Source: Octopus sinensis (Eukaryota). From it: DNA of 64,000 bases. This document shows positions 1 to 64,000 of the stretch, piece after piece. Under the pieces are notes generated by a model that searched no databases, was not told the DNA's origin, and saw nothing but the letters and a program-made list of their open reading frames with translations. Where the stretch lies: positions 21,576,001 to 21,640,000 of the forward strand of contig NC_043005.1 in the NCBI RefSeq assembly GCF_006345805.1. The letters run 5' to 3'. Each line of letters starts with the position of its first letter. The stretch's first letter is position 1. A program made the translations under genes and the position numbers.

Positions 1-1093
1 TGGAACTGTCAAAGTGTGATATTTGAGCAATTTTGTTATTGAACCTCAAAAGGACATAAAGCAGCTGAAACTGTTCGTGATGTCAACAAAACGTTTGTTG
101 AGGAAATGACCAGTGAGTGGTCAGCTCAAAATTGGTTTAAACAATTTTACAGTGCAGTATTGGGCCTTGAAGGTCGTGAACATAATGGATGCCCATCTGT
201 CATCAATGATGTTCAATTAAAGATCATCATTGAGAAAGATCCATGTAAAACCATTTGAAAACTGGCAAAAGAACTTCAACTTAGCCAGAAAACTGCCTGC
301 AACCATTTGCATGTGATCGGAAAATCAAAAAAACTCAACAAATGGGTACCACACGATTTGAATGAAAATCAAAAAATGCACAGGTAGGAAATTTACTCAT
401 CACTTCTTCTCCACAACCAGACTAATCTATTTCTTGGCCATATTGTAACTTGTGATGCGAAGTGGATTCTGTACTATAATAAAAAATGTTCTTCGCAGTA
501 GTTGGACAAAAATGAAGCACTGAAAACCTTCCCAAACCCAAGCTCTTCAAAGAGAAGATTATGGTAACTATTTGGTGGTGTACTGCTGGACTCATCCGCA
601 ATAACTTCTAACAATCTGGAATACCATTACTGCAGAAACATATTGCCATGAAATTGCCAAAATGAATGAAAAACTGCTACTCCTCCATCCTAGACTGGTC
701 AAAAGAAGAGGGTCAATCATTCTTCATGACAATGCTCAACCATAGTTTTCACTTATGATGCTCCAAAAGTTGAAGAAACTCTGCTATGAAGTTCTTCGCT
801 GCCCAGCTTATTTCCGAGACCTTTCTCCTACCAACTACCACTTTTTCAAGCACCTTGATGGTTTCCCGTGCGAAAAGGAGTTCAAAAATCAAACCAATGC
901 TGAAAGTTCATTCAAAGAGTTCATCAGCTCCAAAACTCCAGATTTTTATGTTACCAGAATAAACAAACTCGTAACTCGTTGGCAAAAATGTGTTGATTGT
1001 AATGGTACTTAATTTGACGAATAAAATTTCTGCTTTGTTGAAAAATATTGTGATGAATTTCATGTTTCAAAACGTGGCTTACTCAACCTGATA
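1..1093 (+). mobile_element. Decayed mariner (Tc1/mariner) transposase, 5' end outside window
   Basis: Manual translation gives KWVPHDL, TCDAKWILY, ILHDNAQP and AYFRDLSPTNYHFF (WVPHEL and YSPDLAP-D-like motifs) with several stops and frameshifts; ORF 755..1012 is the C-terminus. Confidence 0.9.
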
Positions 1094-1276
1094 GTTGTAT
1101 ATGTATGGGAGTTGGTTTTGTGTATATAGGAGGAAACACTGTGTGTCACTGTTGTTTATTTTCCATATCAAACACCAAAGTGCTCAAATGAACAGGCAGA
1201 AAATTTGGAACGTAGTGTTTATGCTTAATTCCTGCTGATTTTTATGCTAATATAATATATATAATAGAGCGTAATA

Positions 1277-1953
1277 TCTATATACTATTGAAAGTGAAGT
1301 TCAATCTTGCTTGCTTGCAGTGTTACACAGCCAAACTGGCACATAATGGTAAAATACTTTGAAAGTAAAGTGCCCTTGAAATGTGGATATGAATGGAATA
1401 GTTTTTCATAAATTGGACCAGTAGCTATTGAGATATTTGGGGTTTTGAGATATGAATACCCAAAACTGCATAATGGGAAAATACCTCGAAAATAACTTCA
1501 CCCAGAAAGGGAAGAAACCTTTCAATTAGACACATTATGATAGGCAAAATATTTTAAAGTGAAATTAACTTTAAAAATATGGTTAATATTTCATAAAAAA
1601 CCCATTAGTAACCTCAGTGTGAAATAGTTTTCTTTCCGTAGGTTTCATTCGATTGCATTCAATGTATCTCACCTCCAAAGATTTGGCTGCTATTTCTAGC
1701 ATACTCTACCACCATGTAACATCTATTTGCAATAAAAGACCTGAAATACCTGTTATATGGCAGTAGGGCATGCAAGAAATAGCAGCCAAATCTTTCTTTT
1801 CTGAGGAAAGGAGCCTTTTACATGTGATTTCGATGTCACATCCATTGAAAGCATGCGAAATAATATGGAAAAGAAAAAAAACCTACGAAACAAAACTCCA
1901 TTGCTGGAAAACTCACACTCCCTCAGTGACCCAACAGGTCACAGGTAGTCTAG
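1277..1953 (+). mobile_element. Non-autonomous Helitron-like element
   Basis: Starts A|TCTATA; ends with hairpin GTGACC-caaca-GGTCAC (1926-1942) then CTAG (1950-1953); absent from the paralogous intron upstream of exon A3 (~61290-61330). Confidence 0.6.
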
Positions 1954-2465
1954 CAATATAATATAAATGTATAAACAAAATCACAAATGAAAATGTTTCC
2001 TAACTTTCATTTAATTTTACATACAGATTAATTACTAATTTTTTTTCTTTATTTCAGTCGTTTTTCCACAGATGTAAATTTTTATTATGTTTGGTAAATT
2101 TAATGTGATTAGGAGTGCTGCAAGACATCAATTACAACTGAGAAAGTGACTGAGCTGCAGTGTAGCGCAAAAATAAATAGGATTGGATCTGCACACCATT
2201 AAAGAAGGGATATACAAATGTATTATCTGCAGCCTAACTATGGAGACAAAGTATCAAATAAGTCTGAAGGTGTTCTACAAATCATATGCATTATGATTAG
2301 GGTGTCATTTTGCAGATCAATTATTTGTTTATAATAAATTGACCATTTACAAAATCATGCATTACATGCTTTACAATATTTAACATATGTTAGAACATGT
2401 GTGTGTGTGTGCTTGAGTGGGTAGATGTATATGAAATATATTTCTTGTTTTCTATTTTGTTTCAG

Positions 2466-2699
2466 TCGATAAAGGGCCTGTAATGCTGAAAAAGGTTAGC
2501 ATACCAAGCAAGGCTACTTTAGGACAGCTTAAGGATAAGACCTTAAAGCAGTGTGATGAAGCTTGTCAACAATATATAGGATGTAACGCTTATCAGTACA
2601 ATGATGAAACTAAATTATGTGATCTGAGTAATGTGACTCAATTGAATGATGAACTTAAACCCAGTGATGGAAATTGGGATATATACTTGGTTAACCTAG
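2466..2699 (+). CDS. Exon A1: PAN/Apple domain, subtype A (234 nt, phase 1-1)
   Basis: ttcag|TC GAT AAA...AAC CTA G|gtcagt; DKGPVMLKKVSIPSKATLGQLKDKTLKQCDEACQQYIGCNAYQYNDETKLCDLSNVTQLNDELKPSDGNWDIYLVNL; C-x3-C-x5-C-x11-C PAN core. Confidence 0.9.
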
Positions 2700-2762
2700 G
2701 TCAGTAGAGTGTTTCTATTTCATTTATTGTTTGCATACCTGTATGTATTCACATATACGTGT

Positions 2763-2764
<2 letters not shown>

Positions 2765-2794
<30 letters not shown>

Positions 2795-3190
2795 TTAGCG
2801 TCCGTTTTCCATGCTAGCATGGGTTGGACGGTTTAACTGGGGTCTGTGAAGCCGGAAGGCTTCGTCAGGCCCAGTCAGATTTGGCAGTGTTTCTACAGCT
2901 GGATGCCCTTCCTAACGCCAACCACTCCTCGAGTGTAGTGGGTGCTTTTTACGTGCCACCTGCACAGGTGCCAGACAGAGCTGGCACAACGGCCACGAAT
3001 GGATGGTGCTTTTACGTGTCACCGGCACAGGGCCAGCTGAGGCTGGCAACGAACACGAGCGGATAGTGCTTTTACGTGCCACCGACACGGGGCCAGACAG
3101 AGCTGGCAAACGGCCACGAACGGACGGTGCTTTTACGTGTCACCAGCACGGGGGCCAGCCGAGGCTGGCAACGAACACGGACGGATGGTG
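2765..3190 (-). mobile_element. 3' end of RTE-type LINE (or partner SINE) with (GAT)n tail and four internal ~60-64 bp tandem units
   Basis: (cat)n then tttagcgtccgttttccatgctagcatgggttggacgg; the same terminus ends the RT-bearing copy at 30200-31456. Confidence 0.75.
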
Positions 3191-3235
3191 TGTGCATATA
3201 CATATATACATATCTATCTGTCTATTCATCTAAAC

Positions 3236-3554
3236 ATGTATTATATATATGTATTAGAGGGAAACCACTATGTGGACACTTATATGCTAGAAATAGATCT
3301 GCTACAGTCTCACCACCAAGAAACGTTCTCAAGAAAAATTTAGTAAAACAACCAAAACATAATCGAGCAAGACAAAAGAAAAAGTAATAAAAATATGGAT
3401 TATTACTTTTTCTTTTGTCTTGCTCGATTACGTTTTGGTTGTTTTGCTAAATTTTTCTTGAGAACATTTCTTGGTGGTGAGACTGTAGTGGATCTATTTC
3501 TAGCATATGGGTGTCCACATAGTGGTTTCCCTCTAATATATATATATAATACAT
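3236..3554. repeat. Long palindrome/foldback element (~150 bp arms, ~10 nt loop)
   Basis: gtattagagggaaaccactatgtggacac...gacaaaagaaaaagtaataa is mirrored by ttattactttttcttttgtc...gtgtccacatagtggtttccctctaata; a one-arm relative lies at ~11935-12180. Confidence 0.9.
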
Positions 3555-4659
3555 TTTTACTGAACCTTCAGTTTTTTTATGCTAGACCACTGGTGTGAAA
3601 TCGATATTAATTAAATTAATATCTAATTTCTCACTCTCATTTAAATTTTAAAATTACATCTAAACATGTATATACAGACACATATGTATGTATATAGATA
3701 CATGTGTACATATATGCATATATATATATATAATATATATATATATAAATACAGTGTACATTTAAACACACAAGAGGTATCCATCATAGGACTACCTACA
3801 CGCTAGAGAGAACAGTTAAATTCCAAACCACTATTAGGGATAAAATTTCGAAGGGAAGGAAAAATAAAAAGACTCTTCTTTCCTCACCACCCTTCTACTA
3901 ACATCAGTACTTTATCAGCCACAGTATTGCAATACAAAAGGCATAGCTAGCATTCTCACTTCTGGAATGTAACTCAAACATACTTACCACTTAACTAATT
4001 AATCAGTATTATTTTTTTATAAACAATTGTTGTCTACTACACCCTCTTCTGGTAGATGCAGCAAGGACAGACTGATATGGTTTATCTGTTGGCAACATCC
4101 ATACAAACATATTCAGAATCAGAATGCTCTTCCCATCCTCCTGTTCCTTCTTGTCCCCCATTCCACGTCTTTGGAGTTAACACAGTCAATGTAGGTACAT
4201 TGAAAGAATTAGGTGTTGTGATGAGATTGTTGAGATGCAAGAGCAGATTCATGTAGATGTGTTGTACGTTTAAGAAGTAAGGTGGAGGGTAGCTATCATC
4301 ATCACCATGATAGGCTAGATGATGTAGGCATATTTCTAGATGAAAACTGACTGGATAACATCAAGGAATTCAGAATGTGTGATAGGATACATATGCTTAA
4401 ACTAGTTTTGCAAAGTAGTGCAACAACTGTACTACATCTTATCAAATTACTTTAAAAACAAACTTTTCATTTTTTAATGATTTGACCAACATTTTATAAA
4501 ACAATATTTTGTGCAAAACCAAAAATATGACACCATAGTCATGACACCAACTTGAACTTCTAACTTGTTTCTTGAGGTCTCTGGGTGAAACTTGGAGTCA
4601 ACTTGTACAAATACAAAGCAAAAGCCAACCATATAATGATAATAATAATAATAATAATG

Positions 4660-5114
4660 ATAAGCTGAAAAGAATGACTAGCTTAGTACTGTAGGCTGCA
4701 GGTAGTAAGCCTGCTATGCATGTAAGACTCTAGAAGCTCCAATAAAACCTGTGATAAAAAAATAATGATAATAATTATAATAGTCAAGAAGGAAGGTAAA
4801 AAGATAGATAAATACAACCCTCTTAAGTACGAAATAGTCCAGCTATGGAAAATGAAGAAGGTGAAGATAGTTCCACATATTGTTGTGTCCTTGAGAACAG
4901 TATCAGAAAGCATCAAGAGAAATATAAAGAGAATTGGAATAGAGTGCCCAGTAGAACTGTTACTAAAGTTTTGTCCCCTTTGCATGGCCAGAATAATCAG
5001 GAAAGTATTAGATAGCTGAAAAGAAATGGATAGCATGATACTGTAGGCTGCCAGTAGCAAGCCCACTACACATACAAGTCTCCAGGAGCTCCAACAAACC
5101 CTGTGATAAAGAGA

Positions 5115-5148
<34 letters not shown>

Positions 5149-5790
5149 TAATAATAATAATAGAAAGAGGATGTAGAGCATATAGATGGAAAAGCAGGGC
5201 TCAGATATTAAGGAACAGATGTGTGGCAGCAGAAATGAAAGTCGTGAGTGAGTGTAGCAAGGTGGCCCAAAAGCACTACAAAAGGAGGCACAATAATGTG
5301 GCTATGTTCTTCTACTGGAGGCTATGTGAAAAGTACGGCCTGAACAGAACACAGAAATGGTATGTACATGAACCAGAAGGAGTGACTGAGAACAAGGGGC
5401 ATAAGATACTGTGGGATTTTACAATCCAATATGACACCCTAATTGAGGCTTGGAGACCAGATATTGTAGCAGCAGGTAAAGGAAAAAGGAAACCAAGATC
5501 ATAGATATTGCAATATCTGGAGATGCATATATAAATGACAAACAGCTAGAAAAGATTGAAACGTACAGACTACTAAATGACAAAACTGCAAGAATGTCGA
5601 CTATGAGGAGAGTGTCTGTCATTCCAGTTGTTGTAGGGGCATTCGGAGCACTAACAACCAGGTTCAAGAAATACATCAAAGAAATTGAAATTGACAAGAG
5701 AGCAGAGCAAGCCCCAAAAAAACTGCTCTGTTGAGGACAGCTAGGATTTTGAAAATGATACTTGGATGTTGAATGTCCCCCACGATAAAT
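4660..5790 (+). mobile_element. Stack of 5'-truncated R4/Dong-like (RLE-type) non-LTR retrotransposon ends separated by (TAA)n
   Basis: ORFs 4765..5019 (KYNPLKYEIVQLW...IIRKVL) and 5103..5504 (RRHNNV...KILWDFTIQ...RPDIV); the 3' UTR occurs twice (4660-4760 and 5010-5115). Confidence 0.8.
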
Positions 5791-6103
5791 AAAAACCAAG
5801 TATCTAAGCTTATAATGTGCAGAAAGATACTTCTGACAGCAGGCTGCTGTCTGCTCTCACAGAATCTACCAGATCAAACAAGACTGAACGTTCTGAGTTT
5901 CCTTTTCTTCATAGAGCTTACAAGATATTTCACCAGGATCCTTAACCATTTCATTTCATGTGATATATTTATGTCTGTATGTGTGTGCAGATGTCTTCAG
6001 TTTGTTTCAGTCATAATCTTTTATTCTAAATTTATTATCTCCTCATTCTCACCCTCCTCCTGACATATTCACTATTGATATCAATTTCTATTATCACTTT
6101 CAG

Positions 6104-6274
6104 TTATTACAAAAGTTAACTGTGAACCTCCAAAAGATGTTGCTGGTGCAAAGAAATCCTACACTACCACCACCTATAAATCTGAAGTGACCTACACCTG
6201 TCCAGGAGGACAAAAGTTGAAGTCAAAATGTAAAAATGACAATAAATGGACTCCAGTTGCATCCAGTTGCAAAG
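6104..6274 (+). CDS. Exon S1: short Sushi/CCP domain (171 nt, phase 1-1)
   Basis: ttcag|TT ATT ACA...TGC AAA G|gtaatg; ITKVNCEPPKDVAGAKKSYTTTTYKSEVTYTCPGGQKLKSKCKNDNKWTPVASSCK; C-PP, V-x-Y-x-C, C-x5-W-x6-C. Not in the ORF track. Confidence 0.88.
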
Positions 6275-6394
6275 GTAATGTAAATAGGTTCTCTTCTGTT
6301 GTCTCTGTCTAGGTATTTTTGTTTAATTTTTTTATTAAATATCTTTGTTAGAAGAATAATGACTGAATCCATGACAATTTCTATGATATTTGTG

Positions 6395-7520
6395 CCTGGT
6401 TTAAGGGAGAGAGAAAGCTATTCTCAGAGAAGATAACTTCCTAAATCCATGCAACAGAGTGAACTTAATTAAAGCTATCCAGGGTTCAGATAATTGTATT
6501 AATTTTGGTAATGGATTAAATCTGCCAAACAAGAGCAGCAAGTGAAGAAGTGTGTTGTCTCCAGCAGGCTTCTGCATAGTTTCCATTCACCAAATTTCAT
6601 TAGTCATGAAGCAGCTTTTTAATTATGCAGTCATAAGTCCAGACAATACTACATTCTTGTTAAGTAAACTTATAACCTCAGCTAACCAAGGCAGTTTTTC
6701 TCTTAAATTCAAACTTCAGCTTTCTTTCTGGCACTTTGTTTCATCCTCTGAATCATTGTACAACACAATGCACTGAATTTTTCTTTACTAGAATTCAACA
6801 ATCATCCAAAACTTCTGATACTCTAATGGTCATCCATTCCACCTAAATCATAGTGAGATAAATAATAATAGTGATTTCTGATGGAAAAACAGCCAATGCT
6901 TTCCTATAGAAAGATGTTAGTATCATTACCTCTAATATTTGACTGCCATTTTGTGTTGTTGACCCACCCCTTACATGAATGAAATGTAAAGTTAACATGT
7001 GCTGGATTTGGACTGGAAACATGAAGAGCCTGAATACATACCAGAAGGTACCTCTTCTAATGTTCTAACTAGTATTCATGGATACGTTTAATATAAAGAT
7101 TAGAATGATGATGAACTCCTCTTGAAAGCTGGATCTTTATCTCAAACCAGTTGAAAAGCTCAACCATCAAAGATCACCATGAACAATTAATATTCTTTGA
7201 CCTACAAGTTTTATTCACTGTGGGACCAGTCCACTGTCACATCACTTTTAAAAATTTCCCTAGAGGTGAATATCTTCTCCATCCTCATCTTCTTTATAAT
7301 CTGGTATAATCTGATGCCTGGTTCAACACTGCTGCATGACCCTAAGTGGTTATGGCAAATGTAGTCGAGAATACATGGTCAATGATAATGTATTTCTAAC
7401 AGATGCAAACATTCACATTAAGCCACAGATGCTCTGGTTGGGCAGGGATGATATGGATCTCACAAGTGTATGATGGAAGAGATGCTATCAACGTTTCATC
7501 GATTGCTGTTTCTGTCATGA
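6395..7520 (-). other. Unidentified decayed coding-like sequence, copy 1 (paralogs ~15430-17160, ~35980-37820, ~49170-49330, ~51080-51560 + 52430-53150)
   Basis: Shared blocks such as ggattaa.tctgccaaacaagagcag and tttacaagtgaaactt recur after the Sushi exons; the minus strand gives protein-like but stop-broken reads. Confidence 0.5.
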
Positions 7521-9314
7521 TTTGCTACTTAAGAAATAAAAATACTAGCTCATTTTAATTAATCATGTACTTATTGTTTAGGTACATGGCAAACACAATT
7601 AGAGAAAGCAATGAGATTGTGTGATATTCACGTCTTTCTGAAGGGCAGTAATTGTCTATGTAAAGTGGACTGGCTTAGATTGATCAAACCCAGATCATTG
7701 ATTCACCCCACTCAATCCATATTTATATTAAAAGAACAACTTAAGAAAAATACTCACATCACTTTCTGCATAGAAAACAAAAAGCTGTGTGTCGTATGGA
7801 AGTGCATTTACAAGCATTGCAAGCTTCTTGTTATTCTTTCTGAAATTTTATTAATAAGCTTCTCATAGGTCCACAAAATGTGCACGGATTTTTTGGAGCA
7901 TAGTCTGCATTTCTTGGAAAGGGCATTGTGTAGTGGTGCATGTTTTATGTACCAAGTCAGATCATATCTTCTTTAAGTTGCCACACAAGTACCAACATCA
8001 CTGGGATATCTCTTGGCTAGTAAGTGACCATTCACACCATACAGTAGATACAAATTAGCATAACCGTTGACAAAATTAATAATCACCATTTACCTAATTG
8101 TATGGATGAATAACCACAACCTCCTCATTCTTAGAATCATCCCACCATACAAGTTACCAACACCACTGGGATAAAAGATAAAAACACAACAAACCTACGA
8201 GTGACTACACTGGATATCCTAAACCTGGCATTGATGTTTTCTACAGGCTATTGGTTGTTTGATTAGCTGCACATTCAAAAAACACCCTTCTACTCTGTGC
8301 ACCATTGTAGACTGCATATGCATGCTATTATGGACTACAACCAATATGCCTAAATGGAATATATAATCAGAGATTACACTATGTTCATGCAATTCTTGAT
8401 CTGTTGCTGACTTATGTCATTTAGTTGTTTCATTATTATATTGCATAATTGTACTTGCCACCTCTTCTTATGCATAACATCTCTGTGTCTGTGTGTCCGA
8501 TTTATCTATTTGTACTTAAATGGTTGTGTATCTGTGCACGATTACATACATCTATGTGCCTATTCATATACACTTATATAGATGTGGAAGTATCTATGTA
8601 CAGAAATGTGTTTCAGTGTATGTGTGAGCATATAAACCTATGAAGAGGCACCTACAGATGTCTGTAAATGTGCCTAAGTATACATATAGATATATACGAA
8701 GGACTGTGTAAGTATATATGTGTGCCAGGCCATACATGTGTGTGTTTGTATGAGCATATGTACATGTTCCAGGCTATTTATATGTGGGTCTTTGTACATC
8801 CATATCTACTAACAGTGATATGTAATAACCATTTTTGCTGTATTATGTATTTGCTTCTTTTCGTATCTCATCCTTTTTATCAAGCTTCTATAAGAATGAA
8901 ACAGCCTCCCTTAACTTGCCATTTCTATCTACGAAGAACAAAAAGAAACCATGCAGTAATAAGTTGTGTGAAACTGAGTTTATTTTAAGGAGACACCTCT
9001 TGAAATCACCTGAGGAAACACAGCTACACTGAGGGAACCTAAAACAGCTGTGTAGTATCCCACCTGCAAGGGATCAATGCTAGATGGGTCAACATGATTG
9101 TAGTGATCAATAGAGATTCTTATATCTTCCATCTATCTCATTAATTACATACCCAACGAACGCTAAGCCAGCGAATGTGCATTATCAGCAAACTACCAGA
9201 TGTATACCATACAACTTATTAACTACAAACTAACAACATTTATATATAGTTAAGAAACTATTATCACAAATATTGGTAACATCAACAATAATTATAATTA
9301 TTCTTGCTAATGAT

Positions 9315-9490
9315 GGAGAGAAAGAATCTCTAGAGCATCAGACAAACTATGTTGGGTATTTGTTCTGGACATATAGCTTTTCAGTTCAAATCCAGCTAAT
9401 ATCAAATCTGTATTTCTGGGGCCAATAAAATAAAATACCAGTCAAGTTTAAGAGTCAATTTTATTGATTAACTTCTGCCTCAAGGATTTG
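9315..9490 (+). mobile_element. Old tRNA-derived SINE just upstream of PAN-B exon (paralogous copies ~38420-38600, ~55150-55320)
   Basis: B-box-like gttcaaatcc and aataaaataaaataccagtcaag core shared with younger SINEs at 27840-28760. Confidence 0.55.
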
Positions 9491-9562
9491 TTTTTTTTCT
9501 ACGTTAGAAATCATTGTTTTTTTTTGGTGTTTACATTTGTCTCAATCTTCCTTTAATTCCAG

Positions 9563-9802
9563 TTTCTAAGATCTATTTTGTGAAAGTAAAAAGTGCCATT
9601 CTGGATGTACCTGGAAAAACTTTGATGAGTAAGAAAGATGTAACAGCAGAAGTCTGTGCAGAAAAATGTTTGTCTGACAAAAATTGTTTATCATTTGAAA
9701 TAAAGGGAAAAAGTGGAAAATGCTATTTATCAAAGGAAACTGCAGCTTCCTCCAAGAAAATAAAAGCAGCCAAAAGCAAAGATTACTACCAACGAGTAAA
9801 TG
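9563..9802 (+). CDS. Exon B1: Lys-rich PAN/Apple domain, subtype B (240 nt, phase 1-1)
   Basis: ttccag|TT TCT AAG...GTA AAT G|gtaatt; SKIYFVKVKSAILDVPGKTLMSKKDVTAEVCAEKCLSDKNCLSFEIKGKSGKCYLSKETAASSKKIKAAKSKDYYQRVN. Confidence 0.9.
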
Positions 9803-9925
9803 GTAATTATTCTTTGTGTTTCTATTTTCTAGTTTTACTGAAATTTGTGATTCCATTTCTATGTTATAATACAGTCTATTCCAATAGAACATCCACTTTT
9901 AAGTGGGGATAGATATTATTTCTTA

Positions 9926-9965
<40 letters not shown>

Positions 9966-10174
9966 CAATTTTAGGAACTGTAAATACTGTTAGGGCATTC
10001 ACGTATGACATTTCACATATTTAACACTTTTCTGTATGTTTTCGATTGTTTCTTTTGTGTGTGTGTGTGTGTGAAAAGAAATTCTTGTCATTTTCTTTCA
10101 ATCCTGAATGCTAGTAGTAGGGGTAGAAGGAGGAGGGGGAGGAAGCTGAGGAGGAGGAACAGTAATTTCAAATT

Positions 10175-10630
10175 TTGAGCAACTTCCACTTCCACACCAG
10201 AATAGAGTTCAACCTAAAGGTCTCAATGAACATGGCCAGGAACTTTTTATCCTGTATTAGACACCATTTCTCAGGCACACACAAATATCACAAGCTTATG
10301 AATATGCATAGTGTTAAAGTTTGTTACCCTTCCAGCATTGTATGTTACAACAGGAAATGCATACTCATATCCAGCCTTTATTCATGATGCCTAGTTATAA
10401 CTGTCAAAATCCATCCACTTCTCTGCTGGAAGAATTCTACCTTTTTATGTCAGTGGTATATAGGGCAACCTTCACTCCAACTGATGGTTTCTATGTGAAT
10501 TATATGAGACTTACAGCCAGTGATTTCATGGAAAGTTTCACTCAACTTATATACTCTTTTATGTTCATGTACAGGGAAAAGTCCACCTCACTGTACTCTT
10601 TCATTTGGAGTCTACCCAGCATAATCTGAA
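10175..10630 (+). mobile_element. Decayed Penelope-like element (RT C-terminus + GIY-YIG region)
   Basis: NMARNFLSCIRHHFSGTHKYHKLMNMHSVKVCY and VVYRATF...YMRLTASDF...STSLYSFIW resemble Penelope RT-thumb/GIY-YIG motifs; paralogous copy at ~56700-57480. Confidence 0.65.
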
Positions 10631-11516
10631 GCTTACTTACCAAATCCTAATCTTTTCCTACCAGAGCATTTAATTCCAGTCTTTGTTTTTCTAATCCATA
10701 GAAGATGAAAAACACATACACAATGTGTACATAGACAAGTGGGGGAGATGAATATGTATGTGTATAGATATATATGTGTGTGATTGGGTATGCATATATA
10801 TGTAGCTATGTAGTTGTGTATATTTTCTTGTATGTATGCATATTGCTTTTGAGGCTTTCCAGTAAGATTTTAGTCAAAGTTAAAAGCTTGTTCTTCAACA
10901 AAATATTTCAATTCAAACATACCTACCTCTCTGCCTACATATATGTCAATGTACATACATACATGCATACTTTCATATGTTTATGTATGTATTAATGTGT
11001 GTCTTCAAAAGAACTGTGTAAGGCCAAATTGATTCACTGTCACATGAGTGAATCCTTTTGCCAAAAATGATACCAAGTTGACAGAAAACCCTAGGCACCT
11101 TGCTTGCGTAAATGTTATGTACAATCATAACATAAGATGTCAAAACCAATGATTTTAAGTCCACTTACATAGGTGACTAATTAACAACCAACTGGAAAGA
11201 AGGGCATGTGTGCTTTTCTTTAAGATTAAATGGCTTTAAGAACACTTGACACAGTGGCTAAACATCTGTTGGTCAGCAGTTAGACAATACTAAATTAATC
11301 CAATAGAAAAAGGATATACAAATGATACACAACTTAAATTTTGAGTCTGAAGATGTGTTAAAACTCACATGAATTACAAGTTGTCATTTTGCAGATCAAT
11401 TATTTGTTTATAATAAATTGTCCATTTAAAACAAATTATGCACCAGATGCTATATAATATTTAATGTGGTTGGGTGTATAAAATGTATTTCTTATTTTCT
11501 TTCTTCTCTTTTCTAG

Positions 11517-11750
11517 CTGAGGACGATATTTTAAAATTTGAAAGCACTCTCATACCAGGAGAAGATACATTTAAACGGCTGAAAAATATGACCTTAAAGG
11601 AGTGTGACCATGCTTGTCATCAAACTCCAGGATGTAACTCTTATGAGTATAATGAGAAAGCTATCTTCTGTGATCGAAGTAATGCGACTCACTTGGCTCA
11701 TGACCTTGAACCAGATCAAAAGGGTTGGGATACTTACGTCATTAACCCAG
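11517..11750 (+). CDS. Exon C1: acidic PAN/Apple domain, subtype C (234 nt, phase 1-1)
   Basis: ttctag|CT GAG GAC...AAC CCA G|gtcagt; EDDILKFESTLIPGEDTFKRLKNMTLKECDHACHQTPGCNSYEYNEKAIFCDRSNATHLAHDLEPDQKGWDTYVINP. Confidence 0.9.
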
Positions 11751-11888
11751 GTCAGTAAAATGTTTTCATTTCATTTTACTATACATGTGCTTGCATGTAT
11801 GTATGTGTTTGTGTGTATTTACATATACATACATGTGTTTGTGCAATATATATATATATGCATGTCTGTATTTATGTCTATATATGTG

Positions 11889-11927
<39 letters not shown>

Positions 11928-12360
11928 TTAAAATAATAAGGGTGAAAAATTGAATATTAATTTGATTAATATCAATTTAAAACCAGTGGTATAGCTTATT
12001 TAAAAATTTGAAGTTTCAGAAAAAATTACATTACATATATATAAAAAGGATGACCTGTAAGTGGACATCCATTATGCTAGAAGAAGATCTGCTATGGTCT
12101 TACCACTAAGAAAGGAATGTTCTCAAGAAAATTTAGCAAATGCCAGAATGTAAGCGAGCAAGATAAATGAAAAGATACAATATATAGATTAATGACAAAC
12201 CAAGTTTCGTTGTTAATGCTTATGTAATCATTTATGTAATCATCTGCAAACTCATCAGTGTGATCGTCTTTACAAATATAATTTGCAGAACTATACATGA
12301 GATGTCTGCATGAGTTTGAACATTGTGTGTATATATATATATATATATACATACATACAT

Positions 12361-12584
12361 CATCATCATCATCATTTAACGTCCGCTTTCCATGCTAGCA
12401 TGGGTTGGACGGTTCAACTGGGGTCTGGGGAGCCCGAAAGCTGCACCAGTCCAGTCAGATCTGGCAGTGTTTCTACAGCTGGATGCCCTTCCTAACGCCA
12501 ACCACTCCGAGAGTGTAGTGGGTGATTTTATGTGCCACCGACACAGGTGCCAGGCGAGGCTGGCAAACGGCCACGCTCGGATGG
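12361..12584 (-). mobile_element. Young RTE-type 3' end / SINE copy
   Basis: Same terminus as 2765-3190, with one internal unit. Confidence 0.75.
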
Positions 12585-12635
<51 letters not shown>

Positions 12636-13339
12636 TAATCACACATATATACATACATATATATATATACATACATAGATACATATATATATACATTATA
12701 TATATATATATACTTTTATATATATATATATACTTATATAGATATATATAAACTCATATATTATCTGAAGTGTACAGTATTATATATCCTTTGCAGCTGA
12801 GCTTACCAATCAGTTTCACGCTAGGGGTACAATGGAGTGTTAGGTAACAATTGAATTATATATATATATATATATATACATATATTGAAATAATCTGGGT
12901 AAAAAACACCTTGTATGCTTTCTCAAGCTCTTTTATGGGTATCAGCTACCAAATACTATCATAAAGTGAGATATCTGTCACTGGATAGAAATACTGAAAT
13001 AAAAATCTGTAGAGTTTATACAAAAGTAAATGAGGGAAGAGTGATTGAACATGCTTTATTACATACCAGAACAATTGTTGCAACACATAACAATCAACTG
13101 TTCATTTCTGAATGTTAAATATATAACAAACAACATGCTGTATTAATTGCAGCTATTCACCAACACCAGCAAATGCTTTTGCTCAGGTGAGTATAATAAA
13201 AAAAACATCATTAAATCAGATTTTCATTTCACTCATGATATATTCACACCTAAACACTATTTTTAGCAATCTATTGACAAAATGAATAAAAACAAAGAAC
13301 AAAACAGAAATTAATGAAAAGAGAGGAAAGAAAATCAAA

Positions 13340-14270
13340 ACAAAGATCCCTTATCTGATGGTCAATGTGGAAGCAAGGGATAGATGAGTGGTTAGTGAGA
13401 GCTAGACAAACCATCTACAGGGAAGCTGCCGGTAAGATGTAGGTTTGTAACGGGCATAGCAATGAATTCAGTGAACAAGTAAGGGTTCACTAAGGATCAG
13501 TTCTCAGCCCCACCTTGTTTATCATAGTCCTTCAGGCCTTAACAGAGAAATTTAAGAGCTCCCCTATGCTTATGACCTTGATCTTATGTTGAATCACTAC
13601 CTGACCTTGAGAAGAAATTTCAAGTGTGGAAGCAAGGCCTGAAATCTAAGGGCCTTAGAGTTAATTTAGCAAAAAACAAAGTCCTAGTAAGTAGGAAAAC
13701 AGACAAATCACAAGGCCCCTTAGAGAGATGGCACGGTTCGATGTATAAGAAGTGTGTTGTTAGAAATTCCGTATGCTCTACCTAGAGCAAGTTTTGGACA
13801 CATACGAGGTGTGACAGTATCACAGGAAGGTTAACAGAGAATATAATCTTTGTATGTGGCAAATGTGCGAATACAACAATCACTAAAAATGCACAGACAA
13901 TAGACTTGCTCAAATGCTCGGAGGAATCATCAGAAATAGTAGGTAGCCTCTGTTACCTAGGTGACAAAGTTAGCAGTGGAGGAGAATGTTCTGAAAGTGA
14001 AGTTGCTATAATAAGAACAGGCTGGGCGAAGTTTACTTTTGTTGGTAACTAAAGGCCTCTCCCTCAGTGTGAAAGGCAGATTGCATGATACCTGTGTACA
14101 TACAGCTATACTACACGACAGTGAAACATGGGCTTTGACTATAGAGGAGTTCTGAAAGCTTGAAAGAATTGATGCTAGCATGCTCCACTAGATGAGTAAT
14201 GTCAATTTGCACATCATATGTGTGAAAGAGAGAAGACTGTGTTGGTTTAGTTATGAGATAGGTATGGACA
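13340..14270 (+). mobile_element. Decayed RTE-clade LINE reverse transcriptase fragment
   Basis: GSVLSPTLFIIVLQALTE and YAYDL (YADD-like) motifs; homologous to 23400-25545 and 30200-30830. Confidence 0.75.
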
Positions 14271-14710
14271 TGTCAACCTCTCCTAGGCTGGCACCATGAT
14301 GAAATACACCCAGTACACTCTGCAAAGTGGTTGGTGTTAAGAAACCCAGCCAAATATAACAAGAAAGTGAGAAGTGGGGCTACCACCATGGTTTGAAAAG
14401 CAGCAACTTTGAATAAGAGGTGACTCAGGTTTATTCAACTTGTCAAGTTTGTACAGAAGCATATTATGGATTATAAATTATAGTTTATAAATGTAACATT
14501 CTTCTCTCTACTTTGTGTTTCATACAATACTCTGTAGTATTCAGAAGCAAACTGTGCATTTACTACTCAATCAGAAGTACAAGTGAAATTCACTCTGGTT
14601 ATCTTTTGATTACCACTCATCAATATAGTGAGCCAAGCTGAATGATCAAAAAATAATTTGCCTGGATTTTACCATGACTGTGCCTTTGTGTTGAGTGTGA
14701 GTGCATGTGT

Positions 14711-14864
14711 TATGTATGTATGTATGTATGTATGTATGTATGTATGTATGTATGTATGTATGTATGTATGTATGTATGTATGTATGTATGTATGTATGTA
14801 TGTACGTATGTTTGTATGTATGTATGTATGTATGTATGTATGTATGTATGTATGTATGTATGTA
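14711..14864. repeat. (TATG)n microsatellite
   Basis: Directly visible; source of the MYVC/HTYI ORFs. Confidence 0.98.
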
Positions 14865-15188
14865 TACATGCATTAAGTATGTATGACTATGCACATACAC
14901 TTATTTGTATGTATATGTACATATACAGGATTATGCACAAATTATGCATGAGTGTAAATTTCTTTCAATGAATGTCTTAATATCTGAAATTCTAAATATT
15001 TCAAATACATATATGTGTATGTGTTTAAAGTACATGTGTATGTATTTGTATTTATATCTATGTGCAAATTACTTTCATTTGATTCACTCAATACCTTTCA
15101 TTCTCCTCATTCTCACCTGCTTTATTTCCTCATTTTCACCCTCTTCAATATACTCACAACTAATATCAATTTCTCTTTTCAATTTCAG

Positions 15189-15359
15189 CTTATGCACGTA
15201 TTGACTGTGGGCCTCCCAAAGACATTGTTGATACATTAAAGTCCTACAAAACTACTGCCTATAAATCTGAAGTACTCTATACTTGCTCAGATGGAATACA
15301 ACTAAAGTCAATATGTCAAAAGGACAACAAATGGACTCCAGTAGCATCTTCCTGTAAAG
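15189..15359 (+). CDS. Exon S2: short Sushi/CCP domain (171 nt, phase 1-1)
   Basis: tttcag|CT TAT GCA...TGT AAA G|gtaaca; YARIDCGPPKDIVDTLKSYKTTAYKSEVLYTCSDGIQLKSICQKDNKWTPVASSCK. Confidence 0.88.
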
Positions 15360-17607
15360 GTAACATAAATGCCTTCCTTCCTATTGCCTCTGACTAAGTA
15401 ATTTTGTTAAATTTTTCTGTTAAATACTGGCTGGCACCATTACTATTTCCATGGTGTTTGCAGCTGGTGGGAAGAAGAGAGGAAGGTATCCTCAAGCAAG
15501 AGGCTTCTTCAGATGCTTGCAATGTAGAGGATTCAATTAACATTACCAAAGAGCCTGATGATGCTATTAAACTTGATGATGGATTAAGTTTACTGACCAA
15601 GAAATTGAAGGCTAGAAACTTGTCACCAGATGTATTTCAAAAAATTTCCATCCAGTAATTTTCATCCACAAGGATTCATTGTGAAGCAGATTTTTAACCA
15701 CACCCACAAAACTCTAGCAATACAAAATTCTTGCTAAGTAAACTTATTAGCTCATTAGCTATACTTCACCTCATCTTGACACATTTTTCTCTTAATTTCT
15801 TATTTAACCTTTCTCACCCATATTTTATATCATCATCCAAAACTCAGTACAATTTAATGCCTTGAGTCATTCTTCACTAAGACTCTGCAATCCTCTGAAA
15901 TAAACTTGTGCTTCTTTTGCTCTCTCTCAATTCTGCACCCTTGATTATAACAAAATTACTAATAATAATTAATTTGCACACAAAGCCAAAAATCTTTGAT
16001 GGACAGGTATTGTCATCACCATTACCCTTACAATTTGACTGAAATCCAAGGATTAGTGTCCTCTCCAATTATTGTACACTGACCAAGTTTTATGCACTCA
16101 GGTCTCCATCCACTCTTGCCATTTTTCTGCTAATTTCACCTTCATTTCAATAATTTCCCTTGAGGACAGTACTTTCCACATCATCCTCACTTGCTTTACA
16201 AGTGAAACTTTAAAAATACAGACAAGGGTGTTTACACAAGTGGAAAGTCAATGTCATTCGACCATTCAACTTCACACACCAATCACCCTCTTTCTGTATA
16301 GCTATGAAACAGAGGAAAACTGCCTTCTCCATCCTGTTAAAGGAGGTCAACTTGTTATCTTTATGATGGACTTGACTAACAGCCACATCCATCCCCCATA
16401 CAACAACAACAGATATATTTAACTCCATAAATCAGCAATACTTGGATGTTGAATTAGTGCATGCAAAATGGTTTTGTTTTATTGCCTGAATATCAAACAG
16501 CCTCTCTGATGGTACTTATATGACTGGAGTCCTTTGGTAGCTCTGCCAAACCAAGAACTTCAGAAAGTTGTCTATAGTATTCCCTGACAAAATGTCCTCC
16601 AAAACACAACTTAGCAGTTCGTTGTTCATCAATACTCAGGACAGCCCTAAGAATGTCAGCACTCTATCCCTCCACTAACACTCAATGGATTGCTAGAGTG
16701 GAACATCCTCCAATCCCTTTGCCCAGATCAGATTTGATCCTGCATTCTATATCTTCTGAAATCCTGAAATACACTTTTTAAAGATCGTTCGGAATGATCA
16801 AGGGAGATATTGTTTATAGTTCTAACACATTATATGCCCAGATAGGGCCTTTCATAATAGCTGGTAAATTTCAGATTTATTATCACAAGCTAAATTATTT
16901 CACACAGTTTATCTTCTGGTGTAATTTGTTGCCTTATTCAACACCACCACCTGGCCTTTGAGTGGTCTTGGTGATGGTGATGGACACTATTTGATCCAAT
17001 CTTAATATATCTATTACAGTTGCAAACATTCATATTGACCAAGAGTTGCTCAGGCTGAGCATGAACCACTTTAATCTCATGTATGTAGGAGAGAATGTGA
17101 CCTGAGAATTTCATGGCTAAGTGGTTTCTGCCAGGGATAGCTTATGAAAGCATATAAATACCATCTCATTGTAATCAATTATGTATTCTTTTGTTTAGGT
17201 ACATGGCTGAACAAAGTTAGAGAAAGCATTGAGACTGTGTGGTATTCATGTCTTTCTCAATGGCACTAGCTGTCTATGTAACATGAACTGATTTAGACTG
17301 AGAATGAAACATTGATCATTGACTCACACCACTCAATCCAAAATTTATACTAAAAGAATAACTGTGGAAAAATACTGAGAGTCATTTCCTGCATGGGGAA
17401 CATACAGAAAAATGGCTACTTTTTGAATGAAAATATGATTAATTAAAATTTTACTCTAATTCATCATTAAAATAGAGAGTCGGATCAAAAAATTTAGATG
17501 ACACAACCATATAAACATAATTGCTATTTCTCTTCCTGTAATTAAAATTTAGTGAATTCAAATTTCTTTGCTTACTATATTAAGTTGTGAGAATCCACAT
17601 TTACTAC

Positions 17608-17764
17608 ATTCTCTTACTTGTTTCAATCATTTGACTGCAGCCATGCTGAAGCACCACCTTTAGTCGAACAAATTGACCCCCAGGATTGCCGAACCACTAA
17701 GTTACAGGGGACATGAGCACACCAACATCAGTTATCAAGCAATAGTGTGGGGACAAACACAGAA

Positions 17765-17818
<54 letters not shown>

Positions 17819-17980
17819 ATCTTCTTTCAGTTTCTATCTACCAAATCCACTCACAAGGCTTTGGTCAGCCTGAGGTTATAGTAGAAGACATTTGCTTAAG
17901 GTGCCATGCAGTGGGACTGAACCAGAAATCATGTGGTTGAGAAGCAAGCTTCTTACCTCACAGCCACTCCTGCACCTATA
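17608..17980 (-). mobile_element. tRNA-type SINE with internal (CA)n(TA)n (other copies or parts ~29225-29625, 39890-39960, 50180-50270, 60610-60770)
   Basis: Recurrent ctaccaaatccactcacaaggctttggtc...gggactgaacc...gcttcttacc block and atttgactgcagccatgctg block. Confidence 0.7.
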
Positions 17981-18038
17981 TATATAGAATTGTTGTTATT
18001 GTTATTTTTCATTCACCTAAATTTTACTTTAACTTTAG

Positions 18039-18278
18039 ATCCTCAGCTCCATTTTGTGAAAATAAAAGATGCAGCTCTGGATGTACCTGGGAAAAAATTG
18101 TTGGATAAGCAAGATGTAACAGCAGATGAATGTGCAGAAAAGTGTCTGTCTGATGAAAGTTGTTTATCATTTGAAATAACCAAAGGAAATAGAAAATGTT
18201 ACTTATCAGAGAAATCTGCAGTCACCTCCAAGAAATTAAAGGGAAACAAAGACAGAGATTACTATCAACGAGTAAAAC
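18039..18278 (+). CDS. Exon B2: PAN/Apple domain, subtype B (240 nt, phase 1-1)
   Basis: ctttag|AT CCT CAG...GTA AAA C|gtaatt; PQLHFVKIKDAALDVPGKKLLDKQDVTADECAEKCLSDESCLSFEITKGNRKCYLSEKSAVTSKKLKGNKDRDYYQRVK. Confidence 0.9.
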
Positions 18279-18935
18279 GTAATTATTTTTTGGTATTTTA
18301 TTACTGGAATTCTCTTTTCTATTATTTCTGGAATTTGTGACTCGGTTTGTACTTCACACTATATAGACCCCAATTTCTGTAAAGGCATTGACAGGTTTAC
18401 CTATAAGGCCAGATATACACAAATTCCAGAAATAAGCAATATTAGGAAATGTAAATACTGATAAGACATTCTCATACAACTTTTATTCACCTTGAACAAT
18501 TTGATGAATGTTTTTGATTGTTTTTTTATGTAAGAAAGGAAATTCTTTTTGTTTTTCTTCAACCTGAGGAGTAGTGGTGGTGGTGGTGGTAGCATTAGCA
18601 ATAACAGCAGCTTTTTCTTCATTTCTCCATGTTAGCGCCACTTAGTACTGTTACAACACAATGTCTTGGCTCTAGTTTTTGTCCTTCATTATCCAGTATT
18701 CAAAATAACAGAAAATGAATTACCAGTTTATGTAGTTGTATATTTCCTATATTTTCTCATGGTTAATGTAGCAAGATACCCTTCCTACCATCAACCATTA
18801 CACTAAATGAAGTGAGTATAGTTTCCCCATGTGTGTGCAGAGTGATATATTTATTACTTTATAACAAATCAGAGACATGAAAATGAAGCAACAAACATAA
18901 GATCCCATCCTTGAACAAGGACAAAAGACAGATTG

Positions 18936-18939
<4 letters not shown>

Positions 18940-18999
<60 letters not shown>
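18940..18999. repeat. (CA)n microsatellite
   Basis: Directly visible. Confidence 0.98.
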
Positions 19000-19000
<1 letters not shown>

Positions 19001-19140
19001 ATGTATACATATATGTACATCTACAGATCTATCTTCTATACACATAAAAAACATAAACACATACACGTACACACACACTCTCACACATGTGTGTATATAC
19101 ACACTCATACAAAGATACATACATATACATACATACATCT

Positions 19141-20065
19141 ATTACATGCGAAAAAGCAAGCAAGAGAAATAATATTCTTAAGATTATAAATCTGGAAAAG
19201 TACAGAACAAGTTATTACACTTTGAAAGGTTCAGGACATGTTATTACATTTAGTAAAGTACAGAAGAGAATTTTTATTTAAAGTATTGCAGCTGAGGATA
19301 AAATTTCAAATAGAATATTTAGATTTAGAAAATATTAGCTTTTATTAAAACTAGAAATTTTATTACAACTTATTACTTCTATTTATTATTACTCAGGCTC
19401 CCCAGACCCCAGTTGAACCGTCCAACCCATGCTAGCATGGAAAGCGGACGTTAAATGATGATGATGATGTTACTTCTATTAAAAATATAAAATAACTTAA
19501 AATATTTTTTGCACTTTAAAAAAATTCTTTTTTTTCCTGTTAATTAACAATTAGCAATTTGAAAATAGGTTATAAAAATAATAGTAGTACATTATTAGTA
19601 AGTACAATAAATAGAATAATACAAAAATTAGTTATATATTACAGTAAAATCTACCCATGGCAACAAATTCACAGTAAAATTTGCTTGTGTTATTGCCTAA
19701 ATTCTTGCCAAGTCTTCACAGTTTTAGTCTTGACCTAATGTCTATTTTTTACATAATGAATTTGCCTACCATACATACTATTCTACTTTGCATAAAACTT
19801 TAGCTATAATTGTACTTCTGTTTCTAATTTTTTAAGTATTCTAGTGTGTCAATATTTTAACAAAATGATGATACCTTTTTTAATTACGTTACTTTGTAAA
19901 TTAAAATCAAATAATTTTTAATATTCAAATTTTATCCTTAGCTGCAATATTTTAATAAAAATTTTCTTGTTCTGTACTTTACCAGATGTAATAAGCTGTC
20001 CTGTACTTTTCCAGGTTTATAATCTTAAGAATATTATTTCTCTTGCTTGCATTTTTCCATGTAAT
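19141..20065. mobile_element. Foldback/MITE-like element with ~150-180 bp terminal inverted repeats; RTE tail inserted at 19396-19469
   Basis: attacatgcgaaaaagcaagcaagagaaataatattcttaagattataaa... is mirrored at ...ttataatcttaagaatattatttctcttgcttgcatttttccatgtaat. Confidence 0.8.
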
Positions 20066-20994
20066 CCATGATTTTTTTCCAGGGTATGCTATTATGCTAA
20101 TTAATAATGTGTCAATAATTTAAGATTTTACCTCATTGAAAATTGTCTATCATTTAAACTGACATAATTAAATTAATTGCAAATTATCAGTGTCATTGAT
20201 AATTTTTTTCCTTACCTCATTGATGCCAGCGACATCTATTAAAAGTCCCCTTATAGAACTATATTCATAAAAAAGTGTAGAGTTGTATCATCACCCCCAA
20301 ATTTGAGAAGCAAACACTCACAACTTTTTTATTTTGAAATTTTATTGCATGAGACTGATACCATGAAATTCCTCAAATTGTGCTCTATCAGTTAAGCTTA
20401 ATCAAAATATAGTTTGTTTTTAAAATACAAAAATTAATTATACTTAAATCCAACTTTTTGCCTTACTTATATTTTTTTCATGAAATTTTTACCTCACAAC
20501 TTTTTTGATACAAATTTGTTTTGCATGAAACCAAAACTATGAAATTTCTCTAACATTGAAGCTAATTTGCTTTTAAAATAAAAAAAGTTATTTAGATCTA
20601 AGCATAATTGGTGGCATTACTTACTCTCCTATAATGTTACTACAAATTTTGATGTAAACTTTTTTCTACTGGATCAAATCTCAATATATTTTTATGCCAA
20701 AATCTAGCTAGGGACCAGTTCTCTTCAAAAATGTTAACAGTTTTCAATTTGGTTAAGAACTGAATTAGCGAGGAAGCTCTGAAAGATACTGCGTGTGAGT
20801 AAATTGCAACCTTAAGAATATTATTCAACTACTACCATAGTTGGATGATTAACTACTACTGTAGTTGAATGATATACATCTACATATACATATACCCAGA
20901 TGAACATATATATATATGTATTTGCATATATATGTATACATACACAATTACATATATATGTATACACATACACACTCACACACACACATATATA

Positions 20995-22242
20995 TTGGGT
21001 CATCCCATAAATAATGCGGTTTTTTATACTTCTTTTATTTTTCAAAATTAAGATAAAGTTTTTTTTAAATCTAAAATATACTCTCTTTTTTTACAATGCT
21101 CTTCCATTTTATGATGTTCTTTATCTGATAGACTTGCAAGGCCTCTCTTCCAAAATTCACCTATCCATGTTAAAAAAATACTCCTCCAATACTGTTCTGA
21201 CCTTGTCTACAGAATTCTTATTTTTTTCTATCCAAATGATTTTGAAGGCTGCAGAATAAATGATAATCAGATGGGGCAATGTCCAGCAAATATGGTGTGT
21301 CGGTCATCTTCACTGTATGTGGCCAAGCATTCCCTTATGGAAGAACACCTTTCATCTTGAAACCAATGATGGTTGTTTTCCTTCTAGTGCTGACTTAAGC
21401 CACTCAAGCTACTTACAATAGATCTCTTTTGTTATCATTTTGTTTGAGTTTAAATGTTCAAAGTGGACTCAGCCTTTCATATCCCACTAAATAGCTAACA
21501 ACACCTTACATGGGTGAGACCTCTAGCCTGGAGTACCAGTGTTTCTCCTTTCTCTACCCACCGTCTTCAGCTTTTGACATTTTTATACAGAACCCATTAC
21601 TCGTTGCCAATCACTATTCAAAAAAGGCTCATTCATGAGTTATGACAGCAAAGAAGAGCACACATTCACTTCCTGCATGCGATTAGACTCAGAAAGTTTA
21701 CAAGGGACTCATTGACTCAATTTACTAACTTTTCTAATGACACACAGGTGGCCAGGTGTCAATGAATGGTTGAATGGCTAAATCCAAGCTTTTCTGCTAG
21801 TTCCACAACAGTTACAATGGGATTTTGTTCCACCAAGGTTTGCAGAGCATCCTCATCAAGCTTTACATATTTCAGGATGAGGCTCATCTTCTAGGCTGTA
21901 ATTTCCGGCTCAGAATTACTAGAGCCACCATTGACTCTGACTTATTCATATTGTCCGATCCCCATATAATGCATTAATATCCTTTCACTTTCCATTGCAT
22001 TGTTGCCTTTATTGAACTCATAATGCAAAATATACTGAATAAGCTTCTTTGTCACTTTCATTATAGCTTCAAAAAAATAACTGGCAAAATCAACTTGCAC
22101 TCTTCAAAACTTTCACTAAGAATTTGTACAAGGTAAAATTACTACCTGCTTTTATAGCTTGATACAGGTAGTTTACCCCACTCCTCCTCCAACTTCTAGT
22201 TCATGCAATTGAAAAAATTGCATTATTTATGGGATAACCCGA
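20995..22242 (-). mobile_element. Full-length decayed mariner with TIRs and TA target sites
   Basis: TA|ttgggtcatcccataaataatgc ... gcattatttatgggataacccga|TA; the reverse complement matches the transposase at 53854-55073. Confidence 0.9.
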
Positions 22243-22249
22243 TATATAT

Positions 22250-23400
22250 CATGATCATCATCAAATGTCTTCCATGCATGCATGGATAGAACAGTTCACA
22301 GGAGTTGGCCAAGTAGAAAAACTACCCTATGCTACAGTGTCTGTTTTGGCAGGGTTTTTATGGCTAGATGCTCTTCCTAACACCAACCACTCTGCAGAGT
22401 GGACTCAGTACTTTTTACGTGGCACTAGCACAGCCAAGATAAGTTTTGGTATGATTTTTACAGCTGGATGCCCTTCCAAATGCCAACCACTTTACAGTGT
22501 GGACTGGATGCATTTTGTATAGTCCCAGCACTGGCAGTGTCACCCTGTAGCTCACAAGACAAGGGATTATGAGAAAGGCAGGGGAATTTGTGGAGGGGAG
22601 CTTGTGCCAGAGGATGAAATGTTAAAGGAGGTCAAAGAGACAAACAGGCAAAAACAGGTGTCTTGCTATAATGGAGGGGGCACTAGAGGAGGTGATCCAA
22701 TATCAGATGATGAAAGGTTAAAGTGTGACAGAGAAATAGGGTAGCAGAAACAGATGTCCTACTATAGCAGACGTACATGGTTACCCACTGAGAAACAGAG
22801 AGAGAGAGAGAGTGACCAAGAATGAGGACAGAAATAGGCGTGCTGCTGTAGAAGGAAGAGTAAGGGGGAGAGAGAGAGAGAGAGAGAGTAGGAAACAGCA
22901 AAAGTGTAAGATAGCTAGAGAGAGATGGTGAAGTGCCAGGGTATACTCTCAAGTAACAAGGATCAGAGTATAGATATGATGGTAGAGTAAAGAAAAGAGA
23001 GGTATGAAGGTCATAATATATGCAGTCTTGTGTTGCCAAGAAGGCACAAGTAGGGAGTGGGGATTACAGTGACTGGTGGAAACCTAGGTAGAGGGCAGCA
23101 AGGGTAGGAAAGGGGATTGGAAGATAATCTTAGTTTATGAAGAAGAAAAGTGTTGAAGAGAAAGATACTATTTAGAAGAGGAAATGTAGTTCGGTTTCTT
23201 GGGTAGGGTGTGTTAAAAGTTTGCTGTTACATGTGGATGGGACACAACCCTTCTAGCACTTAGTTACATTGATGTGGGTGGGTCTTCTCTAGAATCTTAT
23301 ATCACCAAACATTTCTGTCCATTGTCATTTCCTCCATAATCCCCAACATCCTAAGATCAGTCCTCACTACTTCATCCCAAAGAAGATGTTTGCCAATGTC
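22250..23400 (-). mobile_element. Old RTE LINE 3' part (ORF C-terminus + long 3' UTR)
   Basis: The minus strand near 23300-23380 reads WDEVVRTDLRMLGIMEEMTMDRNVW; the terminus at 22250-22520 resembles other RTE tails. Confidence 0.6.
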
Positions 23401-25545
23401 CTGCAGCATGAAGATCAGAGACTTCAGGTATTCCAGATTGTGAGACAGTGTGTCAGAGAGAATCGAGATATTGTGGAAGAGAAATGTGTATGGATGGTCA
23501 ATGGTATGCTTGCACCTAGTGACGTGGACAAGAAAGAGGCATAGGAAGGTTACAATGCAAGGCTAATGAAAGTGGAGAAGAATGGGATAAAGGGAGTCAC
23601 CTTCATGTAAACCCAGCAGAGGGGCCAGCTATACTAGCGGAGAGCAGTATAGTAGATAAGGCAATTAAAGATACAAAAACAGTGATAACTCATGGTTCAT
23701 CTGGAGTTGCTGCTAAGATGCACAAAATATCTTGTGAAATAGGATCCAGAATAGTCACCTGCATAGTTAATCAGGTTATTCAGGAAGGTGTAATGCCCAC
23801 TGACTGGTGTAGCAGCATTATTGTTAGCTGCTACAAGGGTAAGGGAGATACTTTAGATAGAAGCTATTACAGAGGCATCAAACTTCTAGACCAGGTGAGA
23901 AAAATTATGGAGTTATGGCCCAATTAATTAGAAGCAGAAGTAGGGTAGATGAAATGCAGTGTGGCTTTGCCCTGGAGAGAAGCACTACTGGTGCTATTTT
24001 CATAGTCTGGCAACTGCACAAGAAATCTTTAGTCAAGAATAAACCATTATAATTTGCATTTACTGGTCTAGAGAAAGCCTTTGATAGAGTGCCTAGCTGT
24101 TTGATATAGTGGACTCTGAGGAGGCTAGGAATAGAGGAGCGACTTGTGAAAGCTGCACATGTACGGGGGAGCTCTCAGTAAAGTGAGAGTTTACTACAAG
24201 TAGATCAAAGAATTTAGTGTACATGTAGATGTTCATCAAGGCTCAGTCTTCAGTCCTCTACATTTCATCATTGTCCTCGAGGCCATTACAGACAAATTCA
24301 AGATTGGCAACCCCTGGGAAATACTATGTGCTGATGATCTTGCCCTTCTGTATCAGAGCTAGGATAGAAAATCCATGTGTGGAAGCAAAACCTGAAATTT
24401 AAAGGCCTTAAGGTTAACTTAGCAAAGACTAAAGTTTTAGTAAGCAAGAAAATAGACAGAAACCTACACACTTCAAGCCCTGCTAGATTTGTATGAAAGG
24501 TGTTGGCAGAAACTCAATACAGTGTACCCAGTGTAAGCTATGGACGGGCACACAAGATGTGCATTGGAAAATTCAGAAGTTTATCTGAGAAAGTAGTGTT
24601 TGTGGAAGATGCACTGGATCCATAAAAACTACAGATGCTAAAGAGATTGATTGTCTCAAATAACCTGGTGACTCATTAGAAATAGTGTTTATTTTATGCT
24701 ACCTAGGGGACCAAATTAGTAGAGGGAGAGGATATACAGATAGTGTAATAGCTAGAATCTGAATAGGAGGGGGAAATTCAGAGAGCTTTTACCTTTGTTG
24801 GCCACCAAAGATTTCTCTCTCTGAGTGAAAGGAAGATTGTATAATGCATAAATATGGACAGCAATTTTACATGGTCATGAGATGAAGGCCCCGAATGTAG
24901 GGGAAATATGAATGTGAGAGAGGAATGAGTCTAGTATGCTCTGCTGGATATGTAATGTAAGTGTTCATGTTCAACAGTGCTAGTGTATTAAGTGGGAAGT
25001 TAGATTTAAGAGGAAGTAGTTGCAGTGTTCTAGAGAGAAAAATTCACTGGTTAGATCATGTGATGTAGATAAATGCTGACAGCTTCATAAAGAAGTGCTG
25101 TTCTCTCAAAGTAGATGGATTATGTGAAAGAAGAAGACACAGGAAACCATGGGACAAAATACTGAGGGACAACTTCAGGATAGAAACTTTCAGATGAGAG
25201 GACAATGGTCTGAAATACCTGGCTCCTTACTATACTCAAGAAAACCTGTCCTCCACAGCAGAAGTGTTAAGGCCACATCACCTAGGGAGGAAAGTTAGCC
25301 TGCAGGAGTCATTTGCTGATGACATAAAAAACAATCATGCAGGTACCATGTAAAAGCACTCACGCTGTTGCCTTGTTAAAAGCACCCAGCACTTACTATA
25401 CAGTGGTTGGTGTTAGGAAGGGCATATAGCTGTAGAAACTGAGCCAAATCAGACTGGATCCTGGTGCAGCTCTCTAGCTCACCAGCTCTGGTCAAACCAT
25501 ATAGCCCATGCCAAGATGGAAAATGGACATTAAATGGACTTGCTG
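23400..25545 (+). mobile_element. Decayed RTE-clade LINE (RT through 3' UTR)
   Basis: ORF 23682..23927 (IVSCYKGKGDTLDRSYYRGIKLLDQ), HQGSVFSP and ADDL motifs, RTE tail at 25330-25540. Confidence 0.8.
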
Positions 25546-25789
25546 AACTTGCTGGCTTGTACCAAAATATGAAACTGAAATTTATTTTCTTCTTTCAATT
25601 TTGTTTCTATTTCTTGCTGAGTGTCCTCCAGACACCTAGAGCAAAGAAACACAGCATTTCAGTTGAAAGGTCATTAAAATAAACATATCAGTTGTTCACT
25701 AACAAAATCAAATAAAGTCAAGTATAAAAAATTATTTACATGAATGGTAGCCATTCTCACAGTGACTGCTCTTTCCAATACATGTGATG

Positions 25790-26170
25790 TACCAATAAAA
25801 ACAATCTTTTGGACTTCTTACAGGGATGGTAAGCTAGGGGTCATTCTCAATATTTTTCAGTTCCGTTTTTGATCATTCCTACTGCTCCTGCAATCACTGG
25901 TATTGTAACAGCTGCAAGATGCTACATTTTATTAATTTCACTGAGCAAATCTTTATATTTTCTGAGGTTGTCAAATTCTTTTGCAGAAATATTATGATCA
26001 ATAAGGGATACTCATGTCAATCAATAAACAAACTTTATTATTTTCGACTTTTACAACAATGTCCACTTTATTAGCTTTGTAGTTCTGTCTTTTTGTATAA
26101 GAAAGACACAAAGGATCATAACATTTTCTCCCAGTTACAGCCTAAGGATGATGCTTATACTTGTCAACAG
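25790..26170 (-). mobile_element. Decayed R4/Dong-like RLE-domain fragment
   Basis: Minus strand reads CLLIDMSIP...KYKDL...TIPVIAGAVGMIK, homologous to 26895..27710. Confidence 0.65.
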
Positions 26171-26589
26171 TTTCAATTTTATAATGCTGACATATTGACT
26201 TGTGTAAATGCTGCTCAACTCATGTCTTAATTTATCATTATTATTATTATTATTACTATTCTTATTGCTGTTGCTTTTGTTATTATTTTTCTTAATGTAA
26301 ACCCCTGTGGTTAATGAAGAAATTATTATTATTATTTAAGATGTCACACTAATAAAAATAATAATAATAAAAATAATAACAACAACAACAACAACAACAA
26401 TTATTCTAACTGGTCATGCATTGTTTATCTTGATATGAGTTCACTATGTTGTGCACATATGGTTGGGATGCATGTGCCTGGTGTACTCCTATCAGATGGG
26501 TAGTTATGATGGGTATACTGGGCTTCATATATTTTACCCGTGTCACTTTGATGGCATGCACTGCTCTCTCACTCAATAATAATGTTAAA

Positions 26590-26633
<44 letters not shown>

Positions 26634-26797
26634 TAATGATAATAATAATAATGACATGACAAAGTCGAGCAATATTTACATAAGCCAATATGTCAGTGTT
26701 ATAAAATCAAAATTGTTGATAAGTGTTATAAGCATCATCCTAAGGTTGTAATTGGGAGGAAAAAATATTTTTTATTATTAATATTATTATTATTATT

Positions 26798-27745
26798 CAG
26801 TAGTTTTATTTTTATAGCGTGCTTTCACTTCACTACCGAGCGCAGCTCTGTGTGCCTTGGGTATGTGCTGTGATTTGTTGTGATGCTCTGATGGTTATTG
26901 TATGGAAAGTGTTCTGCGTAGGATGTGTGCAGTGCCTAGTAGTGCAATTTTCTGTATGTTATTTGTGTTTGTAAGTCCTAGTGTTTTAGTTATGTATTTG
27001 TCTGAATATTTTTTTATCATGCCTAATGCACCTACTATGATAGGAATTGTTTCTGTTTTCAGATTCCACATTCTAGTTACCTCTATTTCCAGGTCTTTGT
27101 ATTTTGAGAGTTTCTCCATTTCTTTTAGAGACACATTGTCATCTGCCGGTATTGATACATCAATTAGAAAGCATTTTTTTTCTTCATGATCTCTGACAAC
27201 TATATCTGGTCTGTTGGCCTTAATTTCTCTATCTGTGTGTATCGGCATATCCCAGAGTATGGTAGCTTTCTCGTTTTCTGTGACCTTTTCTGGTGTGTGC
27301 CTATACCATCTTTTTTCTGTTGTTATTCCATAATGTTGGCATAGCTTCCAATGTATGTAGGTTCCAACTCTGTCATGTCTGTGAATATATTCCTTCTTAG
27401 CCAGGACTGGGCAGCTAGAGATAATATGATTTATTGTTTCTTGTCCATCTCCACATATTCTGCAGTTACTTGTAATATTTCTTTTCATTACATGTTTTTG
27501 GTAATTTCTGGTGGGGAGGCTTTGGTCTTGTGCTGCAATTAAAAATCCCTCTGTTTCTGCTTTGAGTCCTGAGCTTCTCAACCATTGCTGGGATTTTTCT
27601 TTGTCTATTTTTTTTGCGTTTAGTTTAGTGCAGTATTTACCATGAAGGGGCTTTTCTTGCCATCGTTTTATCATGGTTCGTTGCTGTTCTAATTTTAGTT
27701 TGGATTTCATTTGTTTTATAGCTTTTGTTGTTTCTTCATCATCTT
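26798..27745 (-). mobile_element. 5'-truncated R4/Dong-like non-LTR retrotransposon with uninterrupted C-terminal ORF, in (TAA)n
   Basis: 271-aa ORF 26895..27710 with CCHC knuckle (CRICGDGQETINHIISSC), RHD and PD..D-xxK restriction-like endonuclease (RPDIVV...LIDVSIP...KLSKYKDL); (TTA)n on both sides. Confidence 0.9.
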
Positions 27746-27784
27746 CTTCTTCTTCTTCTTCTTCGTGTTTATTAGGTGGTATGA

Positions 27785-27834
<50 letters not shown>

Positions 27835-27840
<6 letters not shown>

Positions 27841-28760
27841 CATCAAGTTGGCGGAATAATTGGCATACCAGGCAAAATGTTCAGTGGCATTTTGTCCGTC
27901 TTTTCATTCTGAGTTCAAATTCCACAGAGGTTGACTTAGCATTTTATCCTTTTGGGATCAATGAAATAAATACCAGTTATGCACTGGGCTAAATGTAATT
28001 AACTATCTCGTCCCTAAATTTCAGGCCTTGTGCCTATAGTAGAAATGATTATTATTATTCAGGTGGCAAGCTGGCTGAATCATTAGCATGCTAGGCAAAA
28101 TGCTTAGCGGCATTTCGTCCATCTTTACATTTTGAGTTCAAATTCCACTGTGGTCAGCTTTGCCTTTCATCCCTTCAGAGTCAATAAAATAAGTACCAGT
28201 TGAGTATTGGGGTCAATGTAATCAACTTTTCTCCTCCCACAAAATTGCTGGCCTTGTACTAAAAGTTTGAAATTTTTATTATTATTATTATATTATTATT
28301 ATTATTATTATTATTCAGGCATCAAGTTGGCGGAATAATTGGCATACCAGGCAAAATGTTCAGTGGCATTTTGTCCGTCTTTTCATTCTGAGTTCAAATT
28401 CCACAGAGGTTGACTTAGCATTTTATCCTTTTGGGATCAATGAAATAAATACCAGTTATGCACTGGGCTAAATGTAATTAACTATCTCGTCCCTAAATTT
28501 CAGGCCTTGTGCCTATAGTAGAAATGATTATTATTATTCAGGTGGCAAGCTGGCTGAATCATTAGCATGCTAGGCAAAATGCTTAGCGGCATTTCGTCCA
28601 TCTTTACATTTTGAGTTCAAATTCCACTGTGGTCAGCTTTGCCTTTCATCCCTTCAGAGTCAATAAAATAAGTACCAGTTGAGTATTGGGGTCAATGTAA
28701 TCAACTTTTCTCCTCCCACAAAATTGCTGGCCTTGTACTAAAAGTTTGAAATTTTTATTA
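27835..28760 (+). repeat. Near-identical 479 bp tandem duplication, each unit with two tRNA-type SINEs separated by (TTA)n
   Basis: catcaagttggcgg at 27841 and 28320; aaagtttgaa at 28262 and 28741; B-box-like gagttcaaattcc in each SINE. Confidence 0.9.
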
Positions 28761-29386
28761 TTATTATTATAAATATTATTATTATCATTATTATTATTAT
28801 TATTATTTTGTAGGTAATAATGTAGAAATATAAGCTACTGAAATTTTGAACAAATATTACAAAACCATCTGGTGCATTGTTTTATAAATGGACAGTATGT
28901 TACAGAATCTAGAAAATTACTTTTCAGCTTAGGACGCACTTCAAAGAATGAATATGTATTCTAGTACATCAGCTTGTCTGAATGTTTCAGTTGTAGGTAA
29001 TCCCTTTGTACATCTGTCTTCTGAAGGCCTGCTTTTCTTTAAGATTGAATGGCTATAGCACATGATATGTTTAGGGGATTGTCAATCCTACAAAATACAC
29101 CATGAGACGAAATGTGTACAAATATATTGTCTACACTGTATGTATGGAGACAAACTTTCAGAAACAAGTTAGAAAAATGTTCTATAACTCTGATTGAGAC
29201 ATCATTTTATTGATCAATTATTTTCTTTTTATTTCGGTCATATGACTGAGGACATGCTGAAGCACTGTTTTCTAGCCAAAGAAATTGACACCTGCACTTA
29301 TTCTTTGTAAGCCTGATCTGAACTCTAAGTTACAGAGACATAATCACACCAACATCAGGGAGACGGACACCAAGACACACATATAA

Positions 29387-29441
<55 letters not shown>

Positions 29442-29442
29442 T

Positions 29443-29489
<47 letters not shown>

Positions 29490-29749
29490 ACAGGCTTCTT
29501 TCAGTTTCTGTCTACCAAATCAACTCACAAGGCTTTGGTCAGCCTGAGGCTAAAGTAGATGCCACGCAGCGGGACTGAACCCAGAATCATGTGGTTGGAA
29601 AGTAAGCTTCTTACCACACAGCCTAGAAAATCATGCACCACATGCTTTTCAATATTTAATACATGTGTGTGATATGCATGTGATATGTATTTGTGATTGG
29701 TTAGTGAATGACTATGAAATATATCTCTTGTGTTTTTCTTCCTTGGCAG

Positions 29750-29983
29750 TTGAGGACAAGCCTGTTGTGATGAAAAAAGTTAGTGTACCAAGAAGTGCTT
29801 CTCTAGGAGAGCTTAAGAATGTGAACTTAAAGGAGTGTAATGAAGCTTGCGATCAGTATTTGCGATGTAACTCTTATCAGTACAATGTGAAAGATAAGTT
29901 ATGTGATCTGAGTGATGCGACTCAGTTGAATAATGAACTTAAACCCAATGATGGAAGCTGGGACTTATTTATAGTTACCCCAG
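29750..29983 (+). CDS. Exon A2: PAN/Apple domain, subtype A (234 nt, phase 1-1)
   Basis: tggcag|TT GAG GAC...ACC CCA G|gttagt; EDKPVVMKKVSVPRSASLGELKNVNLKECNEACDQYLRCNSYQYNVKDKLCDLSDATQLNNELKPNDGSWDLFIVTP. Confidence 0.9.
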
Positions 29984-30158
29984 GTTAGTAGAATGTTTTC
30001 ACCTTATTTATTGTGTGCATGTCCATGTATTTATAGATAAATACGTGTGTGCGTTCAGAAAATAGATGTTAAAAGATGATGATGCTGATAATGATGATAT
30101 ATATATATATATATATAATATATATATATATATTTATATATATATATATATATATACA

Positions 30159-30199
<41 letters not shown>

Positions 30200-30202
<3 letters not shown>

Positions 30203-31452
30203 ACTACAGAGGTATCAAACTGCTGGATCAGGTAATGAAAGTCACAGAGAGGGTCATAGCCCATCTCATCAGGAGAGAGTCTGTTTAGATGAGATGTAGT
30301 TCGGTTTTGTGCTGGGTAGAAGCACCACTGATGCCATATTCATGGTTCGACAACTGCAGGAGAAATACCTAGCCAAAGATAAACCCCTATACTTAGCTTT
30401 TGTGGACTTTGAGAAAGCCTTTGACTCGGTCCCCCGATCCCTTATCTAGTGGGCGATGCAGAAACTGGAGATTGACGAATGGTTAATAAGGGCTGTACAG
30501 GCCTTTTACAGGGAGGCTGTTCGTAAGGTTAGGATTGGCAATGAGTACAGTGAAGAATTCCGGGTAGAAGTTGGTGTCCACCAAGGCTCAGCCCTCAGTC
30601 CCCTTCTGTTCATCATAGTCCTCCAGGCAATAACAGAGGAATTTAAGATGGGTTGTCCCTGGGAGCTCCTCTATGCTGATGACCTAGCCCTCGTAGCAGA
30701 ATAACTACTGGAACTAGAGAACAAATTTCATGTGTGGAAGCTAGGTTTAGAATCAAAAGGCCTTAGATTTAATGTAGCTAAGACCAAAGTTCTAGTAAGT
30801 AGGAAGGCAAACTCACCACACACAGGATGGCCTGCTGCGCTTGAGGAGACCTATTGTGTCAAGTTCATCAACATCAAAATAAAAATCGTATGCATATTGT
30901 AGTTGTGATACCCGTGCTGGTGGCACGTAGGGCCTCAAAGAGGAAATGACGAAGACCAAGACCCCTGAGATATGCTGTCACTGTGAAGACCTGACAAATT
31001 AAGTGAGTTCATGGCTTGCAGGGCGGCCTGCTGTGCTAACCTTGGGATCGTAGAGTGACCTGCTGTTCTTGAGGAGACCTATTGAGTCAAGTACGTCAAC
31101 ATCAAAATAAAAATCAAATGGAAATTGTAGTTAAGACACCCAAGCCGGTGACACATAAAAAGCACCATCTGAATGTGGCAGATGCCAGTGCCACCTGACT
31201 GGCCTCCATGTCTGTGACACGTAAAAGCACCAACTGATTGTGGCTGTTTGCTAGCCTGCTCTGGCCCCTGTGCCGGTGGCACGTAAAAAACACCCACTAC
31301 ACTCATGGAGTGGTCGGTGTTAGGAAGGGCATCCAGCTGTAGAAACACTGCCAAATCAGACTAGAGCCTGGTGCAGTCTCCATGGCTTACCAGACTCTGG
31401 TCAAACCGTCCAACCCATGCTAGCATGGAAAACAAGTGTTAAACGATGATGA

Positions 31453-31456
<4 letters not shown>
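30200..31456 (+). mobile_element. RTE-clade LINE, internally deleted, RT core + 3' UTR + (GAT)n tail
   Basis: ORF 30456..30704 contains GVHQGSALSPLLF and LLYADDL; ends catgctagcatggaaaacaagtgttaaacgatgatgatg. Confidence 0.85.
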
Positions 31457-31489
<33 letters not shown>

Positions 31490-31490
31490 A

Positions 31491-31727
31491 TAGTGTACAT
31501 TTAAATTAAACACAAGAGAAAACTGCCCTCAACAGACAGTTTTCACATGCTAGAAGAAGTTGTCAAAATGACCAGAACCACATTTAAGAGCAATCTTCAA
31601 AAGGAATGAAAAATAAAAACTTTTAAAGATTGCTCTTAAATGTGGTTTTAGTCATTTTGACCACTTCTTCTAGAGTGAAAGAATTGCCTGTTGAGGGCAG
31701 TTTTCTCTTGTGCTTAAATGTACACTA
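31491..31727. mobile_element. Palindromic MITE-like element (~110 bp arms)
   Basis: tagtgtacatttaa...aagagcaatctt mirrored by aagattgctctt...ttaaatgtacacta; partial relative at 3752-3880. Confidence 0.85.
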
Positions 31728-31860
31728 TTTCATATTTGAGAATATGTTGTCTATTGACTTTTTATACATGCTAGTCCACTGGTGGTGAATTTTCAAAAAA
31801 TAACTCACTACCCTATATATATATTTTATATATATATATATATCATAATCATCATCATCA

Positions 31861-31935
31861 TCATTAACCCAGGTCAGTACTGTGTTTTGATATTATTTAG
31901 TGTGTGCATATCTGTGTGTATGTGTATATACATAT
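31861..31935 (+). pseudogene. Orphan 3' end and donor site of a lost PAN A/C exon
   Basis: tcattaacccaggtcagta (19 nt) is identical to the C1 exon end/donor 11739-11757; the following sequence resembles post-A/C introns. Confidence 0.55.
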
Positions 31936-31984
31936 ATGTGTGTGTGTGCGGAAAACAGGCATTAAAAGATGATGATGCTATATA

Positions 31985-32783
31985 TGAGATCTGATCAATA
32001 AGTATCCGGACTGGTGCTATAAAATCAAAACTATAATAGGTACCAATTTCAAATTTGATCACCTTTAAAGTACTCTCCTTTGGAGGCCACACACTTAATC
32101 CAGCATTGTTTCCATTGATGGAACTCCTTTTCTCTGTTAATCAGCAGTTGCCTCATCACATTCAAATGGATTTCCTCAACATTTGAATTCTTACTTTCAA
32201 GCAAGATTTGATTTTTGTAAAGTGGGAAAAGTTGAAAGGGGCAATATCTGGGAAATATGGTGGCTGTCAGACCTGGGGAATGCTGTGCCTAGCTAAAAAC
32301 TGCTGCACAAGCTGCGCTGAATGGGCAGGTGCATTGTCAGCTGGAAGCAGTTTTGGCACAGACTTGGCAGACATGTGTCTCACACTTAAATCTTCATTGA
32401 TAATGGACTGAACTCAACTGTAACTAATCTGCACACCCTCTAGTAACTCACAGATGGTGATTTGATGATTTACCTTCACAGCTGCATGCACATCTATGAT
32501 GTTTTGCTCAGTTCTGTTGGTTGCAACTTATCATAGGACTCTGAGCTAACCTCACCAAGATTTTGGCAAAATTTGATGTAGATTCATGATCAATGCAATG
32601 ATCATACGCTACACACGCTCCTTCCAGACACTGCTGTAAACAGCATAAGTTAGCTAGGATGTTACAACTTAGTGCACATTCACAGCAGACTCCACAGTCA
32701 ATCTGTGCCAAGTGGTTTCACTCTGCAGGCTTTCACTTCATCACTATGGCAACTGTCCAGATACTTATTGATCAAACCACTTA
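31985..32783 (-). mobile_element. Internally deleted mariner
   Basis: TIRs tgagatctgatcaataagtatccggact / ccagatacttattgatcaaacc; minus strand WIKCVASKGEYFKGD C-terminus. Confidence 0.8.
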
Positions 32784-32785
32784 TA

Positions 32786-32827
<42 letters not shown>

Positions 32828-32828
<1 letters not shown>

Positions 32829-34105
32829 GAGGTGCGTTCATTAACGATTTCCCCTGACTCACTTCCAGTTAGAGCAGGAAACGAAACTTGCACAGGTATA
32901 ATCATACATATCTCTACATGTCACATTGTAAACTGCAGCTTTCCACTAGTATTCATTTCTCTTTTGCAGTTGCTAAAGTGGGCTAAGGTGTGTTAAGAGA
33001 GGCAGTTGAATGCCGATCAGTGATCAGGTTCTTATATTTGAAAGGTTGTACACCAAAAGAGACTTTCGAAACAAGTTTATGGTGACGATGCACCATCATA
33101 CGATATAGTCAAGCACTAGCATCACCGGTTCAAATGTGGTCAGACACTGGTGGAAACTGCTTCAATTCCTGGATGACCACATTCTGCCATTGGTGGCAAC
33201 ATCATCCATAAAGTGGGAGCTGCAATTTTGGAAGATCGCCACACAACTATTTGGCAACTAGCCTAAGAAGTGAAGATAAGTATAGGAATCATGGAAGAAG
33301 TCATTCACAACCATTTGCACATGCAGAAGTTGTCTACACAATGGATTCTCCAGATGCTCACATCTTTTCAGAAGCAGGAATGAGTCAATTGCTCCCAGGC
33401 TCTTTTGGCAATGTGCCAAGAAAACGAGAACTTTTTTGGCAGACTTATCACTCAAGATAAAACATGGGTCCATCACTATGATCCTGAGACTAAAGTACAG
33501 TCGAAGCAATAGAAGCATGATAACTCACCACCACCAAAGAAGGCTTGTGAACAACCCTCAACAGGCAAGGTGATGCTCACAGTCTTTTGGGACTAGTGTG
33601 GAGTAGTGATGATGGGTTTTCTGGTGAAGGGAACTGCAATTAACAGGGCATATTATGCTTCTCTTCTGCAGAAATTGTGGGACGCTATCAAAGCAGAGAA
33701 TCATGGCATGCTGACCAAAGGAGTCTGCCACCTCCAAGACAGCACCCCAGTTCTCTATGCACATATTGCCCAGATGAAAGCACGCTCCTGCTACTATGAA
33801 ATCCTTCTTCATCCCCCTTACTCTCCCGACCTCACACCATCTAACTTCCACTTCTTTCCAACCATGAAGTCTTTTTTGAAGGGGTAGCACTCTTTGGATG
33901 TTGATGAACTGAGGTAAAGTCTTGGCTCCAGATGCAAACTGCTAACTCCAACAGATGAGGTCTTCACAGCTGCATATACTGATGGGAGAAGTGTGTCACC
34001 AGTCACGTGGAGGATATGTAGAGAAGGACTAATAATTATGCCCAGTTTCACTTATCCCCGTCCTTGAGAAGTGGGTCAGGGGAAATCTTTAATGAACACC
34101 CATCA
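32828..34105 (+). mobile_element. Full-length decayed mariner (SETMAR/mos1-like) with ~40 bp TIRs
   Basis: TA|tgaggtgcgttcattaacgatttcccctgac ... gtcaggggaaatctttaatgaacacccatca|TA; ITQDKTWVHHYDPETK and HPPYSPDLTPSNFHFF. Confidence 0.9.
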
Positions 34106-34129
34106 TATGCATGTATATATATAGGTATG

Positions 34130-34160
<31 letters not shown>

Positions 34161-34309
34161 GACAAACATGGTCGATGGCAGCCCTCTCGCCCCAACTGGC
34201 TCCTGTGCCAGTGACATGTAAAAAGCACTGTCCAAACATGGCTGATGCCAGCACTGCCTTGACTGGCTTCCATGCTAGTGCCATGTAAAAGCACCATCCA
34301 AATCTGGTT

Positions 34310-35230
34310 GGCCATTAGTAATCGTCAAGATTCGAGACTGCCAAATCTTGTTGAAACTTTGCTCATGATTTGCTTCATGAGAGCTGAGTTGTGTTTTCTT
34401 CAGATGCCATGAGGGCTCAAGTTGATACCTAACACTTAACTGCTTAACTAGAGAAAAAGAGTGTGAATCCCGAGGACACTTGAGAGGATGTTCTACCTGG
34501 AAGTCTGCTCACCTGCAAACTTGTTGGTTGAGAAAAAAAGAGATGTTCACGTTAAGATTGCATGTCCCAACTGTGGTTCACTCATGAAAGGGAACTGATA
34601 AATTAGTGTAAAGGCTTCAAATCCTAGGGCTCACTACAATGTAAACAAATTTGAAGAATTTTACTGCCATGTTCTGGAGTGTGTTGCTGAGAACCAGAAG
34701 TTGTTTTCAGAACTTTAACAGAATTTTGTATGAAGTTACTGTCTTCACAAAGCAAAGATTTAAAACACCATTGCTTTAAAATTTTGAGTTCAGATTTATT
34801 GATTGTTGAATCTAAAACTTTTTCATGCTTATCACAAGAATTTTGGATGTCTATAAAAACATATTGGATTTAGATGGATTGAAATGCAAGCTAAAATTAG
34901 GTTATGCTTCACATTTTGCAAAGCAAGTGTCAAACCTCCAAGAAATCACAGGCATAATATGAGGGCTTGAACTAAATCAAGTTCTGGACAAAGTAACAAA
35001 ATTATTTTGTCTCTTTCTGCTAGATCTGCTTCCTGTGAGAAACCACTTTCTTCATTAAAGCAAGTAAATAATTATATGACGTGTTCTCAAAGTGAAGAGA
35101 GATTCAGTAATTTGGTCTTCATTTCCATGAATAAAAAAACCTCTGAAGATGAAAGTAGAGTGTGATGCTGATACATTTTAAACCAAAGTGATCAATGAAT
35201 TTGTCAATAAGAAATAAAGAAGTGAACTGA
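34310..35230 (+). mobile_element. Decayed hAT transposase C-terminal fragment
   Basis: SASCEKPLSSLKQVNNYMTCSQSEERFSNLVFISMN near 35020-35130 resembles the hAT dimerisation motif (SAERSFS-LK...ERLS-L). Confidence 0.6.
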
Positions 35231-35544
35231 TTTACCAATAAATTTTAAATAGCTCATTCTTTTTAGGTTCTCTTGTTTTCTCAGATTTCTCTTTTAAACA
35301 ATAACAGTCATCATGGCAATCCCTTTACCAGGGTATTGTTAATTGGGAAACATCAAATCTAGTGGAGAGGATATCAACCTTGAAGTGTACCCTGTTAGTA
35401 GAAGTGCATTTTCACACATTAAAATTTGTTTATAAAACATTCAGCCTTTGGTAAGGAGGACAGTAATATACCCCTGACCTTCTTTTCAACTAGCCTGCAT
35501 CGTGAACTGCATGCTCTGGTTTCCAAGTCACCCTTTATCACTGA

Positions 35545-35579
<35 letters not shown>

Positions 35580-35703
35580 AAATGATTCAGTTTTTTTTTT
35601 TTTAGTCAATAACTTTTATTCTGAATTTGTTGCTATCTCCTCATTCTCCCCTTCCTTCTGTCATAAACTCAAAATTGATATGAATTTCTCTCATCACTTC
35701 CAG

Positions 35704-35871
35704 TTGTCACAAAAGTTAACTGTGGAGCACCAGAAGATGTTGCTGGTGCATCTAAATCCTATGATACTACTACCTATAAATCTGAAGTGATCTATACTTG
35801 TCGAGATGGAGAAGAATTAAAGGCAACATGTAAAGAGAATGAGAAATGGGCTCCAGCAGTGTCTTGTAAAG
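35704..35871 (+). CDS. Exon S3: short Sushi/CCP domain (168 nt, phase 1-1)
   Basis: ttccag|TT GTC ACA...TGT AAA G|gtaatg; VTKVNCGAPEDVAGASKSYDTTTYKSEVIYTCRDGEELKATCKENEKWAPAVSCK; a one-codon deletion keeps the frame. Confidence 0.88.
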
Positions 35872-38666
35872 GTAATGTAAATAGGTTCTCTCTTTTTGAC
35901 TCTGTCTTGGTAATTTTGTTTTAGCCTTGTGTTCAAAGTTTGTCAGAGAAAGTCTGATTGTGTCCATGAAAATTTCCATTGTTTGTGACTGGTAGGAGGG
36001 TCAGAGCTGGCTATCCTCAGACAAGAGATGTTCCTAAATGCTTGCAACACAGTGGGCTTCATTAAAGATATTGAAAAGCCAAGTAACAGTATTAATTTGG
36101 TTGATGGATTAAGTCTGCCAAACAAGAGCAGGATATGAGGAAGTGTGTGCTCTCCAGTAGTTTTCTGCATAGTTCCCTTCCACCAAATTTCATTCAAAAT
36201 CTTTACTAATGAAGCAGATTTTTGACCATGTAGCCATAAGTCCAGACAGTACCACATTCTTGTTAAGTAAACTTATTACTTCCACAGCTCTACCTCAGCT
36301 AACCTAGGTCATTTTTCTCTTAAATTCTGCCCTCAGGTTTTTCCCACATATTTTGTTTCATCCTCTGGAACTCTATACAGTACAATTCATTGAATTCTTC
36401 TTTACTAGAATTCTGCAATCATCCAAAACTTTTGTTGCACTAATGGTCATCCATTCCACCAGCTTTCAGCAGGAAGATTTTAGGCAGTATTATTAGCTCC
36501 AAAACTTGACTCCATTTTGTGTTGTTGACTCCCCTACCCTTACCTGGCTGCATTTGAACTGAAAGCATGAAGAGCCTGAATGCATACCATAAAGCATTTC
36601 TTTCAGTTTTCTAATTGGTATTCAGGTTCAGATTTCAAAAGAAAAATTAGAATGATGTTGCAATTCTCTTGAATGTTGATAGATCTTTATCTAAAAGTAA
36701 TTGGAAAACCCCACCATCAAAGACCACCATGAACTCCAAGGACAAGTGTCCTCTCCATTTAATATTCTTTCACAAACAGGTTTTATGCACCATGGGACCC
36801 ATCCACTCTCACATCACTTTCAATAATTTTCCTTGAGAATATCTTCCTCTCCATCTTTATCTTCTTTACAAGTGAAACTTTAAAATATAGATTAGGGATT
36901 GACTAAAGAGGAAAGTCCCTATTGTCAGACCTTTCAAACCTCATCCATCAAACAACCTCTTTTGCTATAGCTAGCATTCAGAGGAAAACGATCATCTCTG
37001 CTCAGTTAAAGGAAGATGTGATGAGGTCATAATGATGGACTAGAATAACAGCTGGATCTGTCTACACACAACACCTGCTGTTTGACATAAATCAACAAGT
37101 TTATAATAACTGGACACTGAACAAGTGCATGTAAAATTAATTTGTTCCACTATGAACATGTTGCACAGCACTCTCTGTTAGAACTTTTATGAGTACACTT
37201 TATCTTGGTTTCATATAGTTATTTGATAACACTGCCAAGGATTCCAAGAAGTTGCTCATAGTATTCTATGGCCAAATTTTCTTTGAAACAAATTTGTCTC
37301 CTCATTCACATCAAACTCCAGAATATCCCTAAGAATATCGATGATTTTCCCCTCAATTAGTCTTCTATAGATTACAAGCATGTAATGCCCATTAACGACA
37401 TTGCCCAAGTCAAGCTTGATCTGGTATACTTAGGATTACATTAGGTAATTTGACCTTCCCATTTTTAAAATTGTGGCATGTGATTGAGAGAGATTTTGTT
37501 AATATATCTGACATGCTGGGCATACATATAGCAAGCTGCCCCAGTGGCTGGCCAACAGTAAATGTGAACTTAATATTGTCAGCTAACAGATTAGACACAG
37601 TTGATCCTATATCATTATATTATGTCTGATTAAATACAACCACCTGGTCCTTCAGATGCTTACTGTGTTGTTGGTGGACAGTATTTGGTCCAGTGTATTA
37701 ACATTGGACCATTACATTAATAAACAGGCACATTGACCTACAGTTGCTCTTGCTGGACATGGACCACAGGTTACCATAGAATTCATGACATAGCTGTTTC
37801 TCTCACAACTAGCTTATAAGAAAATATAAATACTACCATTACAATGTAATCAATTATGGATGCATTATTTAAGTACATTCCCAAAAGTATTTAGAAAAAG
37901 CGATGAGTTAATGTCTTTCTGAAGGTCACTAATTGTCTATGTAAAGTGAACTCACTTAAACTGAGAATCAAATCATTGACTCACACCGTTCAATCCAAAT
38001 TTGTAGTAGTGGAAAATACTCAGGGTCACTTTCTGCATAAAAAACAAATAGGAAAATGGCTACTTATTGAACCAAGTTGTGATGACTAATTAAAATTACA
38101 CCCTCAGCAGCTGGTAAAATCATTATGCTAATCACTTATTCTGGTCATTAAATTCAGAAGAGAAAACCTCTTAAAGATAATCACTTTTCATCTCACTAAA
38201 AGGGTAATGTTGATGAAATAAAATTTCCTAGCTTGTTACATGAGGTTGTGAGTGTCCACAAATCCCATCTAGATGTACTACACCTTTCATACTCCTCTCA
38301 CTTATGAAACAAGCATTAGTCAAGTACAGAGTTTTACTCATTTTAGTGTACCCTCACTGCAGAATGTGTTATGAATATTGGTAACATCAACAATAATTAT
38401 AAATATTCATGTTGGTGATGGATTGAGAGAATCATCAGAACATCAGATGAAATGTGTTGTGGTACTTGTTCTGGCTCTTTGACATTTGAGTTCAGATTTG
38501 GCTGATATCAACTTTGCTTTTCCAGAGACAATAAATTAAAATACCAATCAAGTATAGGGGCCAATTTAATCAATCAGCCTCAAATTTTTGTCCATTTTTC
38601 TACATTAGAAATTATTGATGTTGATTTTGTTTATTTTTTTTTGTTTCAATCTTACTTTAATTCTAG

Positions 38667-38906
38667 CTACCATGATCAGTTTTGTGAAAGTAAAAGGTGC
38701 AATTCTGGATGTACCTGGGAAAACATTGTGGAGTAAGAAAAATGTATCAGCAGAAGCCTGTGCAGAAAAATGTTTGTCTGAAAAAACTTGTTTATCATTT
38801 GAAATAACAAAGAGAAGTCGAAAATGTTATTTATCAAATGTGGCTGCAGCTTCCGTCAAGAAAATGAAAGCAGCCAAAGACAGAGATTACTATCAACAAG
38901 TAAAAT
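38667..38906 (+). CDS. Exon B3: Lys-rich PAN/Apple domain, subtype B (240 nt, phase 1-1)
   Basis: ttctag|CT ACC ATG...GTA AAA T|gtaatt; TMISFVKVKGAILDVPGKTLWSKKNVSAEACAEKCLSEKTCLSFEITKRSRKCYLSNVAAASVKKMKAAKDRDYYQQVK. Confidence 0.9.
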
Positions 38907-40182
38907 GTAATTATTTTTTGCGTTTCTCTTTTCCTCACTTTCTGAAATTTGTGATTCCATTTGTGCTTCATAGTTTATAGAAAACCATTTCTGTAAAGAC
39001 ATTGACAGATTTATCTATAGGGACAGACATAAACACATTCCTGAAATAAGAAATTTTAGGAACTATAATTACTGTTAGGGAATCCTCACAATACATTTAT
39101 TTAGCTTGAACACTTTCCTGTATTATCTTTTCAATTGGTTCTTTTATGTGTGTAAGAAAGGAAACACTTGTCATTTTCCTTAAACATGAATAGTAGTTGT
39201 AGTGGTGGTGGTGGTGGTGGTGGTTGTGGTTTCAAATTTTAGCACAAGGCTAGCATATTTGAGGGAAGTTTTAGTTTAAACCACCATCCCCAGTTCTTCA
39301 CTGGCATTATGTTGTATCTTCCCTGGAAGGATGAAAGGCAGTTATCCCTGGCAGAATTTGAATTTGAAATGTATTGAGTTGGAAGATATATAGCAAGTTA
39401 GCATGGCATTTTCCTCATCATTTGTTATTCTCATCCATAATATGATATATAAAATAACAAAAAAATGTAATGCTAATCTATTTAGTTGTGTTTTCCTGAT
39501 ATGTTTGCAACATTTTTATGGTTGGATGCCCTTATCACCAATTGTTTTACCAAACCTCTGCCTTATTTAATACTGACAAATGAACAGGTTGTGGTTTCAA
39601 AGTGACAAAAATATTTTGACACAAATTAAATTCAAATGTTGGAGTGAAACTAGCAGTTTTTGAGTGTTCTTAAATGGCTAACAAACATCTTCCATGCTGA
39701 AATTGTTTTTGCTTCAGCACATGATCTCAGATCAAGTCACTTTCTATGCAAGTACATCTCCATAATAGTATATATATGTACATGCATGGACACATACACA
39801 CATATTTGTATATTATATATGTGTATATTATATATATATTATATATGTGTGTGTACACACACATATATGTATGTATATATGTCCAATTAGCATCTATCAA
39901 ATCCACTCACAAGGCTTTGGTCAGCATGGGAGTATAGTAGAACTTGCTCAGGTGGGCCACAAAGTAGGGCTAAAACTGGATGACATTTAATTATTAGTAA
40001 ATTACTTTCCTCAAAAGACTTAATTTTTTTTTTATATATTTCTTCCAAATCCTGCATGGCAGATAAAATCGCAAACTAAGGAACAAATAGATATGCAGTT
40101 ATTTCCCACATATATGGGAAATATATATGCAGTCGTTTTTCCAATATATGGGAAAGAGATATGAAGTCATTTTTCCCATATA

Positions 40183-40998
40183 AGGTCTGATTACCAGTAT
40201 CTGGACTGTTGCCATAGTAACGAAGTTAAAGCACGCAAAGTGAAGCACACAGAGTAGCACAGATTGACCTTGAACTCTGCTGTGCATGTGCACTAAGTTT
40301 TAACATTCTAGATCACCTCCACTGCTTACAGCAAAGCTTGGAAGGAAGATGTTTAGCGTGTAATCATCACATTGAGACATGACAGAGAACATTGAGCTGA
40401 GAATCTGCATCAAATTTTGCTGAAAGCTTGGTGATATTTGCTCAGAGGCCTACACAATGTTTTCATCTTGACACGATCAAGGAGATCTTGTGCAACTGAA
40501 ACCTGAGTGTCCTTTTGGTCAGCTGAAAGCAGTTTTGGCACAAACTTGGCAGACACGCATCTCACACCCAAATCTTCAGTGCTGATAACTCATGGATGGT
40601 GATTCAACAATTTCCCCTCACATCTACAATGCTTTTCTCAGTTCTGCTGCTTGTAGGTCTCCCGAACATTTGTCACTATCGACATTTTTTGTCCAGCCTG
40701 GAAACGTCTGAAACACTTGTACATTGGTGTGCAGCTTATACACTCCTCTCCATACACTTTCTGCAACTTTGCCTAGGCCTTTGGGCAGTATCACAATTTT
40801 CTCTTACATGGTCAAGGTGACGATCATGCCATACACACTTTCCTTCCAAGCACTGATGTACACAGTAGAAGTGAGCTATAATGTTAAAATTTAGTGCGCA
40901 TGCACAGCAGAGTTCAAGTTCAATCTGTGCCAAGCAGCTTCACTTTGCATGCATTAGTTTTGTTACTCTGGCAACAATCCGGATACTTATTGATCAGA
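40183..40998. mobile_element. Mariner derivative made of two inverted 5' ends
   Basis: Both arms carry TIR + cacagattga(c/a)cttgaactctgctgtgcatg; same family as 31985-32783; the minus arm reaches RVSAKFVPKLL. Confidence 0.8.
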
Positions 40999-41399
40999 TG
41001 TTGGATGGATGGACATGTGTGTTATAAGTACATTTTTAAAACACGAACACTACAAACTGACACAAAACTTGTGCCTTTATTTGTATGCTTTCTGAGTTCA
41101 CATTTTACAACCTGATGCAATATGATCAATATTATCCACTTGCTAATTACATTTGTGTCATTTACTTATGGAAGTAGTTCAATAAATATTCTTATTTATT
41201 TGTATTTAGTATTTTTGAGAAGCAACCATATTATTTCAGGTCAATAAAATGAAATTATAATCAAGTACTAGGGTTGTCTATCCACCTTCCTTTAATTATT
41301 GCTGGTCTTTTGCCAAAATTTTGAGCATTTGTTTTATTGTTGTTATTGTTTGTGTTCTTCTTCATCATCATCATCATCATCCTTATCATCAATCTGGGC

Positions 41400-41914
41400 C
41401 TACAAAGAGCAAAGACATGGTATGAGCAAACTCTAAAAGGAGTCACTTAAAATGAAAATTGCAAAATCCTGTGGGATGTAATGATCCAGTGCAATCACCT
41501 GACAAGATATCGGAAACTGAACATTGTTGTGTTGAATAGAAAAGAAAGAACATGTATCATAATCAGCATAGCATGCCCTGATATAAACAGGATCAACATG
41601 AAAGAAGGAAAAATAAACAACTATGACAATTTAAAATGGGAAATACGATGGTTGTGGGATCAATGAAGAGAGTAGTCATGATACCAATAGTAATTGGTAC
41701 ACTTGGAAGTATCAGCATTCAACTACCAACATGGCTGAAAAAGATCGGTGCAAGAGTGAAGATAGAACAAAAATCAACATTGCTTGGAACTGCAAGAATT
41801 CTTTGCAGGGTTCTTGAAGCATGACCAGTAAATAAGTGTCACCTTAGTTTTCTGGCTGCAGGCACGACACTTTCCAACTTACATGGCAAAATAAGTTGTG
41901 AGATTCCATATAAC

Positions 41915-41955
<41 letters not shown>

Positions 41956-41960
41956 TAATA
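41400..41960 (+). mobile_element. R4/Dong-like 3' fragment ending in (TAA)n
   Basis: KILWDVMIQC...KYDNLKWEI and IPIVIGTLG...LLGTARILCRVL (ORFs 41481..41666, 41636..41824); (AAT)n at 41914-41958. Confidence 0.75.
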
Positions 41961-42129
41961 AATGAACACTTTTGATTAAATATAAAGTCAACCAGAGACT
42001 GGTTACTTTGCCCCACTGCAGAAAATTTACAATGCAAAAATTTTGAAGGTGAAACAACAGAACAAGCAGGATGTCCTGAATGCACTTGTGTGAACATGGA
42101 CAAACTGCATCAGGTCATCCAGATCATAT

Positions 42130-43960
42130 TCAGATCAGGTATTCTGTAGGCTGGTAGTTAAGAATAGCATAAGTTGTCCTCAAATTAAAACCATTGGCTA
42201 CACACCTTAAATTTGTGATGTGTACAGTTGATTTAAAAAGGATTTGTAAATGGGGACATGGTTCCTGAAAAGTGAAGATGTCACTGCCAGTGCACCTAGC
42301 TCACAGGAATGAGATTAGTGAATCAGTTAAATGGATTGTGATGGGGCAATCATCAAAAACAAATGGTGGCTCACTTTGAAAAGTGTTTAAAGCAAAATCA
42401 TTAATATTTTATAAGGAAATGGTGATAGATAAAAATTTAATAAATGGATTTAGATAGAGACTTAGAAGACACACTTAAGAAAGGCAACACAACTGATAGG
42501 CTTGCAGTGATACTGGCTCTAGAATAATTGTTAGATATAAAGCATGGAGGCTTGATTGTCAGATATATCAAATGCTTTGAGACACAAGGCATTTTGATGA
42601 GCCCAAGTGGCTGGGATGCAACATGGCAATAAAGCCACAATTCAGTCTTTTGCAGACCCTGGTGGGTATGTGTTACTAGATCACAAACAGGTCTGTGAGG
42701 CTTTCTAGCAGTATTTTGCACATTTGTTCAGGATAAGTGACAAGCTGGATCATATAATGGATTTCAGGGCCCAACTTGACAGCCTGCCATGACACTCTGT
42801 AAGAGATGTGCAGTGTTTCTAAAGCCATTAACAGCCATAGGAGTTTGAGACTCAATGATTAACTGTACAAGTCTGGAGAGATACCTGCCTTGGATTGTCT
42901 ACCCAACAAGCTATACTTTTGTATGTCAGACTTGTTTCAAAATCCTTGGTTGACATCCATTACAACTGGCAGAGGAATGATAGAATCCCTGGTTATGTGA
43001 GTTAGAAAGCAATGGCACTGGTTAAAAGCAACCCAAACAATGGGGATCACATTGAAAATTTTTGGTCCATAACTCCTTTGAACGTATATTGCAAGATTTA
43101 ATCCAACATTTTCACCAAAATGCAAACATGTACCATCACAAATATATCTATCCATGATAACCTCCACTTCATGTGATACATAATAGAGAGGGTAGAGGAA
43201 AAAGCCCGTGTGAGTAGGGCCATAATCAATTTAGATCAGTCAAATGCTTCTGATAGGGTTTACACATAATACTTGGCTATCATTCTTAAAACAGGTGGTT
43301 TCAGTCCCATCTTTGGCAGTTGGTTCACCATAATGTACTAGAATATTTCCTTCATGGTGAGAGTTCCAAATGGGAACTATTCAGCATCATACTCACGGTA
43401 TGTCAAGGTTGTTCTTTCACAGCTCTTCTGAATGTTCTAACTGGGAGTCACTAACATGGAAACTAAAGACTTTGAGGGGTATCCTAGATGATGTAGGATA
43501 AGAAAATTCAATGTTAGTACCAGACATTTCAGGGCACTTACTAAGCAATTATGTAGCAGTGACAAGAGCAAAAATCAACCAAGAAATGTCAGTGGGCCTG
43601 CAGCTCAGCTCCTGAGAAGGCGAGACCATTATTTCCAATTGTTTTGTGTACTGCTTGATGGTCAGGCTGGTTAAATTGCTTGGAGCTTGCTTTGGTCCAG
43701 AGCTCCAGATAGAGAAATGGGACAAAGTGATGAGCAATGTAACCAATATCTCCCAGAAATGAGAAAAGCTAAGTGTGAAAGATTTAGAAGAAGGAGCAAA
43801 CAAATATATCAACTCCATCAATGTTTTTTTTTTAATATTTGAAAGCCATCATTTTCATTATTTTCTAAAGGGACATTTTATTATAAAAATACAGCCCATC
43901 CACAAAATTATTTTTCTGCATAAGATACCCTTCTCAGAATTAATGTGAATTCTAATACAT
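42130..43960 (+). mobile_element. Decayed Tx1/L1-clade LINE RT fragment
   Basis: ITPLNVYCKI, SIHDNLHF, IINLDQSNASDRV (LDQSKAFDRV-like) and GAKIN-like blocks with many stops. Confidence 0.7.
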
Positions 43961-44330
43961 CATGTGTCACACATGGAACCTCGTCTCATGGTTTTAGATT
44001 GTAGATAATACATTTGCACATTCCTCTTCTGATGGTGTGCTTTTTAAAAAAATTAAATTACCAAAAGGATAGTTCATATGCGGGTTGACCATCGTTTGAA
44101 CTATGTTAAGATTCTACAAGTCATTTTGTGAATCGGTTATTTGTTTATAACACAGGCATGTGTAACCCATATCTGCATGAAAAATGAACATTCAATGATG
44201 GTGATAATAATTATGAGGGGGATGATGATGATCATTTAAAACAAACTGAGAGCTAAATTCTATATAATATTTAATATGCATGTGTGAATATAAAATGTTT
44301 TTCTTGTTTTCTTTCATTTTTTTTATCTAG

Positions 44331-44564
44331 CTGATGATGATCTTTTTACATTTAAAAAAACTGCCATACCAGGGCATGATACATTTGGTCAGATTAAAGG
44401 AGTCACTTTAAAGGAGTGTGATCGTGCTTGCCTTCAAATTCCAGGATGTAAATCATATGAGTATCATGCAAAAAAAGAATTCTGTAATCCATCTAATGAG
44501 ACTCACCTGACTTATGACCTTAAACCCAACAAAGATGGATGGGATATACATATCATGAACCCAG
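44331..44564 (+). CDS. Exon C2: PAN/Apple domain, subtype C (234 nt, phase 1-1)
   Basis: atctag|CT GAT GAT...AAC CCA G|gtcagt; DDDLFTFKKTAIPGHDTFGQIKGVTLKECDRACLQIPGCKSYEYHAKKEFCNPSNETHLTYDLKPNKDGWDIHIMNP. Not in the ORF track. Confidence 0.9.
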
Positions 44565-45279
44565 GTCAGTGAAGTGTAATTCATTTAATTTTATGTGTGT
44601 TTGCATGCATGCGTCTACATATACCATATGTATTATATGTATGTTTATAATACACACACACCCACGCACACAGAGATACATATATACCTTAGTTCAAGGG
44701 AATACTCTAGCTTATGTAGATATGGCTTGTATATAACACTGAAAGGTAAAAATAATAGACCAATAAAATTCATTAGTCAATATATCACATTCACTTCATT
44801 GTATATCAAAATTAATGGAGTAATTTTGTTAACATGACAAATGCTCCAGATTGAATAGCAATGTACATAGTATAGTATGTGATGAATAAACTTAGGAATA
44901 ATGAAAAATGGAGAAATAATCTTAAGTACAATGCATATCTGTGAAGCAGACAATTTCAAACTATAAGTGTAATTACATCATAAAATAATGATATAATAAA
45001 TATGCTTCATCTTCGGGTATAACACCACTCAGATCAAATCAAATTCCACGTTGAGTATTGATGCAAATATCAAGTGTTTTATGAAATATCTACACTTATG
45101 ATTTGGTAATGTGCTGTATTTAACTGCATTTGTTCATAAATATTACTGATATGGCAGTTTGGTCAGGGGAGCCTGACAGAGTAAGTACCAGATTTAAAAA
45201 CAGGTACTGGATTCAGTTTGTTATATATGTGTGTGTGTGTGCGTGCATAATCACAAATTCAAAAGAATGGAACTATTGA

Positions 45280-45781
45280 TATGTAAGCTACTTACATTTC
45301 TTAACTAGCTGAAGTTCATTACATAAGTATTATGTAATAAACACTTTAATAAACACATAAATTGGAACACAGTATACAAGGAAGCCACTGCAACTATCCT
45401 TAATCTTTTTTAATAAGACTTTATTGCCTGAATACTTAACCACTCATTCCTCATAATGATGTTTTTTCTTTTCTTTTTTCATTCCTTCCCTTTCTTCTTT
45501 TCTTCCTACTCTTTGACCCTTAACCACACTCACACTATCCATGGTTTTCGTTCCAACTAACACCAAAACATTCGTTGGTTGTTTAAACTTGCTTTCAGTA
45601 TTTTGTTTTGCTTTTGTTTTTTTCTTGTTATTGACTTTTCTTTTCATTTGAAATTCCTTGCAGCAATGTAAACTTCATTGAGGTAATTTCAGCCTGATTA
45701 TTACATACACTGTGGAGAGTTTGTTATGTAATACTTATGTAATTAGCTTCAGCTAGTTAAGAAACATATGTAGTTTACATA
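45280..45781. mobile_element. MITE-like element with ~60 bp TIRs
   Basis: tatgtaagctac...ttcttaactagctgaag...attacataagtatta mirrored at taatacttatgtaattagcttcagctagttaagaa...tagtttacata. Confidence 0.7.
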
Positions 45782-46599
45782 TTATTGACAGGGTTTATTC
45801 AAGAATGTATGAAGGCCTACAATCTTGATATCAGTGAGAACCTTTGAGTGTCATATAGTTTCTATCATACAGCAGCTAGGAAACAAAAGCAACAAAAATT
45901 AATACATAAACCAAGTGCTGAAACACAAAGAGAAGAGCATCATGTATCTCAGCAGTGATCTCTGTAAGAAGCAATCTCTTCATGACCCAAAAGAGCCTGG
46001 CTAATATAACTCAAAGAAGTCCTAGCTGTGAAACACACAGCACACCAAAGAAAAAAAACTATGCTTGTGTGTATTTGTTGAAGATTTGGAGAAGACAAAA
46101 ATATTGTCATGAAATGCAGCCTTCCTGGACTCATGACCACTACATAATGTCACACTTCAAAGCTTATAGGTTTGCTATATGTACCGAATGCACCTCTATC
46201 TAAAAGCTGTATGGCCCTCATAAGACATTCATCTCTTAGCTTGCTTAGTGACTAAAAAATCAAAGAGCATGTGACACTGATTAAGGACTTCTCTAAGTTG
46301 ATCAAGGAGAAATAACATCACACTTTGAAGACTATATGTTCACAATTCAAGAGAAGGTGATTGCTACAGAATACCCAATAAATAAAAGAAACAGCGAAGT
46401 CATTGGAAGCTCAAAATGCAAGAAGACATTGCTATTGTCATATTTCTGTGGAAGACATCACAAATCTGATCAGCAACTGCCCAAAAATGTCATCAAGGTA
46501 CTATTTGCTAATGTGACATGATGTTGTACCTAACACAATATACAACGCTATCTGAAAACAAGAATGTTCCGGGATAACTACTGAAGATCCCTCTATAAT

Positions 46600-48499
46600 T
46601 GAATATATACACAATACTTCCATATCATAACATTTCTCATGACTGTATTTTCTGTGAATCTTTTCTTAGGCTGGTTAATATGTCTTTTGTATTTGAAAAT
46701 TTTACCTTTTTTAGGAATATCGTTCTTCCAATTTGTTTAAATATTATAATGTCCTCCCAGCTTTCTTTATCATATCTGCATGACCTAGTTTCTTGGAAGG
46801 TTTATACTCCATCTTGATATCATAGTTTAATAATATTGTACCCCAGTGTTGTAACCCATTTCTGGTATGGGTAGAAATTCCCTTTTTTGATACAATAATT
46901 GATAATAATGGACAATAATGAGTTTCTAGATGAAAACTTCTACTGTGCAAAAAATTGTTGAATTTTTCATGGCAGAAATGATTGCTAGAGCTTCTTTTTT
47001 GATTTGACTACAATTTTTCTTTGCTGATATCAGAGAACATGAGTCATGAACCACTGCCTTCATGTTACCATCTTTATATTTAAGTAGTATTACTGCTCCT
47101 GTATCATACTCAGAAGCATCTGAAGCTTCAATAATCTCCATTGTAGGATCGAAATGCAGTAACAACAAATCAGATATATTTTTTCTTCTTCAAACACCTT
47201 TTGACAGTTTTCTGATCAATTCTTTTCCTTATCCTTTATCAGCAGATTATTCGGTGGAAGCTACACCTTATGCATATTCAGAATATAATTTTGGTAATAA
47301 TTTGCCAGTCCTAAAAATGCTTGTAAGATCACTGTATTATTCGCAGGGGGAATATTTTTAATTGCATCTGCCCTCGATGGATCTGGTCAATGTCCCTTTC
47401 TGTCAATGATTTGTCCTAAATATCTTATTTTCTGGAAGAAAAATTCACACTTTTCTTCACTCAAAGTAAAGCTGTAATCCCTAATTTTTTGAAATACATA
47501 TTTTATGTGCTCAACATGTTGATCCCTATATTCACTTTTAATGAGTATATCATCCACATATGGAATTGCGAATTCACAGTCTGCTAACATTGCATCCATA
47601 ATCTGTTGAAAAAACACTGGTGCAAATTTTAAGGCAAATGGTGACCTGTTGTATTTATGCAGTCATTTATGCAGTCAACTCATTCATTTTGTATTTCTCA
47701 CTCTCTGTTAAACACTCCAGCATAGGTGCCAAAATCTTCATCATCTCTTTTGACCAGCATGTATTGAACAGAGAACCTTTTTGCAAGCCAGTATTGAACA
47801 GAGAACTCCTTTCTCTGAAAATTTTCCATAAACTATTGTTCCATCAAAACAAACTCACCTGGTTTCTTTGACAGAATATAATTACTATATTTTTCAGGTT
47901 CAGTAGAGGATAAATTTCTTAAAATTACAAATGTTTTTCTCATCGGACCAACTGTTAAACACTTCTTTGAAGATTTCTTCATATCTATGAAAATATGCAG
48001 AGAAGGTAGTACCTTCTTCTGGTTTATAGCTGAATTTTTCAATTGAGTCTGCTACACTGTCAAGCAAGTACAAACCTGAAGTATTTTCAAACTCCCTCAG
48101 CATTAATTCCAGCAATTATTGGTTTAGTTGTTGTTGCTGTTGTAGTTGCTGCTGCTACTAATTGCAATGGCAACACAGAGGCCAATAAGTTATCCATGTT
48201 AAATGATTCTTTGTTTAGTTTCATACTAAAATGTAATTTAAACATCCAATGCAAGCTTTGAACAACTCATCGCCACTTTTATATCCTTGTCGTGGATATA
48301 TACTGTAATAAAGCAATGGGGAAGGAAGTATACACACGATGCACTACTATTACTATTATATGAGATTCAATGCTCTATATCAAAGGATCATAGTGAAGTG
48401 CTACCAACACAAACTGCCAATTTCTCACAGTTCTTCAATTTATAACAATGAGTGAGTCACTTTAGTCACTTGGGGGTTGGTCGGAATCCTTCCACAACA
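46600..48499 (-). mobile_element. Deleted Ty3/Gypsy LTR retrotransposon (5' LTR, PBS, gag, RT, RNase H fragments)
   Basis: YVDDILI...KCEFF...YLGQII (47387..47617); SDASEY..GAVI...SQIKKEALAII (46926..47168); minus-strand LTR starts TGTTG at 48499; PBS-like TGGCGATGAG at 48276-48267. Confidence 0.85.
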
Positions 48500-48652
48500 C
48501 ATATATACATACATGTATTTATATGTGTGAGCAAATTTCTTCAGTTTGTTTCTCACAATATGTTTTATTGTAACATTTTCTTAATCTCCTCATTCTCACC
48601 CTCTTCCTAACGTGCACACATCATTGATGTCAGTTTTTTTTTTCAATTCCAG

Positions 48653-48823
48653 CTTACAACAAAATAGACTGTGGAACACCAAGAGACATTGCTGGTGCAT
48701 CAAAGTCCTACAATACCACCAAATATAGATCTGAAGTGATCTACAAATGTCCACGGGAAGAAAAACTAGTGTCGAGATGTGAAAAGGACAAAAAGTGGAC
48801 TGTGGTAGATTCTGCTTGTGAAG
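48653..48823 (+). CDS. Exon S4: short Sushi/CCP domain (171 nt, phase 1-1)
   Basis: ttccag|CT TAC AAC...TGT GAA G|gtaaaa; YNKIDCGTPRDIAGASKSYNTTKYRSEVIYKCPREEKLVSRCEKDKKWTVVDSACE. Confidence 0.88.
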
Positions 48824-50788
48824 GTAAAACAAATAGATTTTCTCTTGTTAATTCTCTCTATGTAATTTTTATTTATCTTTGTGCTAAATGTCTTCTGTCA
48901 GAATGGGACTGGTTAACTCTATGGCAATTTCCACCATGATTGTGGATTGTAATCAGATAAATATACAGAAAATATAAGTGCACATGATATACACTTGAAA
49001 AAGATGATGATGTTGATGATAATGATACAATCCTCCTGATTCAGGACTACTTCAATTTTGACCTATGAAGAAAACCTATGACCTGAAATCACTGTTTACA
49101 CTGCTGATTGGATATCCTCAATAAATGTCATTCTTTAATCAACAGGTTTATACAGATTTATCCCATTAAGTCTTGAAAATTTTGCCACTTTCACCCTATT
49201 TCAATGAATTCACACAAGGACAATATATCTCTCATCACTCTCATTTTCATTTACAAGTGAAACTTGACATAAAAATGAGTTATCAAACAAACATGGAAGT
49301 CACAGTCCTTAGACCTGTCAGACTTATCTACCTTGGACTTATTTTCCTTTAGCTTCAAGAATGTAATATTATCAGGGCTAGTGGTTGGTATTTGAGTAGT
49401 GAGAATACAATATTGAGAGAGCCATTTATTTTTGTCTTATCAACAACATGGTGACCTGTGTAGTGCTGGTGCCATTATACAAACTGAGAGTGGATGGTGT
49501 TGTCAATGGCATTCAACCAAGAAACCATGCCAAATATAACATACAAGTGAGAAGTGAAACTGAAATTTAATAATAATTTAAAGGACAGTACTTTCAAATA
49601 CAAACTGAGTTACTTACTACAAACTGTCCAGTCAAGGCCAGCAGCTTGAAAATTAGACATGTTATGATAATAATGAAGATATACATATACGTACTTACAT
49701 ACATTCATACATACATACATACATATTCATATTTATATTTATATATATGTATGTCATCTCATCAGGGTAACAAGCCAAAGTCATTTATAAATATTTAACC
49801 CTTTTGTACTTAAACCAGCCAAAATATTCTAACTGTTTCAAGCTAAAACTGGTCAGATATGGTCTTTCATAGCTACCTTACAGTGTCATTTCAAAATTAA
49901 GCAATCACATTATTGAAATCTCAAAGCTATGAAATAATGCATGATTAACTTAAAATGGGGTCAATACATAAGTTTCATATTTGACAGAATAATCTAAAAT
50001 GCTTAATGGTTAATGAAGCAAATAGAAAGAAAGCTGAGAAGAGGAAATGTAAAAAGGAAGAGGTAGCAAGTGGTAGAGAGGAAAAAAAAACAAACAAAAG
50101 GGAAATGGCTGAACAATATAGTAGTAAAGAGGATAGAAAGTATAGGTATACTAGAAAATAAATAAACATATAAATCTTTGCCTTTTACTTGTTTCAGTCA
50201 TTAGACTACAGCCATGCTGGGGCACCTCCTTGAAGAATTTTAGTTGACAGAATAGACCCCAGTACTTATTGCACATTCTTGGAGCATACTAGCTTCATTC
50301 ATCTCTAGTCTTTGCAGATCATCTCCATTCACAGTCCACATCTCACTGCCATATAGTATACTTGTTTCTACACATGAACATACAATCTGCCTTTCACTCA
50401 AAGAGAGAGATCTTTTGTTGCTAGCAAAGATAATAGCTCTCTAGGCTTTATCTCATTTTATTAATCAAGCAACTACACATTCAGAATATCCTACTCTGCT
50501 GCTAATTAGGTCACCCATGTAACAGACACTGTCTACAACTTCCAGGAGGCTTCCTGGAAAATCCAATTCCTGTGTGTCCTTAATATTTACTGTTCCTGCA
50601 CATCTGCCACATTACAAAGACTACTTTCTCTGTTAACCTTCCAGTAATTCCACTGCACCTCTTATATGTCTATATGTTGCACAGAGTACAGCATATGGAA
50701 TTCCTACCAACACCTTTCCTACTTATTTAACAGGGCACACACATAATATACATGCAACATTCTTGTCATTTTCTGTTTTCAATTTCAG

Positions 50789-50959
50789 CTTTTGAAGAAA
50801 TCGACTGTGGAAATCCAAAAGACATTGCTGGTGCAGACAAGTCCTATGAAACTACTACCTATAAATCTGAAGTGACCTATACTTGCCCAGAGGGAGAACA
50901 AATAAAGTCAATATGTGAAAAGGACAACAAATGGTCTCCAATTGTGGAAACTTGTAAAG
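50789..50959 (+). CDS. Exon S5: short Sushi/CCP domain (171 nt, phase 1-1)
   Basis: tttcag|CT TTT GAA...TGT AAA G|gtaaca; FEEIDCGNPKDIAGADKSYETTTYKSEVTYTCPEGEQIKSICEKDNKWSPIVETCK. Confidence 0.88.
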
Positions 50960-53819
50960 GTAACATAAATGGCTTATTTCTTGTTCTCTCTGCCTATGTA
51001 ATTTTGTTTTAACTTTTTGTTAAATGCATTTGTCAGAGAAAGATTGATTGAATATTTGACAAGTTCCTCAGTGGTTGTGGTTGTTGGTGGGGGAACTCTA
51101 GTTATCCTCAGACCAGAGATCTCACAAATGCTTATAACAAAGTGGACATGGTCAATTCCACTGAAGGCCAAGGTAATGGTATTAAACTGGATGATGGATT
51201 AAGTCCACCAACCAAGAGCTGGAAGTGTGGACAGTTTTTTTCTCTCCTACCCTCTTCAATATAGTTCACATCCACCAAATTTCTTCTTCAAGGCTTAATT
51301 GTGAAGTGAATTTTTAACCATGCAGAAATAACTCTACCTGTACCTAATGTCTGACAAGAAAACTTACTATCTCCATAGCTATACTACAGCTCATCTTGAT
51401 AGATTTTCTCTTAACTTCTAGCAGGAAATTTCTCTTCCATATTTTGTGCTACCATCCAGAACTCTGTAAATATAATGTCTGAGTTTTTCTTTACTAAAAT
51501 GTAGCAATCCCCTAATACAGACTGCTGATGCCCCTGTTATCTTTCATTCAACTACCTATAATTATAATACTACTAATAACAATAATGGTTTCTGATTTAG
51601 GCACAAAGCAGTAGTTTTTAATGGATTGCATTTAGTCAAAACCATGAACACTGCTAATTGCCTGGCACATTGTTTTATTCATCCCCACAAGATTGAAAGC
51701 CAAATTTGACCTTGGTTTAATCTGAACTAATGGCCAAATGAGCCTGAATATTTATTGTAAAGCCTTTATTCTAATATTCTAATTAGTGCTCATCATCATC
51801 ATAATTTAAAAGCAATTTTCTATGCTGGCATGGGTTGGACAGTTTGATAGTGTCCAATGAACTGTAGAGCTGCATTAAACCCAATGTCATTTTTGACATG
51901 GTTTCCATGGCTGGATTTCTTTCCTAACACTAACCACTTTACAGTGTGTACTGGATCCCTTTCCTTGGTACTTGTGAGGTCACCAGTAGCTTGCAAGACA
52001 AAATAAAGAAAAGGTAACAAAATGCCCCCTAAGCTAAGTGGGAGTGTATTTGAGAGAGTGAGAGGTAGATTGGTGCTGTGTGTTGAAGGCTAAGGTATGA
52101 TAGAGTGACAAGCATAGGTGTCTTACTATGGAGAAGATGCACAACTACTCTATATTACGTGATGATGGGTAAGAGTAACTGGAAGAGAGATAAAGTTGGT
52201 GATAGAAGGGTACTAGATCTTGCTCTCAAGGTAAAAGATGATGAATATAAGGAAGAATATAGATTGTGGGTGAAGAAGAAAGAAAAGGATGGGTAATTTC
52301 ATAAGGATGTGGGAAGAGATTGGGCTAGAAGTGGGTGTTCAGAGTGATAAAAGAAGGTGAAGCTCTGGTTACTAGGAAATACTGGTATGAAGAGAGAGGT
52401 GAGAGATAGAATTCACTCAAGAAGGAGGAGGTGATGAGTAGAGTAGCATATATTTTACTGTATTCATCTCAAAGAGGACTGTCCAAGCACTTCCATGACT
52501 GTAGATCATATTTAGGACCAAGAGAGCCCTTTGGTAGCACTGCTAACCCAAGGGCTTCAGAAAGTTTCCCAATGTTATTACCTGAGCAAAAAGTCTTCCG
52601 AAACAAACTTATCAATTCATTGTCATTGATGACAATAGGAAACCTGAGATTATCATTACTTTATCCCACCATTAACCCTCAATAGATTGTTAGAGTGGAA
52701 CTTCCACCAATCCCATTGCCTGAGATATGTTTGATCCTGCATACTTTATCTTTGGAAATCCTTTGTTTTCCATTAGATAATGTGAAATGCCCTTTTTAAA
52801 TATGGTTGAGAGCGATTGATAGAGGTTTTGTTAATATTTCTAATATATTGGGCATCCAAATAGGGATTCCACAGTAAATATTGAACTTAATATTACAAGC
52901 TAACAGATCTGACACAGCTTATCCTCTGCTGTAAATTGTTGCTTGGTTCAACACCACCAAATGACACTTCAGGTGATCATGGTACACGATTGTTGGTCAC
53001 TGTATCTATATTTATTACATTATCGGGCATTCATATTGACTCACAACTGCTGATGTTGAACATGGACCACAGGAATCTCATAAACATAGAAAGAAGAGTG
53101 GCCACAGAATTTCATGAAATAACTGTTTCTGTCATGACTAGCTTATTAAAAGATACCATCTTGTTGTACTCAATTCTGTATGACACATAGCCAAATATAT
53201 TTAGAGAAAACAGTGAGATTGTGTGACTTCATGGGCACTAACTGTCTTTATAAAATGAAATTTTGTTGCACTGAGGATCAAACCCAGATCATTGACTGGC
53301 GTCACTTAATTCCTATTTATACTAAAAGAATACCCATGGCAAAATACTCAGTGTTACTTCCTGCATGGAAAAAAATAGCAATGTAACTACTCATTGAACC
53401 AAGATATTATGATCAATTAAAGATTCACTCTCAGCGTATGATGTGGGGAGGTTAAAATTATTACATAAGTGTCTTACTTTGGTCATGAAATTAAGAAGAG
53501 AGAGCCTTGTGAAGATAATCTCTCTTCTTTTATTCATTTCATTAAAAGTTAAATTTCCACGAATTAAAATTTCTTGGTTTGCTACTTTAAGTAGTGAGTG
53601 TCCATATTTACTACATAGTTATATGATTCACAAGATGGTTATGGAAGAGAAATGATTTTTGTTTTCCCACACAAACTTTTGCAAAATAGTAAAGTAGTGA
53701 GTTACACCCTTTTGCATTTACAGTTCAATTCCAAACAAGATGTGCTTCAGCTTTTATGATTCGATGGTTGATAAAGCAAATACTTGTCAAGTTCTGAGGT
53801 TGATTTATTTTCATTTATA

Positions 53820-55075
53820 TTGGGTTATCCCATAAATAATACTGTTTTCTCAATTGCATGAACTAAAAGTTATAGAGGAAGCTATAATGGGAGTAACAAA
53901 AGAGCTTATTTGGTATATTTTGCTTTATGAGTTCAATAAAGGCAACAACGCCATGGAAAGTGCAAAGAATATTAATGCAATATATGGGGATCGGACAATA
54001 AGTGCAAGCCAGTGTCTATGGTGGTTCCAGAAATTCCAAACCCAAAACTACAGCCTAGAAGACAATCCTCATCCTGGAAGATCTGTAGATCTCAACAAGG
54101 ACGTCCTACAAACCCTGGTGGAACAAAATCCCATCGTAACTGTTGAGGAACTAGCAGAGAAGCTTGGATGTGGCAAGTCAACCTTTCATGAAAACCTGTA
54201 TGCCATCGGAAAAGTCAGCTAATTGGGTCAATGGGTTCCTCGCAAACTTTCCATGTCTAATCGATCACACAGTATGAATGAGTGATTTTCTTGCTGTCTC
54301 ATTTCACAAATGAATGTTTTTGGGACTGAATAGTGACTGATGATAAGAAATGGGTTCTCTATGAATATGTCAGGCACTGATGAGAGTGGGTAGGGAAAGG
54401 AGAAGCACTGCCACCCCAGGTGAAAGAAGATCTTCACCCATATAATGTAGTGAAATATATAGTCTGTACAATGTGTTGATTTGGTTGCATGTATGTTATT
54501 ACAAGAGTTCATACAGAGATGAAAGAATAAATACAAGATCTATATATTTACTACACCCACATAAGGTGTTATTACATGTTTGGTGGGATATAAAAGGTTT
54601 AGTCCACTTTGAACTTTTAAACCCAAATCAGATGATAACAAAGGACATCTACAACAAGCAGCTCGAACAGCTTAAATCAGCACTAGAAGGGAAACGACCA
54701 CATTTGGTTTCAAGATAATGCTCTAACACATACAGTGAGGATGACATTCCAAAGGCTGGAGCAGTTTGAATGAGAAATGATGCCCAACCCGCCATATTCA
54801 CTGGACATTACCCCATTTCCTTATCGTTTATTCTGCAGTCTTCAAAATCATTTGAACGGGAGAAATATGAATTCTGTAGATGAGGTTCAAGCAGTAATAG
54901 AGGAGTATTTTTTGTCACAGACAAGTGAATTCTGGAAGAGGGGCCTTGCAAGTCTACCAAATAGATGGAAGAGCATTGTGGAAAATGAAAGAGAGTATAT
55001 TTTAGAGTACAAAAGAACTTTGTTTATCTTAAATTTGAAAAATAGAAGAAGTATAAAAAAAAACACATTTTAAGT
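53820..55075 (+). mobile_element. Decayed mariner, same family as 20995-22242, opposite orientation
   Basis: TA|ttgggttatcccataaataat left TIR; ORFs 53854..54222 (HTH, QWVP), 54473..54718 (KVLLHVWWD) and 54777..55073 (PPYSLDITP); right TIR eroded. Confidence 0.88.
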
Positions 55076-55393
55076 TAGGAAATATTATCATTAATAATAT
55101 TGCTATCAATAATAATTATAACTATTCTTGTTGTTAAGGATGATACATTGACAGAATCATTTGAGCATCGGACAAACTGTGTTATAGCATTTGTTCAGGC
55201 ATCAGAGTTCAAATGCTGTTGATGTTAACTTTACTCTTCTAGGGCCAATGAAATATGATACTGGTCAGGATTAGTAGGCAATTTCATTGATAAATTCCAG
55301 CCTCAAAGTTTTGTCTTAATTTCTATGATGGATTATCATTTATTTTGCGGTAGGTGTTATTGTTTATTGGTTTCAATTTTACTTTAATTCCAG

Positions 55394-55633
55394 ATACTCA
55401 GATACATTTTGTGAAAGTAAAAGGTGCAGCTCTTGCTGTACCTGGCAAAATATTTTGGAATAAGGAAAATGTAACAGTAAAAGGCTGTGCAGAAAAGTGT
55501 TTATCTGTCCCAAATTGCTTATCATTTGAAATAAATAAAGTAAATGGGAAATGTTTCTTATCAAAGCAAGCTGCAAGTTCCTCCAAGAATATGAAAACAG
55601 ACTCAAGCAAAGATTACTACCAACGAGTAAAAT
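55394..55633 (+). CDS. Exon B4: Lys-rich PAN/Apple domain, subtype B (240 nt, phase 1-1)
   Basis: ttccag|AT ACT CAG...GTA AAA T|gtaatt; TQIHFVKVKGAALAVPGKIFWNKENVTVKGCAEKCLSVPNCLSFEINKVNGKCFLSKQAASSSKNMKTDSSKDYYQRVK. Confidence 0.9.
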
Positions 55634-55960
55634 GTAATTATTCTTTGTATTTTATTATTGAAATTATCCTCTCCTCTTCTTACGAAATTTGTGATTCCAT
55701 TTGAATTTCTTTGAATAATTATGGACAACTATTTCTGTAAAGACATTGATAGGTTCATCTATAACACTAAGCATAAACATTTTCCTGTAAAAGAAAAACA
55801 ATATTAAGAACTGTAAATACTCCTAAGACATTGTCATACAGCATTTGTTCACCTTGAACATTCCTGTGAATGTTTTCAGTTGTTTGTGTGTGTGTATTTC
55901 TGTGTCTGTCTGTGTGTAAGAAAGGAAATTATTGTTCTTTTTCTTAAAACCAAATGGTGA

Positions 55961-55961
<1 letters not shown>

Positions 55962-55993
<32 letters not shown>

Positions 55994-56080
55994 CAGCAGC
56001 AGCAGCAGCAGTAGTAGTAGCAGCAGCAGCAGCAGCAGTAGTAGCAGCAGCAGCAGTAGTAGTAGCAGCAGCAGCAGCAG
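55962..56080. repeat. Compound (AGT)n/(AGC)n microsatellite
   Basis: Directly visible. Confidence 0.97.
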
Positions 56081-56699
56081 ATTTCATTCATTCTACATGT
56101 TGACAATGTCTCACTCCTGCTTGTGCTACTTAATCCAATATACAGAATTACAGAAAAAGTAATACCAAGCTGTTGTTGTGCATTTCCTATATTTTCTCAT
56201 GGTTAATATAGCAAGATACCCCTCATGTCACCAACCATTATACCACATGAAGAGAGTACATTTTCCCATACTTCTAGAATCAGAGGAGTTATCTGCAGAG
56301 ACAAAAGAAAAGTTTCTGCTTAAAGAACAACACAGCAAAGAAAATCATTCAGTGTAGCTCAAGGATTTTATCCTTTCCTGTTGAAATTCTTCCTTACTGA
56401 AATCCTGGACATAAGAAGAAATTTGCAAGTATTAGTGATCCAGTATTCAAATATTCATGGTTGCCAGGATGTCGTTGATTATGATCAGACTTTCTGGCTC
56501 AAAAATAAAATGTGGGATCCATTTCTCTGAATATTTATGTGGAACTTTAACTGAGCTGAAGTTGCAGATTTCACTCCAATATTCATTCTTGGCACTCTCA
56601 AGAAGTTCAAGCACATTCACAGATCAGGTTTATACAGAGGTAAAATTCCAGCAATTTCAATAATATGAACAGCAATGACATGAAAAGGTTTAGCAAGAA

Positions 56700-57480
56700 A
56701 TTGACATGAATCTTCAAAGAGTTTGATATAACCATAAGAATTACTACCAATCTAACTACGTTCAACAAAGTGGACATTACATTAGAATTAAAGTCTGGTA
56801 TCTTACAAAAAGCCTGACAAGGAGAACAGACATCTTCATTTGAGCTCCTTCTTCCAAGCTATAGTAAACCATTACATAAGAGAATCTCCAATTCATCCTC
56901 AAATTGAGATATTTGTGACAGCATCTAAAGATAGCTGTTAGCTAGGATTGGCTTTTGTGAGAAGTATAATAAGAGTATCTTCCACCAACACACTCGAAAA
57001 ATATTTAGAAAGAGGATAATTTGATTCAGTTCATCCTTCAAACTAAATGTCACCATGAACATAACAAGAGAATTTTTGTCTTCCATTTGACACAATTTCT
57101 CAGGCATGCATAAGTATCACAAGCTAGTTAATGCACATTGTGTTAAGTTTCATGTCTAGACATGACATATAGCATTCTATGCTACAGCAGGAAAATACAC
57201 TTATACAACCTTTATTGCAGACATCAACTTGCGTCTGTCAACATCACTCCACAGAATTCTGCCTTTTTACGACAGTAGTTTATAGAACAAACTTACTCCA
57301 CCTGATGAATTCCTAATGAATTTCATGGGACTCTTTCAGGGGAGTTTGAATCAGCATATATACTCCTTCAAGTTCATATATAGGAAAATTTCACCTCTCT
57401 TGCTCTGTTTTATTTGGGAAGTTCAGGAACAGGGAAATGATCTTCCCATATAACCTCAAGTATACTCACCACACCTACTC
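56700..57480 (+). mobile_element. Decayed Penelope-like element, paralog of 10175-10630
   Basis: Shared tttctcaggca...atcacaagct...tgttaa block. Confidence 0.6.
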
Positions 57481-57792
57481 CCTAATCAGAAAGCAATCTT
57501 TGTTTCACTGACTTGGCCATAGACTTAAAACAGTTTGTTGGGGGAAGATACAACTCCAGGATGCTCACTGTGAAACAGCACTGTGTATTTTAGGGTGCAG
57601 CACTTATAATGAGAAATGAAGAGAGAAACTATTTTGTGCTCTCACACTAACTGTGGATTTTATGCCATTATTGGGCCTTTGGCACTATATCAAATCATAC
57701 AAAGAGTAAAGCTGTAAATCAGGTTCCATTTCAAACACTAAAGTGCTCAAATGCACCTTGCAGAAAATTTGGAATATAATATTTATGCTTAA

Positions 57793-60700
57793 CTAGCAAA
57801 GATACCCGGCATTGCCCGTGTTACATACAATTGAAGAATTAGACTTTTCTGTTATACTTTCTCTAATGAACTGGAATATCTATGTTTCGATTTTCATCAA
57901 AATTGCAGATGAAGGTTATTTCCCTCTTCACACACTCCCAAAAAATTGTAATCGTCCCATATGTATCCCATGCTACTGATTTTTATGTGCATATTCCAAA
58001 ATTCCAGTCTTATTGAACATGCTAAAAAGATATTGCTCCTGAAAAATGAAGGTCATGGAGCTCTAAAATGTGAGAGTTAAGGCCCCTGTTGGGGGTGGCA
58101 TCTTAATGTCAACCAGAGAAGTTATCTCTCCATTTCTCCTCTCTGTCTATGTCACTCCTTTGTGTTCCATCTTTTACGGTACGTCGCCAATCTTTACAGT
58201 TACTGGCAACTGCTTCCCAGTGGGTAATATTGATGTTGCAGGCATTCATGTCTGTTTTGCAAACATCCTTGTATCATAAGAACAGTCTTCCCACAGACCA
58301 AGTGCCCCTCGCAAGCTCTTCGAAGAGTATGTCCTTGGGGATTCTGCCATCTTCCATACAGGTAACATGTCCATCCATCTCATACGTCTTTGTGTGAGGA
58401 GTGCAAACATGCTTCGTATTCCTGCTTGCTTGAGGACATCTTTGTTGGGGACATGATTCAGCCATTTAATGTGAAGGATTTTCTGGAGGCAGTGCAGGTG
58501 AAAGATATTTAGGCAACGCTCTTGGCGTGTGTATGGCGTCCAAGTCTTACTTGGACATGCCTGGTAAATCTTCCTTTTTGTGGTCTTGGTTAGCTTATTG
58601 TTGTCCCATGCCTGTTTCGAGAGTTGGGCCATCACAGCAGCTGCCTTGCCAATGCGTAAATTGAGCTCAGCATCAAGGGATAGGTTGTAGGTGACGGTAG
58701 AGCCAAGATAGGTAAACTTCTCTACCTCCTGTAGTATGTGGTCTCCGATATGTATGTTTCAGATGTCCGATGGAACCTGACCCATGATGTTGGTCTTCTT
58801 GAGGCTGATAACTAAGCCAAAGTCGCTACATTCTTGCTCAAAACAGTTGATGAGCCTTTGTAGGGCTTCTTCTGTGTGATACCAGAGCGGCATCATCAGC
58901 AAATAGCATCACCTTGATGAGGACGCTTCTGATTTTGGTCTTGGCATGCAGATGCGAGAGATTGAACAGTTTCCCGTCACTTCTACTGTGCAGAAACACT
59001 CCATCATCTGATGTCTCAAAGGCATGTGACAGCAGCAGTGAGAAGATGCCAAATAATGTAGGAGCGAGGACACAACCTTGCTTTACCCCGTTTTTTATTT
59101 GGAAGGCGGCTGATGTTGAACCATTGTGCTGTATGGTGCCTTGCATAGCATCATGGAAAGATTTGATGATCCTCAGCAGCTTTGGTGGACATCTGATTTT
59201 TTGGAGCAGGATGAAGAGGCCTTTTCTACTTACCAATCTACTTGTCCAATCAATGAAGGCCATATATACTGGCCTTTTCTGCTCTCTGGACTTCTCCTGA
59301 AGTTGGCGTATGGAGAATATCATGTCAGTAGTTGATCTGCTTCTTCTAAAGCCACACTGCGATTCTGGATAAATTCGAGAAGCAAGCAGTTGTAGCCTGG
59401 ACAGGATAATGTGAGCAAAAGCCTTTCCAACAGTTCTTAGAAGAGATATTCCATGGTAATTGTTACAATCACCATGGTCAACTTTGTTTTTGTAAAGTGT
59501 AATGATATTAGCATCCCACATATCCTGAGGGACCGTACCCTCTTCCAAGACTGTGACACAGAAGCTCATGAAGGTGCCGAAGCAGGATGGTGTTTTTTCC
59601 GGTTTTGATGATCTCTAATGGGATACCGTCTTTTCCCGGAGCCTTGTTACTTGCTAGAGAGTTGGTGAGCTCTGCTATAGATGGCAAGATCTTGACACCC
59701 TCGATTGCAACCTCACCTACTGTGGTCTCTCATGAGTAGAGATCCTGGTGGTACTCCACCCATCTATCCCTTTGTTTGCTTTGGTCCTTGATGAGATCTC
59801 CAGTAGTTGATTTCAGAGGGGCTGACTTGGTTGTGGATGGATCGAGGGCCTTCTTCAAACCGGCATACATCTCACGGGTGTCACCACTGTCAGCAGCTGA
59901 CTGGATACTCTGACAGATTTCCTGCCAATACCTATTTGCACAGCATCTGGCAGTCAGTTGGGTTTTATTTCTTGCTTTTCTGAGTTCTTCGTGTGACTTT
60001 GTAGAAGAATCACTCTTGTATTGCATCAGAGCTGCACGCTTTGCTTCTATAACTGTTTCCAGCTTTGAGAGCCCAGCACTGAACCAATCTGGGTTTTGCC
60101 TTTCTCTCATGCTGAAAGTCTCTATTGATGTGGTATACAAAGCTTCCCTGATATAATTCCACCTACTTTCAGCAGAGGACATTGGGCAGCTACTGAGGGC
60201 AACCTTGATAGAAACAGCAAAACATTTTCGCAGAGTAGGGTCCGAGGTTCTGGCAGTGTTAATGCGTGGTCGGCCCATTTTCTTGAAGTGATGGACTTTT
60301 TTAGGCAGAATCCTCACCCTGCTTCTTATTAGTGAATGATCTGTGTCACAATCTGCGCTCTGGTAACTATGGGTCAGTTGAACAAAATTCAGAAAGGATC
60401 TTCGTGTAATGATGAGATCCAGCTGATGCCAGTTGTGAGATCTTGGATGTCTTCAAGATGACTTGTGGGATGTCTTGTTGGCAAAGAATGTGTTGGTGAT
60501 GCACATATTATGGTATGTGCTAAATTCAAGTAGTCTCTGACCATTGTCATTCACGTTGCCAATACCAAAACACATACACTTACATATATACATACATATA
60601 CATACAGTTGATTTCTTTTAGTTTCTGTCTACAAAATCCACTGACAAGGCTTTGGTTGGTCTCAGGCTATAGCAGAACACACAAGCCAAGTTACCACACA

Positions 60701-61245
60701 GTGGGACTGAACTGGAGACCATGTGTTTTGGAACCAAGTTTGTTACCATACAGCCATACCTGCACCTATGTATGTGTAGGTGTGTGTGTTTGTGTATGTG
60801 TGTATGGCAGTATATATGTATGCATTATATTATATGTATATATATGTGTGCATATTACATGTACATCTATATATATACATCTAGACATACATGTATACAT
60901 ATACATGTATATCTATAGAAATATATCTATATATATACATGTATACATATACAAGTATATATATACATGTATATATATATATATATATACATCCATATAC
61001 ACACAACAGAGAGATGCTTTTGTTTCACTTTTAACACGTAATACTGAAATAGTGGAGAAGATGTGATATTGCTGTGGGCTCGCCCTAGGCATGAAGTTAA
61101 ACATTTCTTTTGCCCATGACACTACATGGACCCTAAGTAAGGCATGTGTAAAATTTGAATGAAATTGGTTGTGTAGTTCTCACGTTTTAGGGATTCACAG
61201 TCAGATAGACAGACAGACACACATTCTCAGTTTTATATATATAGA
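57793..61245 (-). mobile_element. Non-autonomous Helitron split by a nested RTE LINE, a SINE and microsatellites
   Basis: Minus strand A|TCTATATATATAAAA...(GACA)n...CACGGGCAATGCCGGG hairpin...CTAG|T; the empty paralogous site atgcttaa|ttcct at 1221-1233 shows no target-site duplication. Confidence 0.8.
58050..60570 (-). mobile_element. RTE (BovB-like) LINE: APE endonuclease C-terminus + RT, frameshifted
   Basis: NGQRLLEF...HQLDLII...DTDHSLI; ORF 58838..59569 with QCGFR, GVKQGCVLAPTLF and MLFADD; ORFs 59730..60317 and 58246..58635. Confidence 0.92.
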
Positions 61246-61869
61246 TTCCTTTAGATTTAGCACACCATTTTCATGCTAATGTTACATATAATATTTATTG
61301 ATATAATACCATGTAATATAATATAAATGTATAAACAAAATCACAAATCAATGAATAGCAAGGTACAAATGTAAATGGTTCCTAACTTTCATCTAATTTG
61401 TCTTTACACACAAATTCATTACCATCTTTTTCTTATTTTGCTGATATTTGGAAAAATGTAAATTTTTATTATGTTTGAGAAATTTATTATGATTACGAGT
61501 GCTGAAAAACACCAATTACAACTGATAAATTGGCTGAGCTATGGTGTAGAGCAGAAATAAACAGAATTGGATCTGTACACAATTAAAGGAGAGAAGTACA
61601 AATGTATTATCTGCAGCTTAATTATGGAATCAAGGTTTCAAATAAGTCTGAAGGTGTTCTACAAATCATATGCATTCTGATTAGGGTGTCATTTTGCAGA
61701 TCAATTATTTGTTTATAATAAATCGACCATTTTCAAAATTATGCATCACATGCTTTACAGTATTTAATATATGCTAGGAAATATGTGTGTCTGCATGTGC
61801 ATTTGTGTGTGTGTGTTTGTATGGGTGGATGTGTATAAAATAAATTTCTTGTTTTCTATTTTGTTTCAG

Positions 61870-62106
61870 TCGATAAAGGGCCTATTATGCTGAAGAAGGT
61901 TGGGATACCAAGCAAAGCTACCTTAGGACAGCTTAAGGATAAAACCTTAAAGGAGTGTGATAAGGCTTGTCAACAATATGAAGGATGTAACTCTTATCAG
62001 TACAATGATGAATTTAAGTTGTGTGATCTGAGTAATGCGACTCAGTTGAGTGATGATGTACTTAAACCCAGCGATGGAAAATGGGATATATACTTAACTA
62101 ACCCAG
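61870..62106 (+). CDS. Exon A3: PAN/Apple domain, subtype A, close paralog of A1 (237 nt, phase 1-1)
   Basis: tttcag|TC GAT AAA...AAC CCA G|gtcagt; DKGPIMLKKVGIPSKATLGQLKDKTLKECDKACQQYEGCNSYQYNDEFKLCDLSNATQLSDDVLKPSDGKWDIYLTNP; one-codon insertion relative to A1. Confidence 0.9.
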
Positions 62107-62292
62107 GTCAGTAAAGTGTTTCTATTTCATTTGTTGTGTGCATGCCTGGTGTATTTACATAAATGTGTGTGTGTGTGTACATATTTATCTATTTATGTGT
62201 CTATATATTTATATACATAATCATATATATATACAGGTATGTTGGTCCATGCAGGAAAAAGAGAACTCAGACTATGAGTACATGTATATTTT

Positions 62293-62430
62293 TATTACTA
62301 TTTAGCAGAAGTAACAGAGTGACTCAAGGTTTGGGATTTTGTGCATTGGCACTTATCAAAGTTTGATAAGTGCCAGCACATGCAACTCTCAGACCTTGAG
62401 TCACTCTGTTACTTGTGCTAAATAGTAATA
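62293..62430. repeat. 138 bp near-perfect hairpin (1 nt loop)
   Basis: tattactatttagca.aagtaacagagtgactcaagg...tggcacttatcaaa-g-tttgataagtgcca...ccttgagtcactctgttactt.tgctaaatagtaata. Confidence 0.9.
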
Positions 62431-62432
62431 AG

Positions 62433-62469
<37 letters not shown>

Positions 62470-62714
62470 ATATATATATATATGTGTGTGTGTATATATA
62501 TATATATGTGTGTGTGTGTATATATATATGTGTGTGTGTGTATGTGTCTCTCTCTCTCTTGTTTCTCTCCTTGTGTTTTTCTGTGTCTCTTTCTGTAGAA
62601 GAGCTTAGGCTCGAAATGTAAAAGACTTTTTCAATTCCTGAGCGTTATACTAATACATCTGTTTGTTTTCTACACCACCTGTCTTCATCTTTTGTTTTTT
62701 TGTAAGCTCTCCCT

Positions 62715-62740
<26 letters not shown>

Positions 62741-62746
<6 letters not shown>

Positions 62747-62932
62747 TAAAGCAGCAGAAAATTCAACAAAACCTGTTACTCTGAGTTTCCTGTTGCCGTT
62801 CATTGGACAGTTTTTGCTAGAATGGAACCGATATGTCCATATCGGTTCCATTCTAGCAAAAACTGTCCGATGAACGGCAACGGGAAACTCAGAGTAACAG
62901 GTTTTGTTGAATTTTCTGCTGCTTTAAATAAA
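62741..62932. repeat. 192 bp near-perfect palindrome (95 bp arms, 2 mismatches)
   Basis: tttatttaaagcagcag...ggaaccgatatg-tc-catatcggttcc...ctgctgctttaaataaa. Confidence 0.92.
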
Positions 62933-63315
62933 GCATATTACTCTACCACTGGTATTTGAGTACTCTTTTTTCCACCTTGTTTCACATTTATGTGTTTACT
63001 CCGGTATATATATATATATATAGCCTCAGTATATTCCATTACAATTTGCCTTTCTTCAGTGTTAGAGTTACAGCTAGCCTGCCTTTAATTTAATTTATTG
63101 TTTTTATTCTAATATTCCTCTTCGTTGTTATGAGCCTGCATCAGTATTGTCTCTATCCTGAGCTTGTTTCATTTTCAGTCTGTTGAAAATTTATATATCA
63201 TGTTCTTAGTATATTTCCCCCCTCGTTCCAGTCATGCAACTTCTTTGTTCACAGTACACCCACCCATTTCTGCCACTTCATCTATACTACAAGTCTTCCT
63301 TCTATACCAGATACT

Positions 63316-63462
63316 CTTCTTCTTCTTCTTCTCCTTCTTCTTCTTCTTCTTCTTCTTCTTCTTCTTCTTCTTCTTCTTCTTCTTCTTCTTCTTCGTCTTC
63401 GTCTTCGTCTTCTTCTTCTTTTTCTTCTTCTCCTGCTGCTGCTCCTCCTTCTTCTCCTCTTC
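63316..63462. repeat. (TTC)n microsatellite
   Basis: Directly visible; source of the poly-S, poly-F and poly-R ORFs. Confidence 0.97.
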
Positions 63463-64000
63463 TTGAAACTTATCTCGTGTATCAGAAACACTTTTACTTT
63501 CCTCACCAAATTTCTACTCCCATCAGCACTTTATCAACCACACTATTGCAATACCAAAGGCATAGCTAGCATCCTCACCTTGCTAATGTAACTCAAGCAT
63601 ACTTACCAGTTCACTAATTAATCTGTATTATTTATATTTCATAAACAATGGTCGTCTGCTACACACTCTTCTAGTAGATGCAATGGGGATAGGCTGATAT
63701 AGTTTTTACTTGTTGGTGACATTCATGCAAATATATTCAGATGCTGAATACTATTCACCATCACCTATTCCTTCTTATTATCAATTACACATCCTTGGAG
63801 TGAACATAATCAATGTAAGCACATTGAAAGTTAGGTCTGGTAGTAAGATTGTCTAAATGCAAGAAAAGAAGCATGAAGATGTGTGATGCATTCAAGAAGT
63901 AAGGTGGAGGGGTGCTTCAGCCAGGTTCATCACAGGCAAAGAACATAAATATAAAATATTCTGAGTAGATAGTGGTGATCGGCTAGATTATATAGGCATA

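Follow-up and report, generated by a model that had tools for sequence, protein, structure and literature searches.

The protein-coding exons of the 64-kb window analysed here (the whole stretch of 64,000 nucleotides from Octopus sinensis) probably represent an internal stretch of a gigantic, Octopus-specific coding array that was amplified from a small GON-domain protein and would encode a giant multivalent secreted binder, a reading to which we assign a probability of roughly 0.7. The initial annotation had described 14 stop-free modules (nine PAN and five Sushi) with intact cysteines and only whole-codon indels, and this observation was confirmed, since six-frame scans of the window, which returned, free of stops, exactly nine PAN-like and five Sushi-like segments, each on the + strand, agreed with exon limits set from conserved AG/GT sites. 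The outermost coordinates, 2466 and 62106, equal the start of A1 and the end of A5, and tblastn with the exon peptides on both strands of the window recovered no extra or decayed copies. The exons are as follows:

A1, 2466-2699, + strand: type-A PAN, 78 codons, phase 1-1, sequon NVT; PAN_1 33.2 bits; matches the O. vulgaris model P0161 save for the last residue
S1, 6104-6274, + strand: Sushi/CCP, 57 codons; Sushi 23.6 bits against a cut-off of 20.7
B1, 9563-9802, + strand: type-B (basic) PAN, 80 codons; PAN_1 41.1 bits
A2, 11517-11750, + strand: type-A PAN, sequons NMT and NAT; in the AlphaFold model
S2, 15189-15359, + strand: Sushi/CCP; in the AlphaFold model
B2, 18039-18278, + strand: type-B PAN; in the AlphaFold model
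A3, 29750-29983, + strand: type-A PAN, the usual sequon of the family lost (SDAT)
S3, 35704-35871, + strand: Sushi/CCP, one codon shorter than the other Sushi exons
B3, 38667-38906, + strand: type-B PAN, sequon NVS
A4, 44331-44564, + strand: type-A PAN, sequon NET
S4, 48653-48823, + strand: first Sushi of a double-Sushi unit, sequon NTT
S5, 50789-50959, + strand: second Sushi of the double-Sushi unit; Sushi 23.9 bits
B4, 55394-55633, + strand: type-B PAN, sequon NVT; PAN_1 35.3 bits; closes the 13-exon higher-order repeat
A5, 61870-62106, + strand: type-A PAN, one codon longer; opens the next higher-order repeat; 82% amino acid identity to A1

All 14 exons are phase 1-1, flanked by AG/GT, free of stops and a multiple of three in length, with every intron in phase 1, and only S3 (-1 codon) and A5 (+1 codon) deviate in length. 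Their spliced product has 994 aa and 56 Cys (four per module), with C-x3-C-x5-C-x11-C present in every PAN module of the window and the sequons NVT, NMT, NAT, NVS, NET, NTT, NVT, and NAT, among which all those listed earlier were recovered. At the GC content of the window (35.7%), stops are expected at 0.070 per codon and the probability of 995 stop-free codons is ~4e-32 from composition alone, which excludes a chance origin of the open exons. Between the exons, all ORFs were broken and derived from transposons (zf-RVT, Mos1 HTH, RNase H, and reverse transcriptase; the longest of 271 aa); the initial annotation had described the surrounding transposable elements as full of stops.

The assignment of these exons to the PAN and CCP families was borne out by HMM searches, predicted fold, and comparison with the PDB. 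Using the curated Pfam cut-offs (21.4 bits for PAN_1, PF00024; 20.7 bits for Sushi, PF00084), the spliced product matched PAN_1 (E 2.6e-66, nine stretches) and Sushi (E 9.5e-13), and single exons exceeded these cut-offs, at 23-41 bits for PAN_1, matched by all nine PAN exons, and 23.6-23.9 bits for Sushi. The AlphaFold model of S1-B1-A2-S2-B2 reached a mean pLDDT of 84.4, each PAN module being folded as one helix plus strands, with an inter-domain geometry that is not reliable at a pTM of 0.54. Foldseek matched the apple domains of factor XI/prekallikrein, MIC4, SML-2, and the PAN domains of HGF and plasminogen, and sequence searches of the PDB led from the CCP modules to CR2, CR1, DAF, and MCP and from the PAN modules to MIC4 and SML-2. 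All four PAN cysteines were invariant in 22/22 aligned units, and in Sushi modules the invariant residues were C6, C32, C42, W48, and C55, with the Trp lying between Cys3 and Cys4. The Apple subtype of factor XI/prekallikrein was rejected, since PAN modules of the array have four Cys instead of six and no third disulfide joining the N- and C-termini.

The PAN modules correspond to the type seen in the HGF/plasminogen N domain. The closest single-domain structures were the N-terminal PAN domains of HGF and plasminogen, which share the four-Cys core and likewise have no extra apple disulfide (76-82 residues superposed at an rmsd of 2-3 A, the HGF N domain being 24-28% identical), although in those proteins a single unrepeated PAN precedes a protease-like domain and its kringles. 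Basic residues mediate heparin binding by the HGF N domain, and this is a possible analogy for the type-B modules, which carry a mean net charge of +7, whereas type-A PAN modules are near-neutral.

The continuation of the array beyond both window ends, proposed from the sequence of the window, was verified in other Octopus genomes. The 994-aa product was identical at 991/994 positions, gapless, to residues 6-999 of the O. vulgaris model P0161 (4087 aa, automatically named "SVEP1-like"); thus, an independent gene model splices the exons together in the identical way. In O. vulgaris, the array lies on one strand over ~1.7 Mb, downstream of an NDUFV1-like gene, and comprises seven adjacent models of 2247, 4470, 861, 857, 3597, 4087, and 4283 aa, in this order, which in their current form total at least 20,400 aa and substantiate the earlier expectation of a very long protein. 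We estimate that it holds ~290 one-domain phase-1 PAN and Sushi exons, of which the window is an internal portion. A single GON domain, located outside the window, closes the array on its 3' side, and in O. vulgaris it occurs only in the last model (4283 aa), immediately downstream of the model containing the window exons; the precomputed family list of this last model also includes one extra unnamed family. The O. bimaculoides array (88.25-88.82 Mb) ends likewise, with P0004 carrying GON (PF08685, E 6.3e-33), followed by a CACHD1-like gene. Extension of the locus in both directions yielded an estimated ~290 modules and a 3' GON domain, but no signal peptide at the 5' end: none was recognised in the array models examined, including the 5'-most, P0166, whose N-terminus does not resemble one. 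Three Octopus species were the only ones in which large arrays turned up, and a search of 1.84 billion representatives gave 55-74% identity within Octopus and then dropped to ~31% in Sushi-only matches, in keeping with the lineage-specific character suggested by the initial annotation.

Public annotation presents this region as a tandem cluster of separate multi-module genes (seven in O. vulgaris and six or more in O. bimaculoides), and we regard this as an unlikely reading. The region is broken up in the output of two independent annotation pipelines, the models are separated by gaps of 0.5-11.5 kb, the 11.5-kb gap containing a minus-strand transposon-derived gene, and family members can be independent genes, since the octopodid relative GON-Abd-1 is short and complete. 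However, intact, in-order modules were found in the gaps between RefSeq models, as well as within O. vulgaris models from which they had been omitted, and because the A-S-B cycle runs on through the gaps as intact in-phase modules the breaks between models look artificial. Furthermore, the models examined have no signal peptide, begin mid-domain at an internal Met, and in some cases end in translated intron (read-through); the split points differ between species, and in every species examined GON is carried by the final model only.

The array has a higher-order organisation. Whereas the initial annotation took a PAN-CCP-PAN triplet as the period, the architecture strings revealed a repeat unit of 13 exons, (A-S-B)x3 followed by A-S-S-B (ASB-ASB-ASB-ASSB), and the window exons correspond to one such repeat, from the middle of the array, followed by the opening exon of the next copy, so that A1 and A5 (82% amino acid identity) mark consecutive copies. 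A second copy of the higher-order repeat shares 74% identity over ~1000 aa, and the homology of paralogous modules reaches 0.3-1 kb into introns; both features support growth of the array by genomic tandem duplication.

Frame, cysteines, core residues, and glycosylation sites of the array are held by selection. At the DNA level the paralogous exons diverge by 13-38%, but 0/14 carry a stop or frameshift. Scans of ~100 modules across three genomes showed ~95% to be full-length, every Cys, the Trp, and the core residues do not vary among modules, and the conserved sequon is kept in most A modules (79% of copies) and B modules (58%). The earlier proposal of purifying selection is upheld for these features, and dN/dS (omega) lies under 1 for type-A PAN, Sushi, and type-B PAN alike, but the overall omega of 0.6-0.7 is a high value for a structural protein; most surface positions therefore appear to evolve almost freely or under diversification; part of this value could reflect relaxed constraint in a redundant array. 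The fairly high omega, together with a conservation of exons just 5-10 points above that of intron flanks, would also be expected from evolutionary debris, i.e., a segmental repeat amplified so recently that its exon-like pieces, although no longer expressed, have yet to decay. Nevertheless, we consider this very improbable, given that open frames persist at such paralogous divergence (P ~4e-32, composition alone), that nearly all modules in three genomes are complete, and that the core residues are invariant, the sequon is retained, and omega stays under 1 in each module type.

The high omega, with variable surfaces over a fixed scaffold, would also fit a cassette array, in which combinatorial skipping of symmetric phase-1 exons would generate many isoforms and a diversified recognition repertoire in place of one fixed giant protein, either from a single gene or from a cluster. 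Because every exon is symmetric (phase 1-1) and has a length divisible by three, any subset could be skipped in frame, and intact genomic modules are indeed left out of O. vulgaris models (ASAS patterns). On the other hand, phase 1-1 exons are the general rule for extracellular modules, and the skipped O. vulgaris exons may be annotation errors, since the orthologous O. bimaculoides models are regular; accordingly, we hold such skipping to be doubtful.

Our preferred reading, an Octopus-specific array derived from a small GON-domain protein, is further supported by short full-length relatives in squid and Abdopus, which present signal peptide-PAN-PAN-CCP-(CCP)-GON in ~465-503 aa. GON-SepT-2 (Sepioteuthis australis, R4G7D8) and GON-Abd-1 (Abdopus aculeatus, R4G2C1) are built as signal peptide-B-A-S-(S)-GON, a cuttlefish locus encodes B-A-SS-GON (partial model), and a signal peptide was found in both named proteins and in Argonauta P0042. 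According to the HMM-parsed order, BAS(S) in GON-Abd-1/GON-SepT-2 and (ASB)n in the array are the same cycle; these proteins share with the array the succession of type-B PAN, type-A PAN, and CCP, the A-module sequon, and the C-terminal GON, and the splice-donor context that follows exon B is common to the array and its relatives down to cuttlefish. They differ in being only 465-503 aa long, with an evident signal peptide and a single B-A-S(-S) unit, whereas the array repeats the unit ~100 times. In a maximum-likelihood tree of 55 B-A pairs, array units formed one clade, with GON-Abd-1, Argonauta, cuttlefish, and squid successively outside, and with GON-Abd-1 and the GON-proximal unit at the base of the array clade (UFBoot 73-92 for these branchings). 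As judged from these sequence comparisons, the array descends from a single GON-family unit.

The "GON-" names reportedly go back to transcriptomes of coleoid posterior venom glands (Ruder et al. 2013). The link of these proteins to the venom gland is otherwise drawn from database names. By analogy with the short relatives, the posterior salivary gland may be taken as a lead to the tissue of the array, one that may not transfer, since GON-Abd-1 is octopodid yet short and the short and giant forms may thus be separate genes.

Searches returned no characterised match to this architecture, as the initial annotation had anticipated, and no paper on the array came up in the literature library searched for this architecture and for accessions of the models. 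The system is not entirely undescribed, however, as NCBI already has models labelled "uncharacterized" or "SVEP1-like", and the short relatives are already named GON-domain proteins. SVEP1/polydom resembles the array in its CCP repeats and as a very large extracellular protein; nonetheless, this automated name of O. vulgaris and O. sinensis models was rejected as misleading, since the window product, P0004, and P0166 have no VWA, EGF, pentraxin, or HYR domain, and true SVEP1 proteins match through CCP alone at ~20-30% identity. ADAMTS-9/-20/GON-1 proteins were likewise rejected, as P0004, GON-SepT-2, and GON-Abd-1 consist of PAN, Sushi, and GON only, without reprolysin, disintegrin-like, or thrombospondin type-1 domains, and so were PAN-ZP apical matrix proteins (LET-653, NOAH, and NompA type), with no ZP match in the models scanned.

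Tandem PAN/apple modules confer multivalent binding of galactose-type glycans on the apicomplexan micronemal adhesins and lectins MIC4 (Toxoplasma) and SML-2 (Sarcocystis). Both proteins were the best PDB sequence relatives of type-A PAN and among the top structural matches, but they belong to an unrelated lineage, have two to six apple modules without CCP or GON, and share only 18% identity. Among lophotrochozoans, the secreted-type proteins of the annelid Dimorphilus gyrociliatus CAD5126322 and CAD5122242 have at least 20 tandem PAN domains, but without interleaved CCP or GON, with SUEL-lectin and F5/8-C domains instead, and at 21-24% identity. Drosophila Dumpy is a giant apical-matrix protein made of hundreds of small repeated modules; it parallels the array in scale and logic only (small disulfide-bonded modules adding up to ~20,000 aa, with a single different domain at the C-terminus), since its EGF/DPY and ZP modules have no homology to those of the array, and the comparison is an analogy.

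In this context, we propose as the ancestor a small cephalopod secretory protein of the posterior salivary/venom-gland GON-domain family, with the architecture signal peptide-PAN-PAN-CCP-(CCP)-GON, whose PAN(B)-PAN(A)-CCP core would have been copied by repeated genomic tandem duplication. The product, presumably made from one (or few) giant transcript(s), would be secreted and N-glycosylated, as its conserved sequons and four Cys per module suggest, and would form a disulfide-rich chain of modules that fold independently, in which alternating near-neutral type-A PAN, CCP, and strongly basic type-B PAN could create a highly multivalent glycan or protein binder, with a conserved scaffold and surfaces free to diversify. 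The product may be extracellular and may have a role in adhesion, mucus, egg coat, or immunity, as put forward in the initial annotation. In its most far-reaching form, which we regard as unlikely, the whole ~1.7-Mb array would be one transcription unit for a single secreted protein of at least 20,000 aa, produced by ~100-fold amplification of B-A-S in the Octopus lineage, with exons used combinatorially, and acting as a diversified hyper-multivalent binder in saliva, mucus, or another secretion. If this were true, such a single product would be among the largest known animal extracellular proteins.

The window, with a GC content of 35.7%, is AT-rich eukaryotic DNA of intron-like character that contains microsatellites and broken transposons. 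Scanned from stop to stop for cysteine patterns, the window showed nine PAN-like and five Sushi-like open segments, on the forward strand only, and tblastn of the exon peptides against it detected no extra or decayed module copies on either strand; the window also yielded neither a tRNA nor an Rfam RNA. Exon bounds were derived from the alignment of these segments and their flanks, with conserved AG acceptors and GT donors.

Exons of the window (A and B, PAN module types; S, Sushi/CCP module; all with AG/GT bounds)
2466-2699, +, A1
6104-6274, +, S1
9563-9802, +, B1
11517-11750, +, A2
15189-15359, +, S2
18039-18278, +, B2
29750-29983, +, A3
35704-35871, +, S3
38667-38906, +, B3
44331-44564, +, A4
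48653-48823, +, S4
50789-50959, +, S5
55394-55633, +, B4
61870-62106, +, A5

All introns are phase 1, the lengths of all 14 exons are divisible by 3, and the spliced product (994 aa, 56 Cys, eight N-x-S/T sequons) is stop-free, with p ~4e-32 for 995 stop-free codons from base composition alone. Pfam recognized both domains in the product (PAN_1, E 2.6e-66, nine stretches; Sushi, E 9.5e-13), as the initial annotation had read them from the sequence alone, and single exons also passed the curated cut-offs; the proposed PAN and Sushi exon array was borne out to its outer coordinates (2466 and 62106) and its sequon list. Decaying pseudo-exons were rejected, since no stop occurs in the 14 exons and cysteines and frames are kept.

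Type A PAN modules have 78 codons, a near-neutral charge and a sequon past the fourth Cys, and type B modules have 80 codons and are strongly basic (mean net charge +7 in 85 unique copies). The module order is ASB ASB ASB ASSB A, and the window spans a 13-exon higher-order repeat and enters the following one; the simple PAN-CCP-PAN triplet formerly taken as the unit is hence replaced by (ASB)3-ASSB. Protein identity between A1 and A5 is 82%, and between adjacent A exons only 40-58%. Moreover, the long O. bimaculoides model has an equal period, (ASB)3-ASSB, and the O. vulgaris model P0161 contains another copy of the higher-order repeat, 74% identical across ~1000 aa. Because homology between paralogous modules continues 0.3-1 kb into the flanking introns, the array grew by genomic tandem duplication, not retroposition.

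Among paralogues, conservation reaches past every B exon into the first ~15 intron bases (GTAATTAT..., 'NY(F/S)L...' on read-through), for example from 9803, 18279, 38907 and 55634, and these bases are likewise conserved in the cuttlefish orthologue (L005, 7103-7408), so that the first intron codons are kept from cuttlefish to octopus. Public models sometimes end by read-through into this conserved intron start.

The introns also carry several mobile elements. A near-perfect tandem duplication (27792-28795; 99%, period about 480 bp) adjoins an intact 271-aa ORF with a zf-RVT domain (26895-27710, minus strand), and the two may represent a young retroelement tail. Mos1/mariner-type transposase remnants (53854-55073, +; HTH_48, E 6.5e-16) lie just upstream of B4, with an inverted copy, 74-76% identical, in the long B2-A3 intron (21020-22070, -). 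RVT_1 reverse-transcriptase ORFs (58838-60317, -) occupy a local GC-rich block (0.45) in the B4-A5 intron, and separate RT/RNase H fragments of LTR-element type were detected in the A4-S4 intron (46926-47617, -). Furthermore, an interspersed repeat of ~300 bp, with copies 80-88% identical (2777-3084, 12330-12585 and 31146-31487, the last on the minus strand), recurs in several introns, contains an internal sub-repeat (2942-3190) and translates as '...FLQLDALPN.NHS...'; it looks SINE-like, and ARAGORN found no tRNA-like part in it.

An AlphaFold model of S1-B1-A2-S2-B2, built from an alignment of 22 paralogous units, had a mean pLDDT of 84.4 and a pTM of 0.54; the predicted single-module folds are confident, the inter-domain geometry is not. 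Against the PDB, Foldseek retrieved the apple discs of factor XI/prekallikrein, Toxoplasma MIC4, the Sarcocystis galactose lectin SML-2, the HGF N domain (rmsd about 3 A across 80 residues, 24% identity) and the plasminogen PAN domain. By PDB sequence search, the CCP modules matched CR2, CR1, DAF and MCP, and the A module MIC4 and SML-2. Since each PAN module has four Cys, as in HGF and plasminogen, and not the six of the apple type, these modules belong to the HGF/plasminogen type.

Beyond the window, its product aligned without gaps to residues 6-999 of P0161 (991 of 994 identical), and this independent O. vulgaris annotation joins exactly the 14 window exons. The three residue differences from P0161 (GCA_951406725.2) are L/P, D/N and R/G, with codons in A1 (2697-2699), A3 (about 29968) and B3 (about 38829), which assigns the window either to a different individual or assembly of O. 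vulgaris or to the sister species O. sinensis. The stretch is apparently unannotated in O. sinensis, and the P0161 start, 'MNSK', was absent from the 2.4 kb upstream of A1.

Gene order along O. vulgaris chromosome OX597823.1 (array models head to tail, on one strand)
NDUFV1-like gene, 471 aa, first in order; 7.2 kb to P0166
P0166, 2247 aa, span 259 kb; 2.9 kb to P0156
P0156, 4470 aa, span 416 kb; 4.5 kb to P0006
P0006, 861 aa; 2.9 kb to P0003
P0003, 857 aa, span 75 kb; 0.5 kb to P0163
P0163, 3597 aa, span 266 kb; about 11.5 kb to P0161, a gap with a transposon-derived minus-strand gene
P0161 (the window's model), 4087 aa, span 291 kb; 5.4 kb to the GON-domain model
GON-domain model, 4283 aa, last in order

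The O. vulgaris array models total at least 20,400 aa, and we estimate roughly 290 modules (235 parsed in six models plus an assumed ~60 in the 4283-aa model) across about 1.7 Mb, a figure that uses assumed spans for P0006 and the 4283-aa model. In O. bimaculoides the array covers at least 88.25-88.82 Mb of CM046610.1 and ends in model P0004 (GON domain, E 6.3e-33), followed by a CACHD1-like gene.

No signal peptide was found in any array model examined; the models begin at internal Met codons, mid-domain, and several end in translated intron (e.g., '...CKGNINGLFLVLSAYVILF' and '...KVKRNYSLGF'). Split points are not alike between species, and in the 'intergenic' gaps of O. bimaculoides the A-S-B cycle goes on as full-length, stop-free modules. 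Taken together, the model starts and ends, the species-specific splits and the in-gap modules favour one or a few very long transcription units, as read from genomic sequence and annotation. About 95% of roughly 100 scanned modules are full length, and a 95-kb stretch of O. vulgaris reads ASSB(ASB)5 in the genome, from which the annotation omits four intact modules. Intact A/B modules left out of the O. vulgaris models lie at 40222, 61622, 85499 and 89679 of the DNA segment L006 (OX597823.1:24.09-24.19 Mb); their omission, which could reflect alternative splicing or annotation error, is the cause of the apparent ASAS irregularities. A search around the 3' terminus of the O. bimaculoides array, in sequence that mixed several loci, found no signal-peptide exon like that of the short octopodid protein GON-Abd-1.

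In an exhaustive profile-free search of 1.84 billion representatives with the O. bimaculoides model P0002, identity fell from 55-74% (Octopus only) directly to about 31%, the latter matches being tandem Sushi only, of SVEP1/CSMD type. All models returned by length-matched searches were from O. vulgaris, O. sinensis or O. bimaculoides. Short relatives occur in other cephalopods.

Short cephalopod relatives of the array
GON-SepT-2, squid Sepioteuthis australis, 503 aa, signal peptide-B-A-S-S-GON
GON-Abd-1, octopodid Abdopus aculeatus, 465 aa, signal peptide-B-A-S-GON
P0050 (locus L005), cuttlefish Acanthosepion pharaonis, 359 aa, 5'-truncated model, locus B-A-SS-GON
P0042, Argonauta hians, 356 aa, signal peptide-B-A-B-A

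The cuttlefish locus has no additional module in 7 kb upstream. In a maximum-likelihood tree of 55 B-A pairs, all array pairs but the GON-proximal one form one clade (UFBoot 73-92), outside which stand, in order, squid plus cuttlefish, Argonauta, GON-Abd-1 and the array's GON-proximal pair. This topology points to an array that arose when a small secreted cephalopod protein had its B-A-S core amplified internally. Separately, a Logan contig of 1060 nt (P0139) holds a single ORF in which the C-terminus of a Tc1/mariner transposase is joined to an uninterrupted B-A PAN pair, only 32% identical to octopus modules; it is either a distant relative without the B-A intron or else a transcript.

The mean pairwise dN/dS (Nei-Gojobori) among the window's paralogous exons was 0.65 for A, 0.47 for S and 0.83 for B, with single pairs from 0.27 to 1.13, and the GY94 codon model gave maximum-likelihood omegas of 0.59, 0.61 and 0.71, respectively, for 24-35 exon copies from the window and O. 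bimaculoides. No Cys varies, nor do the CCP Trp and the motifs DYYQ and FE; reading frames are intact, and the sequon is retained in 79% of 121 unique A copies and 58% of 85 B copies. The scaffold is therefore strongly constrained and other positions are near-neutral or diversifying, with overall omegas of about 0.6-0.7; the purifying selection initially proposed holds for scaffold, cysteines, frames and sequons and describes the pattern only in part.

The array encodes a spliced series of PAN/CCP modules that fold independently and carry conserved glycosylation sites, and it descends from a secreted protein family. Its product would be secreted as a long, flexible, hyper-multivalent string, its C-terminus probably marked by a single GON domain, in which the ligands of the basic B modules may be polyanionic glycans, as heparin is for the HGF N domain, and those of the A modules neutral glycans or proteins, by analogy with MIC4 and SML-2. 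The 'GON-' naming reportedly goes back to Ruder et al. 2013, a study of posterior venom-gland transcriptomes of coleoids. These names, taken from the short relatives, offer a lead to tissue (posterior venom gland), not evidence on the array, which by analogy could be expressed in the posterior salivary gland; roles in mucus, apical matrix, egg coat or immunity are possible alternatives. PMC4619613 lists Ruder et al. 2013 as its reference 18.

Other identities were rejected. An SVEP1 orthologue lacks support, as the window product, P0004 and P0166 are without VWA, EGF, pentraxin and HYR domains; an ADAMTS/GON-1 relative is discounted because P0004, GON-SepT-2 and GON-Abd-1 have PAN, Sushi and GON only. 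The 'svep1' of O. vulgaris brain-atlas hemocytes is not attributable to the array locus. A reading as a complement regulator was likewise rejected.

The finding of the initial annotation is real and its reading largely right, with three corrections. Of the undescribed system that it proposed, the scale appears undescribed, but the locus is already public, fragmented and misnamed, the family already bears the GON- name, and the unit is the 13-exon higher-order repeat. Literature searches (octopus PAN/Sushi, model accessions, cephalopod GON/apple, posterior salivary gland) found no description of the array, and GON had no match within the main text of recent salivary-gland papers. What appears undescribed is the extent of growth, Octopus-specific and ~100-fold, to ~290 exons over ~1.7 Mb. 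In current octopus annotations the locus is broken up and misnamed 'SVEP1-like', and intact exons are left out, faults that matter to transcriptomics and proteomics users of octopus proteomes.

If expressed as proposed, the array would show gene growth by exon-cassette amplification in an extreme and datable form: squid, cuttlefish and an octopodid still have the five-domain ancestor, and the Octopus version is about 100 times larger. It would bring a new architecture, PAN-CCP-PAN repeats with a GON cap, to giant extracellular proteins, and its invariant scaffold with an omega of about 0.6-0.7 suits it well to tests for diversifying selection within one repeat protein. Saliva/venom, mucus and adhesion are examples of the octopus-specific biology for which the array is a concrete candidate.
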